Origin: Candidatus Omnitrophota bacterium
GTDB lineage: Bacteria > Omnitrophota > Gorgyraeia > Gygaellales > JBFMHM01
Direction of reading: 5' to 3'
DNA: 64,000 nucleotides
Assembly: GCA_040753015.1 (NCBI GenBank)
Contig: JBFMHM010000006.1
Location: 20,467 to 84,466, forward strand
Under the pieces are notes generated by a model. The model did no database searches and was not told the origin of the DNA. It saw nothing but the letters and a program-made list of their open reading frames with translations. This document shows, piece after piece, positions 1-64,000 of the stretch (the stretch's first letter is position 1; each line of letters starts with the position of its first letter). The position numbers were made by a program, and so were the translations under genes.

Positions 1-528
1 GAAGAAAGGCACGAATTTGAATTAATTAATTTAATTGATGAAGAACGGCTTAAATATGTAAGTTCAGTTGTTCTTGGGTTAAATGATGCTTTGGTCGAGT
101 TAAGCGGTGCTCTTGTTGGTTTTACCTTAGCACTTCAAAATACTAGGCTTGTTGCAATTGTTGGGTTAATTACAGGTATTGCAGCAAGCCTTTCAATGGC
201 AGCATCAGAATATCTTTCTATAAAACACCAAGATGATACACAGAAAAACCCCTTTAAAGCTAGTATTTATACAGGTCTTGCTTATATTTTTACTGTCATA
301 CTTTTAATCTCGCCATATCTAATTTTTAAGAATATATTCCTATGCTTGAGTTTTGTTCTTCTATTTGTTCTTCTGATAATAACGGTATTTACATTTTATA
401 CTGCAGTTGCAAAAAACCTTGATTTCAAAAAAAGATTTATAGAGATGGCTAGGCTTAGTTTAAGTATCGCTATAATTAATTTCTTGATTGGCATTATTAT
501 AAGAAAAACTTTTGGAATTGATATATGA
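1..528 (+). CDS. VIT1/CCC1-family iron transporter, 5'-partial (membrane domain; upstream ferritin-like part runs off the window)
   Basis: Frame is open from base 1. The in-window translation EERHEFELINLIDEERLKYV...LSGALVGFTLALQNTRLVAIVGLITGIAASLSMAASEYLS matches the conserved VIT1 membrane core. Multiple TM helices follow. Confidence 0.7.
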   Translation, partial: EERHEFELINLIDEERLKYVSSVVLGLNDALVELSGALVGFTLALQNTRLVAIVGLITGIAASLSMAASEYLSIKHQDDTQKNPFKASIYTGLAYIFTVILLISPYLIFKNIFLCLSFVLLFVLLIITVFTFYTAVAKNLDFKKRFIEMARLSLSIAIINFLIGIIIRKTFGIDI

Positions 529-1388
529 GAATGGCTATTATGCGAAATATAAAATTTAAAGGTAGTCTTTTAACATTGGCCGGCAGGCCGCTTAGAGAAA
601 ATATAAAAGCCTCAGACTTTAGAGTTATTAATACAGAATTAGCAGAAGTTCATTTATCCGATTATGGGAATAAAATAAAAATTATAACTTCTTTTCCATC
701 TTTAGATACGCCTGTATGTGATTTACAGTTAAAAGAATTTAATAAACAGGCAACCCATCTTTCAAGCGATATAATAATTTTAGGGATAAGCAAAGATTTG
801 CCATTCGCACAGAAAAGATTTTGTGATGCAAACCAGATAAAAAATGTTTTGGTATTATCAGATTATAGATTTTCTTCTTTTGGCATCAATTACGGACTTC
901 TTATAAAAGAATTAAATTTACTTGCGCGTTCAGTTATAATTTTAGACAAAAATAATTTTATAAGGTATTATGAAATTGTTGAGGAGTTAACCACGCAGCC
1001 AAATTATAATCAGGCACTCCTTAAAATAGAGGAAGTTATAAAAATCCCAGCTTTATATATAAAGGAAGAATTATCTAACCATTGCCGGCCATGTGAGGTT
1101 GGCGGTAAGCCATTAGAAAGCCAGGAAATTGCTAAATTATTAGTAAACCATAAAGATTGGCAATTAGTTGAGGGAAGAAAAATTACGAGAGAATTTAAAT
1201 TTAAAGATTTCATTGAAGCAAAATATTTCTTAGATTTAGTTTCTGTAGTTAGCCAAGAGCAAGGGCACCATCCAGCGATTACTATTATTTATAATAAATT
1301 GAAAATCACGCTTACTACACATGCTCTAGGCGGGTTGTCGGAAAACGATTTTATAATGGCAAAAATTATCGATGAGCTTGAAGGTTAA
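525..1388 (+). CDS. tpx: thiol peroxidase (Tpx, atypical 2-Cys peroxiredoxin) fused to a C-terminal pterin-4a-carbinolamine dehydratase (PCD/DCoH) domain
   Basis: N-terminal ~165 aa carry the Tpx motifs SFPSLDTPVC (peroxidatic Cys) and LPFAQKRFCDA (resolving Cys). C-terminal ~110 aa carry the PCD signature EQGHHPAITIIYNKLKITLTTHALGGLSENDF. It overlaps the upstream stop by 4 nt. Confidence 0.75.
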   Translation: MRMAIMRNIKFKGSLLTLAGRPLRENIKASDFRVINTELAEVHLSDYGNKIKIITSFPSLDTPVCDLQLKEFNKQATHLSSDIIILGISKDLPFAQKRFCDANQIKNVLVLSDYRFSSFGINYGLLIKELNLLARSVIILDKNNFIRYYEIVEELTTQPNYNQALLKIEEVIKIPALYIKEELSNHCRPCEVGGKPLESQEIAKLLVNHKDWQLVEGRKITREFKFKDFIEAKYFLDLVSVVSQEQGHHPAITIIYNKLKITLTTHALGGLSENDFIMAKIIDELEG

Positions 1389-1390
1389 GT

Positions 1391-1894
1391 ATGAAAATAG
1401 CGATCTTAGTTGAAGATTATTATCAAGTTTTAGAAGTTTGGTATCCTTATTTACGCTTAAAAGAGTCTGGCATTGATGCTATTTTTGTTGGTACAGGTAA
1501 GAGAGAATATAAAAGCAAAGAGGGCTATCTAGTTGAGGCAGAAGTATCGATAAAAAATATAAAAAGTGATGATTTTAACGGTGTAATTATACCAGGTGGA
1601 TATGCGCCGGATATTTTAAGAAGGTACAAAGAAGTTACTGATTTTATCAGGGAAATTTTCAATAAAAAAAAGTTAGTTGCATCAATTTGCCATGGCGGCT
1701 GGGTGCTTGTCTCGGCAGGTATCCTCAAAGGCAAGAAAGCGACTTCATTCATTGCAATAAAAGATGACATTGTTAACGCCGGCGCAAATTTTCTAGACAA
1801 AGAAGTAGTAGTTGACGGTAACCTTATAACTTCTCGCAATCCCTATGATTTGCCCGCATTTTGCCGTGAAATTATAAAATTATTACAAGGCTAA
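1391..1894 (+). CDS. DJ-1/PfpI family protein (glutamine amidotransferase-like / deglycase)
   Basis: Nucleophile elbow ICHGGWVL and the PfpI-like fold pattern. 167 aa. Confidence 0.8.
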   Translation: MKIAILVEDYYQVLEVWYPYLRLKESGIDAIFVGTGKREYKSKEGYLVEAEVSIKNIKSDDFNGVIIPGGYAPDILRRYKEVTDFIREIFNKKKLVASICHGGWVLVSAGILKGKKATSFIAIKDDIVNAGANFLDKEVVVDGNLITSRNPYDLPAFCREIIKLLQG

Positions 1895-1956
1895 TTTTAA
1901 ATTAATATGGCGTCAGCCAAAAATATAAACGGGGTTATCAATAAAAGGAGCATGCC

Positions 1957-2133
1957 GTGGGGCCAATCGAAGCATTGAATTTAGCTTTAGACAAAGAAAT
2001 AAAATCAATAGAGATGTACGAGGAGCTTTCTAAGGAAGCGAAACTTGCAAAAGATATATTTCAATTTTTAATTGGAGAAGAACAAAAACATAAACGCCTA
2101 ATCGAGCAAAAGATACAAGAGTTGAGCAGATAG
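1957..2133 (+). CDS. small ferritin-like/rubrerythrin-like helical protein (58 aa), absent from the ORF track
   Basis: GTG start 7 nt downstream of RBS AAAGGAG (1944-1950). Translation VGPIEALNLALDKEIKSIEMYEELSKEAKLAKDIFQFLIGEEQKHKRLIEQKIQELSR has an E...Y...EExxH diiron-type half-motif. It fills an otherwise empty 240-bp gap. Confidence 0.4.
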   Translation: MGPIEALNLALDKEIKSIEMYEELSKEAKLAKDIFQFLIGEEQKHKRLIEQKIQELSR

Positions 2134-3009
2134 ATGACAGTAATTCATCATCGGAATATAAATAAAATTTCACGCCTTAAGCTAGCTTTATTTTTAACTG
2201 CAGGCGGTATGGTTTTAGAGTTTGTCGGAGGTTTTATTTCTAACAGCCTTGCTTTGACGTCAGATGCTTGGCATATGCTTACACATTTATTTGCCCTTTC
2301 GATGACTTATTTTGCAATTATTCTTTCTTCTAGGTCGGCTACTAAAAAACATACTTATGGTTTTTATCGCACAGAGATATTGGTAGCATTCATAAATGGA
2401 ATTGTATTGATATTTATTGCAGGGTATCTTGTGTATGAATCGGTATTAAGATTTTTATCTCCGCAGGATATTAAAATAAGCGAAATGCTTTTGATAGCAG
2501 GTATTGGCTTAGTAATAAATGGTATAACTACTGTTTTCTTATTCCAAGCAGGATCGCATGATTTAAATATTCGAAGTGCTATTTTGCATGAAATAGGGGA
2601 TCTTGTATCAAGCATTGCCATTGTTATTGCTAGTCTAATAATCCTATTCACTAAGAATTATATCTTTGATCCGATATTAGCTATTTTTATTTCTATTCTT
2701 ATAGTTATCTGGGCAATAAAATTAATCGTAGATTCAGCAGGTATCCTTTTGGAATTTACTCCTAAGCATCTAGACATTGATGAGGTAATAGCTGTACTCA
2801 AAAATGAAATAAAAGGTATCTATGAAGTTCACCATGTTCATGCCTGGACGATTGCAAGCGGCATATATGCATTTACAGCACATATTGTGATTGATGATTG
2901 TCATATAAGTAAAGCAAATGAAGTATTGCACGAAGTAAATAGATTAGTAAAAGAACGTTTTCATATCGGACATACAAATATTCAGTTCGAATGCTTAGTG
3001 AAAAAATAA
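2134..3009 (+). CDS. cation diffusion facilitator (CDF) family metal efflux transporter
   Basis: Six predicted TM helices. The HxxxD motif in HMLTHLFALSMTY and a C-terminal cytoplasmic domain with HHVHAW are typical of CzcD/ZitB. Confidence 0.85.
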   Translation: MTVIHHRNINKISRLKLALFLTAGGMVLEFVGGFISNSLALTSDAWHMLTHLFALSMTYFAIILSSRSATKKHTYGFYRTEILVAFINGIVLIFIAGYLVYESVLRFLSPQDIKISEMLLIAGIGLVINGITTVFLFQAGSHDLNIRSAILHEIGDLVSSIAIVIASLIILFTKNYIFDPILAIFISILIVIWAIKLIVDSAGILLEFTPKHLDIDEVIAVLKNEIKGIYEVHHVHAWTIASGIYAFTAHIVIDDCHISKANEVLHEVNRLVKERFHIGHTNIQFECLVKK

Positions 3010-3662
3010 GAATTTTATCTCGGAGTTTCGAAAGTTTTAGGGATCGTATTGAAGCAGGAGAGTTTTTGGTCAATGAGCTAAAAGAATATAAAAATAAAGA
3101 TATAGTTGTAGTGGGAATACCTAGAGGTGGCGTTGTTATTGCAGCTAGTATTGCTAAAAATTTACAATGTGATTTTGATATAGTTATTGTACGTAAAATT
3201 GGCTATCCATCTAATCCAGAATTTGCCATAGGCGCAATTTCAGAAGATGGCAGTGTATTTATTAACCGGGATTTAAGTTTTGAATTAGACGGCCAGAAAA
3301 CCTACATCGAAAATGAAACAAAAAAACAACTGGATATAGTCAAGGAACGCGTTGAGATATTTAGAAAAATAAGGCCAAAGGTAGGCTTAAAGGATAAAAT
3401 AGTAATAGTAACTGATGACGGTATTGCTACAGGTTCAACAATGCAATCTGCGCTTTGGATGATAAGAAAAGAATTACCAAAAAAAATCGTTGTTGCTATA
3501 CCAGTAGCATCTAATGAATCACTAGTTAGAATAAAAGATGATGCAGACGAAATAATCTGCCTGCGGATGCCAGAATTTTTTGCGGCCGTAGGGCAGTTTT
3601 ACCGTAATTTTAATCAGGTTGAAGATAATGATGTGGCGAATCTTTTAAGGGAGGCAATATGA
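2991..3662 (+). CDS. putative phosphoribosyltransferase (COG1926-type)
   Basis: PRPP-binding motif KIVIVTDDGIATGSTM. N-terminal VVVGIPRGGVVIA. Confidence 0.7.
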   Translation: MLSEKIRILSRSFESFRDRIEAGEFLVNELKEYKNKDIVVVGIPRGGVVIAASIAKNLQCDFDIVIVRKIGYPSNPEFAIGAISEDGSVFINRDLSFELDGQKTYIENETKKQLDIVKERVEIFRKIRPKVGLKDKIVIVTDDGIATGSTMQSALWMIRKELPKKIVVAIPVASNESLVRIKDDADEIICLRMPEFFAAVGQFYRNFNQVEDNDVANLLREAI

Positions 3663-4090
3663 AATTAACTAGCCCGGAATTTAAGCATACTACAATTATT
3701 CCCGAGAAATTTACTTGCCAGGGATGTGATATTAATCCACCACTTATTATTGAGGATATTCCAAAAGAAGCTAAATCTCTAGCCTTAATCGTAGAAGACC
3801 CTGATGCACCATCTGGTTTATGGATACATTGGGTAGTCTATAATATTCCAGTTGTTTCAGAGATCAAAGAAAATAGCGTTCCTGGGGTAGAAGGTTTAAA
3901 TACTATAAGAGAAAAGAAATATCATGGCCCTTGCCCGCCATCCGGTACACACAGATATTTTTTTAAAATTTATGCATTAGATACAAAATTAGAATTTGAT
4001 TTGCCACCAGATAAACAGTTGCTAGAGAAAGCAATGCATGGCCATATTTTAGATAAAGCAGAACTGGTTGGATTATATAAGAAAAAATGA
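3659..4090 (+). CDS. YbhB/YbcL (PEBP / Raf-kinase-inhibitor-like) family protein
   Basis: Conserved YHGPCPPSGTHRYFFKIYALD core of bacterial PEBP proteins. Confidence 0.8.
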   Translation: MKLTSPEFKHTTIIPEKFTCQGCDINPPLIIEDIPKEAKSLALIVEDPDAPSGLWIHWVVYNIPVVSEIKENSVPGVEGLNTIREKKYHGPCPPSGTHRYFFKIYALDTKLEFDLPPDKQLLEKAMHGHILDKAELVGLYKKK

Positions 4091-5097
4091 AAAAAGAAGC
4101 AATGCTATATGAAAAGCTTGATAATAAATTTGTGCATTGTTTTTTGTGTAACCACAATTGTAAGATTGCAGATTCTAAATTTGGTATTTGTGGCGTGAGG
4201 CAAAATATAGCAGGTACATTGTATACACTTGTTTACAATGAAGTAATTACAGCAAATATTGATCCTATTGAAAAAAAACCTTTATATCATTTTTTACCGG
4301 GATCACAATCTTATTCAATTGCAACTATCGGGTGTAATTTTAGATGCGGCTTTTGCCAGAATTGGCAGATTTCGCAAATGTCAAAAAGGCAAAATCAAGA
4401 ATTTAGCAGCATGAGAATGTCGCCTGAGACTGTAGTTGAGCAGGCAAGGCTGGATAATTGCGCAAGTATTTCTTATACATATACCGAACCGACAATTTTT
4501 TTTGAATATGCATATGATTCAGCAATTCTTGCAAAAAAACATGGGCTAAAAAATATTTTTGTTACAAATGGTTTTATGACAAAAAAAGCAATTGATACAA
4601 TTAAGCCATATTTAGATGCGGCAAACGTGGATATTAAAAGCTTCAATGAAAATTTTTATAAAAATATTTGTAAAGCAAGTCTGCTGCCTGTATTAGATTC
4701 AGTTAAATATATGAAACAATGCGGAATTTGGGTTGAAATAACTACGCTTGTAGTGCCAGGTGAAAATGATTCTGATGAGGAGCTTAACAATCTAGCTGAT
4801 TTTATCGCTAGTGTTGATAAAGATATGCCTTGGCATATTTCTCGGTTCCATCCGGATTATAAGTTTACTAATTATAATTCTACGCCGCCAGAAACATTAA
4901 GAAGAGCAAGGGACATCGGAAAATCAAAAGGGCTGAGGTTTATTTATTTAGGTAATATCCTAAAAGGAAATGATACAAGCTGTTATAATTGTAATAGACT
5001 TTTAGTCAAAAGAGATCTCTATAATATTAAAGAGCTTAATTTACAAAATGGTAGTTGTTCTTATTGTGGGGTAAAAATCAAAGGAATTTGGAAATAA
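4087..5097 (+). CDS. radical SAM enzyme, PFL-activase-like (AmmeMemoRadiSam-system type)
   Basis: N-terminal Cys-rich HCFLCNHNCKI...GICGV followed by the radical SAM CxxxCxxC motif IGCNFRCGFCQNW. Confidence 0.65.
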   Translation: MKKEAMLYEKLDNKFVHCFLCNHNCKIADSKFGICGVRQNIAGTLYTLVYNEVITANIDPIEKKPLYHFLPGSQSYSIATIGCNFRCGFCQNWQISQMSKRQNQEFSSMRMSPETVVEQARLDNCASISYTYTEPTIFFEYAYDSAILAKKHGLKNIFVTNGFMTKKAIDTIKPYLDAANVDIKSFNENFYKNICKASLLPVLDSVKYMKQCGIWVEITTLVVPGENDSDEELNNLADFIASVDKDMPWHISRFHPDYKFTNYNSTPPETLRRARDIGKSKGLRFIYLGNILKGNDTSCYNCNRLLVKRDLYNIKELNLQNGSCSYCGVKIKGIWK

Positions 5098-6053
5098 TGC
5101 AACAGTTCAATTTGATATGTAAAAAAATTTTAGATGCAAAATCAATAGTTATAGCTGGTCATATTAATCCAGATGCTGATTCAATTGGCTGTCTTTTAGC
5201 ACTAGGGATTGGTCTAGAAAAACTTGGTAAAAATGTTTATATGTTGATACAAGAACGTATACCAACTAGATTTATTTCTTTACCGGGGATACACAGGCTT
5301 GTCAGGCAGGTTAAAATAAAACCAGATCTAGCAATTGCCGTTGATTGCAGTAATAGGGAGATATTAGGGAGAGCTTTTAGAATATTCAAAAAATCTAAAG
5401 ATATATTAGAGATAGACCACCATGAGTTTAGGCGTGGTTTCGGGAATATAAAGCTTATTGATAAAGACGCTGCTGCAGTCGGCGAATTAATTTATACCCT
5501 TTTGATAAAATTGGATGTTGAGATAGATAAGAATATCGCACAAAATATCCTTACTTCAATAATAGTTGAAACTAATTCATTTAGATTGCCGGGTGTTCGA
5601 GTCGAAACCTTTGAAATTTGTGCAGAGCTTTTGAAGCGGGGGGTTAATTTCTATAAATTAGTGGATACAGTTTTTTGGTCACAGACAAGGCAGGCTTCAA
5701 TTCTTTCAGGGATTTGTCTGGCGAGATGCAAGTTTATGTATGGCGGAAAGCTTGCATGGACTATAATCAAAAATGAAGACCTAAAACGTTTAAAAGGGAG
5801 AAAAGAAGATGTAGATGGCGTAGCAGATCAAATCCGTGCAATAAAAGGTGTTGAGATTGTGATTTTTTTTAGAGAAGTTAATAATAAAATATTAAGGGTT
5901 AGTTTAAGATCAAAAAGTAAAATTAATATCGCTTCAGTCGCAGAAAGTTTTAATGGCGGGGGCCATTTTGATGTCGCTGGTTGTCATATTCCGAATACCA
6001 GCGAAGCTATGAAAACACTTATTGATAGAGCAAGAAAATTATTGAGATGGTAA
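5097..6053 (+). CDS. nrnA: DHH/DHHA1 phosphoesterase (NrnA-like oligoribonuclease/pAp phosphatase)
   Basis: AGHINPDADSIG, DHH in IDHHEF, and C-terminal DHHA1 GGGHFDVAGC. The ATG at 5097 overlaps the upstream TAA. The ORF track start at 5055 would overlap the previous gene by 43 nt. Confidence 0.8.
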   Translation: MQQFNLICKKILDAKSIVIAGHINPDADSIGCLLALGIGLEKLGKNVYMLIQERIPTRFISLPGIHRLVRQVKIKPDLAIAVDCSNREILGRAFRIFKKSKDILEIDHHEFRRGFGNIKLIDKDAAAVGELIYTLLIKLDVEIDKNIAQNILTSIIVETNSFRLPGVRVETFEICAELLKRGVNFYKLVDTVFWSQTRQASILSGICLARCKFMYGGKLAWTIIKNEDLKRLKGRKEDVDGVADQIRAIKGVEIVIFFREVNNKILRVSLRSKSKINIASVAESFNGGGHFDVAGCHIPNTSEAMKTLIDRARKLLRW

Positions 6054-6751
6054 AATTAGATTTAGAGATAAAAGAGATTATCCAGCGTAATTATAATGTA
6101 AAAAGCTTTCGGCTTGATATAAAACAAGAAGTTGATTTTAAGGCAGGCCAGCTTCTTTCTGCATCTTTAAAGATGGATAAAGAATGCAAACGATATTTTT
6201 CTATTTCAAGTTCGCCCACAGAAAAATGCTTTATTGAATTTACGAAAAAAATAACAGATAGTAATTTTTCTAAAGAACTAAATATCCTAAAGTTAGGTGA
6301 TATAATAAGGGTAGAATATCCTTTTGGAAAGTTTACCCTAGAAGATAACCCAGCCCAAAAAGTAGCATTTATTTCCGGCGGCATTGGGATTACGCCGATT
6401 AGAAGTATTATTAAATACGCAGTTGATAAAAATTTAGATATAGATATAGCGCTTATCTATGCAAATCGCTCAATTAGGGATGTTATTTTCAAAGAAGATT
6501 TTGATTATATGCAAAAAAAATTCAGGAGTTTAAAAGTGAGCCATGTATTATGTGAACCAACTCAAGATTTCAAGTGTAGTATTGGTTTAGTTAATGAGAC
6601 TATAATTAAAAATGAGATTTCTGATTATTTAGAGCGTAAATTTTTTCTTTGCGGCCCGCCGCAGATGGTTAGCGCAATGAAGAAAATATTAGCTGAAAAA
6701 TTAAATATTACACAAGAAAATATTGTTACAGAAAATTTTGTTGGTTATTGA
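6047..6751 (+). CDS. FAD/NAD(P)-binding oxidoreductase, ferredoxin-NADP reductase-like (no Fe-S domain)
   Basis: FAD motif RYFSISSSP (RxYS). NAD(P) motif FISGGIGITPIRSI. C-terminal FFLCGPPQMV. Confidence 0.7.
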   Translation: MVKLDLEIKEIIQRNYNVKSFRLDIKQEVDFKAGQLLSASLKMDKECKRYFSISSSPTEKCFIEFTKKITDSNFSKELNILKLGDIIRVEYPFGKFTLEDNPAQKVAFISGGIGITPIRSIIKYAVDKNLDIDIALIYANRSIRDVIFKEDFDYMQKKFRSLKVSHVLCEPTQDFKCSIGLVNETIIKNEISDYLERKFFLCGPPQMVSAMKKILAEKLNITQENIVTENFVGY

Positions 6752-6763
6752 TGGAGGTTTGAT

Positions 6764-7951
6764 ATGGCAGCTAGGGAAGTATTAGAGGGTATTTATTCCG
6801 TAGGAGTAGTTGATTGGAATACGCGTAATTTTCATGGGCATACTTATACAACAAAGCGAGGCACAACTTATAATGCCTATCTTATTATTGATGATAAAAT
6901 TACGTTGGTTGATACTGTGCTGGGGGCATTCTCTAATGAATTAATCGCAAATATCAGAGAAGTTATTCCTATAGAGAAAATTGATTACATTATTGCAAAT
7001 CATGTTGAGACAGATCATTCTGGCGCTCTGCCGGAATTAATAAAACTTTGCCCAAAGGCAAAAATTTTCGGTACACAGAAATGTAAAGAGGGGTTGGAGA
7101 AAAACTACTATCTTAATTTAGATTTTAATATTGTTAAGACTAATGATAAACTTAATTTAGGCAAGAAAAACTTGATTTTCATTGAAGCTCCTATGATTCA
7201 TTGGCCAGATAGTATGTTTACTTATTGTCCGGAGGAGCAATTGCTTATGCCGAATGATGCCTTCGGCCAGCATTATGCAACAAGCGAACGATTTGATGAT
7301 GAAGTTAGTGATTGTGAGCTTATGGATGAGGCGGCAAAGTATTTTGGTAATATCCTTTGGCCGCTTAGCTCGATTATTATAAATAAAATCGTTGAGATTA
7401 AGAACTTAAATATCCCAATAAAAATGATTGCGCCAAGCCATGGAATTATCTGGCGGAAAGACCCGATGAAGATAATTAATTCATATATTAACTGGGCAAA
7501 AAATACAACCTCTCGTAAAGTTGTAGTTATTTATGAGACGATGTGGGGTGCTACTGAAAAAATGGCAAGAAAGATTGTTGAAAGTTTGGCCAATGCAGGC
7601 CTAACAACAAAACTTTTTGATATAGCAATATCCGATCGTACTGAAGTAATTAAAGAGATGCTTGATGCTAGAGGATTTATTTTTGGTTCATCCACGCACG
7701 ATAATGATATGTTGAGTAATATTGCAGGATTTATGGAATTTTTAAAAGGTTTAAAGCCAAAAAACAGGATAGCTTCTTGTTTTGGTTCATATGGCTGGGC
7801 AGGAGGAGCAGTCAGCTCATTAGAAAAGATTATTAAAGAAGCTGGTATTGAAATACTGCAGCCGTCTTTAGCGATTAAATATATGCCAGATAAAGACGAA
7901 ATTAATAGATGTTATGAATTTGGCAAAGAATTCGCGAAGAAGATAATATAG
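6764..7951 (+). CDS. fprA: flavodiiron protein (FprA / rubredoxin:oxygen oxidoreductase / NO reductase type)
   Basis: Metallo-beta-lactamase-like diiron domain with ANHVETDHSG, followed by a flavodoxin-like domain (VVVIYETMWGATEKMA). Confidence 0.85.
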   Translation: MAAREVLEGIYSVGVVDWNTRNFHGHTYTTKRGTTYNAYLIIDDKITLVDTVLGAFSNELIANIREVIPIEKIDYIIANHVETDHSGALPELIKLCPKAKIFGTQKCKEGLEKNYYLNLDFNIVKTNDKLNLGKKNLIFIEAPMIHWPDSMFTYCPEEQLLMPNDAFGQHYATSERFDDEVSDCELMDEAAKYFGNILWPLSSIIINKIVEIKNLNIPIKMIAPSHGIIWRKDPMKIINSYINWAKNTTSRKVVVIYETMWGATEKMARKIVESLANAGLTTKLFDIAISDRTEVIKEMLDARGFIFGSSTHDNDMLSNIAGFMEFLKGLKPKNRIASCFGSYGWAGGAVSSLEKIIKEAGIEILQPSLAIKYMPDKDEINRCYEFGKEFAKKII

Positions 7952-7972
7952 GTAAGAAAGGAGGTATGATAA

Positions 7973-8131
7973 ATGGGAAAATATCGTTGTACAGTATGCG
8001 GTTACATATATGATCCGGCAGTAGGTGACTCTAGTCAGGGTATAAAATCTGGGACATCATTCGAAAGTCTACCAGATACATGGGTATGCCCTGAATGCGG
8101 CGTAGGGAAAGATATGTTTGAGAGGGTATAA
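7973..8131 (+). CDS. rd: rubredoxin (52 aa), absent from the ORF track
   Basis: [19 protein letters not shown]...[20 protein letters not shown] carries both CxxCG knuckles. RBS GGAGG lies 8 nt upstream. Confidence 0.85.
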
Positions 8132-8154
8132 AAAACAAAAAAAGGAGGTTACAA

Positions 8155-8631
8155 ATGGGTAAGCAAGGGACAAAGATAGCTGCGCTTGATGTAAAAGATT
8201 TACTGAAAGATTTAAATAAGGCTTATTGTGATGAATGGCTTGCTTATTATTCTTATTGGTATATGGCAAGGGTTGCAACCGGAATGGGATATGAAGATAT
8301 AGGTGAGTTTCTTTCGGATACCGCAAAGGATGAATTAGAGCATGCTGGGGAGGTTGCCGATAGAATATTAGAATTAGGGGGAATGCCAATATCTAATCCT
8401 ATGGAGATTGAAAAAAATGCCAATGCTTCTTATCCAAAGCCGCCTAAGGGTACTTCTGATTATAATAGTATAATTAAAACTGTAACTGATGCAGAGGCTA
8501 CAGCAATAGATGTTTACAATAAGATTGCAGCAAAAACTTTAGGCAAAGACCATGTGACCTATCAACTTATCTGTCATATTTTGTCTGAAGAGGTAGGCCA
8601 TGAGGAGAAGTTTGAAGATTTATTAGAATGA
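8155..8631 (+). CDS. ferritin-like diiron protein (bacterioferritin-family)
   Basis: Bfr-like ELEHAGEVADRILELGGMP and C-terminal EEVGHEEKFEDLL ligand motifs. RBS AAAGGAGG. Confidence 0.6.
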   Translation: MGKQGTKIAALDVKDLLKDLNKAYCDEWLAYYSYWYMARVATGMGYEDIGEFLSDTAKDELEHAGEVADRILELGGMPISNPMEIEKNANASYPKPPKGTSDYNSIIKTVTDAEATAIDVYNKIAAKTLGKDHVTYQLICHILSEEVGHEEKFEDLLE

Positions 8632-9098
8632 AATTATCACAGGAGCTAATAACCTTTTTTAAAAATCAGGGTTTTGTAGTTGTTTCAACTATTGATGCTT
8701 TTGGCATGCCTCATAATTCCTGTAAAGGTATAGTTGAGATAGACAAAAAGAATGGTCTTTTTTACCTACTCGATGTCTACAAAGAAAATACATATAATAA
8801 CTTAACACAAAATCATAATATAGCTGTAACTGCTATCGATGAACATAGATTTACAGGATATTCTATTAAAGGGAAGGCAAAGGTTGTAAAAACAGAATAT
8901 GTCCCGCATTTTTTGACAATGTGGGAAGATAGGATAAACCAACGTATTGCTAGAAGATTTATAAGGAATATCCGTGGAGAAAAAGGACATAAAGGGCATC
9001 CTGAAGCGCGCCTGCCGAAACCAGAATACCTGATTGTTTTTAAAGCAAAAGATGTTATAGATCTTACGCCCTACCACCTAAAGGAGAAGTTGAAATGA
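8628..9098 (+). CDS. pyridoxamine 5'-phosphate oxidase-related FMN-binding split-barrel protein
   Basis: PNPOx-like N-terminal beta-barrel pattern (GFVVVSTIDAFGMPHNSCKGIVEID...). 4-nt overlap with neighbours. Confidence 0.55.
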   Translation: MKLSQELITFFKNQGFVVVSTIDAFGMPHNSCKGIVEIDKKNGLFYLLDVYKENTYNNLTQNHNIAVTAIDEHRFTGYSIKGKAKVVKTEYVPHFLTMWEDRINQRIARRFIRNIRGEKGHKGHPEARLPKPEYLIVFKAKDVIDLTPYHLKEKLK

Positions 9099-9328
9099 AA
9101 AAAGTAGCGATATATAGTACGCCCACATGCCCTTATTGTGTAAGAGCAAAACAATTTTTTAAAGAAAATAATATTGAATTCAGCGATTTTGATGTATCTG
9201 TTGATCAGTTAAAAGCACAGGAGATGATTGAAAAATCTGGACAGATGGGCGTACCAGTTATAGATATAGAAGGCGAGATAGTCGTGGGTTTTGATAAAGA
9301 AAGGATAAAAACTATTCTTGGCATATGA
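9095..9328 (+). CDS. glutaredoxin-like protein (NrdH/YruB family)
   Basis: CPYC active site in MKKVAIYSTPTCPYCVRAKQFF. 77 aa. Confidence 0.8.
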   Translation: MKKVAIYSTPTCPYCVRAKQFFKENNIEFSDFDVSVDQLKAQEMIEKSGQMGVPVIDIEGEIVVGFDKERIKTILGI

Positions 9329-10242
9329 TATATGATTTAATTATTATTGGCGCAGGCCCTGCAGGGATAACTGCAGCGGTTTATGCTGCTAGAAAAAACT
9401 TAAATTTTATTATTGTAACTGGTGATATCGGAGGGCAAACTGCCTGGAGTGGTGATATTGAGAATTATACCGGTTATCAATTTATTACTGGCCCGGAATT
9501 AACAGCAAAGTTTGAAGAGCATATGAGGCAATATAATGTTCAGGTTAAAGAGAATGAACAGGTTATTGATATCGAAAGAATTAATAATAATTTTTTAGTA
9601 AAGACTAATAAAGAAGAATATAGCGCTAAAACAGTTATAGTTGCTTCTGGTAAACGTTCGAAGGAACTTAACATCTTAGGGGAGAAGGAATTCAAAAATC
9701 ACGGCCTGACTTATTGTGCGACATGTGACGCTCCATTATTTAAAGGAAAACGCGTTGCAGTTATTGGCGGAGGAAACTCTGCGCTAGACGCAGTTTTACA
9801 ATTAATAAAGATTGCCAAATATATCCATCTTATTAATATCGAAAAAGATATCACAGGTGATGCAATAATGTATGAAAAAATTAGAGAAAGCAAGATTGTA
9901 ACTGTTTTAAATAATACAAAAGTGATAGAGATAATAGGTGATAAAATGGTTAATGCTATTAAAGTAGAGACACAATTAATCGATTCTTCGCAAGAACAAA
10001 TTTTAGATGTAGAAGGTGTTTTTGTTGAAATTGGACTTATTCCAAATTCAGGTTTTGCTGGTATCCTAGAAAAAAATCAATATAATGAAATAAAAGTTAA
10101 TTGTCATAATGAAACAAACATCCCGGGAATTTTTTCTGCAGGTGATGTTACTGATGTTCCTGAAAAACAGATTATTATTGCTGCTGGTGAAGGTTCAAAG
10201 GCTGCTTTAGGTGCCTTTAGGTATTTATCCACCCATAAATAA
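9325..10242 (+). CDS. trxB: thioredoxin-disulfide reductase-like FAD-dependent oxidoreductase
   Basis: FAD GxGxxG IIGAGPAG, redox-active CATCDA, second dinucleotide motif VIGGGNSA. Translationally coupled to the glutaredoxin-like gene. Confidence 0.8.
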   Translation: MIYDLIIIGAGPAGITAAVYAARKNLNFIIVTGDIGGQTAWSGDIENYTGYQFITGPELTAKFEEHMRQYNVQVKENEQVIDIERINNNFLVKTNKEEYSAKTVIVASGKRSKELNILGEKEFKNHGLTYCATCDAPLFKGKRVAVIGGGNSALDAVLQLIKIAKYIHLINIEKDITGDAIMYEKIRESKIVTVLNNTKVIEIIGDKMVNAIKVETQLIDSSQEQILDVEGVFVEIGLIPNSGFAGILEKNQYNEIKVNCHNETNIPGIFSAGDVTDVPEKQIIIAAGEGSKAALGAFRYLSTHK

Positions 10243-10257
10243 TATTAATCCAACCTT

Positions 10258-10749
10258 ATGATTAGAAAAATAGCTATAGTAGGAAATCCCAACGTAGGAA
10301 AGTCAGTTTTGTTTAATAATTTGACGGGTAGTTATGCTATAGTATCAAATTATCCCGGTACAACTGTAGAAGTTTCCAGAGGAAAGGCGAATATATCTGG
10401 TTTTGATTTTGAAATTATTGATACACCGGGTATGTATTCCCTTTTACCGATAACCGAAGAAGAGCGCGTTACAAGGAAAATTCTTTTTAATGAAAAACCT
10501 TGCCTAGTAATACATGTTATCGATACAAAAAATTTAGAACGGATGCTTTCTCTTACCTTGCAGCTAAAAGAGGCAGGTTTTCCTTTAATTATTGATTTAA
10601 ACATTATGGATGAGGCCTTAAGCAATGGTATTGAAATTAACATCTTGGCATTAGAGAAAGAATTAGGTGTGCCTATAGTTGAAACGGTATCTACGTTAAA
10701 AGAGGGGATGGATATCTTAAAGACAAAAATTATGGAGATATGCCGTTAG
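10258..10749 (+). CDS. feoB: ferrous iron transporter FeoB, separate N-terminal GTPase domain
   Basis: G1 motif IAIVGNPNVGKS and G-protein fold. 163 aa. Stops 1 nt before the next gene. Confidence 0.8.
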   Translation: MIRKIAIVGNPNVGKSVLFNNLTGSYAIVSNYPGTTVEVSRGKANISGFDFEIIDTPGMYSLLPITEEERVTRKILFNEKPCLVIHVIDTKNLERMLSLTLQLKEAGFPLIIDLNIMDEALSNGIEINILALEKELGVPIVETVSTLKEGMDILKTKIMEICR

Positions 10750-12189
10750 ATGGAAACAATATCCTATGGTAAAGTACTGGATGATTTTATTAGCCGCATA
10801 GAGGCCTTGCTTAATTTTGATTATTCAATTAGCAAACATGCTGTTAGCATATTTTTGTTACAGGATGATAGTGAGATAATTAATATCGTTAGTCAAAAAG
10901 AAGCCCAATGGCCAAAAATCCAAGCAATTATTAGCGAGGCAAAATTAAAATATCCATATTCTTTAAGCTATCTTTTTGCCGTAGAACGCCAGAATTATAT
11001 AAATAAAGTCGTAAAAAAAGTGAAAAAGATTAATCCTAAGCCGCAAAATAGATTATTTATTATGTTTGATTGGTTGACCACAAATCCTTTTACAGGTATA
11101 CCATTATTACTTTTTATCCTCTATTGGGGATTATATAAGTTCGTAGGCGTATTTGGCGCAGGTACGTTAGTAAATTTTATAGAGGATAAAATATTTATTA
11201 ATCATATAAACCCTTGGGTTACTAATTTATTTATTCATATCTTTCCTTGGAAAACTATTCAAGGTTTATTCGTTGGTGAATATGGAATTATTACTTTAGG
11301 CATTCGTTACGCGATTGCTTTAATACTGCCCATAGTTACAACGTTCTTTTTTGCTTTTGCAATTTTAGAAGATTCTGGGTATCTTCCGCGGCTTGCTTTA
11401 TTAATTGATCGTGTATTTAAAAAAATTGGCCTTTCTGGTCGCGCTGTAATTCCATTAGTACTTGGTTTTGGCTGTGATACTATGGCAACAATGGTGACGC
11501 GTACCCTTCCTACTAAACGAGAGAGGATTATTGCGACATTACTTTTGGCTTTAGCTATTCCTTGTTCAGCTCAAATGGGCGTGATTTTAGCACTTTTAGA
11601 AGGAAGTCCGCGGGCAATGTTTGTTTGGATTGCTACAATAATCTTAGTTTTTTTAATCGTTGGATTTCTGGCAAAAAAGATTTTGCCGGGCACGCCTCCC
11701 AGTTTTTATATGGAGATTCCCCCAATTCGATTTCCCTTAATTTCGAATGTTTTTATAAAAACTTATAGCCGGATTAAATGGTATATAAAAGAAGTTATTC
11801 CGTTATTTGCATATGCTAGTTTTTTTATTTGGTTAGGTAAATTAATAGGCATATTTAATATTTTTGTTAAAATTTTAGAGTATCCTGTTAAATGGATAGG
11901 TTTACCGAAAGAGGCTTCTGTTGCATTTTTATTTGGTTTTTTCAGGCGTGATTATGGCGCGGCCGGGCTTTATGATTTAAAAAAATTAGGATTTTTATCG
12001 GCTAACCAGCTGGCAATTAGTTGTATAACTTTAACATTATTTTTACCTTGTATTGCACAATTATTAATGAATATAAAAGAGCGCGGTTGGCGTTTAGGAC
12101 TAGGGATTTCGTTATTTGTTCTGTTATTTTCTTTTAGTGTAGGGTATTTAGTGAATTTTATATTTACTGTTTTTACAATAAGTTTGTAA
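10750..12189 (+). CDS. feoB: ferrous iron transporter FeoB, membrane (gate/nucleoside-recognition) domain
   Basis: Polytopic membrane protein with FeoB core-like segments (GFGCDTMATMVTRTL, gate motifs). Confidence 0.8.
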   Translation: METISYGKVLDDFISRIEALLNFDYSISKHAVSIFLLQDDSEIINIVSQKEAQWPKIQAIISEAKLKYPYSLSYLFAVERQNYINKVVKKVKKINPKPQNRLFIMFDWLTTNPFTGIPLLLFILYWGLYKFVGVFGAGTLVNFIEDKIFINHINPWVTNLFIHIFPWKTIQGLFVGEYGIITLGIRYAIALILPIVTTFFFAFAILEDSGYLPRLALLIDRVFKKIGLSGRAVIPLVLGFGCDTMATMVTRTLPTKRERIIATLLLALAIPCSAQMGVILALLEGSPRAMFVWIATIILVFLIVGFLAKKILPGTPPSFYMEIPPIRFPLISNVFIKTYSRIKWYIKEVIPLFAYASFFIWLGKLIGIFNIFVKILEYPVKWIGLPKEASVAFLFGFFRRDYGAAGLYDLKKLGFLSANQLAISCITLTLFLPCIAQLLMNIKERGWRLGLGISLFVLLFSFSVGYLVNFIFTVFTISL

Positions 12190-12201
12190 AGGAGAATTAA
12201 G

Positions 12202-12843
12202 ATGGATAATTTAAGTGAGCATGCCGAAGAAATATTAGAGGCACTGTGGATTCAAGGAGAAGATCGTCCGGGTAAACCCTTAGATTTAGGTATTATTAAG
12301 GACGACCCTGCTTGTCAAGAATTGTCAAAATTGAATTTTATAAAAGTTATCGATGGGCATATTATTTTACTTGATAAAGGTAGGAAGCAGGCAGAATTAG
12401 CAATTAGGCGGCATCGTTTATCCGAGCGGCTAATGACAGATATATTTGATGTTAAGAAAGAAGATGTTGATAGCATAAGCTGTAAATTTGAACACCTTCT
12501 TCATAAAGGCCTAGAAGATAAAGTTTGTGCTTTATTAGGGCATCCTCGTCTTTGCCCTCATGGGAAAAATATTCCAAGGGGAGAATGTTGTAAGAATAAA
12601 AAGAAGCAGCTAGGCGTACTTATTTCACCGCTTGCAGATTTAAGAAAGAACGAAGAAGGAAAAATTGCCTACTTACATACCAAAGACCCATTGGTTATGC
12701 AAAAATTAATGAGCTTGGGTGTCTTGCCGGGATTAGAGATAAAGGTTATGCAGCATTTTCCTTCTTGTGTTTTTAAAATTGGCCATTCGCAGTTTGCGAT
12801 TGATAAAGAATTAGCACTATCCATATATGTAAGGGGTATATAG
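12202..12843 (+). CDS. DtxR/IdeR-family metal-dependent transcriptional repressor with C-terminal SH3-like/FeoA domain
   Basis: Dimerisation/metal-site region RRHRLSERLMTDIF...EHLLHKG...HPRLCPHGKNIP. C-terminal FeoA-like beta domain. Confidence 0.75.
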   Translation: MDNLSEHAEEILEALWIQGEDRPGKPLDLGIIKDDPACQELSKLNFIKVIDGHIILLDKGRKQAELAIRRHRLSERLMTDIFDVKKEDVDSISCKFEHLLHKGLEDKVCALLGHPRLCPHGKNIPRGECCKNKKKQLGVLISPLADLRKNEEGKIAYLHTKDPLVMQKLMSLGVLPGLEIKVMQHFPSCVFKIGHSQFAIDKELALSIYVRGI

Positions 12844-12867
12844 TAATTTAAATTTTATTTATATATT

Positions 12868-13878
12868 TTGGAAGAAAGGATTGTTGTGGTTAAAAGAATT
12901 AAAAAATTTATTATTTTTATAATTATTTGCGTTGCAATTACTTTTCTTTCAAGTTTTGGATTTCGTTTTACAAAAAATCCGCTCAAATTTCCTATTAAGG
13001 AAAATGCAGAATTGGTTAATAATTTAAAATCTCATGTTGAAAAATTAAGTTTTGAAATTGGTGATAGAAGTGTTTTTAAGTATGATAAATTATGCCAGGC
13101 CGCTGACTATATAACAGAAATTTTTCAATCATTAGGCTACGAGGTTACTTTTCAGAAATATGATTTTTCAGGATACGAAGTAAAAAATATTATTGCTGTA
13201 AAAAAGGGAGAGGTTAATCCTAATGCATATGTGATTGTTGGTGCGCATTATGATACTTTTTTTAATCCCGGGGCAGATGATAATGCCAGTGGCGTAGCAG
13301 CTGTTTTAGAAATTGCCAGGATGCTTGCCAGGGAGAATACGCGGCGTTCAATAAAGTTTATTGCTTTTGTAAATGAGGAAGGAACTTTTTTTAAAAGTAA
13401 ATATTCGGGGAGTATAAATTATATAAAGGAAGCAAATAAGAGAGATGAAAATATCCGGGCGGTTATCATAATAGATATGTTGGGTTATTATTCAGAAAAA
13501 TTATTTTCTCAACATTATCCGCCAGTGATATTGAGTTTATTTTATCCAAATAGAGGTAATTTTGTAGGAATATATAGTAACTGGGATTCACGTTGGCTTA
13601 AACACAAATTGATGGCGAGTTTTAAGAGGACTACCCCGTTTCCTATCCAAGGCGTATCAGTTGCGTCTTTCCCGGGCGTAGGTTTTTCCGATCAGGTTCC
13701 ATTTTGGCTGGAAAATTATGATGCTGTATTGATTGGTGATACTGCTGGTTTTCGTAATCCTTATTATCATGGTAATTACCCTCCAAGGATAATTGATACT
13801 TATGATACGCTTGATTACGATAAAATGGCCGAAGTTGTAAGAGGTCTAAAAGCAGCTATTTTAAATATTGCAAGTTAA
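12868..13878 (+). CDS. M28-family zinc aminopeptidase, N-terminally membrane anchored
   Basis: Zn-ligand block VIVGAHYDTFFNPGADDNASGVAAVLEIAR. The ORF track uses TTG at 12868. GTG at 12886 with an AAGGA RBS is an alternative start. Confidence 0.75.
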   Translation: MEERIVVVKRIKKFIIFIIICVAITFLSSFGFRFTKNPLKFPIKENAELVNNLKSHVEKLSFEIGDRSVFKYDKLCQAADYITEIFQSLGYEVTFQKYDFSGYEVKNIIAVKKGEVNPNAYVIVGAHYDTFFNPGADDNASGVAAVLEIARMLARENTRRSIKFIAFVNEEGTFFKSKYSGSINYIKEANKRDENIRAVIIIDMLGYYSEKLFSQHYPPVILSLFYPNRGNFVGIYSNWDSRWLKHKLMASFKRTTPFPIQGVSVASFPGVGFSDQVPFWLENYDAVLIGDTAGFRNPYYHGNYPPRIIDTYDTLDYDKMAEVVRGLKAAILNIAS

Positions 13879-13885
13879 TCTGATA

Positions 13886-14770
13886 TTAAAATTCTTTTTT
13901 TATTTTTGTGATTACTCCCCAGTTGTATCCTTCATAAGAAACGCCCACAGGTGCGCCGATGCCGAAATCAAAACCGCCTATAAATTTTTCAAATTCATAT
14001 TTAATTCCTGGGTTAATATATACTTCGGTGAAATGATTATGAGTGCCGTTTATATTTTCAGTTTCAAATTTTCCTATAGTTTCAAGAATTAAATCAATAT
14101 TTTTTGTTGCAAGATAAACTACAGCAAGGCCGCATTCAAAACCTACTTCATCCAATTTTGTTTCTTCGCCTTCTTCCCGGGCATGAGGCATATATTCACC
14201 GGAAAAATTTGTATGCAAAATAAATTTATTTATTTGTCTACTAATACTAACGCCGCCTTCAAAACCAAAATGATTACTTCCCAGGTCTTTTTTCCAATTA
14301 CCAGAAGGAAAAGATACTCCTAGGCAAAATGAGATACTTGGGATAAGGCTATTTTCTTTTTCATCTAATATTTTAAATTTTAATCCAGCCTCGATATCGC
14401 TTATTCCAGAGCTATTAAGATAAGAAATAGTTGTTGTATCCGAATCTATAGTTGTTTTTTTATCTACTTTAGAAAAGGGAATTTTTAATTCTGCATTTAG
14501 CCAATCGAATATGCCATATTCCGTTGCCATAATCCAATTCCATGTGTTTTTTATTTTTAATTTATCTTCTCTTTGGCCATCTTCATATTCAACTTCTCTG
14601 ATTTTTTTATTATCCAGATACTGCACGGTAAAACTTGGCTCCCATTCGCTTTTGTCAATCAAATAAGCACTTTCAAGTAAAAATAAAAAATCGTGCTTTG
14701 CGTAAGATGGACTATAAAAACATAGAATTACCAAAATCAATACAATAAATATAGTAATTATTTTTTCCAT
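13886..14770 (-). CDS. hypothetical secreted / outer-membrane beta-barrel-like protein
   Basis: Signal peptide MEKIITIFIVLILVILCFYSPSYA. Alternating amphipathic beta pattern and a C-terminal aromatic (..IKKEF). Start taken at an internal Met rather than the ORF-track start at 14833. Confidence 0.4.
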   Translation of the reverse strand: MEKIITIFIVLILVILCFYSPSYAKHDFLFLLESAYLIDKSEWEPSFTVQYLDNKKIREVEYEDGQREDKLKIKNTWNWIMATEYGIFDWLNAELKIPFSKVDKKTTIDSDTTTISYLNSSGISDIEAGLKFKILDEKENSLIPSISFCLGVSFPSGNWKKDLGSNHFGFEGGVSISRQINKFILHTNFSGEYMPHAREEGEETKLDEVGFECGLAVVYLATKNIDLILETIGKFETENINGTHNHFTEVYINPGIKYEFEKFIGGFDFGIGAPVGVSYEGYNWGVITKIKKEF

Positions 14771-14850
14771 ATATTTCTTCCATATAGGGTGGAGATCATT
14801 TATATTTATAAGATAGCATAGCTTATATGTCAATATAAAAAAAATTTTTC

Positions 14851-14878
14851 TTGACTTTTTTTATCCGTATGTTATACT
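14851..14878 (+). promoter_or_regulatory. sigma70-like promoter candidate for the cysH operon
   Basis: TTGACT, 16-nt spacer, TATACT, about 70 nt upstream of the 14951 start. Confidence 0.4.
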
Positions 14879-14950
14879 ATACTATGTTGATAGAGATAAT
14901 AGGGTAATAGTAGATTGTAAATTATTAAAATAATACCAGGGAGGTAATAA

Positions 14951-15658
14951 ATGAGTTTGTTGGAAAATAAAGATGATTTAAAAATATTAGTGGAAAAGTT
15001 AAATTTTAAGGAAAAAGTTGAACGTTCTAAAGAATTAATCAGGGAGGCTTACATAAAATATGGTGATTCTTTAGTTGTTGCAAATAGTTTGGGTAAAGAT
15101 TCTGTTGTGGTTTGGGATTTGGCAAAAAAAGTAAATTCTAAAATACGGGGATTTATTGTTACGACTAGATTTAAACCCGATGCTACAAAAAAATTTATGG
15201 AGGAGACTATAGCAAAATATCCGGAATTAAAAATTTATAAAAGTGAAGTAAAAATTCCGGAAAATCTTTATGAAACCGACCCGGATAAATGTTGTGATAT
15301 TTTAAAGGTCGAACCTGTAAAAAGAGCAATCGAGGAATTGAATGTTAAATGTTGGGTAACGGGACTTCGCTGTACTGAAGGCCGCACTCGTACTGATTAC
15401 AAAGAGGTTGAAGAACGAGATGAGGGCCTAATAAAACTAAATCCTATTCTTATTTGGAAAGAAAGAGAGGTTTGGCAGTATTTGGCAATTTATCAGGTGT
15501 CGGTTAATCAGCTTTACGCTGAAGGTTATAGGTCACTTGGTTGTGCACCTTGCACAAAAATAACTAGTGATGATAACGAACGTGCAGGACGTTGGATAGG
15601 CACGAGTAAATGCGGTGGTGAATGTGGAATTCATACCCGGCCTTTAAAAAAATCGTAA
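14951..15658 (+). CDS. cysH: phosphoadenosine phosphosulfate / adenylyl-sulfate reductase (thioredoxin-dependent, CysH family)
   Basis: PP-loop SLGKDSVV, internal CC..C..C cysteine cluster (Fe-S APS-reductase type), C-terminal ECGIH catalytic motif. Confidence 0.8.
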   Translation: MSLLENKDDLKILVEKLNFKEKVERSKELIREAYIKYGDSLVVANSLGKDSVVVWDLAKKVNSKIRGFIVTTRFKPDATKKFMEETIAKYPELKIYKSEVKIPENLYETDPDKCCDILKVEPVKRAIEELNVKCWVTGLRCTEGRTRTDYKEVEERDEGLIKLNPILIWKEREVWQYLAIYQVSVNQLYAEGYRSLGCAPCTKITSDDNERAGRWIGTSKCGGECGIHTRPLKKS

Positions 15659-15667
15659 GGAGCTATT

Positions 15668-16627
15668 TTGTCAGGAGTTATTATCCTAATTATATTAGCA
15701 ATTTTTCTTGCAATGAATATGGGGATAAGCGGTTTTTCTGTATCGTTTGCCCCTTCTTATGGCAGTAATATTCTAAGTAAGAATAGGGCTGCTATTTTAT
15801 ATGCCATTTGTGTAATTTTAGGTGCATATTTTTTAGGAGCACGTGTGGTTAATACCCTATCGAAAAAAATTTTTTCTTGCGATATTAGTTTGTATTCTAG
15901 TATAGTAATTTTTTCTTCTTGCGCGATAACAATGTTTTTGAGTAATATTTTAAAAGTTCCGCAGTCAACTAGTTTTGTAACTGTGGCAAGTTTTGTTGGC
16001 GCAGGAATTTTCTATGGGAAAGTTAATTGGTATACAGTTATAAAAATATTATTATTCGCGTTAATCTTTTCAATATTATCGTTTACTATTACTATTTTAC
16101 TTAAAAGGAAAATTTATCCGCCACATCAGCGAAATTTAAGATTCTATGAAAAGTTTTTTGCGCACAGAGATAAATTCAAAAAATTTATAATATTTCATGA
16201 TCTTTATGCGGCTTTTAGTATCGGAACAAACAATGTGGCCAATGTTGTTGCCCCATTAATTTTTCTTATTGGTGAGTCGAATATTTTTTTATTTTTGTTT
16301 TTTGGTGTTTTTTTTGCTTTGGGCGCATATTTAAAAGGAGAGAAATTAATTAAATCTGTATCTAAAGAAATTATTCCAGTAGGGGAGTTTTCTGCAAGTA
16401 TTGTTTCTTTTACTACGGCCACTTTTGTAATTATTGCTTCATTTTTTGGTTTGCCCACTCCTTATGTACAATTTACAACTTTTTCCCTTTTAGGAATAAG
16501 CTGTGTTAAAGATGGTTTTAGATATACCTTTAGCAAGACGATTGTAAAAAGGATTTTATGCGTTTGGATTTTAGTGCCACTCTTTACAACATTTTTAAGC
16601 TATATTTTGCATAGGATTATTTTATGA
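15668..16627 (+). CDS. PiT-family anion permease (CysP-like sulfate/phosphate permease)
   Basis: Two PiT signature repeats (MNMGISGFSVSFAPS and FSIGTNNVANVVAPL). TTG start with an AGGAG RBS. Lies between cysH and cysK. Confidence 0.6.
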   Translation: MSGVIILIILAIFLAMNMGISGFSVSFAPSYGSNILSKNRAAILYAICVILGAYFLGARVVNTLSKKIFSCDISLYSSIVIFSSCAITMFLSNILKVPQSTSFVTVASFVGAGIFYGKVNWYTVIKILLFALIFSILSFTITILLKRKIYPPHQRNLRFYEKFFAHRDKFKKFIIFHDLYAAFSIGTNNVANVVAPLIFLIGESNIFLFLFFGVFFALGAYLKGEKLIKSVSKEIIPVGEFSASIVSFTTATFVIIASFFGLPTPYVQFTTFSLLGISCVKDGFRYTFSKTIVKRILCVWILVPLFTTFLSYILHRIIL

Positions 16628-17559
16628 GCACAAATGATAATTACAGTGAAGATATTTTAAGATTGATCGGTAATACCCCTTTAATAAAACTCAATAAAAT
16701 TGTTGAGCCGGATTCTGCCGAGGTATTTGCTAAGGCAGAATTTTTAAACCCAGGAGGAAGTGTTAAAGACAGAATTGCTCTTAGTATGATTGAAGATGCT
16801 GAAAATAGGAGTTTACTTAAGGCAAATTCAATAGTTATTGAGCCGACAAGTGGTAATACCGGGATAGGATTGGCGATGGTTTGTGCTGTGAAAGGCTATA
16901 AGTGTATTTTGACAATGCCAGAGACAATGAGTTTGGAGCGGTTTTATATTTTGAGGGCTTATGGCGCGGAGGTTATTTTAACACCTACAAGCGAAGGAGT
17001 GTCTGGTGCGATTAAAAAAGCAAATGAAATTCTAAAGAAGACCCCTAATGCTTTTATCTTACAGCAGTTTGATAATTTGGCAAATCCAGAAATTCATCGC
17101 AAAACGACAGCAAAAGAAATTTTAGCTCAAACTAAAGGTGAGCTTGATGCATTTGTTAGTGCTGTAGGTACAGGCGGCACAATCACCGGGGTGGGTGAAG
17201 TATTGAAAAAACACAACAAAGAAATAAAAATTTATGCTGTTGAGCCAAAGACCAGTGCAGTTTTATCTGGAGGAAAGCCTGGCCATCATAAGATTCAAGG
17301 TATTGGCGCAGGATTTATACCGCGCGTATTAAATCGTGATGTTATTGACAAGGTAATTCAAGTTAGCGATGAAGATGCTTTTAAGACAGCTAAATTAATT
17401 GCAAAAAAAGAAGGTATCTTTGTGGGCACTTCGAGTGGTGCGGCTTTGTTTGCAGCATTGGATGTGGCAAGAAAATTAGGTAAAAATAAACGGGTAATTA
17501 CAGTGTTTCCTGATACAGGGGAACGCTATTTTTCTCTAACCCAATATTTCGAGTTTTAG
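16624..17559 (+). CDS. cysK: cysteine synthase A (O-acetylserine sulfhydrylase)
   Basis: PLP lysine region [28 protein letters not shown]. Confidence 0.9.
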   Translation: MSTNDNYSEDILRLIGNTPLIKLNKIVEPDSAEVFAKAEFLNPGGSVKDRIALSMIEDAENRSLLKANSIVIEPTSGNTGIGLAMVCAVKGYKCILTMPETMSLERFYILRAYGAEVILTPTSEGVSGAIKKANEILKKTPNAFILQQFDNLANPEIHRKTTAKEILAQTKGELDAFVSAVGTGGTITGVGEVLKKHNKEIKIYAVEPKTSAVLSGGKPGHHKIQGIGAGFIPRVLNRDVIDKVIQVSDEDAFKTAKLIAKKEGIFVGTSSGAALFAALDVARKLGKNKRVITVFPDTGERYFSLTQYFEF

Positions 17560-17562
17560 TCA

Positions 17563-18036
17563 ATGAGATACTATCCTATTGCTTTAAATTTAGCTAATAA
17601 AAAAGTATTAGTTGTGGGGGCAGGTAAGATTGGGAAACGAAAAATTAACAGATTATTAGAATGTAGGGCAAAAGTTAAGGTTGTGAGCATTTGCGCTAAT
17701 AAAGATATTAGAATAAAAGCTAAATTAAAAAAAATTGTTTTATTAAGGCGACCATATAAAACATCTGATACAAAAAATGCAGATTTAATTATTGCTGCAA
17801 CTAACAATAAAACGCTTAATCAAAGAATTAGTCAACTAGCAAATAAGAAGAGGGTATTGGTTAATGTTGTAGACGATTCTTATTTAAGTAACTTTATTTC
17901 ACCGGCTATTTTGCGTAGGGAAAAAAGCATTGTTGCTGTTTACAGTGATGCAAAAGATCCTAAACTATCAAAAGATTTAAAAAATTTTATTGAGGATAAG
18001 TGGAATGAATTTTTATCTTATCGGAGTGGACTATAG
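17563..18036 (+). CDS. sirC: precorrin-2 dehydrogenase / sirohydrochlorin ferrochelatase (SirC/CysG N-terminal type)
   Basis: NAD-binding KKVLVVGAGKIGKRK. 157 aa. Confidence 0.7.
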   Translation: MRYYPIALNLANKKVLVVGAGKIGKRKINRLLECRAKVKVVSICANKDIRIKAKLKKIVLLRRPYKTSDTKNADLIIAATNNKTLNQRISQLANKKRVLVNVVDDSYLSNFISPAILRREKSIVAVYSDAKDPKLSKDLKNFIEDKWNEFLSYRSGL

Positions 18037-18949
18037 GGTAGCTGATATCAAAACACGAGAAGATATTTTAGAGCGCAAGAATGAAATTTCGAATTTTTTT
18101 GCAACAAGATACCCAAAGAGTAGTTTATTTGTTACTTGTAATCGCTTTGAGGTATCTTTATTAGGAGACGAATATCCGCAGAAAGAGTTTATCAGTCCTA
18201 ATGCTTATCTTCTGAGTGGTAAGACGCATATTTTTAAGCATGCATTGCGTTTAGCTGTTGGTTTAGAATCTCAATTAAAAGGGGAAAGACAAATTTTACA
18301 ACAGATAGGCCAATGGTATAAAAATATTCCTTTTGTTTTACAAGATTTATGGCAGAAAGCCTATTTAGATGCAGAATATGTTAGAAATATATCCGGTCTA
18401 AATAAGATTTCTTATGATATAGCACATATTATTTATAATGATATCAAAAAAAATATTCCACATAAACCATTGCAGGGATTAATAGTGGGCACAGGAAAAA
18501 TAGCAGAGTTATTCGCATTCTGGCATCCTTCATCTATAGAGCTAACATTTGTAGGTAATAAAAATAAAGAACGTGCTAGCCTATTAGCTATTAAGGCAAG
18601 AGGTAAAATATTATCTATAACAGAATTAAAAGAAGCTATTGAAAGAATGGATTTTATAGTGAGCGCAACTAAAAGTCCGCATTTTATTTTAAGGCAAGCA
18701 GATATTAAAGGGGTGGTTTTAAGACGTAAAACGCCTCTTTATATTTATGATTTAGCTATACCGCGCGATATAGATCCCGAGGTTAAAAATCTAACCAATG
18801 TTATTTTGAAAAATATGGATGATTTGAAGGATAATTTTGAGAGTGCTAATTTAAATATAAAAGATAGGCTTAGTTTAGCAACTTACCTTGTTGAGGAGAG
18901 AGTTGATGTCTATACGCGTTGGTACTCGGCCGAGCCGGCTTGCATTTAG
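18005..18949 (+). CDS. hemA: glutamyl-tRNA reductase
   Basis: N-terminal MNFYLIGVDYR...TCNRFEV (catalytic Cys region) and NADPH domain GTGKIAE. Start taken at the Met of MNFYLIG. Confidence 0.7.
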   Translation: MNFYLIGVDYRVADIKTREDILERKNEISNFFATRYPKSSLFVTCNRFEVSLLGDEYPQKEFISPNAYLLSGKTHIFKHALRLAVGLESQLKGERQILQQIGQWYKNIPFVLQDLWQKAYLDAEYVRNISGLNKISYDIAHIIYNDIKKNIPHKPLQGLIVGTGKIAELFAFWHPSSIELTFVGNKNKERASLLAIKARGKILSITELKEAIERMDFIVSATKSPHFILRQADIKGVVLRRKTPLYIYDLAIPRDIDPEVKNLTNVILKNMDDLKDNFESANLNIKDRLSLATYLVEERVDVYTRWYSAEPACI

Positions 18950-19565
18950 GCAGGTTGAAGAAATAAAGTGTTTAGTATCTGGTGTTGAATTTGTAGTCAT
19001 TCCAATACAAACACAAGGCGATAAAGATAAAATAACGCCATTATCCAGCGTAAGAGAACCCGATTTTTTTACAAGAGAAATCGACGAGGCTCTTTTAGAT
19101 GGAAAAATTGATATAGCAATTCATAGTAGTAAAGACCTATCCCCGATTCTTACAGATGGTTTAGTTATATTTTTTGAGACCGAATCAATTAGTCGTTTTG
19201 ATGTTTTAGTGTCTAGGGATAATTTTAAATTACATCAATTATCGAAGCATTCACGGATTGGCGTGAGCAGTCAGCGTAGAAGAGATGCTGTGTATCTTTT
19301 AAGGCCGGATTTAGAGCTAATAGATGTTAGAGGGAATATTGATGAACGTATTCGTTTGCTTGATGAGAATAAGATTGATGCCTTAATTGTTGCCGAGGCG
19401 GCGTTAATCCGTCTTGATTTGGAAAACCGGATTTCAGAAATATTTCCCCTAGATCTTTTTGAGACGCATCCGAAGCAGGGGAGTTTGTCTTTGGTTGCAA
19501 GGGAGGATAGGTGGCAAAAACTAAAGTCTATATTATCGGCGCCGGGCCTGGTGATTGGGAATTAA
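18906..19565 (+). CDS. hemC: hydroxymethylbilane synthase (porphobilinogen deaminase), domains 1-2 only
   Basis: MSIRVGTRPSRLA ... HSSKDL ... SLVARED match HemC domains 1 and 2. The ORF ends at 219 aa without the domain-3 cofactor-binding Cys. Confidence 0.6.
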   Translation: MSIRVGTRPSRLAFRQVEEIKCLVSGVEFVVIPIQTQGDKDKITPLSSVREPDFFTREIDEALLDGKIDIAIHSSKDLSPILTDGLVIFFETESISRFDVLVSRDNFKLHQLSKHSRIGVSSQRRRDAVYLLRPDLELIDVRGNIDERIRLLDENKIDALIVAEAALIRLDLENRISEIFPLDLFETHPKQGSLSLVAREDRWQKLKSILSAPGLVIGN

Positions 19566-20248
19566 TTAGCATCAAAGGCCTAAAGAGAATAAAACAAGCC
19601 GATGTTATTTTATATGATTTTTTATCATCCAAAAAACTTCTTTCATTTGCAAAAGCTGATGCCGAAATCATCTGCGTTGGCAAGAAAGATGGAGTACATT
19701 TATTAGAACAGGATCAGATAAACAAGTTAATCTGCAAAAAGGCAAAAGAAGGTAAAACCGTAGTTCGGCTTAAGGGAGGAGATTCATTTCTTTTTAGTCG
19801 GGGAATAGATGAGGCTTTGTATTTAAAGAAGCAGGATATTAAGTTTAATGTTATTCCAGGGATTGCTTCGGCATTTGCGGCTCCAGGAAGTTTTGGAATT
19901 CCTTTGACAAAAAAAGGAGAATTTTCCTCAGTTGCGGTTTTAACTGGAAGGAAAAGTAACGGCGAGAATATTGATGCACCAGGCTGCGATACTTTAATTT
20001 ATCTAATGGCAGTTACAAATATAAAAAATGTTGTTAGTAGAATTATTAAATCAGGTAGAGATAGATTTACGCCTTGTGCATTTATTGAAAGAGGAACAAC
20101 TAATAGAGAAAGGATTTTGCCGGGGAACCTTTCTAATATAGTTGACAAAGCAAAAAGATTTTCAATTAAATCTCCGGCAGTATTTATTGTGGGGGAAATT
20201 ATTAAATATGGCAAGAAAATTTATGGGCATAAATATAAAATTAGATAA
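19511..20248 (+). CDS. cobA: uroporphyrinogen-III C-methyltransferase (SUMT)
   Basis: GTG start after a GGGAGG RBS. VYIIGAGPGD and GGDSFLFSRG motifs. Confidence 0.85.
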   Translation: MAKTKVYIIGAGPGDWELISIKGLKRIKQADVILYDFLSSKKLLSFAKADAEIICVGKKDGVHLLEQDQINKLICKKAKEGKTVVRLKGGDSFLFSRGIDEALYLKKQDIKFNVIPGIASAFAAPGSFGIPLTKKGEFSSVAVLTGRKSNGENIDAPGCDTLIYLMAVTNIKNVVSRIIKSGRDRFTPCAFIERGTTNRERILPGNLSNIVDKAKRFSIKSPAVFIVGEIIKYGKKIYGHKYKIR

Positions 20249-21134
20249 TCTTATTTATCCTTATTTTGTAATTTCGGGAATAAATAAAAAAGAAAAAATC
20301 AAATCTTTTCCTGGAATTTTTCGATATTCCATAGACTGTTTAATGAAAGATGTTGTGGATTTAAGAAAAATGGGTATAAGTAAAATTCTACTTTTTGGTA
20401 TTCCCGACATAAAAGACATTAAAGGCAGTGGCGCTTATGACAAAGATAATATTATTTCTTTAGCAGTAAAAAAAATAAAAGATAAATTACCCGATTTAAT
20501 TATCATTACAGATGTGTGTATGTGTGTTTATACAACGCATGGGCATTGTGGGATATTAAAAAATAGAGGAATAATTGATAATGCTAGAACATTGGAGATT
20601 TTGTCGAAAATTGCAGTTTTACATGCTCAAGCAGGGGTAGATTTTGTTGCGCCATCAGCAATGGCAAAATGTCAGGTTGCTACAATAAGGAAAGCCTTAG
20701 ATGAGCACGGTCATAAAAAAACTAAAATACTTGGTTATTCTGCAAAATTTGCTTCGAATTTTTATGGGCCATTTCGCAATGCCTGTGGTTCAACTCCTAA
20801 ATTTGGCGACAGGACATCTTATCAGCTTGGTTATTTAGATAGCAAAACAGCTTTGGATGAAATCCAGCAGGATATTAAAGAAGGCGCAGATATTGTAATG
20901 GTGAAGCCCGCATTTAGTTATTTAGATATTATTCGAGAAGCAAAGTCAAAGTTTAACTATCCTATGGCTGTTTATAATGTAAGCGGAGAATATAGTTTAA
21001 TAAAAAACGGAGTAAAGCTCGGCTTATTTAGAGAAGAAAAGGCAGTTTTTGAAATTTTATCATCGATAAAACGCGCTGGAGCAGATTTTATTATTACTTA
21101 TCATGCAAAGGATGTTGCAAGATGGTTAGCTTAA
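20208..21134 (+). CDS. hemB: porphobilinogen synthase (delta-aminolevulinate dehydratase)
   Basis: Active-site region SAMAKCQVA...YSAKFASNFYGPFR and MVKPA Schiff-base lysine. Start taken at MARKFMG. Confidence 0.8.
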   Translation: MARKFMGINIKLDNLIYPYFVISGINKKEKIKSFPGIFRYSIDCLMKDVVDLRKMGISKILLFGIPDIKDIKGSGAYDKDNIISLAVKKIKDKLPDLIIITDVCMCVYTTHGHCGILKNRGIIDNARTLEILSKIAVLHAQAGVDFVAPSAMAKCQVATIRKALDEHGHKKTKILGYSAKFASNFYGPFRNACGSTPKFGDRTSYQLGYLDSKTALDEIQQDIKEGADIVMVKPAFSYLDIIREAKSKFNYPMAVYNVSGEYSLIKNGVKLGLFREEKAVFEILSSIKRAGADFIITYHAKDVARWLA

Positions 21135-22375
21135 ACGATAAATTATTAAAACAGGCAAGGCAATATCTTGTTGGCGGGGTAAATAGCCCTGTGCGTAGTT
21201 TTAATTATATCGGGCTAGAGCCGATATTAATTGAAAAAGGAAAAGGATCGAAGATCTATGATTACGATGGTAAAGAATATATTGATTATGTTTTATCATG
21301 GGGTCCTTTGATATTAGGCCATAGCCATCCTAAAGTTATAAACGAGCTAAAACGTGCTATGGCCTTAGGGTTAAGTTTCGGTATGACTAATAAACATGAG
21401 ATCGATCTGGCTAAAGAAATAAAAAAAGCAATTTCTTTTATTGATAAAATTAGATTCGTAAATTCCGGAACAGAAGCAGTAATGACAGCGGTGCGTCTTA
21501 GTCGTGCCTATACAAAAAGAGACAAAATTTTAAAATTTGAGAATGCTTATCATGGACATACGGATTATCTTTTAGCAAAGGCCGGTTCAGGATTGGCTAC
21601 TTTAAATATTCCTTCAAGCCTAGGTGTGCCAAAAGATTTTACTAATCATACAATTGTTGCGCCATTTGGCAATAGAGATGCGTTTGAAAACATTTTTAGA
21701 AAATATGGCAACAGAATCGGCGCAGTTTTGGTTGAGCCAGTGGGAGGGAATTTTGGTGTTGTATTGCCGGATATTAATTTTTTAAAATTTTTGCGAAAGT
21801 TTACAAAAAAATATAACTCACTATTAATTTTCGATGAGATAATCACAGGTTTTCGTTTTGGTTATGGAAGTGCTGCACAACAATTTGGAATAGAGCCGGA
21901 TCTAATTTGTCTTGGAAAAATTATTGGGGGAGGTTTGCCAATCGGGGCAGTAGGAGGAAAAGATAATGTAATGAATTTACTTGCGCCAAAAGATAATGTT
22001 TATCAGGCCGGCACATTTTCAGGTAATCCAGTTGTTATGCAGGCAGGCATTACAACCTTAAAGATTTTAGAGAAAGAGAAGGATAGATATAGAAAACTTT
22101 TTGAGCTAACCGAATTTTTATCTAAAAACATTCAAAATGCAGCAAAGTTAGCCAGTGTAGCTCTAAGAATTAATTATTTTGGTTCAATGTTTAGCATTAA
22201 ATTCACTAATAAAAAATATTTTGGAATGGCATATAAATATTTATTAGAGAATGGTGTTTTTATTGCGCCTTCTGAATTTGAGGCGAATTTTATATCTTTT
22301 AGTCATACCAAAAGAGATATAGAAAAAACGATAAAGTTATTTAGAGAATCCTTGAACAAAATAGGAGACTTATAA
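21122..22375 (+). CDS. hemL: glutamate-1-semialdehyde 2,1-aminomutase
   Basis: Class-III aminotransferase pattern (FVNSGTEAVM, LIFDEIITGFRFG). Confidence 0.85.
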   Translation: MVSLNDKLLKQARQYLVGGVNSPVRSFNYIGLEPILIEKGKGSKIYDYDGKEYIDYVLSWGPLILGHSHPKVINELKRAMALGLSFGMTNKHEIDLAKEIKKAISFIDKIRFVNSGTEAVMTAVRLSRAYTKRDKILKFENAYHGHTDYLLAKAGSGLATLNIPSSLGVPKDFTNHTIVAPFGNRDAFENIFRKYGNRIGAVLVEPVGGNFGVVLPDINFLKFLRKFTKKYNSLLIFDEIITGFRFGYGSAAQQFGIEPDLICLGKIIGGGLPIGAVGGKDNVMNLLAPKDNVYQAGTFSGNPVVMQAGITTLKILEKEKDRYRKLFELTEFLSKNIQNAAKLASVALRINYFGSMFSIKFTNKKYFGMAYKYLLENGVFIAPSEFEANFISFSHTKRDIEKTIKLFRESLNKIGDL

Positions 22376-23082
22376 TGATAGAGCATATCGATTATGATAA
22401 TTTAAAAAAACGCGGATTCCTAAAACAGAAACAAGATGGCTTCTTTATTTTAAGAACAAGAATGAATTTAGGTGTCTATAAAGATGATCAGCTTTTAAAA
22501 TTTGTGGAAATTTCAAGAAAATATGGACAAGGTATTGTGCATGTAAGTACGCGCCAAGGCATTGAGATTCCTTTTATTAAGTATAATGATATTGATACAG
22601 TAGAAAAGGAGCTTAAATTTAGCAGTATACTTGTAGGTGCTTCTGGTCCAAGGCTCCGTACAACTACATCTTGCCCGGGTAATAATTGGTGCAAGGCAGG
22701 TTTGATTAATACATTTGTTCTATATGATCGGATCGAAAAAGAGTTAAACTTAATATGCGGGTTGGATTTACCTTACAAATTTAAAATTGCAATATCGGGT
22801 TGCCCTAACGGTTGCACTCGCCCGCAGATGAGTGAAATTGGTATACATGGAAACTTTAATTCTAATAAAGCTGTTGGTTATGTGGTTTATTTAGGTGGTT
22901 GCGGTGGGCGTACTCCAAGGCTCGGTTTTAAATTAGAAAGAATTTTTAACGAAGAAGAAGTCTTATTAATTATTAAAAATGTAGTCGCATTTTTTAAAAA
23001 TAATGCAAAACCAAGGCAAAGGCTTGCTTTGTTGATTGAAGAGATGGGGAGAGAAAAATTTATAAAAGAAATCATGATTTAA
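22375..23082 (+). CDS. low-molecular-weight assimilatory-type sulfite reductase (siroheme/[4Fe-4S] domain protein)
   Basis: Nitrite/sulfite reductase cysteine motifs TTSCPGNNWC and SGCPNGCTRP in a 235-aa protein. Confidence 0.6.
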   Translation: MIEHIDYDNLKKRGFLKQKQDGFFILRTRMNLGVYKDDQLLKFVEISRKYGQGIVHVSTRQGIEIPFIKYNDIDTVEKELKFSSILVGASGPRLRTTTSCPGNNWCKAGLINTFVLYDRIEKELNLICGLDLPYKFKIAISGCPNGCTRPQMSEIGIHGNFNSNKAVGYVVYLGGCGGRTPRLGFKLERIFNEEEVLLIIKNVVAFFKNNAKPRQRLALLIEEMGREKFIKEIMI

Positions 23083-23091
23083 GAGTCTGCC

Positions 23092-23119
23092 TTGACAAAT
23101 CTTATCTATATGATATACT
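23092..23119 (+). promoter_or_regulatory. sigma70-like promoter candidate for the rrf2-metY-cysK operon
   Basis: TTGACA, 16-nt spacer, TATACT, about 40 nt upstream of 23161. An AGGAG RBS precedes the ATG. Confidence 0.4.
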
Positions 23120-23160
23120 CTACTATATTGGTAGAGATTATAGACTAAGAGGAGAAAAAA

Positions 23161-23598
23161 ATGAGGATTACCTATAAAGGCGATTATGCGCTGAAATCTA
23201 TTTTAGATCTAGCTTTATATTATGGGAAAATTGTTACTATTCATGATTTGGCCAAAAGAGTTGATGCTCCTGTTAAATTTTTAGAGCAGGTGCTACTTGA
23301 TTTAAAGAGAGGTGGTTTTGTTGAGAGCAAGCGCGGTAAAGTAGGGGGGTATTTTTTAGCAAAGGCTCCGGCCCAGATAAGTGTAGCCGATATAATAAGG
23401 TATATAGACGGGCCAATTGAGCCTATTGGTTGTGCAGGAAAGGATTATAAGGGTTGTAAAGATATGTATAAGTGTGTTTTTAGAAAGATATGGTGTGATG
23501 TTACAAAGAGCATTTCAGATATAATTGACAATATTGATTTCGAAGATTTAGTTAAGCAACTTGAAGATCAAAGAGGGGCGTTGGTTTATTCTATATAA
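23161..23598 (+). CDS. Rrf2-family transcriptional regulator (IscR/CymR-like), three Cys
   Basis: wHTH IHDLAKRVDAPVKFLEQVLLDLKRGGFVESKRG. A C-terminal Cys trio CAGKDYKGCKDMYKC may bind Fe-S. Confidence 0.8.
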   Translation: MRITYKGDYALKSILDLALYYGKIVTIHDLAKRVDAPVKFLEQVLLDLKRGGFVESKRGKVGGYFLAKAPAQISVADIIRYIDGPIEPIGCAGKDYKGCKDMYKCVFRKIWCDVTKSISDIIDNIDFEDLVKQLEDQRGALVYSI

Positions 23599-24900
<1,302 letters not shown>

Positions 24901-24901
24901 A

Positions 24902-25837
24902 ATGCCCAAAATATATAGCGATATAACAAAAACAGTTGGTAATACGCCGTTAATTAGGATTAATAAGATTAGTCAAGGGCTTGATGCGACAATTCTTGCA
25001 AAACTTGAATCGTTTAATCCGCTTTCAAGTATAAAAGATAGAATTGGTATAGCAATGATTGATGCGGCTGAGGAAAAAGGGCTGCTAAAAAAAAATTCAG
25101 TAATAATAGAGCCAACAAGCGGAAATACTGGCATTGCTCTTGCATTTATTGCCGCGGCTAGAGGATATCGGCTTATCCTCACTATGCCGGATACGATGAG
25201 TCTTGAACGTAGGCAGCTTTTAAAAATTTTTGGGGCAGAGCTTGTTCTGACTGAAGGAATAAAGGGAATGAAAGGAGCAGTAGAAAAAGCCGAAGAATTA
25301 GTAAAAAAAACAGCGAATAGTTTTATGCCACAGCAATTTAATAATCTAGAAAATCCAGAAATTCATCGTAAAACTACAGCTGAAGAGATATGGAATGATA
25401 CAGATGGTAATGTTGATATTTTTATTGCTGGGATCGGAACAGGCGGAACAATTACGGGAGTAGGAGAGGTATTAAAAAAGAAAAATCCTAAAGTCAAGGT
25501 TATTGGTATTGAACCAGCTGATTCGCCAGTTTTATCCGGAGGAAAACCTGGGCCGCATAAGATTCAGGGTATTGGTGCAGGTTTTGTGCCTGAAGTTTTA
25601 AATAGAAAAATAATTGATGAAATTTTAGAAGTTAGCAATGAAGATGCTGGTGATTTTGCGCGTAAGCTTGCCAAGGAAGAAGGTATATTTACAGGGATTT
25701 CTAGCGGAGCAGCAATGTGGGCAGCTTTAGAAGTGGCAAAGCGCAAGGAGTCGAAAGGTAAGACAATCATAGTTATTTTACCAGATACAGGCGAGCGATA
25801 TTTATCAACTTGGGTTTACCAGGAGTTTTTGGTATAA
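24902..25837 (+). CDS. cysteine synthase, second CysK/CysM paralogue
   Basis: [28 protein letters not shown]. Start taken at MPKIY immediately after the metY stop. Confidence 0.85.
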
Positions 25838-25889
25838 TTAATATTATATGTAAAAATTGCTTTTTACATGTTTAATCCAGAGTAAAAAT

Positions 25890-26999
25890 ATGATAAAAGA
25901 AAACAATATAGGATTAGTAAAAACTGAATTTTTTTCATTCGACGAGTTAAAATTAGAGTCAGGACAAGTTTTTGGTCCAATAACGCTTGCTTATGAAACT
26001 TACGGAGAGCTTAATAAGGATAAATCTAATGCTATTCTTATTCTTCATGCTCTTTCAGGTGATGCTCATGCGGCAGGTCTGCATGAAGGCGAAAAAAAAC
26101 CTGGTTGGTGGGATGAGATGATTGGCCCAGGTAAGGCCTTCGATACAGATAAATATTTTATTATTTGTTCAAATGTTTTAGGTGGTTGCCGTGGTTCAAC
26201 GGGTCCTTCAAGTATTAATCCAAAAACAAATAGGCCTTATGCATTAGATTTTCCGATAATAAGCATTGGAGATATGGTAACTTGTCAGAAACATTTTATT
26301 GATTATTTAGGGATTGATAAATTATTGTCGGTTGTTGGCGGATCTATGGGTGGAATGCAGGTATTGTCTTGGATGGTAAAATTCCCTAATAAAATAAAAA
26401 GCGCAATTCCCATTGCAACTACTCTAAAACACTCACCGCAGCAGATTGCTTTTGATGAAGTTGGCCGCCAGGCAATTATGGCTGATCCGCATTGGAAATC
26501 AGGAAATTACTATGATAGTTTGCATCCAGCTAAAGGCCTTGCTGTTGCCCGTATGATCGGCCATATTACATATATGAGCGATGAGTCAATGGCGGAAAAA
26601 TTTGGTCGGCAGAAGAAAAATGGCGCAGAGCCTTTTAAATTTACTGCTGATTTTGAGGTAGAGGGTTATTTGCGTTATCGTGGGGATAATTTTGTAAAAC
26701 GCTTTGATGCAAACTCATACCTATATATTACCAAGGCAATGGATAATTTTGATGCATCGCAAAATCGGCCTTTTTCAGAAGTAATCGAGGGAAAAAAGAT
26801 AAAGATTTTAGTTATTGCTTTTAAATCAGATTGGCTATATCCTGCATATCAGTCTAAAGATATTGTTCGGGCTTGTAAACATGCAGGTATTGAGGCAAGT
26901 TTTTGCGAGGTTGCTTCAACCTACGGGCATGATGCTTTCCTTCTTGAGACTAGAGAAGAAACACATCTGATCTCGTATTTCTTAAAGAAAGTAATATAA
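25890..26999 (+). CDS. metX: homoserine O-acetyltransferase
   Basis: Alpha/beta hydrolase with GGSMGGMQ nucleophile elbow and the MetX N-terminal pattern. Confidence 0.85.
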   Translation: MIKENNIGLVKTEFFSFDELKLESGQVFGPITLAYETYGELNKDKSNAILILHALSGDAHAAGLHEGEKKPGWWDEMIGPGKAFDTDKYFIICSNVLGGCRGSTGPSSINPKTNRPYALDFPIISIGDMVTCQKHFIDYLGIDKLLSVVGGSMGGMQVLSWMVKFPNKIKSAIPIATTLKHSPQQIAFDEVGRQAIMADPHWKSGNYYDSLHPAKGLAVARMIGHITYMSDESMAEKFGRQKKNGAEPFKFTADFEVEGYLRYRGDNFVKRFDANSYLYITKAMDNFDASQNRPFSEVIEGKKIKILVIAFKSDWLYPAYQSKDIVRACKHAGIEASFCEVASTYGHDAFLLETREETHLISYFLKKVI

Positions 27000-27011
27000 T
27001 TATAAAAAATT

Positions 27012-27599
27012 ATGCATAAACCAGTTCGTCTAGACCATAGGGTTATTTCAGGGCTTATTATTCGAGGTTCATCGGTTTTAGATCTAGGATGTGGTAATGG
27101 CGATCTTTTAGAATTATTAGTTAAAGATAAAGATGTGCGCGCTCAAGGTATTGAAATAAATGAGCAAGCAATATATTCTTGTGTTGCAAAAGGCCTAAAT
27201 GTTTTTCACGGAGATATTGACAGCGGTCTTTCGGAATATCGCGATAAATCATTTGATTATGTGATTCTAAACCAAAGTTTGCAGCAGGTTAAAAATATTG
27301 AGGCAGTGCTTTTGGATGCTTTAAGAGTAGGTAGAAAAGTTATTGTTGGTATTCCAAATTTTGCTTATTATAGAGCAAGGCTACAATTATTTTTTGGTGG
27401 TAGGGCCCCGGTTACAAAATCATTGCCTTATACTTGGTATGAAACCCCTAATTTGAGATCATTAAGTATATATGATTTTATTGATTATTGTCGAAAGAAA
27501 CAGATTAAAATCGAAAAGTCGGTATATCTTTCCGATAAACGCCGCGTCTTTATTTTTCCTAATGTTTTTGCTGTAATAGGTATCTTAGTTATTTCCTAA
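27012..27599 (+). CDS. metW: methionine biosynthesis protein MetW
   Basis: Methyltransferase-like LDLGCGNGDL. Canonical metX-metW pairing. Confidence 0.8.
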   Translation: MHKPVRLDHRVISGLIIRGSSVLDLGCGNGDLLELLVKDKDVRAQGIEINEQAIYSCVAKGLNVFHGDIDSGLSEYRDKSFDYVILNQSLQQVKNIEAVLLDALRVGRKVIVGIPNFAYYRARLQLFFGGRAPVTKSLPYTWYETPNLRSLSIYDFIDYCRKKQIKIEKSVYLSDKRRVFIFPNVFAVIGILVIS

Positions 27600-27611
27600 G
27601 ATATAAAAAGC

Positions 27612-28451
27612 ATGCCTAAGATTAAAGATTATAGTTTATATTTAGTGGTAAGTGAAGAATACGGTCAAGGTAAAACCGCTCTTGAGATAGCAAGCGCTGC
27701 GATTTATGGCGGGGTAGATATTATTCAAATGCGTGAAAAAAATAAAACAAAACAGGAATTAACTGCGCTTGGTAATAAATTATCAAGATTGTGTAGAGAG
27801 AATAATGCACTTTTTATCGTTAATGACGACCCATTCGTTACGAAAGAAGTTAATGCTGATGGAGTGCATCTTGGGCAAGAAGATATAAAACGTTTCCGGC
27901 TAGAAGATGTGCGCAGTATTCTTGGGCAGGATAAAATTATTGGTATTTCAACGCATTCGCTTGAGCAGTTTCAAGAGGCAAATAACAAAGATTTTGATTA
28001 CATTGCTTTTGGCCCAGTATTTCCTACGCAAACAAAAGATTATTTTATCGGCACAAAAGACATAGAAGAAGTTTTAAAGATTGCAAAGAAACCAGTTGTT
28101 TTTATCGGTGGAATCAACCTTTCAAATATTAGCGAACTTCTATCTGCGGGCGTAAGAAACATTGCTTTGATTAGAGCTATTTTGCAGGCAAAAGATATAA
28201 CATTAGAGACGAAAAAATTTAGACAAAAATTTAATGTAAAAAGACAAGATATGATTATAAAAATAAACGGAAAAGAAGAGTCGATAGATAAAGAAATTAA
28301 ACTAATAGATTTAATATCTAAAAAAAATTTATGTTCTGAGAAAATAATTATTGAACATAATTTTAAAATTATTGATAAAGAAAAATGGCCTGATATTATT
28401 TTGGCTGAATTTGATAATCTTGAGATAGTAAGTTTTGTCGGAGGTGGATAA
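27612..28451 (+). CDS. thiE: thiamine-phosphate synthase fused to a C-terminal ThiS sulfur-carrier domain
   Basis: ThiE TIM-barrel region (~200 aa). A ~66-aa C-terminal domain MIIKINGKEE...VSFVGGG ends in Gly-Gly. Confidence 0.7.
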   Translation: MPKIKDYSLYLVVSEEYGQGKTALEIASAAIYGGVDIIQMREKNKTKQELTALGNKLSRLCRENNALFIVNDDPFVTKEVNADGVHLGQEDIKRFRLEDVRSILGQDKIIGISTHSLEQFQEANNKDFDYIAFGPVFPTQTKDYFIGTKDIEEVLKIAKKPVVFIGGINLSNISELLSAGVRNIALIRAILQAKDITLETKKFRQKFNVKRQDMIIKINGKEESIDKEIKLIDLISKKNLCSEKIIIEHNFKIIDKEKWPDIILAEFDNLEIVSFVGGG

Positions 28452-28454
28452 AAA

Positions 28455-29228
28455 GTGCATGATTTTTTAGAAATAGGCGGTAAAAAAATTAACAGTCGTC
28501 TTTTTATTGGTACAGGAAAATTCTCAAGCTATAAGCTAATGCAAGAAGCGATTGAGGCTTCAGGCGCAGATATAGTAACTGTTGCCCTTCGTCGAATCGA
28601 TATATCTTCAAAAACAGATAATATCCTAGATTATATTCCTAAAAAATGCATTATTATGCCAAATACTTCTGGCGCACGAAATGCCGATGAAGCAGTAAGA
28701 ATTGCACGGCTTGCTAAGGCTAGTGGTTGTGGTGATTGGATAAAAATTGAGGTTATTTCTGATAATAAATATTTGCTTCCTGATAATCTCGAAACACTTA
28801 AGGCAACGCAGATATTAGTAAAAGAAGGGTTTATTGTTTTGCCTTATATGAGCCCGGATTTATCAATCGCAAAGCGTCTTGCCGATGCAGGCGCTGGTGC
28901 AGTTATGCCGCTTGGTTCACCAATTGGCACAAATCGCGGTATTAAAACTAAAGAGCTAGTTGAGATTCTAATTAATGAGATTAAAATTCCGATTATTATA
29001 GATGCTGGTATTGGCGCTCCGTCAGAAGCATGTCATGCTATGGAATTAGGCTGCGCAGCGGTGCTTATTAATACCGCTATTGCGATTGCAAACGAACCGG
29101 TAAACATGGCAGAGGCATTTAATCAGGCGGTTATTGCTGGGAGAAAGGCTTATTTATCTGGGTTAGCTAAGGCTAACAAAATAGCAAGCGCATCAAGCCC
29201 ATTGACTGGATTCCTAAGGCAAGAATAA
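28455..29228 (+). CDS. thiG: thiazole synthase
   Basis: GTG start. [19 protein letters not shown] and PIGTNRGI motifs. Confidence 0.9.
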
Positions 29229-30298
29229 TGAATTTCTATGATATTTACTTAAAATATAGGGATCTTAGTTTTGATGAGCTTAGCCACGTCGGACCCTATA
29301 AACAATTTATTTGGTCTTTGTCAAAAGAGGCGAGAAACGATCTTGAGTATATGGCAAAAACTGCGCATGATTTAACTTTAAAATTTTTTGGTAAGACAAT
29401 TCAGCTTTATACACCTATGTATTTGTCGAATTATTGCGAGAACCAATGTATTTATTGCGGGTTTAATTCTAAAAATAATATTGAAAGGAAGAAGCTTACA
29501 TTTGATGAAATAGAAAAAGAAGCTCAATTTATTTCATCACTTGGTTTAAAGCATATACTTATTTTAACCGGCGAGTCTAAGAGCCAAAGCTCTTTAAATT
29601 ACCTAAAAGATTGTATTAAAATATTAAAAAAATATTTTACTTTAATATCTATAGAAATATATCCACTTATGGAAGATGAATATATTGAGATTATATCTAA
29701 TGGTGTGGATGGTTTGACTATATATCAGGAAACCTATAGTGAGATAGCCTATGATAAACTGCATTTATCTGGGCCGAAAAAAGATTATAGATTTAGATTA
29801 GATGCGCCAGAGCGAGCTGCAAAAGCAGGTATGCGCAATGTTAATATTGGAACTCTGCTAGGGTTAAGCGATTTTCGAAAAGATGTTTTTTTATTAGGAC
29901 TGCATGCTGAATATTTACAAGATAAATTTCCACAAGTTGAAGTTAGTGTATCTGTGCCAAGGATAAGAAATCAAGTTGCTAGTTTTAAGCCACAATATAA
30001 TGTGACGGATGCTGATTTAGTTCAGATAATTTTAGCTTTAAGGATTTTTTTACCAAGAGCCGGCATTACATTGTCAACACGTGAAAACGCTAACTTAAGA
30101 GATAACCTGCTCCCTCTAGGAATCACCCGAATGTCAGCCGGATCAACTACGCGCGTTGGCGGCCATATATTACAATATTTAAGATGTGATAATTCTTTTC
30201 AGTTTGAAATTGAAGATAAAAGAACCGTTGCTCAAATGAAAGCGATGTTAGAAAGCAAAGGTTATCAACCAATTTTCAAAGACTGGGTGCATATATAA
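29228..30298 (+). CDS. thiH: 2-iminoacetate synthase (radical SAM)
   Basis: CENQCIYCGF radical SAM motif. Confidence 0.85.
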   Translation: MNFYDIYLKYRDLSFDELSHVGPYKQFIWSLSKEARNDLEYMAKTAHDLTLKFFGKTIQLYTPMYLSNYCENQCIYCGFNSKNNIERKKLTFDEIEKEAQFISSLGLKHILILTGESKSQSSLNYLKDCIKILKKYFTLISIEIYPLMEDEYIEIISNGVDGLTIYQETYSEIAYDKLHLSGPKKDYRFRLDAPERAAKAGMRNVNIGTLLGLSDFRKDVFLLGLHAEYLQDKFPQVEVSVSVPRIRNQVASFKPQYNVTDADLVQIILALRIFLPRAGITLSTRENANLRDNLLPLGITRMSAGSTTRVGGHILQYLRCDNSFQFEIEDKRTVAQMKAMLESKGYQPIFKDWVHI

Positions 30299-30904
30299 AT
30301 GCAAACTTTTAGAGAAGATCTTGTAAACAAATTTGGCCAACATAACTTTGAGAAAATTCAAAAAGCAAAAGTTGGCATAGCCGGCGCAGGAGGTCTTGGT
30401 TCTAATTGTGCACTTCATCTTGTTAGGGTAGGTTTTACTAAGTTTACTATAGCCGATTTCGATGTGATTGTTCCTTCGAATTTAGATAGGCAGTTTTATT
30501 TTTTAGATCAAATTGGGATGAATAAAGTAGATGCGCTTAGAGATAATTTAGTTCGGATAAATCCCGAGTTAGAGCTTGAGCTTGTTAGGAAAAAGATAGA
30601 AAAGATTAATATAGGTGAAATATTTAGCAATTGTGATATTATTGCAGAGTGTCTAGACAGGGCAGAATATAAAACAATATTAGTTTCAGAGCTTATGGAT
30701 TTAAATAAATTTATTGTTTCGGTATCCGGCTTAGGAGGCGTCGGTTTCAGTGATGAGATTAAAATTCATAGAATAAATAACAATTTAATTATTATTGGAG
30801 ATTTGAAATCAGATACAGATAAGAAACCAGCTTTATCTCCTCGGGTAAATATTGCTGCGGCAAAACAGGCAGATGTGATTCTTGAATATGTATTACAGGG
30901 ATGA
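30299..30904 (+). CDS. thiF: ThiS/MoaD adenylyltransferase (E1-like)
   Basis: Nucleotide-binding GIAGAGGLGS. 201 aa. Confidence 0.8.
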   Translation: MQTFREDLVNKFGQHNFEKIQKAKVGIAGAGGLGSNCALHLVRVGFTKFTIADFDVIVPSNLDRQFYFLDQIGMNKVDALRDNLVRINPELELELVRKKIEKINIGEIFSNCDIIAECLDRAEYKTILVSELMDLNKFIVSVSGLGGVGFSDEIKIHRINNNLIIIGDLKSDTDKKPALSPRVNIAAAKQADVILEYVLQG

Positions 30905-30986
30905 TATAATTAAATAAATCCACCATTGAATCTTAGCGGATTTGATTCCTCCGTAATAATTATGCGGGGTTACTAAAGGAGAAAAA

Positions 30987-31208
30987 ATGCGTGAAAGAGT
31001 AGAAAAAGCGTTAGAAAAAATTCGTCCAAATTTACAAGCTGATGGAGGAGATGTAGAGCTTGTTGAAGTAACAGCTGATGGTATAGTTAAGGTACGCCTT
31101 CGCGGTGCATGCGGCTGCTGCCCGATGAGCCAAATGACTTTAAAGCAAGGGATTGAACGTTTGATAAAACAAGAAGTTCCTGAAGTTAAAAGTGTCGAGG
31201 CTGTTTAA
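30987..31208 (+). CDS. NifU C-terminal-domain-like Fe-S assembly protein
   Basis: LRGACGCCPMSQMTLKQGIE. Confidence 0.8.
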   Translation: MRERVEKALEKIRPNLQADGGDVELVEVTADGIVKVRLRGACGCCPMSQMTLKQGIERLIKQEVPEVKSVEAV

Positions 31209-31223
31209 GTTTAGTAAAAAGCA

Positions 31224-32390
31224 ATGAAGAAAATTTATCTGGACTACGCAGCAACCACGCCAACCGATCCAGAAGCATTAAAAGTAATGCTTCCCTATTT
31301 TTGCGATAAATTCGGTAATGCCTCTAGTGTTCATTGTTTTGGCCAAGAAGCAAAGAGGGCATTAGAAGAATCGCGATTAAAGATTGCACTATCTTTAGGT
31401 GCGGATACGTCCGAAATTATTTTTACATCTGGTGGCACAGAATCAAATAATTTTGCTTTATTCGGCGTGGCCGATGCGTTAGTTAATAAAGGCAATCATA
31501 TTATTATTAGCTCAATTGAACATCATGCAATAACCGAGCCAGCAAAATTTTTAGAAAAGAAAGGTTTTAATATTACAAGATTGAGAGTGGATAGGTATGG
31601 TGTGGTTGATCCTCTTGATGTAAAAAAAGCAATTACTGATAGGACAATCCTTGTATCTATCATGCAGGCAAATAATGAGATCGGTACATTACAGCCGATA
31701 AAAGAAATTTCTAAAATAATAAAAGAAAAAAATATCTATTTCCATACGGATGCGGTACAGTCAGTGGGGCATATCCCTGTGAATGTAGCAGATCTCGGAG
31801 TAGATTTGCTTTCTTTATCCGGTCATAAATTCTATGGTCCAAAAGGTGTAGGTGCTTTATATGTAAAACATGGTACGAAAATTACACGTTTCTTACACGG
31901 CGGAGACCAAGAACGAATGCGCCGGGCGTCAACAGAAAACATTGCTGGCGTTGTGGGTATGGCATCTGCGCTTGAAATCTGCCAAGCTAAGATGAAAGAA
32001 GAAATGAAGTTGCAAGCCGAATTAAGAGATAAATTGATTAAAGGTATTATAGAAAAAATCGATGATATAATTTTAAATGGCCATCCTACAAATAGGCTTG
32101 CTAATAACATAAACTTTTCTTTCAAATATATTGAGGGCGAGTCGATATTACTTAATCTTGATTTGGAAGGTATTGCTGCATCAACTGGTTCAGCCTGCAC
32201 ATCTGACAGCCTTGAGCCTTCTAGTGTATTACTTGCAGTTGGTCAGGCGCAAGAAGATGCACATGGTTCGATTCGTTTTAGCCTAGGCCGCTGGACTAGC
32301 GAAGCCGAAATAGATTATGTTTTGGAAAAATTACCAAAAATTGTTGCAAAACTTCGGGCAATGAGCCCAATTTATAACAAAAAGGGTTAA
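31224..32390 (+). CDS. nifS: cysteine desulfurase (NifS/IscS type)
   Basis: SGHKFYGPKGVGALYV PLP-Lys region. Catalytic-Cys loop GSACTS. Confidence 0.9.
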   Translation: MKKIYLDYAATTPTDPEALKVMLPYFCDKFGNASSVHCFGQEAKRALEESRLKIALSLGADTSEIIFTSGGTESNNFALFGVADALVNKGNHIIISSIEHHAITEPAKFLEKKGFNITRLRVDRYGVVDPLDVKKAITDRTILVSIMQANNEIGTLQPIKEISKIIKEKNIYFHTDAVQSVGHIPVNVADLGVDLLSLSGHKFYGPKGVGALYVKHGTKITRFLHGGDQERMRRASTENIAGVVGMASALEICQAKMKEEMKLQAELRDKLIKGIIEKIDDIILNGHPTNRLANNINFSFKYIEGESILLNLDLEGIAASTGSACTSDSLEPSSVLLAVGQAQEDAHGSIRFSLGRWTSEAEIDYVLEKLPKIVAKLRAMSPIYNKKG

Positions 32391-32391
32391 T

Positions 32392-32790
32392 ATGGGTGAA
32401 TCATATAGTGATAAAGTAATGGAACATTTTACCAATCCGCGGAATGTCGGCGAGCTTGATAAGCCTGATTGTCAGGGGAAAGCTGGCAATCCTGTGTGTG
32501 GTGATGTGCTTCAACTTCAGTTGAAGATCGAGAATAATATCGTTGTAGATGCAAAATTTAAAACTCTTGGATGTGCTGCGGCAATTGCAACAAGTTCTAT
32601 GGTTACAGAAATGGTAAAAGGAAAAACTATAGAAGAGGCTATAAAGATTACAAATCAAGCAGTTACTGAAGCACTTGGCGGGCTTCCGGCTGTAAAAAGG
32701 CACTGTTCGGTTTTAGCAGAAGAGGCACTCCATTCCGCATTTGATGATTATTATAAAAAACAAGGCAAGCCAAATCCCTTCAAAAAATAA
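32392..32790 (+). CDS. iscU: Fe-S cluster assembly scaffold (IscU/NifU N-terminal type)
   Basis: GNPVCGDVLQLQLK, GCAAAIAT, HCSVLAEEAL. Confidence 0.9.
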   Translation: MGESYSDKVMEHFTNPRNVGELDKPDCQGKAGNPVCGDVLQLQLKIENNIVVDAKFKTLGCAAAIATSSMVTEMVKGKTIEEAIKITNQAVTEALGGLPAVKRHCSVLAEEALHSAFDDYYKKQGKPNPFKK

Positions 32791-32795
32791 TTTTT

Positions 32796-33788
32796 GTGAA
32801 AGAAAGAATCATTAATTTTCTTAAATCTTCGAATAACTATATTTCTGGGCAGGATTTAAGTGATAATTTGAAAATCAGCCGTGCTGCTATTTGGAAACAC
32901 ATCAATGAATTAAGGGAGGCGGGGTATGAAATTGAGGCTGTGCCGCATTTAGGCTATAAATTAACTTATATTCCAGATCGTCTCTTCCCCCACGAAATAT
33001 CTTATAACTTAAAAACGAAAATTATTGGTAAGAAAATTTATCATTTAGAAACAACATCTTCAACAATGGATGTTGCTCAAAAACTTGCTATTGATAATAG
33101 CCCATCTGGTACAATTGTTGTTGCTGAAACGCAAACAAGAGGCCGCGGCAGGCTAATGCGTTCTTGGAGTTCCCCAAAATATAAGGGGATATATGTTTCG
33201 ATGATTTTAAGGCCAAAAATTTCTCCGCAATGTGCACCACAGCTAACATTATTGACTGCTTTTTCGATTTACCAAGCAATAAAAAATATAACTGGGCTTG
33301 AAGCAAAGATTAAATGGCCAAATGATTTAATGTTAGAGCATTCCGCCAAAGGCGAGACCTCGCCACTTCGTGGCGGGAAAAAAATTTGTGGCATTTTAAC
33401 CCAGATGCAGGCAGAGCAAGATGAGTTTTATTTCGTAATTATAGGCATCGGACTAAATGTTAATTCTAAAAAAGATGAGTTACCGGATAATGCGGCTTCA
33501 TTAAAAGAATTCTTTAAAGAAGAAATATCTCGCATTGAATTATTAAAAGAGATGTTGAGATGTTTTGAGGCAAATTATTTAAAATTTTGTAAGAATGGTT
33601 TTTTAGACATTTTAGAAAAAGTAAAAGCCATTTCTTATACGCTCGGACGCAATATAAAATTAAAGCTGCACAATAAAATTGTTGAAGGAGAAGCCGTTGA
33701 TATTGATAAAGACACAGCCTTGATAATTCATAAACTACATGGCGGAATAGAAAAAATATTTACCGGAGATATATTAACTATTTGCTAA
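32796..33788 (+). CDS. birA: bifunctional biotin-[acetyl-CoA-carboxylase] ligase / repressor BirA, with in-frame palindromic insert
   Basis: GTG start. N-terminal HTH and GRGRLMRSWSSPKYKGIYVSMIL. Contains the GC-rich insert at 33343-33385. Confidence 0.85.
   Translation: MKERIINFLKSSNNYISGQDLSDNLKISRAAIWKHINELREAGYEIEAVPHLGYKLTYIPDRLFPHEISYNLKTKIIGKKIYHLETTSSTMDVAQKLAIDNSPSGTIVVAETQTRGRGRLMRSWSSPKYKGIYVSMILRPKISPQCAPQLTLLTAFSIYQAIKNITGLEAKIKWPNDLMLEHSAKGETSPLRGGKKICGILTQMQAEQDEFYFVIIGIGLNVNSKKDELPDNAASLKEFFKEEISRIELLKEMLRCFEANYLKFCKNGFLDILEKVKAISYTLGRNIKLKLHNKIVEGEAVDIDKDTALIIHKLHGGIEKIFTGDILTIC
33343..33385. repeat. GC-rich palindromic element, family A, in frame within birA
   Basis: CCGCC-AAA-GGCGAG-ac-CTCGCC-acttcgt-GGCGG-GAAAAAAAT, translated as AKGETSPLRGGKK. 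Confidence 0.7.
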
Positions 33789-33863
33789 ATATTAATGTAA
33801 ACCAAAGATTTTGTTTTAATTGACAATACCGCAAAAAAGCGGTATTTTTATTTAGGTGGAAAA

Positions 33864-34841
33864 ATGAACAGTTATATTCAAAGATTAACAAAAGATGTTT
33901 TGGCTGGTAAGAATATTTTATTTAGTCAAGCAGAGCGATTGATTAATGCGCCTGACGATGATTTACTTTTGCTTTTAGACGGGGCAAATAAGATTCGTAA
34001 TAGATTTAGAGGGAATAAGATTAATCTTTGTTCAATTACAAATGCCAAAAGCGGAAAATGCAGCCAAGATTGTAAGTTTTGTAGTCAATCAAATTTCCAT
34101 AAGACGGATATTAAGACTTATTCCTTGATAAAATTAGATAAAATATTAGCACGCGCAAAAAAATATTACCAAGCAGGTTCGAATAGGTTTTGTATTGTAG
34201 TAAGCGGCAGGGCCTTAACTAAAAATGACTTTGAGACGGTTTGTCATGCAATTGTTCAAATAAAAAAGCGATGGCCAAATATGCGGCGCGATGCATCGTT
34301 AGGGGAGTTAACTTTTGAGATGGCAGAAAAATTAAAATTAGCAGGGTTGCAAAGATACAACCATAATTTAGAAACAGTCGAGGAGTTTTTTCCAAAGATT
34401 TGCACGACTCATAGTTTTGATGATCGTATTAAAACACTAGAAGTTTTAAGAAAAGTTGGTTTACAAATTTGCTCAGGCGGGATATTTGGGCTAGGAGAAA
34501 CAAAAAAGCAACGCGTAGAATTTGCTTATTTTTTAAAAGAACTTAATGTCGACTGTATGCCGCTTAATTTTTTGAACCCGGTTAAAGGGACAGCCTTTGA
34601 AAATAACAAGCCACTAAAGCCATTTGAAATCTTAAAAACAATTGCAATGTTTCGTTTTGTTAATCCAAAAAAGCAAATTCGTATTTGTGGCGGCAGGGAA
34701 AAGAATTTACGTTCCTTGCAATCATTAATATTTTTTTCTGGGTGTGACAGCATAATTTTTGGCGATTATCTAACAACAAAAGGCAATGCATTAAATGATG
34801 ATTTGCAGATGATAAAAGACTTAGGATTAAAAATTCGATAA
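33864..34841 (+). CDS. bioB: biotin synthase
   Basis: CSQDCKFCSQS radical SAM motif. Confidence 0.9.
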   Translation: MNSYIQRLTKDVLAGKNILFSQAERLINAPDDDLLLLLDGANKIRNRFRGNKINLCSITNAKSGKCSQDCKFCSQSNFHKTDIKTYSLIKLDKILARAKKYYQAGSNRFCIVVSGRALTKNDFETVCHAIVQIKKRWPNMRRDASLGELTFEMAEKLKLAGLQRYNHNLETVEEFFPKICTTHSFDDRIKTLEVLRKVGLQICSGGIFGLGETKKQRVEFAYFLKELNVDCMPLNFLNPVKGTAFENNKPLKPFEILKTIAMFRFVNPKKQIRICGGREKNLRSLQSLIFFSGCDSIIFGDYLTTKGNALNDDLQMIKDLGLKIR

Positions 34842-34856
34842 TATTTTGCTTGTATT

Positions 34857-35975
34857 ATGAATAATTTAGATTTTATTGAAAATGAACTTACAGAGTTAAA
34901 GAATAATTTTCTTTTTCGAGAGCTTAAACTTGTTGGAGAGGATTTAATTAATTTTTCTTCAAATGATTATTTAGGATTATGTAGTGATGAGCGTTTAAAA
35001 CAATCGGCAATTGAAGCAATCAAAATTTATGGTGCAGGCACAGGAGCGTCGCGTTTAATTTCTGGTACGCAAATTTTACATCAAGAACTGGAAGAGAAAT
35101 TAGCTAAGTTTAAAGGTAAACCAACGCTAGTTTTTAATAGTGGTTATGCTGCAAATTTGGGGATTATCTCAAGTTTAGCCAATAGAGATACAATTATTTT
35201 TTCTGACAAGCTAAATCACGCCTCAATTGTTGATGGGATAATGTTAAGCCAGGTAGAATTTAAGCGTTATAAGCACAATGATATAAATGATCTTGAAGAG
35301 CAAGTAAAGAAATATAGCAATTATAAGAGAAAAATTATTGTTACTGATACAGTTTTCAGTATGGATGGTGATTTAGCCGATTTAAAATCAATTGTAAAAA
35401 TTGCAAAAAAATATGATTGTATAACGATACTTGATGAGGCGCATGCAACAGGAGTTTTTGGCAAAAAAGGTTCTGGGCTTTGTGAAGAGCTCAATTTAGA
35501 AGAAGAGGTTGATATTCAAATGGGTACTTTGAGTAAAGCAGCTGGTTCTTTTGGCGCTTATGTCTCAGCAAAAAAAGCAATTATTGATTATTTAGTTAAT
35601 AAATCACGAGCGTTTATTTATACGACTAGTTTACCATCTAGTATTTGTGCTGCAAGCATTAAGGCAATAGGAATAATTGAGAGCGATAATAGCTTGCGTA
35701 AAAAATTATGGGATAATGTTAATTATTTTAAAGAGAAGATCGCCAAACTTAAATTCAATATTGGTAATACTCAAAGCCCGATAATTCCTATAATTATTGG
35801 TGATGCCAACAAAACTTTAAATATAAGCAAGCAACTTTTTAAAAAAAGGCTATTTGTGCAGGCAATTCGCCCGCCGACTGTGCCAAAAAATTTAAGCCGA
35901 CTACGCATAGCTATCAGCGCAAGGCATAAAAAAGAAGATTTAAATTTATTGACGGAGGCATTATGCCGTATATAA
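34857..35975 (+). CDS. bioF: 8-amino-7-oxononanoate synthase
   Basis: Class-II aminotransferase PLP-Lys TLSKAAGSFG. Confidence 0.85.
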   Translation: MNNLDFIENELTELKNNFLFRELKLVGEDLINFSSNDYLGLCSDERLKQSAIEAIKIYGAGTGASRLISGTQILHQELEEKLAKFKGKPTLVFNSGYAANLGIISSLANRDTIIFSDKLNHASIVDGIMLSQVEFKRYKHNDINDLEEQVKKYSNYKRKIIVTDTVFSMDGDLADLKSIVKIAKKYDCITILDEAHATGVFGKKGSGLCEELNLEEEVDIQMGTLSKAAGSFGAYVSAKKAIIDYLVNKSRAFIYTTSLPSSICAASIKAIGIIESDNSLRKKLWDNVNYFKEKIAKLKFNIGNTQSPIIPIIIGDANKTLNISKQLFKKRLFVQAIRPPTVPKNLSRLRIAISARHKKEDLNLLTEALCRI

Positions 35976-36817
35976 CTGCAAAATCTGGTATTAGATGGCA
36001 CTATAAAACAAAAGGTCTAGGTGAAATTTTATTTTTTATTCACGGTTGGTCTAGTGATTGTGATGTTTGGCATAATCAACTAGATTATTTCTATAATCAT
36101 TACAAAGTTGTAATAATTGATTTGCCCGGGCACGGCAAGACACCTTGGAAAGATATCTCTTTTAATATAATGGTTAACGATTTAGTCCAGATTTTAAATC
36201 AATTTGAGCAAAAGATTAATATTGTCGGTACTTCTTTTGGCGGAGCAATTGCAATTAAGTTGGCTGGTAAGCTTGGCAATTCAGTGAAACGATTGATTCT
36301 TGTAGATACGAGTGCAAAATTTATGAGCGCACTTGATTTTATCGGGGCACTAGAAAAAAAAGAATTAAATGAGCTCAAATCTTTAATAAAACTATATTAT
36401 CCTAATGGGCTTCTAATATTTTATCGTAATTTATTCACTTCATTTGAAAAAAGACAGGTGAATTTTCCAAGTATCTGGCAAAAATTTAAACATCGAAAAA
36501 AGTTTCCGGAAAAGAAATCACTGTTAAAATTTCTTAATATAATCGATAACCTTGATTTAAGAGACGAGCTTTTAAAAATTAAAGCACGGACTTTGATTGT
36601 CGCAGGAAGTCTAGATTCGTTATTTAGAAAAACCTGTCATAATTATTTAGCAGATAATATTAAAAATTCAAAAATAGTCTTTTTAGAAAATTTAGGGCAC
36701 GTTCCTTTCTTAACTGATCCAAGTGCATTTAATCATGTATTAGATGAATTCCTGATGCCTAAGCAGGCCATTAATATTAATGATACTACTATTGAGGTAT
36801 CAAAAAAATTAGTATAA
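35963..36817 (+). CDS. bioH: pimeloyl-[ACP] methyl ester esterase-like alpha/beta hydrolase
   Basis: GTSFGG nucleophile elbow. Position between bioF and bioC. Confidence 0.65.
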   Translation: MPYITAKSGIRWHYKTKGLGEILFFIHGWSSDCDVWHNQLDYFYNHYKVVIIDLPGHGKTPWKDISFNIMVNDLVQILNQFEQKINIVGTSFGGAIAIKLAGKLGNSVKRLILVDTSAKFMSALDFIGALEKKELNELKSLIKLYYPNGLLIFYRNLFTSFEKRQVNFPSIWQKFKHRKKFPEKKSLLKFLNIIDNLDLRDELLKIKARTLIVAGSLDSLFRKTCHNYLADNIKNSKIVFLENLGHVPFLTDPSAFNHVLDEFLMPKQAININDTTIEVSKKLV

Positions 36818-36820
36818 AAG

Positions 36821-37570
36821 ATGAACGAATTAATCCTAAAGAGAAATTTTTCGAAAGTAGCTGCTTCTTACGATAATTTTGCTTATTTACAAAAAGAAAT
36901 TGGCCTAAATTTAATAAAAAAAATGGCTGCGTCTTGCAGGCCTTTTAAAATCCTTGATATTGGCACTGGTACAGGTTGGCTAACGGGGCAGCTAAAAACA
37001 AAATTTCCAAATGCAAAATTTTTCGGTATTGATTTTGCCGAAGGTATGATTGTTTATGCAAACAAAAAAAAACTAAAATGTAATTTTCTTGTTTCGGATG
37101 CTTTAGGTTTGCCGTTTAAAGATAGATATTTTGACATATTAATTTCTAATGCAACTTATCAGTTAGTAGATAATTATAAGCAGGCATTTAGTCAAGTAAG
37201 GCGGGTATTAAAAAAAAATGGCATATTTTATTTTAGTTGTTTTGGCAGTAAAACACTTGTTGAATTAAGGCAGGCGATTAACCAAGGAATTATTAATTTT
37301 AAGCTGCCACGAAAAGAAAATATTTTATCTGGGTTGTTGGATAGTGGTTTTAAAAATATTGATATCAAGATATACTCAAAAAAAGAATATTTTAAGAATG
37401 CATTTGATCTAGTGAAATGGCTTAAGGCTATTGGCGCAAATAATTTATCGAAGCCGCAATTTTTTACAAAACATATCTGGCAGGAAATAAATAAAAAATA
37501 TTTATCTAATTTTTCTGATAAAGAAAAAATCTTTGCCACCTTTGAAGTTTTCGAAGTTAAATGTTTATGA
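36821..37570 (+). CDS. bioC: malonyl-[ACP] O-methyltransferase
   Basis: SAM motif ILDIGTGTGWLT. Confidence 0.75.
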   Translation: MNELILKRNFSKVAASYDNFAYLQKEIGLNLIKKMAASCRPFKILDIGTGTGWLTGQLKTKFPNAKFFGIDFAEGMIVYANKKKLKCNFLVSDALGLPFKDRYFDILISNATYQLVDNYKQAFSQVRRVLKKNGIFYFSCFGSKTLVELRQAINQGIINFKLPRKENILSGLLDSGFKNIDIKIYSKKEYFKNAFDLVKWLKAIGANNLSKPQFFTKHIWQEINKKYLSNFSDKEKIFATFEVFEVKCL

Positions 37571-39483
37571 AAAAAGGGATATTCATAACGGCAACTGATA
37601 CGGAAGCTGGAAAAACAGTCGTTAGCCTGCTTTTAGCTAAGGCTTTAAGAGAAAAAGCCATCGATGTTGGCTATATGAAGCCAATTCAGTGCGCAGGTTT
37701 CGATGCTAGTTTTGTAAGAGAGGGATTAGGTTTAGATGATGCGTTATCATTAATAAATCCTTATTATTCAAAGATTGCTGCCGCGCCAATAATTGCTTTT
37801 AAAAATATAGATCTAGATAAAATTTTTAATGCTTTTAGAGAATTATCCAAAAAACATGAATTTATAATTGTTGAAGCTGCAGGAGGTTTGCTTACGCCGA
37901 TAAAGAAAAATTATTCTATGCTTAATTTAATTATGGATTTAGATTTAGATTGTTTGGTTGTTAGCCCCTTAAAATTGGGGACAATAAACCATACACTGCT
38001 TACTATTGAACAATTGAAGAATAGCGGAGTCAATATCTGTGGTGTGGTCATAAATCAAATTACTCCAAAAGTCAACACTAGGCTTGGTAATGAGAGAATT
38101 ATTAAAGAGTTTAGTAATTTGCCGATAGTAGGCAAAGTTGGTTATTTGCAAAAAAAAGTTTTTTTTGATACAAGCCGTATACTGAAAGCTAAGGCACAAA
38201 ATGATAAGCTGCCTTTTCTTGATAAAAAATATGTATGGCATCCATTTACTCAGATGCAAGATTGGTTAAAGCAAGATAATTTAATTATTGATGAAGCAAA
38301 AGGGAATTACTTAAAAGACATAAAGGGTAATTGGTATTTAGACGGCGTATCTAGCCTCTGGATAAATGTGCATGGGCATAGGCATAGAGAGATTAATCGC
38401 GCGATAGTAGAACAATTAAATAAATTAGAACATTCAACTTTGCTTGGTCTATCGAATACACCATCAATTGGATTAGCTAAGATGTTGATTGAGATTGCGC
38501 CAAGTAGTTTAAAGAAAGTTTTTTATTCTGATTCAGGTTCAACAGCAGTTGAAATTGCTTTAAAAATTGCTTATCAGTATTGGCAAAATAGAGGCCTAAA
38601 AAATAAACAAAAAATAATTCATTTTAGTAATTCTTATCATGGTGATACTCTAGGAGCAGTAAGCGTAGGGGGAATGGATTTATTTCATAAGATTTACCGC
38701 CCGCTTTTATTTAGTTCTCTTGAGGTATCTGCACCAATTCATATTACAGATTTAGCAAAACTTAAAAAAATAATAGAAAGAGAGCATAACTCTGTTGCTG
38801 CCTTAATTACTGAGTCTGGCATTGAAGCAGCAGCAGGAATGATTGTTTGGGAGAAGGGGATTTTAAAAGAAATTGAAAATTTGTGCAAGAAATATAAGAT
38901 TACTTTTATCATTGATGAAGTGGCAACTGGTTTTGGAAGAACTGGCAAAATGTTTGCCTGTGAACATGAAAGTGTTAAGCCAGATATTATGTGTGTTGCA
39001 AAAGGCTTAACAGCAGGTTATTTGCCGCTTGCAGCAACTTTGACAACAGATGATATATATAATGCATTTTTAGCAGACTATAAAGATCAAAAAACATTCT
39101 TTCATGGTCATACCTATACGGGAAATCCATTAGCTTGCGCTGCAGCAATTGCAAGCTTAAAAATTTTTAAGAAAGAAAATACTCTTTTAAAATTGCAGCC
39201 AAAGACGGCGTTGCTAAAAAAACGATTAGAAGAATTTTATAAATTGGAACACGTAAAAGATGTGCGGCAGTTTGGTTTTATGGTAGGGATTGAATTAGCG
39301 CCTTATAAATGGCAAGATAAGATAGGCGTTAAAGTTTGTGAAAAAATTAAAGAAAAAAATATTATTTTGCGGCCTCTAGGTAATGTAATAGTATTAATGC
39401 CGCCACTTTCAATTACAAAACAAGAATTGAATTATCTATTAGATTCAACTTATTGGGCAATAGAAACAATTACAGAAAAATGA
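37561..39483 (+). CDS. bioDA: dethiobiotin synthetase fused to adenosylmethionine-8-amino-7-oxononanoate aminotransferase (BioD-BioA)
   Basis: N-terminal P-loop TATDTEAGKT (BioD, ~210 aa). C-terminal class-III aminotransferase (BioA). 640 aa single ORF. Confidence 0.85.
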   Translation: MFMKKGIFITATDTEAGKTVVSLLLAKALREKAIDVGYMKPIQCAGFDASFVREGLGLDDALSLINPYYSKIAAAPIIAFKNIDLDKIFNAFRELSKKHEFIIVEAAGGLLTPIKKNYSMLNLIMDLDLDCLVVSPLKLGTINHTLLTIEQLKNSGVNICGVVINQITPKVNTRLGNERIIKEFSNLPIVGKVGYLQKKVFFDTSRILKAKAQNDKLPFLDKKYVWHPFTQMQDWLKQDNLIIDEAKGNYLKDIKGNWYLDGVSSLWINVHGHRHREINRAIVEQLNKLEHSTLLGLSNTPSIGLAKMLIEIAPSSLKKVFYSDSGSTAVEIALKIAYQYWQNRGLKNKQKIIHFSNSYHGDTLGAVSVGGMDLFHKIYRPLLFSSLEVSAPIHITDLAKLKKIIEREHNSVAALITESGIEAAAGMIVWEKGILKEIENLCKKYKITFIIDEVATGFGRTGKMFACEHESVKPDIMCVAKGLTAGYLPLAATLTTDDIYNAFLADYKDQKTFFHGHTYTGNPLACAAAIASLKIFKKENTLLKLQPKTALLKKRLEEFYKLEHVKDVRQFGFMVGIELAPYKWQDKIGVKVCEKIKEKNIILRPLGNVIVLMPPLSITKQELNYLLDSTYWAIETITEK

Positions 39484-40616
39484 AAAAGCGTGTTGTTATT
39501 GCGATGTCAGGTGGCGTAGATTCATCGGTTGCTGCTTATTTATTAAAGAAGCAGGGTTATGATGTCATTGGTGTTACAATGTGTTTTGGCTTAGATGTAG
39601 GCAGTAACAATTTAAAGAATAAACCTAGTTGTTGTGGTTTGTCAGGTATTAATGATGCTAAGAGAATTGCAGGGCAGTTAAATATTCCCCATTATGTAAT
39701 AAATTTTACTAAAGAATTTAAAAAATATATAGTTGATGATTTTGAAAAAGAGTATTTAAAAGGCAGAACACCTAATCCTTGCATTAGGTGTAATGAGTTT
39801 ATAAAATTTAATGCATTATTAGATAAAATTAAGCAATATGATGCAGATTTTTTGGCAACTGGACATTACGCCAGAATCGGCGAAATCAAAAATCAAAATG
39901 CAAAAATCAAAAATTATTTTTTAAAAAAAGCAAGAGATCACAAAAAAGACCAGACGTATTTTTTATATCGGTTAACGCAAGAACAATTAAAACATATTTT
40001 ATTCCCTTTAGGTAATTTAACTAAAGAAGAAGTAAGAATTATTGCCAGAGAGGCAAAACTTTCAGTTGCCGATAAGCCAGGTAGCCAAGAAATTTGTTTT
40101 TTATCTGGTACTAATTATAAAGATTATTTTAAAAATCATTTTGGTAAAAAAATTAAAGCAGGTTTAATGGTTGATGTAAAAGGTAATGTCTTAGGTCAAC
40201 ATAAAGGTTTGCCATATTATACAATTGGCCAAAGGCAGGGATTAGGAATAGCGCTTGGTAAACCAATGTATGTAATCAAAATAGATATTAAGAATAACAC
40301 TGTTGTTGTAGGAGATGATAAAGATAGATATTCTTATGGTTTAATCGCAAAAAATCCCATTTTTATCGGAGCGCAGAATGCGCGAAGATCCGCCAACGGG
40401 TTAGTGACGGATTATACTAAAAATAGCAAGCTTGTGTTATCGGCAAAGATAAGATATAATCAAAAAGAAGCAAAAGCTAAAATTACAAGTTTCTATAATA
40501 ATAAAATAAAAGTTTTGTTTGATAAGCCTCAGAATTCTATTACTCCGGGGCAAGCAGTGGTTTTTTATAAAAAAGATATAGTTTTAGGTGGAGCGATTAT
40601 AGAAAAAGTTGTATGA
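39480..40616 (+). CDS. mnmA: tRNA 2-thiouridine(34) synthase, with in-frame GC-rich insert
   Basis: PP-loop VVIAMSGGVDSS. Start taken at MKKRVV. Insert at 40371-40412. Confidence 0.85.
   Translation: MKKRVVIAMSGGVDSSVAAYLLKKQGYDVIGVTMCFGLDVGSNNLKNKPSCCGLSGINDAKRIAGQLNIPHYVINFTKEFKKYIVDDFEKEYLKGRTPNPCIRCNEFIKFNALLDKIKQYDADFLATGHYARIGEIKNQNAKIKNYFLKKARDHKKDQTYFLYRLTQEQLKHILFPLGNLTKEEVRIIAREAKLSVADKPGSQEICFLSGTNYKDYFKNHFGKKIKAGLMVDVKGNVLGQHKGLPYYTIGQRQGLGIALGKPMYVIKIDIKNNTVVVGDDKDRYSYGLIAKNPIFIGAQNARRSANGLVTDYTKNSKLVLSAKIRYNQKEAKAKITSFYNNKIKVLFDKPQNSITPGQAVVFYKKDIVLGGAIIEKVV
40371..40412. repeat. GC-rich double-hairpin element, family B (degenerate copy), in frame within mnmA
   Basis: GCGCA-gaa-TGCGC gaa GATCCGCC aacgggttagtga CGGAT. 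Coincides with a ~12-aa insertion relative to typical MnmA. Confidence 0.5.
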
Positions 40617-41518
40617 AAAAAATAATAATAGAAATCCAAAAATTAAGAAAAGAACGTAATGCGGTAATTTTAGCACATAACTACCAAGCGCCAGAAATAC
40701 AAGATATTGCGGATTATTGCGGTGATTCGCTCGAGTTGAGTAGGATCGCAGCAAAGTCACAAGCGGGTATAATTGTTTTTTGCGGCGTACATTTTATGGC
40801 TGAAACTGCTTCGATTCTTTCTCCAGAAAAAACAGTAGTTGTCCCCGATATAAATGCGGGATGCCCTATGGCAAATATGATTACTAGACAGGATTTAATC
40901 GAACTTAAAAAACGCCATCCAAAAGCTGTAGTTGTAGGTTATGTAAATACATCGGCAGAGGTAAAATCAGAGTTAGATATTTGCTGTACTTCGACTAATG
41001 CAGTTAAGGTAGTGGAGTCTCTTAAAAATGCGCCAGAGATAATTTTTGTTCCAGATAAATACTTGGCTGATTATGTTTCAAAAAAAACCGGCCGTGTATT
41101 AATTTCTTGGGATGGTTATTGTCCAACACATGTAAAAATTTTACCAGAAGATATTATGAGGGAGATCCGCAGGCATCCGAAAGCAACAATTTTAGCCCAT
41201 CCTGAATGCCGGCCGGAAGTTATTGCATTAGCTGATGAAGCGCTTTCTACAGGCCAAATGTGCAAATATGTTAAAGAGACGAAATATAGGGAGTTTATTA
41301 TCGGCACAGAAGTTGGCCTTATCTATAGGCTTAAAAAAGATAACCCTACGAAGGAATTCTATCCGGCATCAGATAAGGCAATTTGTCCAAATATGAAACG
41401 CACTACTTTGGAAAAAGTATTATGGTCGCTCCAAGATCTTAAAGAAGAAGTTAAGGTGCCATATGATATTCAGGTAAAAGCCAAAAAGGCAATAGATAAA
41501 ATGCTTGAGATAATTTAG
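40613..41518 (+). CDS. nadA: quinolinate synthase
   Basis: NadA three-repeat architecture with conserved Cys ligands. Confidence 0.9.
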   Translation: MKKIIIEIQKLRKERNAVILAHNYQAPEIQDIADYCGDSLELSRIAAKSQAGIIVFCGVHFMAETASILSPEKTVVVPDINAGCPMANMITRQDLIELKKRHPKAVVVGYVNTSAEVKSELDICCTSTNAVKVVESLKNAPEIIFVPDKYLADYVSKKTGRVLISWDGYCPTHVKILPEDIMREIRRHPKATILAHPECRPEVIALADEALSTGQMCKYVKETKYREFIIGTEVGLIYRLKKDNPTKEFYPASDKAICPNMKRTTLEKVLWSLQDLKEEVKVPYDIQVKAKKAIDKMLEII

Positions 41519-41531
41519 GGGAGGTTAGGAG

Positions 41532-42023
41532 ATGGATGAGATTTTAGAGGTATTAGAAAAAGATGCACGTAGGTGTCCAGAAGATATAGCGCGGCTTACA
41601 AAACGCAGTACGGATTCAGTTAAAAAAGCAATAAAGAAATTTGAAAAAGACGGTGTGATTCTTGGTTATAAAACGATAATAAATAAAGATGCTTTAGACA
41701 AGGATGATAAGGAAAAAGAAGTTTTAGCGTTAATTGAGGTGAATATTATGCCTCAAAAAGATTTAGGATTTGACCATGTAGCAGAACGTATTTATTCATT
41801 TAGCGAAGTAAAGTCTTGTTATCTTATTTCAGGGACTTATGATTTACTTGTGATTGTGCAAGGGAAAGACTTGCATACAGTTGCAAAATTTGTCGCTGAG
41901 AAGCTATCCCCCCTTGAACATGTGAGAGGCACAGCGACCCATTTTCTATTAAAAAAATATAAAGAAGACGATATAATTCTAAAACATAAAGGAGAGAATA
42001 AAAGAATTGCAATATCATACTAA
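41532..42023 (+). CDS. Lrp/AsnC-family transcriptional regulator
   Basis: N-terminal HTH LEVLEKDARRCPEDIARLTKRS plus a RAM domain. Confidence 0.8.
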   Translation: MDEILEVLEKDARRCPEDIARLTKRSTDSVKKAIKKFEKDGVILGYKTIINKDALDKDDKEKEVLALIEVNIMPQKDLGFDHVAERIYSFSEVKSCYLISGTYDLLVIVQGKDLHTVAKFVAEKLSPLEHVRGTATHFLLKKYKEDDIILKHKGENKRIAISY

Positions 42024-42054
42024 GCGAAAAACGTAAAGCGAAAAATGTAAAATT

Positions 42055-43215
42055 ATGAAAAATATTATTTCTAAGAAAGTTTTAGATATGCAGCCATCAG
42101 GCATTAGAGTATTCTTCGATTTAGTGCTTGGCATGAAAGATGTTATTTCGCTTGGTGTTGGTGAGCCGGATTTCGCAACTCCTTGGAATATTAGAGAGGC
42201 GGGTATTTTTTCTTTAGAAAAAGGATTTACTACTTATACTTCAAATAAAGGTTTAATGAAACTGCGCCTTATAATAAGAAATCATGTAAAAAAAATTAGC
42301 GGTGTTGAATATTGTCCAGAGGATGAAATTCTTGTTACCGTTGGTGTAAGTGAGGGTTTTGATTTATTGCTGCGTACAATAATAAGTAAGGGTGATGAGG
42401 TGTTAATTCCTCATCCAAGTTTTGTTTCCTATGCTCCGCTTACTGAGCTTTGCGGCGGCAAACCAGTATTAATTGGCTTAAGCCAAGAAAATAAGTTTAA
42501 ATTATTACCTTGGATGATTGATGAAAATTGTACAAAAAATACTAAGGCGATAATTTTAAATTATCCTTGTAACCCAACCGGTGCATCTTATACTAGGCAA
42601 GAATTGTTAGAATTAAAAAAAATTATTGTAAAACACAATTTACTTGTAATTAGTGATGAGATTTATGGTGATTTAACTTACGATTTCGAGCATACGCCAT
42701 TTGTTTCTTTAGGAGGGGTGAAGGAGAGGACAGTTTATTTAAACGGATTTTCTAAAGGTTATGCTATGACTGGCTGGCGCATAGGATATGCCTGTGGCCC
42801 AAAAGAAATAATTTCGGCAATGACAAAAATTCATCAATATTCAATTATGTGTGTAGCTACAACTAGTCAATGGGCAGCATGTGAGGCGCTGTCTTATGGT
42901 GAGCGTTCAGTTTTAGAGATGAAGAAAGAATATGCAAAGCGTAGAAATTTTGTTGTTGAACGGCTTAATTCAATGGGACTTGATTGCATTATGCCAGAGG
43001 GTGCATTTTATGCCTTTCCTTCTATAAAAAAAATTAGTAATAACTCTTTGGAATTTTCTAGCCAATTATTGAAAAAAAAGAAGGTAGCTGTTGTTCCGGG
43101 AGGTGCCTTTGGTACAAATAGTCATATCCGTATTTCGTATGCTTCTAAATTAGAAGTATTAAAAGAGGCCTTGACACGCATAGAAGATTTTTTAAACAGC
43201 AATGAACGATATTAA
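42055..43215 (+). CDS. class I/II pyridoxal-phosphate aminotransferase (aspartate aminotransferase-like)
   Basis: PLP-Lys region SKGYAMTGWRIGY. Confidence 0.8.
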   Translation: MKNIISKKVLDMQPSGIRVFFDLVLGMKDVISLGVGEPDFATPWNIREAGIFSLEKGFTTYTSNKGLMKLRLIIRNHVKKISGVEYCPEDEILVTVGVSEGFDLLLRTIISKGDEVLIPHPSFVSYAPLTELCGGKPVLIGLSQENKFKLLPWMIDENCTKNTKAIILNYPCNPTGASYTRQELLELKKIIVKHNLLVISDEIYGDLTYDFEHTPFVSLGGVKERTVYLNGFSKGYAMTGWRIGYACGPKEIISAMTKIHQYSIMCVATTSQWAACEALSYGERSVLEMKKEYAKRRNFVVERLNSMGLDCIMPEGAFYAFPSIKKISNNSLEFSSQLLKKKKVAVVPGGAFGTNSHIRISYASKLEVLKEALTRIEDFLNSNERY

Positions 43216-43876
43216 TAAGGAGCTTAAAAACTTTGTTTTAAGCTTAGGGGTAGATTTATTTGGTGTTGCTGATGTAGTTAGCATAAAGGATAAATTTTTA
43301 CTTTCTAATGAAGCTAAGAATAATTTTAATCGTGCGATTTCTATTGGCATAGTTGTTGCAAGCGGAGTTTTAGATGACATTGATGGCCAGCCAACACGGT
43401 TATATTATCAATATTACCGCACATTAAATAATTTGCTTGATCAAATAGGTGTGCGAATTGCAAGTTTTATTGAAAAGAGAGGCTTTAAGGCTTTGCCCAT
43501 TCCCGCATCGCAAGTTTTCGACGGAGATAGACTAAATTCCCATTTGTCGCATAAAGAAATTGGTGTTTTAGCAGGTTTGGGCTGGATTGGCAGGAATAAC
43601 CTTTTAGTTAACGAAATTTATGGCAGTCAATTTAGGCTAGCAACAGTTTTGACTAATCTTGATTTAATCTGCGCAAGGCCTTTAGAAAAAGATTGTGGTG
43701 AATGTTATGATTGCATAAGTGCATGTCCGGCTTCTGCGCTTGGTGAAGATAGCAGGGATTATAATTTAAACAATTGTTTTTTAAAATTAAAAGAATTTCA
43801 AAAGAAAAGAATTGTTGATCAGATGATTTGTGGTATTTGCGTAAAAAGCTGTAAGCCCAGTAAAAATAAAAACTGA
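43202..43876 (+). CDS. 4Fe-4S ferredoxin-domain protein (QueG/reductive-dehalogenase-like N-domain plus Fe-S motif)
   Basis: CGECYDCISACP Fe-S motif plus downstream CGICVKSC. Confidence 0.35.
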   Translation: MNDINKELKNFVLSLGVDLFGVADVVSIKDKFLLSNEAKNNFNRAISIGIVVASGVLDDIDGQPTRLYYQYYRTLNNLLDQIGVRIASFIEKRGFKALPIPASQVFDGDRLNSHLSHKEIGVLAGLGWIGRNNLLVNEIYGSQFRLATVLTNLDLICARPLEKDCGECYDCISACPASALGEDSRDYNLNNCFLKLKEFQKKRIVDQMICGICVKSCKPSKNKN

Positions 43877-43888
43877 AAGGATAGCGAT

Positions 43889-44581
43889 ATGCCTGGTTCT
43901 ACGACAAAAAAATTTGAGGCCTTATCAAAAATTAGCCATGCGATAACCTCAGACCTTTATATCGAGGATATTTTAAAATTAATTGTAACAATTACAGCAG
44001 AGACACTTGGTTCAAAAATTTGTTCATTAATGCTTTTAGATGATAAAGGTTATTTACAGATTCGTGCAACACAATCGGTTTCTCAAGATTATAATAAAAA
44101 ACCAGCGCTTAAAGTTGGCGAAGGTATTGCTGGAAAAGTTGCAGAGGAAAATAAACCAATTTCAATTGCTGATTTAGCTCAGTGCAATGAATATAAATAT
44201 AAAGAAATTGCCAAAAAGGAAGGGTTGGCTTCTTTACTTTGCGTGCCTTTATCGGTTAAGAAAAAAGCAATAGGTGTAATTAATCTCTATACTTCAACCC
44301 CGCATAAATTTACAAAAAGCGAGGTGCATCTTTTAACCACAGTTGCAAATCAAGCAGCACTTGTTATTGAAAATACCGAACTTATAGTTAAGACTAAAGT
44401 TATCCAGGAGGAGCTTGAATCGCGAAAGGCTATTGAGCGGGCAAAGGGTATTTTAATGAAAGATCAAAATATCTCAGAAGACGAAGCATACCGTAAAATT
44501 CAAAAATACAGCATGGATTCGCGTAAGTCAATGCGGGAAGTTGCTGAAGCAATAATTATGGCCAAAGAATTAAAAAGTTGA
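43889..44581 (+). CDS. GAF domain - ANTAR domain RNA-binding antiterminator regulator
   Basis: N-terminal GAF (~150 aa). C-terminal ANTAR helical motif ESRKAIERAKGILMKDQNISEDEAYRKIQKYSMDSRKSMREVAEAII. Confidence 0.8.
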   Translation: MPGSTTKKFEALSKISHAITSDLYIEDILKLIVTITAETLGSKICSLMLLDDKGYLQIRATQSVSQDYNKKPALKVGEGIAGKVAEENKPISIADLAQCNEYKYKEIAKKEGLASLLCVPLSVKKKAIGVINLYTSTPHKFTKSEVHLLTTVANQAALVIENTELIVKTKVIQEELESRKAIERAKGILMKDQNISEDEAYRKIQKYSMDSRKSMREVAEAIIMAKELKS

Positions 44582-44606
44582 CGCTAGTACATTTATATGG
44601 TATAAT
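44578..44606 (+). promoter_or_regulatory. strong sigma70-like promoter (extended -10)
   Basis: TTGACG (44578-44583), 17-nt spacer, TGG-TATAAT (44601-44606). It overlaps the stop codon of the GAF-ANTAR gene. Confidence 0.55.
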
Positions 44607-44651
44607 TAAATTGTAAGTAGCACAAGGATTGTGCAGTAGATTTAGCAATGA

Positions 44652-44688
44652 GGCGTGTGCCATTAACTAGGCATGCGCCTTTTTGTTT
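44652..44688 (+). terminator. intrinsic terminator / attenuator in the sigma-factor leader
   Basis: 10-bp stem GGCGTGTGCC/GGCATGCGCC (two G.U pairs), 8-nt loop, then TTTTTGTTT. Confidence 0.55.
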
Positions 44689-44752
44689 GGATAATGGAGT
44701 CCTTTTCGAGAGAAATAATCTCTTAAAAAGGATTTTTATTTTTAGGAGCCAG

Positions 44753-45262
44753 ATGGAATTCAGTTTATTGCTTAATAGGCTTTCAGCGCGTTTGAAAAAA
44801 ATTGCCAGATTTTATGGTACAAGAAGTCATTTTTTAAACAATGACGATCTCTATCAAGAAATGTGTTTACATCTTTGGAATAATTTTAAGGATGGGGTAC
44901 CTCCGGAATTTAATGATGCTTATGTTATCCGTGGGTGTGAATTTCATATTTTAAATTATTTAAGGAAGAATAGAGAAAAAGTAAAATTTGTAAGTATTGA
45001 TGAGCCCATAGATGATAATGCTAATACTATAAAAGATATGTTAGTTGATACAAAAGAACCCCTCAAACAATATGTGAATAGAAAAATAACTATGGAATAT
45101 ATTAGTAATAATGGGTTTTCTAAAATGGAAAAAGATGTTTTTGCTTTTTTGATGGAAGGGTTTACGGTTAGAGAGATTGGTAAGAAAATAGGCGTTTCGC
45201 ATGTTTATGTCATAAAATTAAAAAAGAGCTTAGTTACCAAAACAAAAACTTTGTTACTTTAG
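44753..45262 (+). CDS. ECF-type (sigma-70 family) RNA polymerase sigma factor
   Basis: Region-2-like DDLYQEMCLHLWNNF and C-terminal HTH FTVREIGKKIGVSHVYVIKLKK. Start taken at MEFSLL after an AGGAG RBS. Confidence 0.65.
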   Translation: MEFSLLLNRLSARLKKIARFYGTRSHFLNNDDLYQEMCLHLWNNFKDGVPPEFNDAYVIRGCEFHILNYLRKNREKVKFVSIDEPIDDNANTIKDMLVDTKEPLKQYVNRKITMEYISNNGFSKMEKDVFAFLMEGFTVREIGKKIGVSHVYVIKLKKSLVTKTKTLLL

Positions 45263-45372
45263 TAGCTGTAAGGATTTTTTAAAAGCACATTGATGTAATT
45301 TTAGGACCGAGACGTCCAATTTGTTGCAAAGTGTTGCAATGGGTTGGGCGTTTTTCATTCTATACATAATTT

Positions 45373-46185
45373 ATGGAGAGATATATGTTTAAAAAAATAA
45401 GATTTTCAGTTTTTATTTTTACCATTTTACTTTTGACCTTTACATTTTCTTATGCTACTCCTACAACGCATATTTGGTCGCCGTCAACCGATGTTCAGCC
45501 ATACGGTGTATTTCACTTAACCGCAGATGCTTATGTTCCAGTTGAGCGAGACAGTGCAGGGAACAGGCCTGACACAGTCACAAACTTTGGCTTAACCACA
45601 GGCATTTTACCGTTCGATAAATTTAATGCTGAAGTTGGTTTTGACCATATTGCAGGGTACGGCGCTTTAGATACTTATCCATTTTATTTTAATTGGAAGG
45701 TAGGCACACCAGAAGATGTATTTTCTAAATTTTTTCCCGCACTTGCTTTTGGTGAATATATGATTGGTACAAAACAAAAAAAAGCAACTGGTGTTGTAAG
45801 AACAGGCTACAACATTTTTTATTGGAAAGCAGCAAAGACGTTATCGATAAAGAATTTTTCTTTGGGTAGATTTTCTGCTGGGTATTATCGCGGCGATAAA
45901 GATTTACTTTTGGATGCAAATGGTAATAGCGATAACGATGGTGTACTTTTAGCCTGGGAAAGAATAATGAGCGAGATTTCTGATAAGCTTTGGGTTTGTG
46001 TAGATTATCAGGGAGGAAAAAATAGTTTTGGTGCGATGAACTATGGATTTGCTTGGAAGTTTTCTCCTAATGTAAGCGTACTATTTGGTTATGACGTACC
46101 AAATAACAGCAATCTTGCTAAAACATTTACTGTGCAATGTGATATAGACTTCGATTTGTTTAGTAAGTTTTTAAGAAAAAAATAG
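45373..46185 (+). CDS. hypothetical secreted protein, porin-like, immediately upstream of amtB
   Basis: Signal peptide FSVFIFTILLLTFTFSYA. Beta-rich, Gly/aromatic-rich body. RBS GGAGAG. Confidence 0.4.
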   Translation: MERYMFKKIRFSVFIFTILLLTFTFSYATPTTHIWSPSTDVQPYGVFHLTADAYVPVERDSAGNRPDTVTNFGLTTGILPFDKFNAEVGFDHIAGYGALDTYPFYFNWKVGTPEDVFSKFFPALAFGEYMIGTKQKKATGVVRTGYNIFYWKAAKTLSIKNFSLGRFSAGYYRGDKDLLLDANGNSDNDGVLLAWERIMSEISDKLWVCVDYQGGKNSFGAMNYGFAWKFSPNVSVLFGYDVPNNSNLAKTFTVQCDIDFDLFSKFLRKK

Positions 46186-46209
46186 AAGGATTAAAAGGAG
46201 GTAATATTT

Positions 46210-47439
46210 ATGATAAATACAGGCGATACGGCGTGGATTATGATTTCATCGGCGCTAGTTATGCTGATGACTCCGGGCTTGGCATTTTTTTATGGCGGTA
46301 TGGTTCGGCGTAAAAATATCTTAAATGTTTTGATGCAATGTTTTATTGTTTTATGTGTACTAAGTTTGCAATGGGTTTTGTTTGGATATAGTCTTTCGTT
46401 TGCGCCAAGCAACGGCTTTTGGGGTGGGTTTAGTTGGTTAGGGTTAAAAGGCGTAGGGCTTGAACCTTATGTTGATTATGCTCCGACTATTCCACATCAG
46501 CTTTTCATGGCTTTTCAGATGATGTTTGCCATTATTACACCAGCTTTAATTATTGGTGCGTTTGCAGAGAGAATGAAATTTAGCTCATTCTTAATTTTTA
46601 CAATTATTTGGGCAACATTTGTTTATGCTCCAGTTTGCCATTGGGTTTGGGGTATGGGTGGATTTTTAAGAAAATTAGGTGCGCTTGATTTTGCTGGAGG
46701 GACAGTTGTTCATATTAACGCTGGAATTGCAGCGATAGTTACGGCAATTATGATTGGAAAACGCAAAAATCTAAATGGCCATATGCCTAGTCCACATAAT
46801 CTACCTTTTGTAGTTTTAGGAACCGCACTTCTTTGGTTTGGTTGGTTTGGTTTTAATGCTGGTAGTGCTTTGGCAGCAAATGGTTTAGCGGTAAATGCAT
46901 TTGTTGTTACAAATACTGCTGCAGCAGCTGCGGGTTTAAGTTGGGCACTTTTAGAATGGATTCGTAACGGTAAGCCGACGATGTTTGGTGTTGCATCGGG
47001 TGCGGTTGCGGGATTAGTTGCAATTACTCCGGCTGCGGGTTTTGTGAGCGTAATTTCAGCAATAATTATTGGTTTGTTGGTTAGTGTATTTTGTTTTATT
47101 GCTGTTAGTTTTATTAAACCAAAACTTGGCTACGATGATTCTTTAGATGCATTTGGTGTTCACTGTGTTGGCGGAATTTGGGGGGCGCTTGCAACTGGTT
47201 TATTTGCCTCAAAGGTTGTGAATAGCGCCGGAAGTGATGGTTTATTTTTTGGCAACCCAAAGCAATTTTTCGTTCAAGCCTTAACGGTGTTAATTACAAT
47301 TGTATATACTGCAATAGTGACAGCGGTTATTTATAAAATTGTAGATGTCATATTTGGGATAAGAGTCACTGAAAAAGAAGAACTTATGGGTCTTGATTTA
47401 ACCCAACACAGAGAAAGGGCATATACGGTGTTAGAATGA
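46210..47439 (+). CDS. amtB: ammonium transporter
   Basis: Amt signature [16 protein letters not shown] and twin-His region. Confidence 0.9.
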
Positions 47440-47777
47440 AACTAATTATTGCAATTATCCAACCATACAAATTAGAAGAAGTAAAAGAGGCTCTATACAG
47501 CGCTGATATTAATCTAATTACGGTAAGCGAAGTATTAGGCCATGGCAGGCAAAAAGGTGTAACCGAAGTTTATCGCGGCCATAAAGAAACCGGTAATTTA
47601 CTTCGCAAAATTCGCCTAGAGATTACCGTAAATGAAGAATTTGTTGAGCCAACAATAAAAGCAATTATAAAAGGCGCAAAAACTGGTGAAACAGGTGATG
47701 GAAAGATCTTCGTGTTAGACTTAAAAGAATGTGTGAGGATTAGGACAGAGGAGCGCGGCCCAGTTGCTATAGGGTAA
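47436..47777 (+). CDS. glnK: nitrogen regulatory protein P-II
   Basis: [20 protein letters not shown]..., T-loop RGHKETG. 4-nt overlap with amtB. Confidence 0.9.
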
Positions 47778-47783
47778 TATAAA

Positions 47784-47817
47784 TAAAAAAGCCCCGAATC
47801 ATATCGGGGCTTTTTTA
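47784..47817. terminator. bidirectional intrinsic terminator between glnK (+) and the convergent gene (-)
   Basis: AAAAAA GCCCCGA-atcata-TCGGGGC TTTTTT. Confidence 0.8.
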
Positions 47818-47830
47818 TTTGAATTATAAA

Positions 47831-49420
47831 CTAACCTTTTAGAACTGCTTCAGCTTCTTTCCTATAAGCATCCATCACGTAAGGAATACCAGAGACTTTT
47901 GCTGCATCTTCGGTAAGAGCCATTACATCGCTTCTTGAGATTGATGGTAAGCTGAAATTACGGCTTCCTGCCATTAATTGCTGTAAGCCAACTTTAATTC
48001 TTTGGCTAAATGTGTAAATACCAACAGCGCCTAATGGGATGTCTTTTATATCTTTGCCATATTTTTCTTTTAATTCCTCATATGAAACAAAGATTTCTTC
48101 TGGTTTTGTGCCGAAGTCAGAAATAGTTTTAGGAAGCTTATTTTCCTTAATCCATGTTTCGACATTTTTGCCAACAAAGCCCGGGATCATCAAAGCTCTA
48201 CCCATACAAACTGCTTTAACGTATGGTGCGCCCATAGCAAGGACTTTAAACACATGGTCCTCTAAGGCAAAACCACCAGCAATTGCAATGTCAGGTATGC
48301 GCATTTTTTTCTTTGCTAATTTTTCGCAGAACTCATAAGTTAATGCTTGTAAGTAGAATGTAGGAATACCCCATTCTTGCATCATTCTCCATGGGCTCAT
48401 TCCAGTTCCGCCTGGTGCGCCGTCAATTGTCAAAAGGTCAATTTTAGCAATTGAGGAAAATTTGATTGCCTGTGCAAGCTCTTTCATTGAATAAGCACCG
48501 GTTTTAAGAGTGATTCTTTTAAAACCAAGATCACGTAATCTTTTGATTTCTTTCAAGAAACCTTCTTTAGAAACAAATCCTAGACGTGAATGCCTTTCAA
48601 ATTCTTTGATTGCGCCTGCTTTGAATGCTTCTTGAATTGCATGTACGCTTGGATCAGGCGTAACAATATACCCACGGCGTTGTAATTCTAGTGCGCGCTC
48701 TAATGTCTTTACCTTGATTTCACCGCCGATACATTTTGCTCCTTGTCCCCATTTTAGTTCGATTGTATCAAGCTTGTGTTTTTTACTGACATATTCAGCC
48801 ACGCCTAAACGTGTATCCTCAACATTCATTTGTACTAAAATTTCGCCATAACCTTGGTGGAATTTTTTGTATGTATTGATACGGCGGTCCATTTCAGGTG
48901 ATTTGGCAATTTTTCCTTTTGAATCAAGCTCGAGCCCTGGGTCAATGCCGCAGACATTTTCTCCGCATACTAAAGTAACGCCGGATATTGCAGCACCAAC
49001 TGCAAAATGCTCCCAATTTTTACGGGCAATTTCTGTTGAGCCTAAAGCGCCTGTAAAAATAGGTACTTTCATTTTTACTTTTTGGTTCCATCCATATTCA
49101 GTTTCCGTATCCACATCAGGAAACTTAGTTGTGTCTGGGTCACCCTTTACGCCTTTTGGAAGGCCTTTTGCGCCTTGGGCATAACCTTGGATATTAAGAT
49201 GTGAATAATCAACTGGATAATCTTTGTCTGCTCCGGCAGTCATTTCGCCGAATGGGCCAGGATAGATTACTTCTCTTCCTCTAAATGAGGATTTAAATAC
49301 TTCGCAGTTTCCTACGCAATTTTCAACGCATCTTGAGCATAGGCCTGAGGAAGGAACAACATTTTTTGAGCGGTTGAATGTTCTTGTTGCATCATTTCCG
49401 CCCGGGCATCGTAAATTCAT
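47831..49420 (-). CDS. FMN-dependent glutamate-synthase-domain-2-like protein (GltB-related) with N-terminal Cys cluster
   Basis: N-terminal CSRCVENCVGNCEV Fe-S motif. FMN/TIM-barrel region with GGTGMSP and IAGGF, homologous to the GltB FMN domain. RBS GGAGG. Confidence 0.7.
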   Translation of the reverse strand: MNLRCPGGNDATRTFNRSKNVVPSSGLCSRCVENCVGNCEVFKSSFRGREVIYPGPFGEMTAGADKDYPVDYSHLNIQGYAQGAKGLPKGVKGDPDTTKFPDVDTETEYGWNQKVKMKVPIFTGALGSTEIARKNWEHFAVGAAISGVTLVCGENVCGIDPGLELDSKGKIAKSPEMDRRINTYKKFHQGYGEILVQMNVEDTRLGVAEYVSKKHKLDTIELKWGQGAKCIGGEIKVKTLERALELQRRGYIVTPDPSVHAIQEAFKAGAIKEFERHSRLGFVSKEGFLKEIKRLRDLGFKRITLKTGAYSMKELAQAIKFSSIAKIDLLTIDGAPGGTGMSPWRMMQEWGIPTFYLQALTYEFCEKLAKKKMRIPDIAIAGGFALEDHVFKVLAMGAPYVKAVCMGRALMIPGFVGKNVETWIKENKLPKTISDFGTKPEEIFVSYEELKEKYGKDIKDIPLGAVGIYTFSQRIKVGLQQLMAGSRNFSLPSISRSDVMALTEDAAKVSGIPYVMDAYRKEAEAVLKG

Positions 49421-49696
49421 TTTTAACCTCCAATTTTTAAGACAAAAATATTACCTTCGACATTTTGACAGCTTTGTCTTGTTATCGATATGTGTACAGC
49501 ACTACTTTGTGCTGGTGGGTATATTTAACATTGCCTACAAATTATGCAAAAAATGCTCAATAAGTAGGCGATTAATGAAAAGTATAGAATAAATTTTTGA
49601 TTTTGTAAAGTTTTTTTTAATTTTGTTACCAACTAGGTAAAATTATTACTTTTATAATTAGTGCCTGAAAAATAAGCACACTGAAAAATAATGAAC

Positions 49697-49731
49697 AGGG
49701 GTGTTCTTTTTATAAGAATACCTCTTTTTTT
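49697..49731 (+). terminator. intrinsic terminator / attenuator in the glnN leader
   Basis: Stem 49700-49708 GGTGTTCTT pairs with 49714-49722 AAGAATACC (one G.U). 5-nt loop, then a T-run. Lies ~45 nt upstream of the glnN RBS. Confidence 0.5.
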
Positions 49732-49777
49732 ATTTGGAGGTTATGGTAAAATATTTAATTATAAATTAGGAGGTTAT

Positions 49778-51970
49778 ATGTGCGTAAGGCAAGAAGCTCT
49801 ATTCAATATTAAACCAACGGAATTCCCTAAAAAAGAAGATTTCAAAAAAGTATCCAGCTATTTTGGCGAAAATACATTTAGCTTAGATACGATGAAAAAA
49901 TACATTTCCTCAGAAACTTTTAAGGCATTTAAGTCATGGATGCAGGAAGGCAAGATTATTACAATTGATCAGGCAAACGAAATTGCTAATGCAATGAAAG
50001 AGTGGGCGACATCAAAAGGGGCTACTTATTACACGCATTGGTTTCAGCCAATGACTGGTCTAACAGCAGAAAAACACGATAGCTTTATTTCAATCACTGG
50101 CCCGGGAAAAGTTATTGAGAAATTTTCTGGTTCAAAATTAATTCAAGGTGAGCCGGATGCAAGCTCTTTTCCTTCGGGCGGCATTCGGGCAACATTTGAA
50201 GCAAGAGGTTATACTGCATGGGATCCAACGAGTGCAGCATTTATCATTGAGAGCAAGTTGGGAAAAACTCTTTGTATTCCCACAATCTTTATTTCTTATC
50301 ACGGTGATGCCTTAGACAAAAAACTCCCACTTTTAAGATCTGATGAAGCCTTAAATAAGGCGGCAGTTAATTTCTTAAAACTTTTTGGCCATCAAGATGT
50401 AAAAAAAGTTTATTCAACTTGTGGGCCAGAGCAAGAATATTTCTTGATTGATAAAAATTACTATAATTTACGGCAAGATTTATTGTTAACTGGGCGTACG
50501 CTTGCTGGAGCACCTTCGCCTAAAGGCCAGCAGCTTGAAGATCAATATTTTGGCACCATTAAAGAACGCGTTCTTAACTTTATGTTTGAGGTAGCAGAAG
50601 AGGCCTATAAGCTGGGTATTCCAATTACAACCCGTCACAACGAAGTTGCCCCACATCAATATGAATTTGCGCCAATTTTTGAAGAATCAAATATTGCTGC
50701 AGACCATAACCAGCTTCTAATGGAATTAATGAAAAAAATTGCTATTCGCCACAATCTTATTTGTTTATTACATGAGAAGCCATTTGCCGGAGTTAATGGT
50801 AGTGGTAAACATTTAAATTGGTCGCTCGCCGACGATAAATGCAACAATTTATTAAACCCTGGCGAAACGCCCGAAGATAATTTACAATTCTTAGCAGTCC
50901 TCGCGGCAGTTCTGCGTGCAGTCTATTTACATTCTGATTTGCTACGTGCAAGCGTGGCTATTGCTGGAAATGAACATAGGCTTGGTGCAAATGAAGCGCC
51001 TCCCGCAATAATTAGTGTATTTTTAGGCGAACAGCTAACGACAATTTTAGAAATGATCGAAAAAGGTGCTAAGAAAAAAGTCTCTAAACACGATATTATT
51101 GATTTAGGTATTTCACGTTTACCGAAATTTAATAAAGATACAACCGATAGGAACCGCACATCGCCATTTGCCTTTACTGGGGCAAAGTTTGAATTTAGGG
51201 CAGTTGGTTCATCACAAAATATTTCTACACCTATTACAATCATTAATACTATAATTGCTGAAAGCCTTGATTATATCTCAGAAAAAATTGCTAAAGAGGC
51301 AAAACATGGTGATTTTAATACAGTTGTATTAAAAGTTATTGCTCAGATTATTAAGGAAAGCAAAGATATTTGTTTTGAAGGCAATAATTATTCAGGGGAG
51401 TGGGTGAAAGAAGCAAAAAAACGCGGCCTTCCTAATATTGCTTCAACTATTGAGGCACTTGAGGCATTTGTTGAAGAAAAGAATATCAAATTATTTGAAA
51501 AATATAAGGTTTTTTCGAAGCAAGAAATTGTTGCCCGTTATCATATTTGGGCACATATGTATGATTTAACCTTGGAAATCGAGGCAAATACCCTAAATGA
51601 AATGGTTAATGCAAGCGTTGTGCCATTTGGGCTTCAGTATCAAGAGCTTTTGGCAGAGAATCTTTCAAGGATAGCTCATCTTAAAAAAGATGCAAAGTTG
51701 ACTATTGATAAGAAAGCATTTGATGATTTAAAAGAACATCTTTCAGAAGTAGTTTCAAAAATTTATTATGTTAGAAAGAATACTAAAGAAATGGTTAAGC
51801 TCTTAGAAAGAGCATCAAAGCTTGACGCTGAAAAGCGTGCAGAAGTTTATTTCAAAGAACTAAAACCATTGATGGAGCATATTCGTAGGCATGTTGATGA
51901 CTTAGAAAAAGTTGTTTCTGATGAGCATTGGGATTTACCGAAATATAGAGAGATGTTATTTATTAAATAA
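49778..51970 (+). CDS. glnN: glutamine synthetase type III
   Basis: ~730-aa GS with GSIII-specific N- and C-terminal extensions. Start at 49778 follows a GGAGG RBS. The ORF-track start 49691 would include the leader terminator. Confidence 0.85.
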   Translation: MCVRQEALFNIKPTEFPKKEDFKKVSSYFGENTFSLDTMKKYISSETFKAFKSWMQEGKIITIDQANEIANAMKEWATSKGATYYTHWFQPMTGLTAEKHDSFISITGPGKVIEKFSGSKLIQGEPDASSFPSGGIRATFEARGYTAWDPTSAAFIIESKLGKTLCIPTIFISYHGDALDKKLPLLRSDEALNKAAVNFLKLFGHQDVKKVYSTCGPEQEYFLIDKNYYNLRQDLLLTGRTLAGAPSPKGQQLEDQYFGTIKERVLNFMFEVAEEAYKLGIPITTRHNEVAPHQYEFAPIFEESNIAADHNQLLMELMKKIAIRHNLICLLHEKPFAGVNGSGKHLNWSLADDKCNNLLNPGETPEDNLQFLAVLAAVLRAVYLHSDLLRASVAIAGNEHRLGANEAPPAIISVFLGEQLTTILEMIEKGAKKKVSKHDIIDLGISRLPKFNKDTTDRNRTSPFAFTGAKFEFRAVGSSQNISTPITIINTIIAESLDYISEKIAKEAKHGDFNTVVLKVIAQIIKESKDICFEGNNYSGEWVKEAKKRGLPNIASTIEALEAFVEEKNIKLFEKYKVFSKQEIVARYHIWAHMYDLTLEIEANTLNEMVNASVVPFGLQYQELLAENLSRIAHLKKDAKLTIDKKAFDDLKEHLSEVVSKIYYVRKNTKEMVKLLERASKLDAEKRAEVYFKELKPLMEHIRRHVDDLEKVVSDEHWDLPKYREMLFIK

Positions 51971-51983
51971 AAAGCTTATCTTT

Positions 51984-52026
51984 AAAAGCGCCCCGATGCG
52001 TATATTACTATCGGGGCGCTTTTTTA
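51984..52026 (+). terminator. intrinsic terminator after glnN
   Basis: 11-bp stem AGCGCCCCGAT/ATCGGGGCGCT, 12-nt loop, TTTTTT. Confidence 0.8.
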
Positions 52027-52054
52027 TTCCATGTATTGTAAATATGTTCTAGGC

Positions 52055-52088
52055 ATACTCGGAAAAAGTCTTGACTTTTTCCGAGTAT
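52055..52088. promoter_or_regulatory. perfect 16-2-16 palindrome overlapping a TTGACT -35-like hexamer (candidate operator)
   Basis: ATACTCGGAAAAAGTC tt GACTTTTTCCGAGTAT. A TAGACT -10-like hexamer lies 16 nt downstream of TTGACT. It is 17 nt upstream of the 52105 start. Confidence 0.5.
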
Positions 52089-52104
52089 AGTGTAGACTTT
52101 AAGT

Positions 52105-53334
52105 ATGGATAAAAGGGTTCTCTATAAAGATTTATGGGATGAATTATCTAAAGATAAGTCTTTGATTATGTTGGCTGGCCCGCGCCAGGCGGGTAAAACT
52201 ACTTTTGCCAAAAGTATTGTAGCAAAAGATTTTTTAGATACTATTTATCTCAATTGGGATATTTCTGCAGATAAAAAACGGCTTATTGAAGACCCCGAAT
52301 TTTTTTCTAAGGAATCTCGTAGTAGTGTTTCTTCGCGCCCACTGGTTATTCTTGATGAAATTCATAAATATCGCGATTGGAAAAATTACCTTAAAGGTAT
52401 TTACGATCAATTTGCCACTAACTATCAGTTTCTTGTTACAGGTAGCGGCCGGTTGGAATTTTCTCGTAAAGCTGGTGACTCACTTGCTGGCAGGTTTCTT
52501 AAATTTCATATTTTTCCTTTAACACTTGGCGAGCTTTTTTATAAGAGAAGAGAGTTAAAAGACTTTATTGGTAATCCATTGAAAGAGTTTGAAGGCCATT
52601 CAGTTAAAACAACAGCTAAGGCCTTCCATCTACTATGGGAATTAAGCGGTTTTCCAGAACCTTTTCTAAAAGGGAAGAAGGCATTTTGGTCTGCTTGGTC
52701 TAGCACATATGGCCAACAAATAGTTAGGGATGATTTAAGGACGATTGCAGATATACGTAATCTTGACATGATTGAGACGCTTTTTGCGCTTGTGCCGGGA
52801 AGAGTGGGAAGCCCCATGTCGATGAATAATTTGGCAGGTGATCTTCAGGTAGCTTTTGATACTGTGAAAAATTGGTTATTACTCTTTGATTCATTTTATC
52901 TTACATTTCGTCTTTCTCCTTGGACATCGAAGCTGTCAAGAAGTATTCTTAAAGAGAAAAAAATATATCTTTTTAATTTCCCAGTTATCGAAGATGAAGG
53001 CAGCCGGTTTGAAAACTTGGTTGCTTTAGAATTATTCAGGGCAATTGAGACTTGGAATGACCGCGGTTTTGGTAATTTTACGTTGCACTATCTTAGAAAT
53101 AAAGATAAGCAGGAAGTCGATTTCCTTTTAGCAAAAAATAACCACCCGTTTCTTTTAATTGAAACAAAACTTTCCGATGAAACTTCTGCTTCAAATTTAT
53201 TGTTTTTTCAGAATTTTTTTAATATTCCTGCTGTACAACTTGTTAAAAAAGAAGGAGTAAAAAAAGTTTTTAGAAATGGCTTAAATAATGTTTTGGTCGT
53301 AACTGCGCACATGTGGCTTGCTGCGTTGCCTTAA
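52105..53334 (+). CDS. AAA+ ATPase, COG1373-like (DUF4143-like C-terminal region)
   Basis: Walker A LAGPRQAGKTT, Walker B VILDEIH, ~410 aa. Confidence 0.65.
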   Translation: MDKRVLYKDLWDELSKDKSLIMLAGPRQAGKTTFAKSIVAKDFLDTIYLNWDISADKKRLIEDPEFFSKESRSSVSSRPLVILDEIHKYRDWKNYLKGIYDQFATNYQFLVTGSGRLEFSRKAGDSLAGRFLKFHIFPLTLGELFYKRRELKDFIGNPLKEFEGHSVKTTAKAFHLLWELSGFPEPFLKGKKAFWSAWSSTYGQQIVRDDLRTIADIRNLDMIETLFALVPGRVGSPMSMNNLAGDLQVAFDTVKNWLLLFDSFYLTFRLSPWTSKLSRSILKEKKIYLFNFPVIEDEGSRFENLVALELFRAIETWNDRGFGNFTLHYLRNKDKQEVDFLLAKNNHPFLLIETKLSDETSASNLLFFQNFFNIPAVQLVKKEGVKKVFRNGLNNVLVVTAHMWLAALP

Positions 53335-53348
53335 TTAGTCAAAAGTAG

Positions 53349-53386
53349 CGCTCCGATTGTGCTTTGCTCATCGGGGGCTCTTTTTA
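53349..53386 (+). terminator. weak intrinsic terminator candidate
   Basis: 7-bp stem CTCCGAT/ATCGGGG (one U.G) followed by CTCTTTTT. Confidence 0.35.
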
Positions 53387-53482
53387 AGCCGAATAAAAAT
53401 ATTTTTAAATTTAGTTATGACTAGATTATGCATATATGATTTATTAACATATATCATTAGGATAATTGGAGCGTGAATTAAA

Positions 53483-55117
53483 GTGAAAGATAATTTGTTG
53501 AGAATAGGTCTTGCCCAAATAAATTCTTGCGTTGGGGATTTAGAAGGTAACCGGAAAAAAATCTTTGAATTTGTTGAAAAAGCAAAAGAAAATGCTTGCG
53601 ATTTAGTTGTGTTCCCCGAGCTTGCTATTACGGGCTATCCTCCTGAAGACCTGCTTTTAAAAAAACATTTCATCTCGGATAATATAAAAACTCTAAACTC
53701 TTTGGTTAAAGAAATTAAGCAAATTACAGCTGTTATTGGTTTCGTTGATCAAAATAAAAATCATATTTTTAACGCTGCAGCAGTAATTACCGATGGAAAA
53801 TTAAAGGGTATTTATCATAAAAAAAACCTTCCAAATTATAGTGTATTTGACGAAAAAAGATATTTTGAATCTGGTTTTAAAAACCCATTATTTAAGGTTG
53901 GTAAATTTATTTGTGCAGTTAATATCTGTGAAGACATTTGGGAAGAGGGCGGAGTCTATGCGCAGCAGAAAAAATCTGGAGCAAATTTATTGATCAATAT
54001 TTCCGCCTCACCCTATTATATCGATAAGATTAATTTAAGGAAAAAAATGTTATCCCGCCGTGCAAAAGATCTGAATGACTTTGTTTGTTATTGCAATTTA
54101 GTTGGCGGACAAGATGAGCTTGTTTTCGACGGTGGAAGTTTTATTTTTGATAAAAAAGGGAAATTGATTGCTTTCGGTAAGCAATTTCAGGAAGATTTAT
54201 TAATCGCCGATTTAGGAATTGTAGGGGCGGCCCCAAGTGGCCGCCCGAAGAATATCGGACAGCCACGCCAAATGTCGCGATTAGAGGAAGTTTATAGCGC
54301 CTTAGTTTTAGGGACAAGAGATTACATAACCAAAAATGGATTTAAAAAAGTAGTTATTGGCTTAAGCGGAGGAATTGATTCTGCTTTAGTTGTAGCAATT
54401 GCCGTAGATGCGCTTGGCCGTGAAAATGTAGTCGGTGTTTCTATGCCATCACAATATACATCTCTTGGAACAAAAACCGATGCCGAAATTTTAGCAAAAA
54501 ACCTCAAGATAAAATTTTTAACTATCCCTATCGACGGGATATTTAATACTTACTTAGATAATCTTCAAAAAGAATTTTCTGGTAGAGCAAAAGATACAAC
54601 TGAGGAAAATTTGCAGGCGCGTATTCGCGGCAATATCTTGATGTCTTTATCGAATAAATTTGGCTGGCTTGTTTTAACAACTGGCAATAAAAGTGAAACG
54701 TCTGTTGGATATTGCACGTTGTATGGAGATATGGCAGGCGGATTTGCTGTGATAAAAGATGTTTTTAAGACGCTTGTCTATGATTTGGCGTATTTTAGAA
54801 ACGAAAAAGATAAAATTATTCCGGAAACTATTTTTACGCGATCTCCTTCCGCAGAATTAAAAGAAAATCAGAGGGATCAAGACAGCCTTCCAGATTATGA
54901 AGTTTTAGACCATATCTTAAAGGGCTATATTGAGGAAGACAAAAGTATTGAACAAATAATTGCAAAAAAATTTGACGCAGATATAGTTAAAAAAGTTATT
55001 AAATTAGTGGATACTAATGAATATAAGCGCCGTCAAGCGCCGCCAGGCATAAAGATTACACCAAAAGCATTCGGTAAAGACCGCCGTTTACCAATTACTA
55101 ATAAATATAATAAATAA
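53483..55117 (+). CDS. nadE: glutamine-dependent NAD+ synthetase (nitrilase domain + NAD synthetase domain)
   Basis: GTG start. N-terminal CN-hydrolase, C-terminal PP-loop GLSGGIDSALV. Contains a GC hairpin insert at 54225-54246. Confidence 0.9.
   Translation: MKDNLLRIGLAQINSCVGDLEGNRKKIFEFVEKAKENACDLVVFPELAITGYPPEDLLLKKHFISDNIKTLNSLVKEIKQITAVIGFVDQNKNHIFNAAAVITDGKLKGIYHKKNLPNYSVFDEKRYFESGFKNPLFKVGKFICAVNICEDIWEEGGVYAQQKKSGANLLINISASPYYIDKINLRKKMLSRRAKDLNDFVCYCNLVGGQDELVFDGGSFIFDKKGKLIAFGKQFQEDLLIADLGIVGAAPSGRPKNIGQPRQMSRLEEVYSALVLGTRDYITKNGFKKVVIGLSGGIDSALVVAIAVDALGRENVVGVSMPSQYTSLGTKTDAEILAKNLKIKFLTIPIDGIFNTYLDNLQKEFSGRAKDTTEENLQARIRGNILMSLSNKFGWLVLTTGNKSETSVGYCTLYGDMAGGFAVIKDVFKTLVYDLAYFRNEKDKIIPETIFTRSPSAELKENQRDQDSLPDYEVLDHILKGYIEEDKSIEQIIAKKFDADIVKKVIKLVDTNEYKRRQAPPGIKITPKAFGKDRRLPITNKYNK
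54225..54246. repeat. GC hairpin GGGCGGCC-ccaagt-GGCCGCCC in frame within nadE
   Basis: 8-6-8 perfect inverted repeat in an otherwise AT-rich gene, translated as GAAPSGRPK. Sits in the inter-domain linker. Confidence 0.5.
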
Positions 55118-55291
55118 TTTTGTTACCATATTATATTAATTTTTACTTATAATAATAGGCACGCGGTAGTGCTTATTATATAGAAATTTAACAAAGACGT
55201 TCGTTGTGGTATATAAAGCGCCATGATGAACGTTTTTTTATTGGGAACAATTGATTAAAAGTTAGGCAGAGTTTGCTAAAAAATTATACAT

Positions 55292-55507
55292 ATGGATAAA
55301 AAGATTATTGATGAATATTTTTTAATATTTTCGAAGGGCGAAATTTATTCAAAGGCAATTTTAGATACAGAAAGACTTTTGATTGAGAAGGCGCTTGAAT
55401 ATTCATCAGGTAATCAGATTATTGCAGCAAAGATTCTAGGAATGAATAGAAACACGCTAAGAACGAAAATTAAAAAATTGAATATTGATATAAAGGTATA
55501 TAAATGA
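55292..55507 (+). CDS. Fis-type helix-turn-helix DNA-binding protein (71 aa)
   Basis: C-terminal GNQIIAAKILGMNRNTLRTKIKKLNI matches the Fis/NtrC-type HTH. Overlaps the gltB start by 4 nt. Confidence 0.55.
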   Translation: MDKKIIDEYFLIFSKGEIYSKAILDTERLLIEKALEYSSGNQIIAAKILGMNRNTLRTKIKKLNIDIKVYK

Positions 55508-58500
55508 TCGATAGCCGTAAAGAAAAATTATCCGCCGTAGGCCCGTGGCTTCGCCGCGAGGCGAGCGAGACCTCGTCACTGTATGACGGGGAACAATTTG
55601 GTTTATATGACCGGCGTTTTGAGCACGATGCCTGTGGTGTAGGTTTTGTATGCGACATTAAAGGAAGGAAGTCGCACGATATTATACAAAAAGGCATTGA
55701 GGTTTTAAGAAGGCTGAGCCATCGCGGGGCAGTTGGCGCAGACCCAAAAACCGGTGATGGCGCAGGAATTTTAATCCAAATTCCCGATGAATTTTTAAGA
55801 AAAGAATGTGCTAAATTAAAGATCTCACTGCCTGAATTTGGTAATTATGGCGTAGGTCTGGTATTTTTGCCACAAGATGACAAAGAGCGTAAGTTTTGCC
55901 TCGATGCTTTTGAAAAAATTATTAAGCAAGAAAAAGAAAAATTATTAGGGTTTCGGGAAATCGAAGTTGATAGTTCGATTATCGGTAAAACCGCACAGAA
56001 TACTCAACCAAAAATTAGTCAAATCTTTATTGAGAAGTCAGAGAATGTCAAAAAAGGGTTAGATTTTGAAAGAAAACTTTATCTAATCCGTAAGCAAGTT
56101 GAGAATATAATTTGTGCCTCAACTATTCGACAAAAAGATTTTTTCTATATTACAAATATTTCTTCTCAAACGCTTATCTATAAAGGTCTTTTGATGCCTG
56201 ATCAAGTCGATGGTTTTTTCCCAGAGCTTAAAGATGAATCTTTAACGAGCTCTTTGTGTTTAGTGCATTCTCGTTATAGTACAAATACGTTTCCGACCTG
56301 GGATTTAGCGCAGCCATTTCGATACCTCGCTCATAACGGAGAGATAAATACTTTAAGGGGAAATATTAATTGGATGCAGGCACGAGAGGGCCTTCTAAAG
56401 AGTATTTTTTTTAATAAAGATATAGAAAAATTAAAGCCTGTAATTGTGCCTGGTGGCAGTGACTCTGCGGTAATTGATAATGTTTTTGAATTATTGTTTC
56501 TTTCAGGAAGGTCTCTTAGTCATGTTATGTCAATGCTTATTCCAAGCGCATGGGAGCAGAATAAGGAATTAAACAGCGAATTAAAAAATTTCTATAAATA
56601 TCATGTTTGCTTTATGGAGCCGTGGGATGGGCCAGCTGCAATTGCTTTTACAGATGGAACAAATATTGGCGCTGTATTAGATAGAAACGGCCTTAGGCCT
56701 TGCCGTTACATTGTTACAAAAGATGATTTTGTTGTAATGGCTTCAGAGGTAGGTGTTTTAGATATCGAGCCAAAAAATATTAAACTTTCCGGGCGCCTTA
56801 ACCCAGGAAAGATGTTTTATATTGATACAAAAAAAGGCCGTATTATTGGTGATGATGAAATTAAAAAAGAACTTTCCGCTAAAAAGCCTTATGGAAAATG
56901 GTTAAAAGAAAATTTAGTTAGCTTAGACGATGTGAAAGGTGTGAAGATAAAAGAAAAACAACTAAAAGATACGTTGACATTATTAAAAGCATTTGGTTAT
57001 TCTAAAGAAGATTTAAAAATGATTATTTCTCCTATGGTTCAAAATTCCCAAGAGCCTATTGGTTCAATGGGCAATGATACGCCTTTGGCAGTTTTATCAA
57101 AAAATCCACAGCTACTTTATAGCTATTTTAAACAGTTGTTTGCCCAAGTTACAAATCCAGCAATTGACCCGATAAGAGAAGAAATAGTTATGACTTTAGA
57201 GAGTTTTGTTGGTAGCCAAAAAAATATTTTGGAAGAAACTGATAAACATTGCCATAAGCTATATGTAAAAAATCCAATACTCGAAAATAGAGAGCTAGAA
57301 AAAATAAAGAAAATTAAGCAAAAAGGATTTAAGGCAAAGGTGATATCGATTTTATTCAAAGTAGATGATAAAAAAGATTTTAGGCGGAGATTAGATGAGA
57401 TTTGTAAAGAGGCAGAGCTTGCGATAAAAGACGGCTATTCATTTATTATTTTAAGTGATAAAGGGGTTGCAAGCGAAATGGCGGCATTGCCAGCTTTGCT
57501 TGCAGCGGGCACTATTCATCAATATTTAGTAAAAAAGGCGCTGCGTACGCAAATTGGAATTATTCTTGAAACTGCCGAACCGCGTGAAGTGCACCACTTT
57601 GCGCTTTTATTCGGTTATGGTGTTGATTGCATTAATCCATATTTATCTTATGATGCAATTGAATATTTAATCTCCACCCAGGGCGGATCCGCCTTTGGCG
57701 GAAAAGAGAAAGAGCTTGATTTAGATTACAAAACTGCAATTAAAAATTATCGTAAGGCATTGTCAAAAGGAATTTTAAAAATCCTTTCTAAAATGGGAAT
57801 TTCTACTCTACATAGCTATCGTGGAGCTCAGGTATTTGAGGCAATTGGCATAGCTAATGAAGTTATTGAGAAGAGTTTTTCTGGCACACCGTCGAGAATT
57901 GGTGGTGTGGGATTTGTTGAAATTGAAAAAGAAACATTGCTGCGCCATAGCGAGGCATTTCCGAAAAACAAAAATTTAGAAACCCCGTATCTAGCAATTG
58001 GGGGGTTATATCAATGGAAAAAAGGTGGTGAATTTCATCTTTGGAACCCTGAAACAATAGCAAGCCTTCAAGATGCTGTTAGGAAAAATAATTATTCTAA
58101 ATTTAAAGAGTTCTCAAATTTAATAAATGACCAGTCAAATAATCCTACAACTTTACGGTCGTTATTAAAATTTTCCGCCAAAGGCGAGACCTCGCCGCAA
58201 AGCGGCGGGAAAAAAATAATACCAATACCGCTTGATCAAGTTGAACCAAAAGAAAGTATTTTTAAGCGGTTTGCTACTGGTGCAATGAGTTTTGGTTCTA
58301 TTTCAAAAGGGGCTCATGAGACTCTTGCGTTGGCAATGAATAAAATTGGCGCAAAGTCAAATACTGGCGAAGGTGGGGAAGACCCAGCAAGATTTATCCA
58401 GCTTCCTAACGGAGATTCTTTAAGAAGTGCGATTAAGCAAGTTGCTTCGGGTAGATTTGGCGTAACCACAAATTATCTCGTTAACGCTGATGAGCTGCAA

Positions 58501-60168
58501 ATAAAAATTGCTCAAGGCGCAAAACCCGGCGAAGGCGGCCAGCTCCCTGGACATAAGGTGAGTGAAATTATTGCGCGTACCCGTTACACAACCCCGGGTG
58601 TTACTTTAATTTCACCGCCACCGCATCATGATATTTATTCAATCGAAGATTTAGCACAATTAATTTTTGATTTAAAAAATGTAAATCCAAAGGCCCGCAT
58701 AAGCGTTAAATTAGTTTCAGAAATTGGCGTAGGAACTGTTGCTGCAGGTGTTGCCAAAGGCCATGCGGATATGATTTTAATCTCTGGAGGTGATGGCGGC
58801 ACAGGTGCTTCCCCTTTAAGTTCAATTAAACATGCTGGCCTTCCCTGGGAACTTGGAATTTCAGAAACACATCAAACGCTTGTTTTAAATGACCTGCGCA
58901 GTCGCGTTAGATTGCAAACTGATGGCCAGATGCGCACCGGTCGCGACGTTGCAATTGCTGCAATTTTAGGCGCGGAAGAATACGGATTTTGTACTGCAGC
59001 GTTAATTATAATGGGTTGCGTTATGCTTAGGCACTGCCATTTAAATAATTGTTCAGTTGGTGTTGCAACGCAAGATGAAATTTTGCAAAAACGCTTTTTA
59101 GGCAGGCCAGATTATGTGATAAATTATTTTAATTTTGTTGTGCAAGAACTGCGGGAAATTATGGCTAGCCTCGGGGTAAGAAATATCAATGAAATGATTG
59201 GTAATACTGAACTTTTAGAAGTCAATAAACAAATTATTCCTTGGAAGGCAAAAAATATTGACTACTCACGGATTCTCTATAAGCCAGAGGTTGATAAAGC
59301 TGTTGGCAAATATTGTATGATTAGCCAAGATCACGCAATAGATAATGTATTAGATAAAAAATTAATTGAATTTTCCAAAGATGCGTTAGAAAGTGCTGTA
59401 ACAGTTAACGCCGAATTTAAAATTAATAATACTAACCGCACAACTGGTGCGATGTTAAGCGGTGAAGTTTGCAAGCGGTTTGGTGAAGATGCGCTGCCAG
59501 AAGGTACGATTAATTTTAAATTTAAAGGAGTTGCTGGGCAAAGTTTTGGCGCATTTTTGGCTAAAGGGATTAATTTTGAGCTGGAGGGCCAGGCTAATGA
59601 TTATGTTGGAAAAGGAATTTCTGGCGGAAAGATAATAATTTATCCGGATAAAAAAACTGATTATGATTCATCTAATAATGTCATTATTGGTAACACTTGT
59701 TTTTACGGAGCAATTAAGGGGGAGGCTTATATAAAAGGAGTTGCCGGGGAAAGATTCTGTATTAGGAATTCTGGTTTACTTACAGTTGTTGAAGGTGTGG
59801 GCGATCATGGGTGTGAATATATGACAGGTGGTAGGGTAATTATCTTAGGAGAAACCGGAAGAAATTTTGGCGCTGGTATGTCGGGCGGCATTGCCTATAT
59901 ATATGACGAAGATAAAAATTTCGCAAGTAGATGTAATTTAGAAATGGTTGAATTAGATAAGCCGAATGAGCTAGATAGAGATACATTACATAATTTAATT
60001 TTTAATCATTACAAATATACAAAAAGTACAAAAGCAAAATTTATTTTAGATAATTTTAAACAAGAATTAAAAAAATTTATTAAAGTTATGCCGTTAGAAT
60101 ACAAGCGTATCCTAGAAGCAAGAGAACAAGAAGAAAAGTTAGGTTTAGGGGAACCTTCAGATGGGTGA
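55504..60168 (+). CDS. gltB: glutamate synthase large subunit
   Basis: N-terminal amidotransferase Cys in EHDACGVGFV, central FMN domain, C-terminal GXXDGG repeats. 1554 aa. Confidence 0.95.
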   Translation: MIDSRKEKLSAVGPWLRREASETSSLYDGEQFGLYDRRFEHDACGVGFVCDIKGRKSHDIIQKGIEVLRRLSHRGAVGADPKTGDGAGILIQIPDEFLRKECAKLKISLPEFGNYGVGLVFLPQDDKERKFCLDAFEKIIKQEKEKLLGFREIEVDSSIIGKTAQNTQPKISQIFIEKSENVKKGLDFERKLYLIRKQVENIICASTIRQKDFFYITNISSQTLIYKGLLMPDQVDGFFPELKDESLTSSLCLVHSRYSTNTFPTWDLAQPFRYLAHNGEINTLRGNINWMQAREGLLKSIFFNKDIEKLKPVIVPGGSDSAVIDNVFELLFLSGRSLSHVMSMLIPSAWEQNKELNSELKNFYKYHVCFMEPWDGPAAIAFTDGTNIGAVLDRNGLRPCRYIVTKDDFVVMASEVGVLDIEPKNIKLSGRLNPGKMFYIDTKKGRIIGDDEIKKELSAKKPYGKWLKENLVSLDDVKGVKIKEKQLKDTLTLLKAFGYSKEDLKMIISPMVQNSQEPIGSMGNDTPLAVLSKNPQLLYSYFKQLFAQVTNPAIDPIREEIVMTLESFVGSQKNILEETDKHCHKLYVKNPILENRELEKIKKIKQKGFKAKVISILFKVDDKKDFRRRLDEICKEAELAIKDGYSFIILSDKGVASEMAALPALLAAGTIHQYLVKKALRTQIGIILETAEPREVHHFALLFGYGVDCINPYLSYDAIEYLISTQGGSAFGGKEKELDLDYKTAIKNYRKALSKGILKILSKMGISTLHSYRGAQVFEAIGIANEVIEKSFSGTPSRIGGVGFVEIEKETLLRHSEAFPKNKNLETPYLAIGGLYQWKKGGEFHLWNPETIASLQDAVRKNNYSKFKEFSNLINDQSNNPTTLRSLLKFSAKGETSPQSGGKKIIPIPLDQVEPKESIFKRFATGAMSFGSISKGAHETLALAMNKIGAKSNTGEGGEDPARFIQLPNGDSLRSAIKQVASGRFGVTTNYLVNADELQIKIAQGAKPGEGGQLPGHKVSEIIARTRYTTPGVTLISPPPHHDIYSIEDLAQLIFDLKNVNPKARISVKLVSEIGVGTVAAGVAKGHADMILISGGDGGTGASPLSSIKHAGLPWELGISETHQTLVLNDLRSRVRLQTDGQMRTGRDVAIAAILGAEEYGFCTAALIIMGCVMLRHCHLNNCSVGVATQDEILQKRFLGRPDYVINYFNFVVQELREIMASLGVRNINEMIGNTELLEVNKQIIPWKAKNIDYSRILYKPEVDKAVGKYCMISQDHAIDNVLDKKLIEFSKDALESAVTVNAEFKINNTNRTTGAMLSGEVCKRFGEDALPEGTINFKFKGVAGQSFGAFLAKGINFELEGQANDYVGKGISGGKIIIYPDKKTDYDSSNNVIIGNTCFYGAIKGEAYIKGVAGERFCIRNSGLLTVVEGVGDHGCEYMTGGRVIILGETGRNFGAGMSGGIAYIYDEDKNFASRCNLEMVELDKPNELDRDTLHNLIFNHYKYTKSTKAKFILDNFKQELKKFIKVMPLEYKRILEAREQEEKLGLGEPSDG
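58175..58217. repeat. GC-rich palindromic element, family A, in frame within gltB
   Basis: CCGCC-AAA-GGCGAG-ac-CTCGCC-gcaaagc-GGCGG-GAAAAAAAT, translated as AKGETSPQSGGKK. Shares a 22-nt identical core with the birA copy. Confidence 0.7.
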
Positions 60169-60185
60169 AAGGAATTCAAAAATCT

Positions 60186-60220
60186 CTGCCAAAGGCAGAT
60201 CCGCCTTAGGCGGAAAAAAT
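60186..60220. repeat. GC-rich double-hairpin element, family B, intergenic gltB-gltD
   Basis: CTGCC-aaa-GGCAG-GATCCGCC-tta-GGCGG-AAAAAAT. Confidence 0.65.
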
Positions 60221-60242
60221 CAAAAATCTAGAATAAAATAAT

Positions 60243-63283
<3,041 letters not shown>

Positions 63284-63310
63284 AAGATACAAATATAATA
63301 TTATCAACAA

Positions 63311-63420
63311 CTTACATTCTTTTCTGTAAGCGTTTGGCGGATGTAACCGTCCGCCACTAAACACTGGCGAGACGCATCTTCATCTCGCCGAAAATCAGGC
63401 GGATGAAAGCGCTTACATTT
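63311..63420. repeat. composite GC-rich palindromic element, intergenic after pyrG
   Basis: Outer inverted repeat GTAAGCG...CGCTTAC. It encloses hairpins GGCGGA-tgtaaccg-TCCGCC and GGCGAG-acgcatcttcat-CTCGCC, plus AGGCGGAT. Shares GGCGAG/CTCGCC, GGCGG and GAGACGCA cores with families A-C. Confidence 0.6.
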
Positions 63421-63472
63421 TTCGCCCCAAAACCCTTGAAATTGGCCTATCTATAGTGCATACTTATTATAT

Positions 63473-64000
63473 ATGATGAAACGTATATTTATCTTATTAT
63501 TGGTAGGGATTTTTTGTTTTAACCACTTATGTTATGGTTTTCAAAACATAAGTACCCCAATGGCGCAAGCCTTTTCGGGGCCTACACTATTAGGCCTTGA
63601 TTTAAATGGTAGAGACGCACTGCAGTGCGTCTCTACAGGTATCCAATTCAACCTAAACATCCCCAAAGGCACTATATTGTCTTTAGGTCAACGTAAAGAT
63701 CTACAAACCAACATAAACTACTTCCTAACAGCTCTAACAGTAGACGACTCTGAATTCTGGGTTAACCTAAACCCCAACCAGCCTAACAGGCTCACAGGAA
63801 CTAATCTAGCCTACACAGACTTAGGTAAGCATCTATTATTACTAGACCTAAAACTTAAGAAAGACACAGCCTTTAGCCTATTTCCCGGACTCTCTACAGG
63901 AGCAACAGAGTATTGGACTAGAGTGTTTGCTAAAGCTAAAGCTTTAGCAAAATCAAATATCAAATATCAAAAATCAAATATACAAACTAAAAATCAAAAA
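63473..64000 (+). CDS. hypothetical secreted protein, 3'-partial (runs off window), with palindromic insert and low-complexity tail
   Basis: Signal peptide MMKRIFILLLVGIFCF. No stop before the window end. Absent from the ORF track. Confidence 0.4.
   Translation, partial: MMKRIFILLLVGIFCFNHLCYGFQNISTPMAQAFSGPTLLGLDLNGRDALQCVSTGIQFNLNIPKGTILSLGQRKDLQTNINYFLTALTVDDSEFWVNLNPNQPNRLTGTNLAYTDLGKHLLLLDLKLKKDTAFSLFPGLSTGATEYWTRVFAKAKALAKSNIKYQKSNIQTKNQK
63610..63635. repeat. perfect 26-bp palindrome, family C, in frame within the 3' secreted-protein ORF
   Basis: TAGAGACGCACTGCAGTGCGTCTCTA. Differs from the gltD copy by a compensatory T..A to C..G change that keeps the palindrome perfect. Confidence 0.75.

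Follow-up and report, generated by a model that had tools for sequence, protein, structure and literature searches.

Double-hairpin elements, GC clusters and other repetitive hairpin-forming elements mark the mitochondria of Allomyces, yeasts, sponges and placozoans, and are not known to be associated with a transposase. REPs and REPINs are mobilised by RAYT transposases of the Y1/HUH type, which are believed to recognise the hairpin. Insertion of IS200/IS605 elements takes place 3' of a set tetra- or pentanucleotide, and ~10–20 nt separate their cleavage sites from their hairpins. REPs have been defined as extragenic, and described as specific to lineages and marked at one end by a GTAG or CGTC tetranucleotide (PMC3733652). 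Rickettsia palindromic elements (RPEs) are repeated palindromic DNAs of ~150 bp, sorted into ten families, which reside in frame in unrelated, often essential genes of Rickettsia genomes, and have been read as selfish DNA translated into a tolerated extra peptide (PMC10969869). In PARCELs, an amphipathic protein repeat of 25 residues is arrayed in tandem within surface proteins of unknown function (PMC2996958).

Short GC-rich units of a different make were identified in the window (the whole 64-kb stretch of DNA analysed, which belongs to the MAG of an uncultured Candidatus Omnitrophota bacterium), two essential genes included, as in many other genomes. In our opinion they probably form a family of very small GC-rich double-hairpin DNA elements, behaving as selfish, non-autonomous insertions. 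They appear analogous to Rickettsia palindromic and mitochondrial double-hairpin elements, and would be members of neither group. The family had not been annotated before and is apparently undescribed, as no description was found by searching the literature by keyword and by the literal core strings (DNA, RNA and peptide).

Units residing in birA, gltB and gltD

The 22-mer CCGCCAAAGGCGAGACCTCGCC occurs exactly twice in the window, at 33343-33364 and 58175-58196 on the forward strand; none is expected by chance, as judged from 100 dinucleotide-preserving shuffles with up to 3 mismatches. The birA and gltB copies share 24 identical nt (TTCCGCC...CTCGCC), followed by 7 variable nt (ACTTCGT and GCAAAGC, respectively) and by GGCGGGAAAAAAAT. 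The preliminary description of two near-identical GC-rich copies, both in frame within long ORFs, is therefore correct, and so is the contrast in base composition with the host, the two copies having a GC content of 69% and 72% vs ~35% for the window. The unit, previously thought to measure ~43 nt, is in fact 36 nt long (Table 1). The AAAAAAAT tail, assigned in the past to the element, is host sequence encoding conserved Lys-Lys residues. Similarly, the GAAAAAAAT tail is made by the final G of the element and by host codons, since residues K195 and K196 do not vary among BirA orthologues, and F-KK-x-x-P-I-P belongs to the ancestral GltB sequence. The T residue at the first position of the unit is kept in 24/24 exact-core copies. 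Copy 1 is translated into SAKGETSPLRGG (BirA residues 183-194), copy 2 into SAKGETSPQSGG, placed between F and KK. The latter is identical at 36/36 positions to an intergenic copy (L005) found in another Omnitrophota MAG.

Table 1. Host genes and double-hairpin units in the window
Feature	Position	Strand	Remarks
birA, biotin-protein ligase/repressor, 330 aa	32796..33788	+	host gene
gltB, glutamate synthase large chain, 1554 aa	55504..60168	+	host gene; three element-derived segments
gltD, glutamate synthase small chain, 479 aa	60243..61682	+	host gene; one family B element; Pfam: GltD-like
Family A double-hairpin element, copy 1, TCCGCCAAAGGCGAGACCTCGCCACTTCGTGGCGGG, 36 nt	33342..33377	+	in frame in birA
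Family A double-hairpin element, copy 2, TCCGCCAAAGGCGAGACCTCGCCGCAAAGCGGCGGG, 36 nt	58174..58209	+	in frame in gltB
Family B tandem double hairpin, TCCACCCAGGGCGGA + TCCGCCTTTGGCGGA, 30 nt	57673..57702	+	in frame in gltB, encodes STQGGSAFGG
Family B tandem double hairpin, TCTGCCAAAGGCAGA + TCCGCCTTAGGCGGA, 30 nt	60185..60214	+	gltB-gltD spacer
Family B double hairpin, TCCGCCGAAGGCTGA + TCCGCCTCAGGCGGA, 30 nt	60974..61003	+	in frame (frame +1) in gltD, encodes 10 residues
Degenerate composite relic, putative family A, TCCGCCGTAGGC...GGCGAGCGAGACCTCGTC	55527..55583	+	N-terminal propeptide of GltB
Expanded relative, TCCGCC-N10-GGCGAGA-N10-TCTCGCC-N8-GGCGGA	63350..63403	+	intergenic, downstream of pyrG

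The encoded peptide is absent from BirA and GltB orthologues, and is therefore of inserted, not ancestral, origin. Among the best 120 BirA homologues listed, most measure 318–319 aa, vs 330 aa of the protein encoded here. The 12-residue insert was found in no other protein of an 11-sequence alignment, nearest relative (66–69% identity) included, and the DNA of this relative (L025) features a birA site free of the element. An exact 12-residue gap lies opposite the insert in S. aureus BirA (PDB 3rir). In the AlphaFold model of BirA residues 184-191 have pLDDT values <50 and connect strands 177-180 and 195-207 as a loop; according to the model, the insert sits in a disordered turn. The peptide encoded by gltB copy 2 is missing from the solved GltS structures (PDB 7mfm and 2vdc), as from homologues P0122-P0137, and the corresponding empty-site DNA was found (L149). 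Exact 10-residue gaps are found opposite family B elements both in the large GltS chain 7mfm_G (element at 57673..57702) and in the small chain 7mfm_I (GltD element); the peptide of the former is in none of ten aligned GltB homologues. BirA, GltB and GltD insertions match the length of the element exactly. The four insertions mapped onto the structural model or solved structures correspond to the disordered turn in BirA, an inter-domain linker and a variable loop in GltB, and the gap in the small chain in GltD.

Further copies, searched for in the window, include five related elements, i.e. three 30-nt units (in gltB, gltD and the spacer between the two), one degenerate and one expanded unit. 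The spacer element carries a compensated arm change in the first hairpin (TCTGCC/GGCAGA), and as DNA forms a pair of perfect hairpins (-11.3 kcal/mol, z = -5.0). The degenerate unit is a GC island, translated into SAVG[PWLRREAS]ETSS, in a GltB N-terminus ~22 residues longer than that of 7mfm_G, and is putatively assigned to family A by sequence resemblance. The expanded unit is nested in a larger hairpin (63325-63417; RNA fold of 63318-63425, -44.2 kcal/mol, z = -5.1), and is one of only 5 among 185 distinct pattern matches (both-strand views counted) in which the centre exceeds 2 nt.

The segment SAKGETSP..GG is small, hydrophilic and glycine-rich, as many natural linkers are, and all data come from MAGs and metagenomes. 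It can hardly be believed, however, that the segment is an ancestral or functional part of the proteins, or else an assembly or sequencing artefact. Both ideas are already contradicted by the orthologues lacking the peptide, by the identity of synonymous positions in the DNA of unrelated genes and phyla, and by the preserved reading frame. The same DNA is moreover found in other frames, on the opposite strand and between genes, in independent assemblies from many projects, one single-cell genome among them.

Fold of the units and distribution across phyla

The elements are made by two directly abutting hairpins, which feature the same arms: TCCGCC-N3-GGCG(A)GA, and YC(T)CGCC-[0 to 6 bp extension + loop]-GGCGGR. 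Units measure 30–45 nt, the modal size being 33 nt. Family B elements in the window are a bulge-free version (15+15 nt). In the others the bulged A and T may pair together, giving rise to an alternative nested fold. The outer stem and inner hairpin initially described are indeed one of two nearly isoenergetic folds, but two tandem hairpins are favoured by the covariation of position 17 with the last base (C-G in 74 copies, T-A in 26, C/A in 3, T/G in none). The switch from C-G to T-A was seen on four otherwise identical backgrounds. The nested structure was rejected as the selected fold: its energy is similar to that of the tandem fold, a T-G wobble would be needed in 74 copies, and covariation of position 17 would be unaccounted for. 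Residues of the extension are Watson-Crick paired in 32/34 cases (4 pair types), L052, L065 and the window element at 60185 feature compensated double changes, and hardly any G-T wobble is present. The nested fold is favoured by a single variant, L055.

The exact 22-mer core was identified at 22 loci in reference genomes of five phylum-level groups: Planctomycetota, Omnitrophota, Patescibacteria, Auribacterota, and one gammaproteobacterial MAG, host labels being those of the MAG record titles. A looser pattern matches >120 metagenome contigs; the arms were fixed in this pattern, and their conservation in the metagenome set is thus partly by construction. Host genes include folD, trmD, gltD, gltX, recG, gyrB, dnaK, recA, the gene for L25, and genes encoding GH97, radical-SAM, Mur ligase and histidine kinase proteins. 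In bacteria of several phyla, near-identical copies reside in frame in dnaK, gyrB and recA. Several 33-nt sequences are found unchanged at different loci, and identity of copies across MAGs and loci suggests a recent common origin. Out of 101 non-redundant copies, 69 (~68%) fall within ORFs of at least 100 aa. The length is a multiple of three in 91% of these ORF-internal copies vs 72% of the non-coding ones, and 45 of the 69 are read in two frames as SA...GG. No sign of a phage vehicle was obtained from viral contigs (0 matches to the exact 23-mer, 2 to the looser pattern), and blastn searches of PLSDB plasmids returned chance-level partial matches only. Across the whole window no Rfam 15 family reaches the gathering score; a 200-nt stretch around copy 2 yielded noise only at E up to 10 (E >= 0.66), and 20 loci matched no family apart from a tRNA.

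The occurrence of both orientations within ORFs, the near absence of G-T wobbles and the lack of an Rfam family argue for a DNA rather than an RNA element. These data bear on the possibility that the host retains the hairpin as a functional cis-element (acting on mRNA or DNA as a signal for pausing, processing or stability, or as the binding site of a conserved protein), recruited repeatedly into genes, so that conservation of the arms would reflect function and not competence for transposition. Arms are identical across phyla, and remain perfect in the orthologous DnaK insertions L118 and L121, in which loops differ. The GltB site between F and KK is filled in two genomes ~69% identical, by the 36-nt unit here and by a 42-nt one in P0121. 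Five of the seven window elements cluster at the nitrogen-assimilation genes gltB, gltD and pyrG, and orientation within ORFs is biased (47 vs 22); all this speaks for such a signal. Yet close relatives do well without the insertion, host genes are unrelated in function, both orientations relative to transcription are represented, and the distance and side at which intergenic copies lie from genes follow no rule. G-U pairs, normal in structured RNAs, are essentially missing, and Rfam families are not matched. A host-kept signal seems quite improbable.

Insertion sites and possible modes of spread

At the dnaK site, relatives 88–90% identical in protein sequence lack the insert, and comparison of filled (GTAAAAATG/TCCGCC...GGCGGA/GGCGAT, L118) and empty (GTAAAAATG/GGAGAC, L150) DNA defines an exact 36-nt insertion. 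The junction features zero microhomology, no target duplication and exact element boundaries; relatives vary in length also at this position. Empty-site comparisons rule out target-site duplications for coding insertions. No conserved or palindromic target motif was found across insertion sites, where a weak signal was noticed at +/-2 only. Left flanks show a weak T(G/T) preference at -2 and -1, and DnaK, BirA and GltB sites differ from each other. No transposase is encoded by the ten window ORFs scanned; the analysis covered 64 kb of the source genome and, elsewhere, loci of 2–15 kb. An origin by point mutation, as for DNA-uptake or HIP1-like sequences, was discarded, because units are insertions relative to orthologues; CRISPR repeats, tRNA/rRNA fragments, DGRs and integron attC sites were considered unlikely, no matching feature being apparent.

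Units could also have spread without a dedicated enzyme, by palindrome-provoked template switching, hairpin-primed synthesis, slippage, or gene conversion via the shared arms, clusters being local duplications. In L034, L052, L059 and L049 the same arms are arrayed in tandem and nested, which fits this scheme, as do the bunching of window copies within 8 kb, the presence of family A and B variants at the same site, and the short tandem direct repeats (>= 5 nt) which flank 19/101 copies (~19%, vs ~4% in the control). Replication or repair errors are nevertheless an unlikely source of the family: the DnaK junction is exact and free of microhomology, insertion sites are unrelated in sequence, and identical copies in different phyla require transfer between genomes.

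The selfish palindromic insertion envisaged in the preliminary description is supported by the orthologues lacking the peptide and by the further copies. Mobility is inferred from presence/absence patterns and from the identity of copies, i.e. from sequence comparisons. Hairpins are probably extruded on single-stranded DNA, and would be recognised in trans by a structure- and sequence-specific recombinase or transposase, the leading candidate being an enzyme of the Y1/HUH type or another acting without duplication. Selection would then purge every insertion breaking frame or fold, so that in-frame insertions in loops, as in birA and gltB, remain. The encoded peptide may accordingly be viewed as a tolerated by-product, not a functional module.

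Some data count against a mobile parasite. The data examined revealed neither transposition events nor excision products nor mobilising genes, and there is no conserved target motif, unlike in IS200/IS605. Identical arms across phyla are odd for a neutral parasite, and call for horizontal transfer or for a cognate enzyme which is itself conserved. Different variants occupy one site in related genomes at GltB, BirA (where two insertions are one codon apart) and DnaK; such sites could be hot spots, or reflect long-term maintenance hinting at function. The direct repeats flanking ~19% of the copies are a further point against it.

A bolder version of the same proposal, put forward tentatively and at somewhat less than even odds, is that this cross-phylum family of ~33-nt units ranks among the smallest mobile DNAs known and is moved by a hairpin-specific, duplication-free mechanism. 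The units would have evolved a 3n length devoid of stops in any frame, and so live in loops of core proteins (DnaK, GyrB, RecA, BirA, GltB), repeatedly seeding new loop sequence. If selfish insertion is the correct view, the ability of selfish palindromes to colonise essential genes in frame is not confined to Rickettsia or organelles, and such colonisation would be common in large uncultured groups such as Omnitrophota, Planctomycetota and Patescibacteria. The elements would naturally supply conserved proteins with loop insertions, and their sequence signature and architecture are a concrete handle to hunt for the responsible enzyme. Gene callers and annotators translate such elements silently, which affects alignments, phylogenies and structure predictions made from MAG proteins.

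Relation to known repeats

Double-hairpin elements have terminal inverted repeats (TCCGCC...GGCGGR) as MITEs do, but only 6 nt long, and differ from MITEs derived from DDE transposases for the lack of target-site duplications, denoted by the filled and empty DnaK sites and by the exact-length BirA, GltB and GltD insertions. IS200/IS605 elements, which move by single-strand transposition, and their miniature derivatives (PATEs) likewise have a pair of similar, equally oriented hairpins as the recognised ends, extrahelical stem bases, and a precise, duplication-free insertion; in contrast to IS200/IS605, the units found here have no conserved flank and end exactly at the feet of the hairpins. 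As PARCELs, they are coding sequences with dyad symmetry, with a patchy, apparently horizontal spread among distant microbes (PMC2996958), but correspond to single insertions of 10–15 residues in housekeeping enzymes.

REPs and REPINs are also short (20–40 nt), GC-rich imperfect palindromes, present in many copies and often as doublets; the lack of target duplications is another point in common. In contrast, about two thirds of the double-hairpin copies are inside ORFs, and the same sequence crosses phyla. Double-hairpin elements start with TCCG and end with CGGG or CGGA, and neither GTAG nor CGTC is found in the flanks.

Compared by description, mitochondrial double-hairpin elements are alike in being very small GC-rich (double) hairpins which proliferate in AT-rich genomes, both intergenic and in frame in genes; they are however organellar, have eukaryotic hosts and unrelated sequences, whereas the elements described here are bacterial and span phyla.

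The comparison with RPEs, already made in the preliminary description, holds as an analogy, not as family membership, in view of size and host range. Size alone (30–45 nt vs about 100–150 bp) excludes membership, the two groups being set apart by description. Double-hairpin units are GC-rich, are made by two abutting short hairpins, and reside in AT-rich or mid-GC hosts belonging to Omnitrophota, Planctomycetota, Patescibacteria, Auribacterota and to a gammaproteobacterial MAG, RPEs in Rickettsia and Rickettsiales. What the two share is the in-frame residence in unrelated genes, represented for double-hairpin elements by birA, gltB, gltD, dnaK, gyrB, recA and the L25 gene.

Insertions in birA and gltB

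Two exact copies of the 22-mer CCGCCAAAGGCGAGACCTCGCC, both on the + strand, are present in the window (33343 and 58175); the number of chance matches expected there is 0, even at three mismatches. As the preliminary description had it, the two copies sharing this core lie inside long ORFs, birA and gltB, and differ sharply from their host in base composition, the two family A units (GC-rich double-hairpin inserts) measuring 69% and 72% GC, the window 33–39%. BirA of the window measures 330 aa, most of the best 120 homologues listed 318–319 aa; its best match, P0001 of a Candidatus Omnitrophota MAG, is 100% identical. The nearest relative in the alignment (P0002, 66–69% identity) and the others run from WPNDxxxx directly into (G/N)KK, and the window protein carries SAKGETSPLRGG between WPNDxxxx and KK. 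At the DNA level the empty site of this nearest relative reads GAAGGT/AAAAAGATT (slashes mark junctions), the filled site GAGCAT/TCCGCC...GGCGGG/AAAAAAATT. Aligned to the window protein, BirA of S. aureus (3rir) leaves a gap of exactly 12 residues. A surface loop had been expected: in an AlphaFold model (mean pLDDT 85.6) the insert forms the loop between strands 177–180 and 195–207, with pLDDT <50 at residues 184–191. The GltB segment is likewise missing from the B. subtilis and Azospirillum GltS structures and from 9 of the 10 closest database homologues, and AAGTTC/AAAAAG in L149, an empty gltB locus, corresponds to AAATTT/TCCGCC...GGCGGG/AAAAAAATA in the window. Because of these empty-site and orthologue comparisons, the inserted unit measures 36 nt, not the ~43 bp first proposed, and the A-run previously viewed as its tail encodes the conserved Lys-Lys of the host. 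Family A units are precise insertions, with no target duplication.

The window was also scanned for CCGCC...GGCGG and for GC-rich hairpins. Three family B units, 30 nt each and made of two 15-nt hairpins, were found, as well as a degenerate and an expanded relative. Five of the seven hairpin elements are clustered within 8 kb, the last 8 kb of a nitrogen-assimilation cluster which includes genes for an ammonium transporter, P-II, a glutamate-synthase-domain protein (minus strand), a type III glutamine synthetase and an AAA_14/DUF4143 ATPase, followed by nadE, gltB, gltD and pyrG. The expanded relative is part of an intergenic structure of ~93 nt (RNA fold -44.2 kcal/mol, z = -5.1), made of the family arms GGCGGA, TCCGCC, GGCGAGA, TCTCGCC, GGCGGA with long loops, and bounded by GTAAGCG.../...CGCTTAC. 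It has no match in Rfam, and may represent a terminator, an elongated version of the element or a separate RNA. Another 8-bp GC hairpin, GGGCGGCC CCAAGT GGCCGCCC, resides in the nadE linker joining the CN-hydrolase and NAD-synthase domains, which exceeds that of PDB 5kha by 4 residues; the hairpin may represent a further small insertion, from an unrelated family.

Features of the window
Feature	Position	Strand	Comment
birA host ORF	32796-33788	+	Pfam HTH_11, BPL_LplA_LipB, BPL_C; PDB matches
Family A copy 1	33342-33377	+	36 nt, in birA
GAGACC in core centre, copy 1	33356-33361		BsaI/Eco31I site
Nitrogen-assimilation cluster	44600-63300		ends with gltB, gltD, pyrG
nadE hairpin	54225-54246		interdomain linker
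gltB host ORF (glutamate synthase large chain)	55504-60168	+	homologues/structures
Degenerate composite relative	55527-55583		GltB propeptide
Family B unit in gltB	57673-57702		encodes STQGGSAFGG; exact 10-residue gap vs 7mfm_G (GltS large chain)
Family A copy 2	58174-58209	+	36 nt, in gltB
GAGACC in core centre, copy 2	58188-58193		BsaI/Eco31I site
Family B unit, gltB-gltD spacer	60185-60214		two 15-nt hairpins
Family B unit in gltD	60974-61003		in coding sequence; exact 10-residue gap vs 7mfm_I (GltS small chain)
Intergenic structure	63325-63417		downstream of pyrG
Expanded relative, same arms	63350-63403		strongly folding region after pyrG; holds GAGACG (BsmBI)

A repeat family across phyla

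The units are members of a large repeat family that spans phyla. The genome search proposed in the preliminary description revealed more copies: the exact 22-mer marks 22 loci of a one-genome-per-species collection (~0.07 chance matches expected in 596 Gb, by our own arithmetic), found in Planctomycetota (11 loci; Pirellulales, Phycisphaerae, Sedimentisphaerales), Omnitrophota (5), Patescibacteria (4), Auribacterota (1) and a gammaproteobacterial MAG (1). A T residue directly precedes the core in 24/24 copies. Copy 2 of the window is identical (36/36) to an intergenic copy in L005, another Omnitrophota MAG. The looser pattern TCCGCC N3 GGCGAG N2 CTCGCC was found in at least 120 metagenome stretches. 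Among the matches listed, both scans and the window provide 145, 103 of which close with GGCGGR within 50 nt, all with AC or AT as central dinucleotide. Every match with a different central dinucleotide is unclosed; these reside mostly on GC-rich contigs and are taken to be chance matches. Viral contigs gave 0 matches to the exact 23-mer and 2 to the looser pattern, plasmids no convincing match. Every host is a MAG or a metagenome contig, classified by record titles and by names attached to homologues. Arms are conserved across phyla; within the metagenome sample, the search pattern itself enforces this conservation.

Nested and tandem arrays of family arms were observed in L034, L052, L059/L086, L049, L029 and L137. 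They include one element nested in another's loop, a pair of elements separated by 3 nt within one ORF, or a solo TCCGCCAAGGGCGGA hairpin and CAATTTT immediately 5' of a full element, itself followed by CAATTTT. Copies between genes frequently sit at the tip of longer inverted repeats (L005 4059-4248 and 4700-4790, L093, L131), as ATTCCCGC...GCGGGAAT(GAC) or ATAATTTACG...CGTAAATTAT, which suggests that they were inserted into the loops of already present hairpins.

Relation to genes was analyzed on 101 non-redundant closed copies, coding being defined heuristically as location in an ORF >=100 aa. Such ORFs contain 69 copies; in 63 (91%) the length is a multiple of three, as it is in 23 of the remaining 32 (72%). 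Some copies counted as non-coding lie in leader peptides, the prepilin-type ones of L047 and L068 among them. Elements measure 33, 36, 39, 42 or 45 nt, and lengths of 35, 37, 40 and 41 nt are wholly missing. The unit is stop-free in every frame, as inspected on the core, and frames are unevenly used: 33 copies are read as SAxGE(T/I)SP...GG, 12 in the mirror frame of the opposite strand, likewise SA...GG, 24 in the other four. ORF copies are subject to frame and loop constraints. Pfam scans of host proteins revealed housekeeping enzymes that are unrelated to one another: FolD, TrmD, GltD-like, GH97, B12/radical-SAM enzyme, LpxL-like fusion, aminotransferase, Mur ligase, HMGL-like, PilZ, Glu/Gln-tRNA synthetase, RecG, GyrB, DnaK, epimerase, ribosomal protein L25, RecA and histidine kinase.

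Hairpin architecture

Arms that fold into hairpins, and that show covariation, define the family. In the 103 closed copies, position 17 and the last base change together as a Watson-Crick pair: 74 copies are of the subtype ...GAGACCTCGCC...GGCGGG, 26 of the subtype ...GAGATCTCGCC...GGCGGA, 3 are mixed C/A and none mixed T/G. Four loop combinations, including AAA/ACTTCGT of the window, are found in both subtypes, so the switch has occurred repeatedly. Only a model with two abutting hairpins allows this pairing. Hairpin 1 pairs T1-A16, C2-G15, C3-G13, G4-C12, C5-G11 and C6-G10, with A14 bulged; hairpin 2 pairs Y17-R(last), C18-G, C20-G, G21-C, C22-G and C23-G, with T19 bulged, and continues into a variable part, either a tetraloop, as in the 33-nt class, or an extension that is perfectly paired. 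In the 7-nt class of extensions 32/34 pairs are Watson-Crick, of four pair types; the 13-nt class features 5 bp and a 3-nt loop in 5/8, the 16-nt class 6 bp, a 3-nt loop and one extra base in 6/7. Family B has the same design minus the two bulged bases.

The outer stem enclosing an inner hairpin, as initially drawn, is matched by variant L055, and the energies of the two folds are close, in DNA and RNA alike; the C-G/T-A covariation and the compensated double substitutions in L052 (CTCACC...GGTGGG), L065 (TCCGCT...AGCG) and at 60185 in the window (TCTGCC/GGCAGA) fit the tandem fold. Since A14 and T19 pair together in the nested fold, the element may be bistable. G-T wobble pairs hardly occur, a pattern more in keeping with DNA hairpins, or with very young copies, than with a conserved RNA. 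The AC-subtype centre includes GAGACC (BsaI/Eco31I), and the AT-subtype centre GAGATCTC is a perfect palindrome with AGATCT (BglII); the restriction sites in element centres are probably a coincidence.

Occupied sites and known repeats

In one DnaK lineage of Patescibacteria, the loci L118 and L121 each hold an AT-type copy of 36 nt, inserted at one common codon. Relatives 88–90% identical, as P0243 and P0245, have no insert, nor do any of the other 120 homologues aligned. The empty site in L150 reads GTAAAAATG/GGAGACAAATGG, the filled site in L118 GTAAAAATG/TCCGCC...GGCGGA/GGCGATAAATGG: an exact insertion ending at the hairpin feet, with zero target duplication and zero bases of microhomology. 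Absence of the element from close relatives, its presence in both orientations and the lack of relation between host genes disfavour a host function for the hairpin. Spread through replication or repair errors provoked by the palindrome is similarly disfavoured by the homology-free junction and by identity between phyla. The units would be moved in trans, by an enzyme that recognises the hairpins, and the in-frame pattern would be the residue of purifying selection.

About one fifth of the copies are flanked by 7–8 nt tandem direct repeats (CAGCCTT, CAGCTAT, CAACATT/CAACATC, AATCCGTG), as in L011, L020, L047, L068, L083, L098, L120, L036, L037, L088, L106, L108, L115, L146 and others. These often count two or three units per side, the element residing at a unit boundary, and were rejected as a simple target duplication.

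Some sites are occupied by other units. BirA P0030 (L023 1213-1242, another Omnitrophota-like contig) carries an independent 30-nt family B unit, CCCGCCAGAGGCGGG + TCCGCCTACGGCGGA, read as PARGGSAYGG between two conserved Lys codons, one codon beyond the birA site of the window. The nearest GltB homologue (fragment P0121, L148, GCA_030697785.1) features a different 42-nt double hairpin, TCCGCCACAGAACGCGGCGGA + TCCGCCAAGAATTTTGGCGGA, read as SATERGGSAKNFGG, at exactly the F/KK junction of window 58174; either the site is a hot spot, or an old insertion has kept its arms intact as its interior turned over. The BirA and GltB sites look like hot spots or old maintained insertions. The DnaK beta-turn also holds other short GC-rich inserts (L151, L152, both Patescibacteria dnaK; P0261, P0280, P0290, P0302, P0304, P0307, P0319), mostly one residue downstream of the L118 site, such as PSAGSGQA (CCTTCGGCAGGCTCAGGGCAGGCT) and PSTSSGQD (CCTTCGACGAGCTCAGGGCAAGAT); these inserts are non-palindromic, and may represent a different family of in-frame insertions.

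The likeness to Rickettsia palindromic elements (RPEs), drawn in the preliminary description, holds for behaviour and fails for size and host, which define RPEs. In anatomy the element appears close to mitochondrial double-hairpin elements (DHEs), which have organellar rather than bacterial hosts, and to REPs; these, according to PMC3733652, are extragenic and tagged by GTAG or CGTC, and neither feature applies here. The element also lacks the target duplication of MITEs and the fixed target of IS200/IS605. Keyword searches, and a literal core-string search of about 8 million papers, gave no description of it. Since, in addition, the defining features of each known family fail, we rate the double-hairpin family as previously undescribed in the literature searched, with traits it would seem to share with RPEs, DHEs and REPs.

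Follow-up and report, generated by a model that had tools for sequence, protein, structure and literature searches.

Putative tandem ANTAR-type attenuators upstream of an ECF-like sigma factor gene, and a candidate nitrogen regulon, in Omnitrophota

The GAF-ANTAR and sigma factor genes and the leader between them

The window, i.e. the whole 64,000-nt stretch of Candidatus Omnitrophota DNA that was analysed, contains a gene for a GAF-ANTAR protein followed on the same strand by a gene for a small sigma factor. The features of this locus are given below, with positions counted from the first letter of the window; R1 and R2 are covariance models of P1 plus terminator 1 and of the second attenuator, respectively.

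43889-44581 (+): GAF-ANTAR one-component regulator, presumed antiterminator; CDS of 230 aa with Pfam matches
44578-44606 (+): class I (sigma70-type) promoter TTGACG-17-TGgTATAAT, overlapping the GAF-ANTAR stop codon; 11/12 plus TG
44620-44634 (+): P1 hairpin GCAC[AAGGAUU]GUGC, loop positions 1 and 4 being A and G; R1 match
44645-44654 (+): P2 mini-hairpin GC[AAUGAG]GC, putative antiterminator element; from sequence
44650-44688 (+): intrinsic terminator 1; a 12-pair stem with 7 G-C pairs (44650-44681) and a U-run to 44688
44689-44702 (+): second hexaloop hairpin (P2'), GGAU[AAUGGA]GUCC, overlapping terminator 2; from sequence
44699-44743 (+): intrinsic terminator 2, A+U-rich stem then UUUUUAUUUUU, ending 9 nt before the sigma ATG; R2 model
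44753-45262 (+): small sigma2 + sigma4 factor of the sigma-70 family, ECF-like, 169 aa; TIGR02937, AF2 and Foldseek

The GAF-ANTAR protein matched both of its Pfam families (GAF_2, E 6.8e-24; ANTAR, E 1.5e-23). GAF_2 occupies residues 25-161 (85 bits) as an N-terminal sensing domain, fused via a coiled-coil helix to an ANTAR domain at residues 173-223 that is complete (PF03861, 82.7 bits, cut-off 27.3, reaching from position 4 to position 54 of the 54-position profile). The linker (...IENTELIVKTKVIQEELESRK...) is kept among homologues, and identity over Omnitrophota is ~70% (7061 matches). In NCBIfam, the top family matches of the GAF domain were PtsP (70 bits) and NifA (56 bits).

The sigma factor ATG at 44753 is preceded by AGGAG, and the MEF/MDF N-terminus that follows aligns with 25 homologues. 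The protein aligned over its full length with TIGR02937, although its score was below the cut-off (38.1 against 42.9 bits), as was its score against Sigma70_r2 (PF04542, 22.1 against 24); among its homologues, Sigma70_r2 was present in 26/26 (E <= 0.01) and a GerE HTH in 24/26. Its AF2 model has helical domains at residues 1-76 and 105-168 (pLDDT 77-91) with a disordered linker between them, and when the model was compared with the PDB using Foldseek all of the matches listed among the best 50 were sigma factors, including Mycobacterium tuberculosis SigH and SigL, as well as CnrH and SigK. TM-scores were low (0.28-0.37), owing to the flexible connection between the domains. No anti-sigma gene was seen adjoining the sigma gene, the neighbours being GAF-ANTAR, gltB-like or nadE genes upstream and porin or amtB genes downstream. 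Nor does the sigma gene have a promoter of its own, autoregulated type; its promoter is of the sigma70 type.

In this promoter TTGACG (44578-44583) overlaps the TGA stop codon and is followed by a 17-nt spacer, TGg and then TATAAT (44601-44606). With its extended -10 it was the top-scoring promoter site in a 12-kb scan (40-52 kb), and terminator 1, in which the stem is followed by UUUUUGUUU, was the top terminator-like site in the 12 kb scanned. The P1 loop has 7 nt rather than 6, and a linker of 10 nt separates P1 from P2, which has a 6-nt loop on a stem of only 2 bp. The 3' half of P2 (44650-44654) lies inside the 5' arm of terminator 1 (44650-44661), so that the two structures are mutually exclusive. 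Similarly, the GUCC of P2' (44699-44702) is the start of terminator 2; no separate P1 accompanies this second attenuator. The 9 nt between the last U-run and the sigma ATG contain the RBS. Folding of the entire leader gave -50.7 kcal/mol (z = -6.1), and 0/200 shuffles were equally stable.

An earlier note, made from the sequence alone, had described a GAF-ANTAR gene ending at 44581, a near-consensus promoter over its stop codon, a small hairpin at 44620-44634, a strong terminator at 44652-44688 and a sigma factor start at 44753. All of these were recovered, the hairpin as the conserved P1 and the terminator at 44650-44688, and the structure prediction that it had suggested yielded a leader far more stable than its shuffles. 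Its picture of one leader hairpin and one terminator was incomplete: both are present, but there are two attenuators in tandem, and the hairpin with the canonical hexaloop (44689-44702) had been overlooked.

Conservation of the leader in related loci

Generic counts in this region were near chance both for promoters (53 against 42.6 expected) and for terminators (11 against 8.5 expected), and it is conservation in related loci, not raw scores, that raises the predicted promoter and terminator sites of the leader above chance. We compared 162 related loci, with the model scans covering 1.27 Mb, and found the same order to be conserved, i.e. sigma70-type promoter, P1, P2 over terminator 1, second hexaloop and terminator 2, sigma gene. 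The promoter-P1-P2/terminator leader was present upstream of the sigma gene in 57/66 independent metagenome loci; these 66 were the sigma loci with enough upstream sequence, and R1 matched in 57 of them, R2 in 47 and both in 43. A promoter of at least 9/12 was found within 70 nt upstream of P1 in 59/62 sigma leaders, and the sigma gene's own promoter was of the sigma70 type in 60/77 cases. The GCAAUGAGGC box at P2 is kept in many sigma leaders.

The search for similar dual-hairpin leaders, which the earlier note had also proposed, returned 207 R1 matches at E <= 0.01 in the 1.27 Mb; of the 205 that were placed in stored alignments, the gene strand carried 200 and the opposite strand 5. The genes that follow R1 matches encode the sigma factor (82), GAF-ANTAR proteins (32), porin (15) and AmtB (12), plus GlnA, GdhA, CarB, PyrG and GltB. 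R2 gave 51 matches in the related loci, all of them on the gene strand and just upstream of the sigma gene. In the window itself R1 matched 44616-44688, including P1, with 46.3 bits; this score is partly circular, as the window is itself among the 41 sequences in the R1 seed. The R2 score of the window (44688-44743, 49.8 bits, E 3.1e-8) was obtained with the window excluded from the seed.

Pairing was examined in an R1 alignment of the sigma loci (150 rows), which was redone against the model because MAFFT had misplaced the P1 hexaloop variants. In this alignment 93.5% of cells pair, compared with 29-53% in slid controls, and double changes occur in 13/14 pairs (6/6 in P1 and 7/8 in terminator 1), with 147 compensatory cells against 32 in shuffles. 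The homologous stem of terminator 1 is 96.6% paired, with compensatory changes in 7/8 pairs. In the R2 alignment 94% is paired and compensatory changes are found in 10/15 pairs, whereas the P2' stem is 97.8% pairable yet invariant and so its pairing has no support from covariation. It should be borne in mind that fitting the alignments to the model biases them toward pairing.

The loops are conserved at particular positions. Position 4 of the P1 loop is G in 125/127 R1 matches; at position 1 there is a purine in 126/127 (A in 93, G in 33), with a loop length of 6 nt in 45 matches and 7 nt in 82; P2 loops have 6-8 nt. In P2' loops from 45 distinct homologues, A1 was found in 41/45, A2 in 43/45 and G4 in 45/45. 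A P2-type hairpin (at least 3 bp, A1/G4, overlapping the terminator arm) was present in 76% of 171 distinct R1 matches, against 25% of shuffles.

No matches to Rfam were obtained with the whole window at the gathering threshold, and when 44500-45450 was searched with a limit of E <= 10, nothing but chance matches below threshold appeared (e.g. trpB, drum and PyrR); no curated Rfam family covers the leader element. A simpler motif, GGAC-N6-GUCC, proved too narrow and was rejected: its matches included 13 true sites from related loci and the porin leader of the window, mixed with coding-region noise, and the sigma leader of the window was missed. A permissive terminator scan (169 calls, one strand) and other, brittle scanners gave unreliable counts of terminators per leader, which were not used. 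The observed anatomy of the attenuators, their conservation, the covariation of the stems, the loop signatures, the gene associations and the strand bias support the identification of the sigma leader as a conserved, putative ANTAR-type attenuator.

Nitrogen operons and a candidate promoter for the sigma factor

The remaining features of interest lie at and beyond the 3' end of the sigma gene.

45233-45259 (+): class II promoter-like motif GTTACC-N15-TTACTT, within the 3' end of sigma and at the head of the porin-amtB-glnK leader; exact match
45304-45358 (+): porin attenuator, GGAC[CGAGAC]GUCC (45304-45317) over a long terminator (45310-45353) plus U-run; R2 20.3 bits, E 0.031
45373-47777 (+): porin-like gene, amtB and glnK, the operon after sigma; Pfam and conserved order
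49467-49609 (-): leader of a gltB-like gene (529 aa); R1 17.9 bits, E 0.044
49625-49735 (+): glnN leader; class II motif 49625-49651, R1 19.1 bits, E 0.023
55122-55243 (+): gltB-gltD-pyrG leader; R1 14 bits (E 0.39), R2 18.3 bits (E 0.08)

The porin-like, amtB, glnK and glnN genes had been named in the earlier note and these calls were confirmed: amtB matched Ammonium_transp (Pfam, E 8e-136) and glnK matched P-II (E 3e-27), while the porin-like gene of the window had no Pfam match (a homologue in one related locus has Gcw_chp). The order porin-amtB-glnK after sigma is kept at most loci.

Each of these operons has a leader with hairpins of the same kind. In the porin leader P1 is degenerate (AC[AUUGAU]GU, 45287-45296). 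In the glnN leader GAAC[AGGGGU]GUUC (49693-49706) overlaps a terminator at 49697-49725 with a U-run, and the true glnN start is at ~49779. The gltB-like leader, on the minus strand, has a TTTACA-17-TATACT promoter, P1 AGCAC[AAAGUA]GUGCU (49513-49498) and P2 GAC[AAAGCU]GUC (49478-49467); it has no canonical U-tailed terminator, and a long helix ends 8 nt before the RBS. The gltB-gltD-pyrG leader begins with a class II motif (55122-55148), followed by P1 GCAC[GCGGUA]GUGC (55159-55172) and P2 AAC[AAAGAC]GUU (55190-55201) over a terminator at 55194-55236 with a U-run. Four weak R1 matches on the minus strand (62955-63007, 45215-45258, 34498-34546 and 12453-12534) were discarded as spurious, that at 62955-63007 being antisense in pyrG. 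A regulated terminator upstream of nadE was also ruled out, as the hairpin at 53347-53385 is the plain terminator of an AAA_14 gene with no hexaloop element.

Across the loci the P1/P2/terminator module occurs upstream of porin-amtB-glnK, glnA/glnN, gltB, gdhA, carB, pyrG and many GAF-ANTAR genes. No recognisable sigma54 (-24/-12) promoters were found at the nitrogen operons in the loci examined; these operons have ANTAR attenuators combined with either sigma70-type or GTTACC-N15-TTACTT promoters. Because the module is predicted to gate porin-amtB-glnK, glnN and gltB-gltD-pyrG here, and glnA, gdhA, carB and GAF-ANTAR genes elsewhere, it looks, for the Omnitrophota and relatives that were sampled, like a global nitrogen regulon.

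The glutamine-consuming carB and pyrG, and gdhA, share their leader type with amtB and GS, which is a poor fit to a simple scheme in which nitrogen limitation turns everything on.

Three exact copies of the class II motif are present in the window (0.00 expected), and these head the porin, glnN and gltB leaders. All 113 matches in the 1.27 Mb were on the gene strand, and the motif was found at 71/79 sigma gene ends. The first copy in the window is written in the 3' codons of the sigma gene itself (..K-V-T-K..), but the motif is not a by-product of a conserved sigma C-terminus, as 38/113 copies are away from any sigma end, 2 of these 38 being in this window. Since it trails the sigma genes and heads the nitrogen leaders of the window, we regard the motif, which is not of the sigma70 type, as a candidate target of this sigma factor. 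The sigma cascade of the earlier note thereby gains, on sequence grounds only, a concrete candidate promoter tied both to the sigma gene and to the nitrogen operons.

Proposed circuit, its alternatives and known systems

Our main reading, to which we assign a probability of roughly two in three (about 0.68), is that the 172-nt spacer between the GAF-ANTAR and sigma genes is a transcribed leader in which two tandem ANTAR-type attenuators would gate the sigma gene. In the proposed mechanism, the sigma70-type promoter would start transcription ~6-13 nt upstream of P1 and by default RNA polymerase would halt at either terminator 1 or terminator 2. Active, presumably dimeric, GAF-ANTAR protein would bind the A-N-N-G loops of P1/P2 and then GGAU[AAUGGA]GUCC; the mini-hairpins would be held, and since their 3' halves are the terminator 5' arms, the terminators would be blocked and polymerase could continue into sigma and toward porin-amtB-glnK. 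The GAF domain would most likely sense nitrogen status via glutamine or 2-oxoglutarate; nitrogen status was the input suggested in the earlier note, and both the content of the regulon and the resemblance of the GAF domain to PtsP and NifA support it. The binding of an ANTAR protein to these RNAs, the resulting antitermination, the role of this particular paralogue, the nature of the ligand and the sign of the response are inferences for which there is no experimental evidence.

The attenuators could instead be ordinary tandem terminators of the upstream AAT-FER4-GAF-ANTAR operon, with sigma expressed from an unregulated promoter and the A/G loops incidental. Both terminators do lie directly after the GAF-ANTAR stop and would also halt upstream transcripts, and a weak promoter-like sequence, TAGGCA-16-GATAAT (9/12), is present at 44668-44695. 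However, this site overlaps terminator 1 and is still before terminator 2, whereas the strong promoter that is conserved in 59/62 leaders is upstream of the terminators. The earlier note would have been refuted by a plain GAF-ANTAR terminator with a separate promoter downstream, and no such scenario is available because the 9 nt between the last terminator and the sigma start are too short for a promoter. In addition, the module is also found far from GAF-ANTAR 3' ends (glnA, gltB, gdhA, carB), its loop positions are conserved, and P1 covaries though it has no role in termination; we therefore give this explanation hardly any weight. It also seems very unlikely that the hairpins act post-transcriptionally (on mRNA stability, processing or translation) rather than by termination. 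Actinobacterial ANTAR RNAs reportedly affect translation (10.1101/660928), terminator 2 ends right at the sigma RBS, and the gltB-like leader of the window combines P1 and P2 with a helix near the RBS and no U-tailed terminator. Against this, nearly all of the modules close with a G+C-rich stem and a U-run, the hallmark of an intrinsic terminator, and P2 overlaps the terminator arm, not the RBS.

A more serious question is whether the leader is a true attenuator with a different reader, i.e. a paralogue or other ANTAR protein, a different RNA-binding protein, or a small ligand bound directly as in a riboswitch. At least four GAF-ANTAR clades were present in the Omnitrophota loci sampled, with two copies at several loci, and R1 is most often found before members of the clade linked to gltB-like genes. 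The window's copy clusters with the FER4-linked clade, and because its clade-mates sit in nadE operons without adjoining leaders, the cognate regulator could be another GAF-ANTAR paralogue elsewhere in the genome. On the other hand, the only GAF-ANTAR gene visible in the 64 kb abuts the sigma leader, and its closest relative (83% identical) retains the order GAF-ANTAR gene, leader, sigma. The same arrangement recurs in another clade, where at five loci GAF-ANTAR is directly followed by an R1 leader and sigma, and GAF-ANTAR genes adjoin R1-type leaders in several clades; at one further locus GAF-ANTAR and sigma are adjacent without an R1 match. The loops and the overlap together form the signature of ANTAR targets and agree with the GnfR site, for which binding has been shown by experiment, and a directly sensed ligand is disfavoured by two short hairpins with no obvious pocket and by the lack of any Rfam riboswitch match. 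We consider a different reader unlikely. The earlier proposal that this GAF-ANTAR protein gates read-through into sigma is supported, computationally, as regards an ANTAR-type leader; which paralogue acts on it is not settled.

A two-tier feed-forward nitrogen circuit can be tentatively proposed for the sampled Omnitrophota and relatives, although we would not put it at even odds. In the first tier, GAF-ANTAR antiterminators, several of them self-regulated by their own leader, would relieve 2-3 tandem attenuators downstream of a constitutive, sigma70-type promoter, so that the ECF-like sigma is made. In the second, sigma would drive GGTTACC-N15-TTACTT before porin-amtB-glnK, glnA/glnN and gltB-gltD-pyrG, and the class II transcripts would then meet another ANTAR attenuator. 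This would be AND logic, with both initiation and elongation conditional on the same signal.

The data suggest how an uncultured phylum may control nitrogen assimilation at the loci examined, although NtrC/sigma54, GlnR or NtcA elsewhere is not excluded. The architecture would be unusual in that sigma is controlled by transcription attenuation with 2-3 serial switches, not by an anti-sigma factor, and in that the candidate cognate promoter lies inside the C-terminal codons of the sigma gene. As a circuit it would be compact (a 230-aa protein, ~70 nt of RNA, a 169-aa sigma and a 27-bp promoter) and a possible nitrogen-responsive part. R1, R2 and the class II motif can be used to annotate nitrogen regulons in Omnitrophota metagenomes, and the GAF-ANTAR family offers a test case in which the predicted RNA targets are clear and the physiological read-out is obvious.

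That ANTAR proteins control nitrogen genes by antitermination is established. ANTAR targets are dual hexaloop hairpins with A1/G4, in which P2 overlaps a terminator, mostly at nitrogen genes, and for Desulfotomaculum and Pelobacter a 2012 survey placed the genes for PII, AmtB, glutamate synthase and glutamine synthetase in predicted ANTAR regulons; at that time there was no characterised PAS- or GAF-ANTAR protein (PMC3369931), and a 2025 review mentions GAF merely as an ANTAR architecture. Our literature search found no characterised GAF-ANTAR example and no paper joining ANTAR with Omnitrophota, Omnitrophica or Velamenicoccus, and 'ECF sigma' was absent from the papers found on the ANTAR domain. 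The earlier note's view that a combination of ANTAR and sigma is not well described therefore applies to the sigma link and not to ANTAR control of nitrogen genes, which is well described. New here, and resting on computation alone, are a one-component regulator with a GAF sensor, tandem attenuators that would gate a sigma factor, and a proposed circuit with two tiers.

The closest parallel is GnfK/GnfR of Geobacter sulfurreducens, in which an ANTAR response regulator causes antitermination of nifH, nifEN, glnK and amtB (PMC2995071). The sequence bound by GnfR, CAGGCAANGGCGCC, reads GGC[AANGGC]GCC, a hexaloop over a terminator with the same loop as the Omnitrophota P2 AAAGGC, and both systems have premature terminators in nitrogen-gene leaders, including glnK/amtB, and a multi-operon regulon. 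However, GnfR combines a receiver with ANTAR, is phosphorylated by a kinase and is itself under sigma54/GnfM control, whereas the Omnitrophota sensor is a GAF domain fused to ANTAR, its targets include a sigma factor with tandem attenuators, and many copies are apparently autoregulated via their own leader. EutV/EutW of Enterococcus faecalis, and the general dual-hexaloop model of ANTAR targets, also has P1/P2 with the A1 and G4 that most of the Omnitrophota loops carry, a P2 3' half shared with the terminator (PMC3369931; structure PMC8934654) and several attenuators per gene cluster. It differs in that the Omnitrophota P1 loop is often 7 nt and may have G at position 1, the P2 loops vary from 6 to 8 nt, the second sigma attenuator lacks its own P1, and the sensor is GAF rather than a receiver. 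NasR (NIT-ANTAR, one-component), NasT (receiver-ANTAR, partner-controlled) and AmiR likewise relieve leader terminators at nitrogen-source genes (the nasF/nirBD and amiE leaders), but each serves one operon and one nitrogen source, with no sigma target, and not a core assimilation regulon.

Like ECF (group 4) sigma factors, the Omnitrophota sigma has ~170 aa with sigma2 and sigma4 only, and its candidate promoter is bipartite with fixed spacing. It differs from them in scoring below the TIGR02937 and Pfam Sigma70_r2 cut-offs, in having no adjoining anti-sigma gene, and in having a sigma70-type promoter that is not autoregulated, with control apparently by attenuation rather than anti-sigma release. 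The usual ECF promoter pattern is GGAAC / CGTC, whereas the candidate here has GGTTACC at -35 and TTACTT at -10. Finally, the tandem arrangement resembles that of tandem riboswitches and attenuators (glycine, TPP, T-box), in which 2-3 complete terminator switches are placed in series, except that the presumed effector in Omnitrophota is a protein, not a metabolite or tRNA; switches in series should sharpen the response and reduce leakiness.

Sigma leader and its gene neighbourhood

The locus opens a nitrogen-assimilation supercluster of some 20 kb, as nitrogen genes line up downstream of the following two genes.

43889-44581: protein with GAF and ANTAR domains (GAF_2, E 6.8e-24; ANTAR, E 1.5e-23)
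44753-45262: open reading frame for a sigma-70-family protein of 169 aa

The order 3' of the sigma gene is a porin-like gene, amtB and glnK, followed by a 529-aa gltB-like gene on the opposite strand, glnN and, farther along, an AAA_14/DUF4143 gene, nadE, gltB (1554 aa), gltD and pyrG; the closest proteins in the databases carry the annotation Candidatus Omnitrophota. The AAA_14/DUF4143 ATPase gene (52105-53334), which lies between glnN and nadE and breaks up the nitrogen cluster, has its own plain terminator (about 53347-53385) and looks like an unrelated insertion. At the end of glnN there is a strong plain terminator without a hexaloop element (51988-52020; GCGCCCCGAU...AUCGGGGCGC then UUUUUUAUU); within the window it contrasts with the terminators of the regulated leaders.

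An earlier note had read a promoter, a hairpin and a terminator from the sequence between the two genes, and all were found at the sites it gave. The promoter (TTGACG at 44578-44583, over the TGA stop codon, a 17-nt spacer, TGg, and TATAAT at 44601-44606) scored 11/12, the highest within 12 kb; the hairpin is GCAC[AAGGAUU]GUGC (44620-44634), and the terminator has a stem of 12 pairs, 7 of them G-C (44650-44681), followed by UUUUUGUUU. The leader folded at -50.7 kcal/mol (z = -6.1 against shuffles). That reading was largely right, but it overlooked a second attenuator (44689-44743). Straight after the first U-run comes a 4-bp hairpin, GGAU[AAUGGA]GUCC (44689-44702), whose hexaloop has A in first place (A1) and G in fourth (G4). 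The GUCC of this hairpin is also the start of another terminator, which is A+U-rich and runs to a tail of UUUUUAUUUUU at 44743. An AGGAG ribosome-binding site and the ATG (44753) follow immediately, and the space between the last terminator and the sigma gene is too short for a promoter. The second hairpin (P2) of attenuator 1 has only 2 bp in the window. Attenuator 2 has no first hairpin (P1) of its own, so it is unclear how a dimer would engage it.

The same note called the sigma factor ECF-like, a fair label for its architecture, although membership of the ECF group is not established because there is no anti-sigma gene next to it and no promoter of its own type. The protein falls slightly below the curated cut-offs (TIGR02937, 38.1 vs 42.9 bits; Sigma70_r2, 22.1 vs 24), the TIGR02937 alignment covers it entirely, and its homologues contain Sigma70_r2 (26/26) and a GerE helix-turn-helix (24/26). 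In the AF2 model a disordered linker joins two helical domains, both modelled with confidence, and every match listed among the best 50 from Foldseek against the PDB is a sigma factor, ECF ones included. The family alignment (A2) also contains an invariant Cys62 and His150, a near-invariant His65 and, in the sigma4 helix-turn-helix, an invariant SHV motif (GISHVMV); these are atypical of sigma-70 signatures and may be linked to promoter specificity or a cofactor.

Conservation of the leader as an RNA family

Related loci were sampled around GAF-ANTAR homologues (80 genome loci) and sigma homologues (80 metagenome loci), together with the two closest contigs, L081 and L082. GAF-ANTAR genes were syntenic with nitrogen genes phylum-wide in this sample, and (porin)-amtB-glnK almost always lay 3' of the sigma gene on the same strand. 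L081, whose GAF-ANTAR protein is 83% identical to the window's, retains the order AsnC-AAT-FER4-GAF-ANTAR-leader-sigma; its leader has TTGACA-17-TATATT, then GCACAAGGUUUGUGC, then GAC[AAAGGU]GUU overlapping a terminator. L082 has the promoter, P1 and attenuators 1 and 2 ahead of sigma, as in the window.

The 220 nt 5' of 84 sigma starts share a common architecture: TTGACA-17-TGnTAnnnT, then aGCAC[ARRGUNN]GUGCu, then CAAWG(N)GGCGUUC-loop-GAACGCC-U-run, and finally GGAU[AAUGAN]GUCC-stem-loop-GGAC-U-run, with a third attenuator unit in some leaders. A covariance model of P1 plus terminator 1 (R1), trained on 41 segments including the window's, was searched at E <= 0.01 against two sets. The window together with sigma-centred loci L081-L162 (401 kb) gave 152 matches, and the GAF-ANTAR loci (873 kb) gave 55; 205 of these were placed in stored alignments, 200 in the same orientation as the gene and 5 in the opposite one. 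In a 150-row R1 alignment, made by fitting to the model and hence biased towards pairing, 93.5% of cells were paired, 13/14 pairs had changed on both sides, and there were 147 compensatory cells vs 32 in shuffles; pairing fell to 29-53% when the partner columns were slid. The P1 loop has 6 nt in 45 matches and 7 nt in 82, with G at position 4 in 125/127 and A (93) or G (33) at position 1. P2 was counted where a hairpin of 3 bp or more, with a loop of 6-8 nt, had A1, G4 and a 3' arm within the terminator's 5' arm; 76% of 171 distinct R1 matches had one, vs 25% after the upstream 16 nt had been shuffled.

The model of the second attenuator (R2), trained on 22 sequences without the window, matched window positions 44688-44743 with 49.8 bits (E 3.1e-8). 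All 51 of its matches in sigma loci were on the gene strand, directly 5' of sigma. The R2 terminator was 94% paired with 10/15 compensatory pairs, and the hexaloop had A1 in 41/45 and G4 in 45/45. The GGAU/GUCC stem is 97.8% pairable yet invariant, so its putative pairing is supported by analogy only. Upstream sequence of at least 260 nt was available for 66 of the metagenome sigma loci; R1 was present in 57 of these, R2 in 47 and both in 43. A promoter scoring at least 9/12 lay within 70 nt 5' of P1 in 59/62 leaders, with mostly 9-16 nt between the -10 element and P1.

Genes behind the leaders and a second promoter motif

The gene next after an R1 match was sigma (82), GAF-ANTAR (32), porin (15), amtB (12), gltB-like (4) or glnK (4), the remainder including GS type I, glutamate dehydrogenase, CarB, CTP synthase, GltB and an amino-acid-permease-PII fusion. 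In the window the further leader modules are:

45304-45358: module before the porin-like gene
49513-49498 (P1) and 49478-49467 (P2), minus strand: leader (49467-49609) of the 529-aa gltB-like gene
49693-49706: GAAC[AGGGGU]GUUC of the glnN leader, overlapping a terminator at 49697-49725
55159-55172 (P1), 55190-55201 (P2) and 55194-55236 (terminator): gltB-gltD-pyrG leader

The gltB-like leader has two textbook hexaloops, AGCAC[AAAGUA]GUGCU and GAC[AAAGCU]GUC; no canonical U-tailed terminator was found in it (49467-49609, minus strand), and instead a long helix, AAGACAAA...UUUGUCUU, finishes 8 nt 5' of the ribosome-binding site. Control here could be translational or another, different ANTAR mode. 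In other loci (L019:9420-9610, L016:9440-9650, L023, L031, L041, L060) a small conserved ORF of, by eye, about 55-70 aa separates the 529-aa gltB-like gene from the attenuator ahead of sigma or amtB. It is Cys-rich, starts M-x-x-K-G-L-C-S-T-C...C-V/I-F...L-E/Q-C-E-E-F and has its own GGGAGG ribosome-binding site; it was not found in the window, and its product may be a small protein that binds a metal or an Fe-S cluster and partners the archaeal-type glutamate synthase.

The 32 GAF-ANTAR genes next after R1 imply putative autoregulation. Those of the gltB-like-linked clade are preceded by a promoter and a P1/P2/terminator leader (L026:6767-6833, L061:6780-6852, L019:6755-6818, L065:6660-6936 and about 28 more), the promoter being sigma70-type in most and GTTACC-N15-TTACTT in some; this arrangement would imply positive autoregulation of the antiterminator. 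The window's GAF-ANTAR gene has no such leader, and the gap to the preceding FER4 gene is only 12 nt. Since glutamine-consuming genes share a leader type with amtB and GS, there is a hint that different GAF-ANTAR paralogues may respond differently.

R1 leaders not ahead of sigma mostly lack TTGACA/TATAAT and are preceded instead by GGTTACC-N15-TTACTT (class II). In 1.27 Mb there were 113 copies of the exact pattern, every one in the orientation of the gene; 75/113 copies were at or just past the sigma gene 3' end, where GGTTACCAAA codes for a conserved ..KVTK.. C-terminus, and 71/113 had an R1 match within 120 nt 3'. The motif ended 71/79 sigma genes, and the window has exactly three copies (0.00 expected):

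45233: motif start, porin leader
49625: motif start, glnN leader
55122: motif start, gltB leader

In some porin leaders (L089:1850-1890, L083:1215-1250, L096, L103, L140, L142) a conserved G+C-rich hairpin, GUAGGGGAGGGUUUAAAACCCUCCCCUAC, absent from the window, lies between motif and attenuator. At L077:10319-12193, downstream of sigma and preceded by both a class II motif and an R1 leader, is an unusual 624-aa amino-acid permease fused to a C-terminal PII domain (AA_permease + P-II).

Proposed promoter recognition and signal, and known ANTAR systems

The simplest reading of the class II motif, inferred from association only, is a promoter read by the co-encoded sigma. In GAF-ANTAR-seeded loci the motif occurred in 8/9 with sigma vs 5/71 without (Fisher p = 4e-7), but this statistic is confounded by shared neighbourhood, and the motif could instead be a transcription-factor site or the promoter of another sigma. 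If the co-encoded sigma does recognise it, a feed-forward circuit would follow, with ANTAR gating both sigma synthesis and every sigma-dependent transcript.

The best family matches of the GAF domain were the N-terminal GAF domains of PtsP (EI-Ntr; 70 bits) and NifA (56 bits), which respond to glutamine and 2-oxoglutarate; the nitrogen input proposed in the earlier note is therefore plausible but inferred. It could be another GAF-ANTAR paralogue that truly regulates the sigma leader. In a neighbour-joining tree of 100 GAF-ANTAR proteins, with sigma-adjacent, FER4-linked, nadE-linked and gltB-like-linked (R1 upstream) clades, the window and L081 proteins were placed beside the FER4-linked clade. 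Elsewhere (L001-L033; for example L032, Ca. Velamenicoccus archaeovorus LiM, 7001-7710) genes of that clade are followed almost without a gap by nadE (glutamine-dependent NAD synthetase), in an operon that also encodes a 4Fe-4S protein; an aminotransferase is encoded at another place in the locus, and no attenuator or leader adjoins these GAF-ANTAR genes.

The finding as a whole is real. ANTAR substrates have been described as a pair of short hairpins, each with A1 and G4 in its hexaloop, the second hairpin overlapping a terminator, and a 2012 survey located most of them at nitrogen genes (PII, amtB, glutamate and glutamine synthases), PAS- or GAF-ANTAR proteins being uncharacterised at that time (PMC3369931). 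In the nifH, glnK and amtB leaders of Geobacter, premature terminators carry at their base CAGGCAANGGCGCC, to which GnfR, a response regulator with an ANTAR domain, binds (PMC2995071); this site, as GGC[AANGGC]GCC, has the same hairpin type and loop as Omnitrophota P2 (GGAC[AAAGGC]GUUC and variants). The mechanism is therefore, by analogy, of a known kind, ANTAR antitermination. A 2025 review gives GAF-ANTAR merely as a domain architecture, our literature search found no paper joining ANTAR with Omnitrophota, and none found on 'ANTAR domain' also named ECF sigma factors. New relative to these systems are the one-component regulator with a GAF domain, the gating of a sigma factor by attenuators in tandem, the autoregulation that the leaders suggest and the second, linked class of promoter, and these features make the system worth experimental follow-up.

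Follow-up and report, generated by a model that had tools for sequence, protein, structure and literature searches.

A probable ANTAR-type transcription attenuator with a disrupted first hairpin in the glnN leader of an Omnitrophota nitrogen-assimilation cluster

Gene content of the locus

The window (the whole stretch of 64,000 nucleotides of Candidatus Omnitrophota DNA that was analysed) carries a nitrogen-assimilation cluster at 43889-63283. On the forward strand, the cluster opens with the gene for a GAF-ANTAR protein (43889-44581), a one-component regulator and presumed antiterminator, and continues with genes for a small sigma-70-family factor (44753-45262) and an unknown 270-residue protein (orf45373; 45373-46185), amtB (46210-47439) and the P-II gene glnB (47436-47777). 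A Glu_synthase-like gene (47831-49420) is read from the reverse strand, and a 357 bp intergenic region (49421-49777) separates it from the divergent glnN (49778-51970, forward strand), the regulated gene. Further forward-strand genes code for an AAA_14/DUF4143 protein (52105-53334), NadE (53483-55117), a Fis-type HTH protein of 71 residues (55292-55507), GltB and GltD (55504-61682) and PyrG (61685-63283).

The glnN product was assigned to the type III glutamine synthetases with Pfam (GSIII_N, E = 3.5e-75; Gln-synt_C-ter, E = 3e-39; Gln-synt_C, E = 1.5e-19). The nearest GlnN proteins were found in metagenome-assembled genomes of Candidatus Omnitrophota, at about 80% identity. Genome and metagenome scans for closer relatives gave a best full-length identity of about 82%; the GlnN of locus L054 was 89% identical but without its 5' end. 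The sigma factor was identical to a protein from an Omnitrophota metagenome-assembled genome at NCBI.

The start of glnN was placed at 49778, and not at 49691 as in the open reading frame track, because a ribosome-binding site (AGGAGG, 49768-49773) precedes the ATG at 49778-49780 and the alignment with relatives begins at the first residue of this product. The upstream ATG at 49691 shares the frame of glnN; no ribosome-binding site precedes it, and it shows no conservation among relatives. The doubt voiced about it in an earlier, sequence-only reading of this DNA was borne out. The annotation should be corrected here, and also for the sigma factor gene, which begins at 44753 and not at 44648.

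Terminator and competing hairpin upstream of glnN

The sequence-only reading had placed a stem followed by a T-run at 49697-49731 on the forward strand, and an intrinsic terminator was found exactly there. A stem-loop containing G+C pairs (49697-49725; 12 pairs, including two G-U and four G-C, and a loop of 5 nucleotides) is followed directly on its 3' side by TTTTTTATTT, which begins at 49726 and contributes the U-run (49726-49731). RNA folding, which had been proposed as a check, gave -15.2 kcal/mol for the terminator by itself and -21.3 kcal/mol for the leader from 49659 to 49735 (z = -4.39). None of 200 dinucleotide shuffles equalled the latter value, and the fold is beyond chance.

ANTAR target RNAs consist of two hairpins, P1 and P2, with stems of at least 3 bp and hexaloops whose first base is A and whose fourth is G (A1/G4), P2 being mutually exclusive with a terminator (Ramesh et al., 2012; PMC3369931). 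A small hairpin upstream of glnN (GAAC-AGGGGT-GTTC, 49693-49706, forward strand) fits the P2 of a model built from relatives (see below). The same 14 positions form a perfect inverted repeat, GAACAGGGGTGTTC, in the window. The hairpin was calculated at -4.3 kcal/mol as 5 bp with a tetraloop and at -2.8 kcal/mol as 4 bp with a hexaloop. It is best read in the second form, as the P2 of an ANTAR dual-hairpin RNA, in which A49697 and G49700 occupy loop positions 1 and 4. Ten bases (49697-49706) are common to P2 and the 5' arm of the terminator (49697-49708), so that the two structures exclude each other; the terminator is much the stronger (-15.2 against -2.8 to -4.3 kcal/mol). The alternative hairpin of the sequence-only reading, with its shared terminator arm, is therefore present, and the GGGG tetraloop given to it is replaced by the A1/G4 hexaloop.

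The comparison with leaders of related genomes that had been called for showed that the hairpin architecture is conserved. Over 11 orthologous glnN leaders (the window and ten relatives) the terminator helix was 96.6% paired, and in three of its pairs both partners had been exchanged, in one case specifically in the window, where T49702-A49720 replaces C-G. Judged from the alignment, the helix is kept by compensatory changes.

ANTAR-type leaders in relatives and in the window

In the nitrogen loci of relatives a unit made of P1 (typically GCAC-ANNGNN-GTGC), a linker of 8-25 nt and P2 (GAAC-ANNGNC-GTTC) recurs, with as many as three or four copies in a locus. It precedes amtB-glnB and glnN and also occurs downstream of glnN, ahead of the Fis-like gene and gltB. 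In every one of these leaders the loop and 3' arm of P2 (…GGCGTTCA) double as the 5' arm of a strong terminator, which is followed by a T-run. Canonical dual-hairpin leaders precede glnN in L003, L005, L017, L023, L081, L086, L087, L093, L096 and L106.

A covariance model (R1) was built from 12 of the relatives' leaders as seed, with no sequence from the window. When run on 61 loci of relatives, it gave 35 matches at E <= 0.1 (23 of them outside the seed), all on the glnN-sense strand. The R1 helices were 98.6% paired, as compared with 18-47% when the partners were slid. Double changes were seen in three of the four P1 pairs. The P2 stem bases never covary and GAAC/GTTC is almost invariant, so the support for the P2 stem comes from conservation and not from covariation.

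The window was then searched with R1 with the filters off (128 kb searched). The three best matches were all leaders of nitrogen genes in the correct orientation: the gltB leader (55158-55203, forward strand, E = 4e-5), the leader of the Glu_synthase-like gene (49513-49465, reverse strand, E = 0.013) and the glnN leader (49655-49707, forward strand, E = 0.12, 14.8 bits). The first belongs to a canonical sister attenuator (55122-55240, forward strand) ahead of the Fis-like open reading frame and gltBD. It is composed of a promoter-like motif (55122-55151; described below), P1 (55152-55179), P2 (55190-55201) and a terminator (55193-55236) with its T-run, and folds at -34.4 kcal/mol (z = -6.7). 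The second is an ANTAR-like dual hairpin on the reverse strand (49465-49513) with P1 CAGCAC-AAAGTA-GTGCTG, which folds as predicted, and P2 GAC-AAAGCT-GTC; no canonical terminator was found after it by folding. A further sister attenuator lies on the forward strand before orf45373-amtB-glnB (45233-45355, fold z = -3.9), with a promoter motif (45233-45262), a weak P1 (GCAC-ATTGAT-GT, 45285-45296), P2 (GGAC-CGAGAC-GTCC, 45304-45317) and a terminator (45313-45350) followed by TTTTT. It was absent from the R1 matches in the window at E <= 10. The cluster contains at least three or four ANTAR-type leaders, that of glnN included. When two A..G.. hexaloop hairpins followed by a T-run were strictly required, none of the nitrogen leaders in the window was recovered; a relaxed scan and the covariance model were used because each window leader has at least one relaxed feature.

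In Rfam, no family reached its gathering score anywhere in the window, the glutamine riboswitch (glnA RNA) and the T-box included. At permissive E-values only chance-level matches to small RNAs were obtained for 49300-49900, and STnc240, Ysr197 and BTnc060 were rejected as terminator-shaped chance matches far below threshold. The same permissive search of 55100-55270 returned nothing relevant. Since this canonical leader is also unmatched, Rfam seems to be without a usable model of the ANTAR target.

Disruption of P1 and the tandem repeat

All four P1 pairs of R1 are broken in the glnN leader of the window. What is found at this place on the forward strand (49676-49685) looks like a P1 remnant when set against the GCAC-ANNGNN-GTGC of relatives: the 5' arm GCAC (49676-49679) and a hexaloop, ACTGAA (49680-49685), with A1 and G4, are followed by AAAT in place of GTGC. 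A GTGC is present upstream instead (49661-49664). Because the 3' GTGC is missing and GTGC sits upstream, the only hairpin at the P1 position is a non-canonical one (49661-49679, forward strand, -3.6 kcal/mol), in which GTGC and GCAC enclose an 11-nt loop, CTGAAAAATAA. It lacks a hexaloop, and nothing comparable was seen in the relatives.

The duplicated motif of the sequence-only reading is a tandem direct repeat of CTGAAAAATAA with a period of 16 (49665-49675 and 49681-49691, forward strand) and coincides with the disrupted P1 stretch. The duplication is present, as had been claimed, with two exact copies; they are not a conserved element, as the repeat was not found in the glnN leaders of relatives. 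There are just two exact copies in the whole 64 kb and no enrichment of copies with one mismatch (nine found in the window, eight expected), which points to a local tandem duplication; on the same counts, a dispersed protein-binding motif was rejected. No simple one-step rearrangement leading from a canonical P1 to the 49661-49691 region was found. The oddity of P1 may be due to an assembly error; exact-protein look-ups with GlnN (both starts) and with the sigma factor returned no second contig on record.

Of the two stems of at least 3 bp that define a dual hairpin, the window glnN leader thus has P2 and lacks P1. An A1/G4 hexaloop is closed in P2 alone, while the orphan P1 loop ACTGAA fits the pattern and stays unclosed. 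For these reasons the leader was classed as a derived, P1-defective relative and not as a canonical member. It is not the only one: glnN leaders without P1 were also found in L007, L010, L083, L085, L090 and L095, where only 8 nt separate P2 from the promoter motif upstream, too few to accommodate P1. The P2 and terminator sequences of the window are most like those of these six relatives.

Promoter-like elements and the sigma factor

Upstream of the hairpins a promoter-like bipartite motif, GTTACCA-N14-TTACTTTTA, is found on the forward strand (49625-49654). It departs at one position from the consensus GTTACCA-N14-TTACTTGTA, a 30-bp motif of fixed spacing. The consensus has only three matches in the window (beginning at 45233, 49625 and 55122), each just before an ANTAR-type leader. 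In the Omnitrophota loci 40 matches were found, all on the forward strand, and there were none in 1 Mb of other loci. The motif lies within 70 nt upstream of 26 of 36 model matches, and in some of the remaining cases a promoter of the sigma-70 type occupies the corresponding position; P1 usually begins 5-30 nt after the motif. The element at 49625-49654 is a candidate nitrogen-regulon promoter of the glnN leader, with transcription predicted to start near 49659-49661, and the sigma factor encoded nearby in the cluster is a candidate reader of GTTACCA-N14-TTACTTGTA. A conserved motif of this kind could be of use in delimiting the nitrogen regulons of Omnitrophota. Inspection by eye led to the rejection of TGGTAAAAT as a sigma-54 promoter, since GC is missing at 10 nt past the GG.

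On the 3' side of the terminator, 15 nt ahead of the glnN ribosome-binding site, an extended -10 promoter-like element, TATGGTAAAAT (TRTGn + TAAAAT; 49742-49752, forward strand), was found, in which TGn directly precedes TAnAAT at a suitable distance from the gene. A motif of the same type occupies the same relative place in 12 of 17 relatives with P2, and in 13 relatives without P2. Such extended -10 sites number five over both strands of the window, two of them intergenic; at 44578-44606 the same type of -10 stands behind a TTGACG -35 with 17-bp spacing. An intact dual hairpin without the downstream promoter was seen in L086, L087, L093, L096 and L106.

Because the extended -10 is conserved at the same place in relatives, glnN probably has a bypass promoter at 49742-49752 that is independent of the attenuator, and this element could carry most of the glnN transcription. 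The sequence-only reading had held that a transcription start past 49731 would speak against attenuation. The conserved element at 49742-49752 comes near to that case, and the conserved promoter-like motif upstream (49625-49654) speaks for the existence of both promoters.

The GAF-ANTAR protein

The upstream GAF-ANTAR gene on which the sequence-only reading relied is present: the product of 43889-44581 contains GAF_2 (E = 6.8e-24) and ANTAR (E = 1.5e-23) domains in Pfam, and an ANTAR-domain protein is thus encoded in the same genome. The gene is syntenic with the cluster in 11 relatives, among them L005, L007-L010, L012, L092, L094 and L108. Its ANTAR domain matched an Enterococcus-type response regulator (6wsh), Rv1626 (1s8n) and NasR (4akk). 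The GAF domain matched PtsP GAF structures as well as PtsP and NifA models, and its nearest counterparts are those of PtsP/EI-Ntr and NifA. The NifA GAF domain binds 2-oxoglutarate. That of EI-Ntr binds glutamine (PMC4848567). In view of this resemblance, the ligand is by analogy most likely a nitrogen-status signal, glutamine and/or 2-oxoglutarate.

GAF-ANTAR proteins were uncharacterised in 2012 (PMC3369931), and a review of 2025 mentions GAF architectures among ANTAR proteins with no studied example (PMC12591593); in the literature since 2012, no later characterised GAF-ANTAR protein was found. The locus therefore offers a compact, sequence-defined test system for this class, in which the quality of the natural target RNAs ranges from a canonical dual hairpin down to P2 only, and the likeness to the glutamine-binding GAF domain of EI-Ntr suggests a concrete candidate ligand.

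Interpretation and alternatives

The glnN leader is probably an ANTAR-type transcription-attenuation switch with a disrupted P1 and a bypass promoter. ANTAR antitermination of glnN, as proposed in the sequence-only reading, is supported at the level of the family by the leaders, the synteny and the compensatory changes; the canonical P1 is what the window copy lacks. Function with P2 only is plausible because GnfR of Geobacter binds a single such element (see below), and most likely the window leader descends from ANTAR targets and still works like an ANTAR attenuator.

According to a second reading, the attenuator has decayed into a constitutive insulator: the hairpin and T-run still stop transcripts arriving from upstream, rescue by the ANTAR protein was lost together with P1, and glnN is transcribed solely from the promoter at 49742-49752. 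The disrupted P1 of the window leader is in keeping with such a loss, as is the requirement for P1 in the eutP system, where EutV-dependent induction was abolished by its deletion (PMC3369931); the proximal promoter motif moreover persists in relatives in which the attenuator is visibly eroded (L002, L004, L006, L012 and L013). Against it, the 5' arm of P2, GAACA, is not needed for termination and is nevertheless kept in the window and in the six P2-only relatives. The upstream promoter-like motif is intact but for one mismatch, the terminator stem is maintained by compensatory change, and a single element of such a kind is bound by GnfR (PMC2995071). We regard decay as unlikely.

It is highly improbable that the palindrome GAACA-N4-TGTTC acts at the DNA level, as an operator through which a DNA-binding protein regulates the downstream promoter, with the hairpin as an incidental feature. 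In favour of this reading, the inverted repeat is perfect in the window, the -10 at 49747 follows at a distance of about 50 bp, and a sigma factor as well as an HTH protein of the Fis type are products of the cluster. The relatives, however, have GAACA...CGTTC, which is imperfect as DNA and exact as a 4-bp stem with an A..G.C hexaloop; a complementary arm and a T-run always come next, and none of the 35 copies is antisense. Least probable is another RNA mechanism, such as a metabolite riboswitch (for glutamine, for example), a T-box or a leader peptide read from the ATG at 49691, since the features in its favour are a terminator with an alternative fold, common to all mechanisms of this type, and the frame that this ATG opens through the structure, whereas no Rfam family reached threshold in the window, the leader before P2 is only about 35 nt long and unstructured, so that an aptamer was ruled too large, and the ATG has neither a ribosome-binding site nor conservation.

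Proposed mechanism

In the ANTAR attenuator that we favour, transcription would start near 49660 from the nitrogen-regulon promoter at 49625-49654. By default the nascent RNA would fold into the terminator (49697-49725) with its U-run, and the polymerase would halt at about 49731. When active, the GAF-ANTAR protein would bind and stabilise the weak hexaloop hairpin P2 (49693-49706); because P2 takes up the 5' arm of the terminator, its formation would let the polymerase read through into glnN. The GAF domain would report nitrogen status, most likely as glutamine and/or 2-oxoglutarate. Since P1 is disrupted, the protein would have to act through P2 alone or less efficiently, and the housekeeping-type extended -10 (49742-49752) would probably supply a basal level of glnN transcript without passing through the attenuator. 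The analysis shows the structures and that they exclude each other, their conservation with compensatory changes, the synteny with the ANTAR gene and the promoter-like motifs; we infer that the protein binds, which signal it answers and in which direction, where transcription starts and that each promoter is active.

A wider, two-layer circuit, not known from other systems, is possible rather than probable. In a core nitrogen regulon of the Omnitrophota, the sigma factor of the cluster would read GTTACCA-N14-TTACTTGTA, and the attenuators that follow would then be opened by the GAF-ANTAR protein. The genes covered may be amtB-glnB, glnN, the Fis-like gene with gltBD, and the Glu_synthase-like gene, and the reader may be the small sigma factor with regions 2 and 4 (44753-45262). 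A feed-forward loop would arise because the sigma factor gene is itself behind an attenuator-like leader. If this holds, the glnN leaders of one clade, the window included, have shed P1 and gained the bypass, by which basal glutamine synthesis would be secured.

Comparison with known systems

The control of glutamine synthetase by an ANTAR protein in parallel to NasR and AmiR, which the sequence-only reading had put forward, is not new as an idea. A prediction of 2012 (PMC3369931) already comprised regulons of several operons in which ANTAR targets occupy the leaders of genes for P-II, ammonium transporters, glutamate synthase and glutamine synthetase, and glutamine synthetase is listed 25 times in Table S2 of that work (Ramesh et al., 2012; PMC3369931); a commentary on it makes the same point (PMC3369936). 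About 400 ANTAR targets were described in Firmicutes and Proteobacteria, and the Actinobacteria were added later (PMC8164766). No survey of ANTAR targets that covers the Omnitrophota was found in the literature, and with the leaders described here, the known range of ANTAR antitermination in core nitrogen assimilation would come to include a phylum without cultured members.

Among the nearest counterparts are EutV and the eut leaders of Enterococcus faecalis, together with computationally predicted nitrogen regulons such as that of Desulfotomaculum acetoxidans. The family shares with them the dual hairpins with A1/G4 hexaloops, a second hairpin that excludes an intrinsic terminator and a nearby ANTAR gene, and with the predicted nitrogen regulons the presence of several leaders per regulon, as in the window cluster. 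It differs in the linker, which is 8-25 nt in the Omnitrophota relatives and 5-12 nt in eut, and in the sensor, a GAF domain in place of the receiver domain of the EutV type. In contrast to the eut type, the leaders here are preceded by a dedicated promoter-like motif, and the window glnN leader lacks a canonical P1 and is followed on its 3' side by a second putative promoter.

NasR/nasF of Klebsiella oxytoca and AmiR/amiE of Pseudomonas aeruginosa likewise combine an ANTAR antiterminator, either one-component or under the control of a partner, with terminators in the leaders of nitrogen-source genes. Control of nasF is layered, with an NtrC/sigma-54 promoter and antitermination by NasR (PMC12591593); a special promoter motif and an ANTAR leader would be the corresponding layers here. 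The sensors are a NIT domain for nitrate in NasR and the partner AmiC for AmiR, as opposed to GAF here, and the targets are catabolic or assimilatory pathways of particular nitrogen sources there, as opposed to the core functions GS, GOGAT, AmtB and P-II here.

GnfR of Geobacter sulfurreducens binds one conserved element, CAGGCAANGGCGCC (PMC2995071). With its 3-bp stem and A..G hexaloop overlapping a terminator, this element resembles the P2-only glnN leader, and the GnfK/GnfR pair likewise places ANTAR regulation of nitrogen genes in a cascade with a second regulatory layer. Unlike the GAF-ANTAR protein, GnfR is a phosphorylated response regulator with mainly nif targets, and the relation is one of analogy, not of orthology. 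Set beside these systems, the promoter motif, the candidate sigma factor of the cluster and the proposed layered circuit are more novel than the attenuator itself.

Promoter-like motif and the sigma-factor gene

A bipartite motif, GTTACCA-N14-TTACTTGTA, was located with fixed spacing 5' of ANTAR-type leaders, in which hairpin P2 and an intrinsic terminator are mutually exclusive. Copies were found in the window at 45233-45262, 49625-49654 and 55122-55151, and 40 sites were recorded across the loci of relatives (L001-L106); all copies lie on the sense strand, and the motif did not occur in 1 Mb of loci from outside the Omnitrophota. Its layout resembles that of a dedicated nitrogen-regulon promoter, with GTTACC as the -35 element, a 16-nt spacer and TACTTG as the -10 element.

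A sigma-70-family gene with regions 2 and 4 (44753-45262) adjoins the GAF-ANTAR gene, an adjacency conserved in relatives. Its true start was assigned to ATG 44753 rather than 44648, since the resulting product of 169 aa fits the homologue lengths of 168-170 aa. The region 5' of this gene (44578-44752) contains a TTGACG-17-TATAAT promoter followed by an attenuator-like leader, which comprises a P1-like hairpin (GCAC-AAGGATT-GTGC, 44620-44634), a terminator (AGGCGTGTGCC...GGCATGCGCCT and T-run, 44651-44684) and a second hairpin with a T-run (near 44700-44745). At the head of the amtB-glnB operon, 45373-46185 encodes a 270-aa protein that gave no Pfam or NCBIfam matches and occupies the same operon position in relatives L007, L017, L088, L091, L095, L097 and L106 (identity 42-54%); it is possibly a sigma partner or a membrane sensor.

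The glnN region

The sequence GGAGGTTAT is directly repeated near the glnN start, at 49736-49744 and 49769-49777, and the -10 element lies directly 3' of the first copy. After the first copy also comes ATG 49743, the start of an 8-codon mini-ORF that stops at TAG 49767-49769; as the gap to this ATG is only 2 nt, the pairing is probably incidental. In relative L007 (5775-5900), P2 of the glnN leader is interrupted by an insertion of about 45 nt (GAACAGGGGCGTCC[...]GGACGGGCGTTC), and the inserted sequence forms a long hairpin of its own.

An ANTAR-like dual hairpin (49465-49514; covariance model E 0.013) is also present on the minus strand of the intergenic region that holds the glnN leader, and it reads into the Glu_synthase-like gene. 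Its P1 is CAGCAC-AAAGTA-GTGCTG and its P2, GAC-AAAGCT-GTC, is nested within a longer hairpin, with a U-run 6 nt off; no canonical terminator was found 3' of the dual hairpin.

Gene order in the cluster

Separation of glnB and glnN by the minus-strand Glu_synthase-like gene was seen in the window and not in relatives. An AAA_14/DUF4143 ATPase gene (52105-53334) lies between glnN and nadE, with strong terminator-like hairpins on both sides (about 51985-52025 and 53350-53385). Because gltB or its leader lies immediately 3' of glnN in relatives, the ATPase gene appears to have been inserted into the nitrogen cluster. Between gltB and the terminator of its leader, 55292-55507 codes for a 71-aa Fis-type HTH protein (HTH_8, E 4.4e-12) and overlaps the start of gltB; this location is kept in at least 22 Omnitrophota loci.

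GAF domain of the ANTAR protein

For the product of 43889-44581, the closest matches to the GAF domain were those of PtsP/EI-Ntr (PDB 3trc and 3ci6; NCBIfam PRK11061, E 9.6e-20) and of NifA (E 3.4e-15). Domains of both kinds sense nitrogen status, and this likeness suggests glutamine or 2-oxoglutarate as a candidate ligand.
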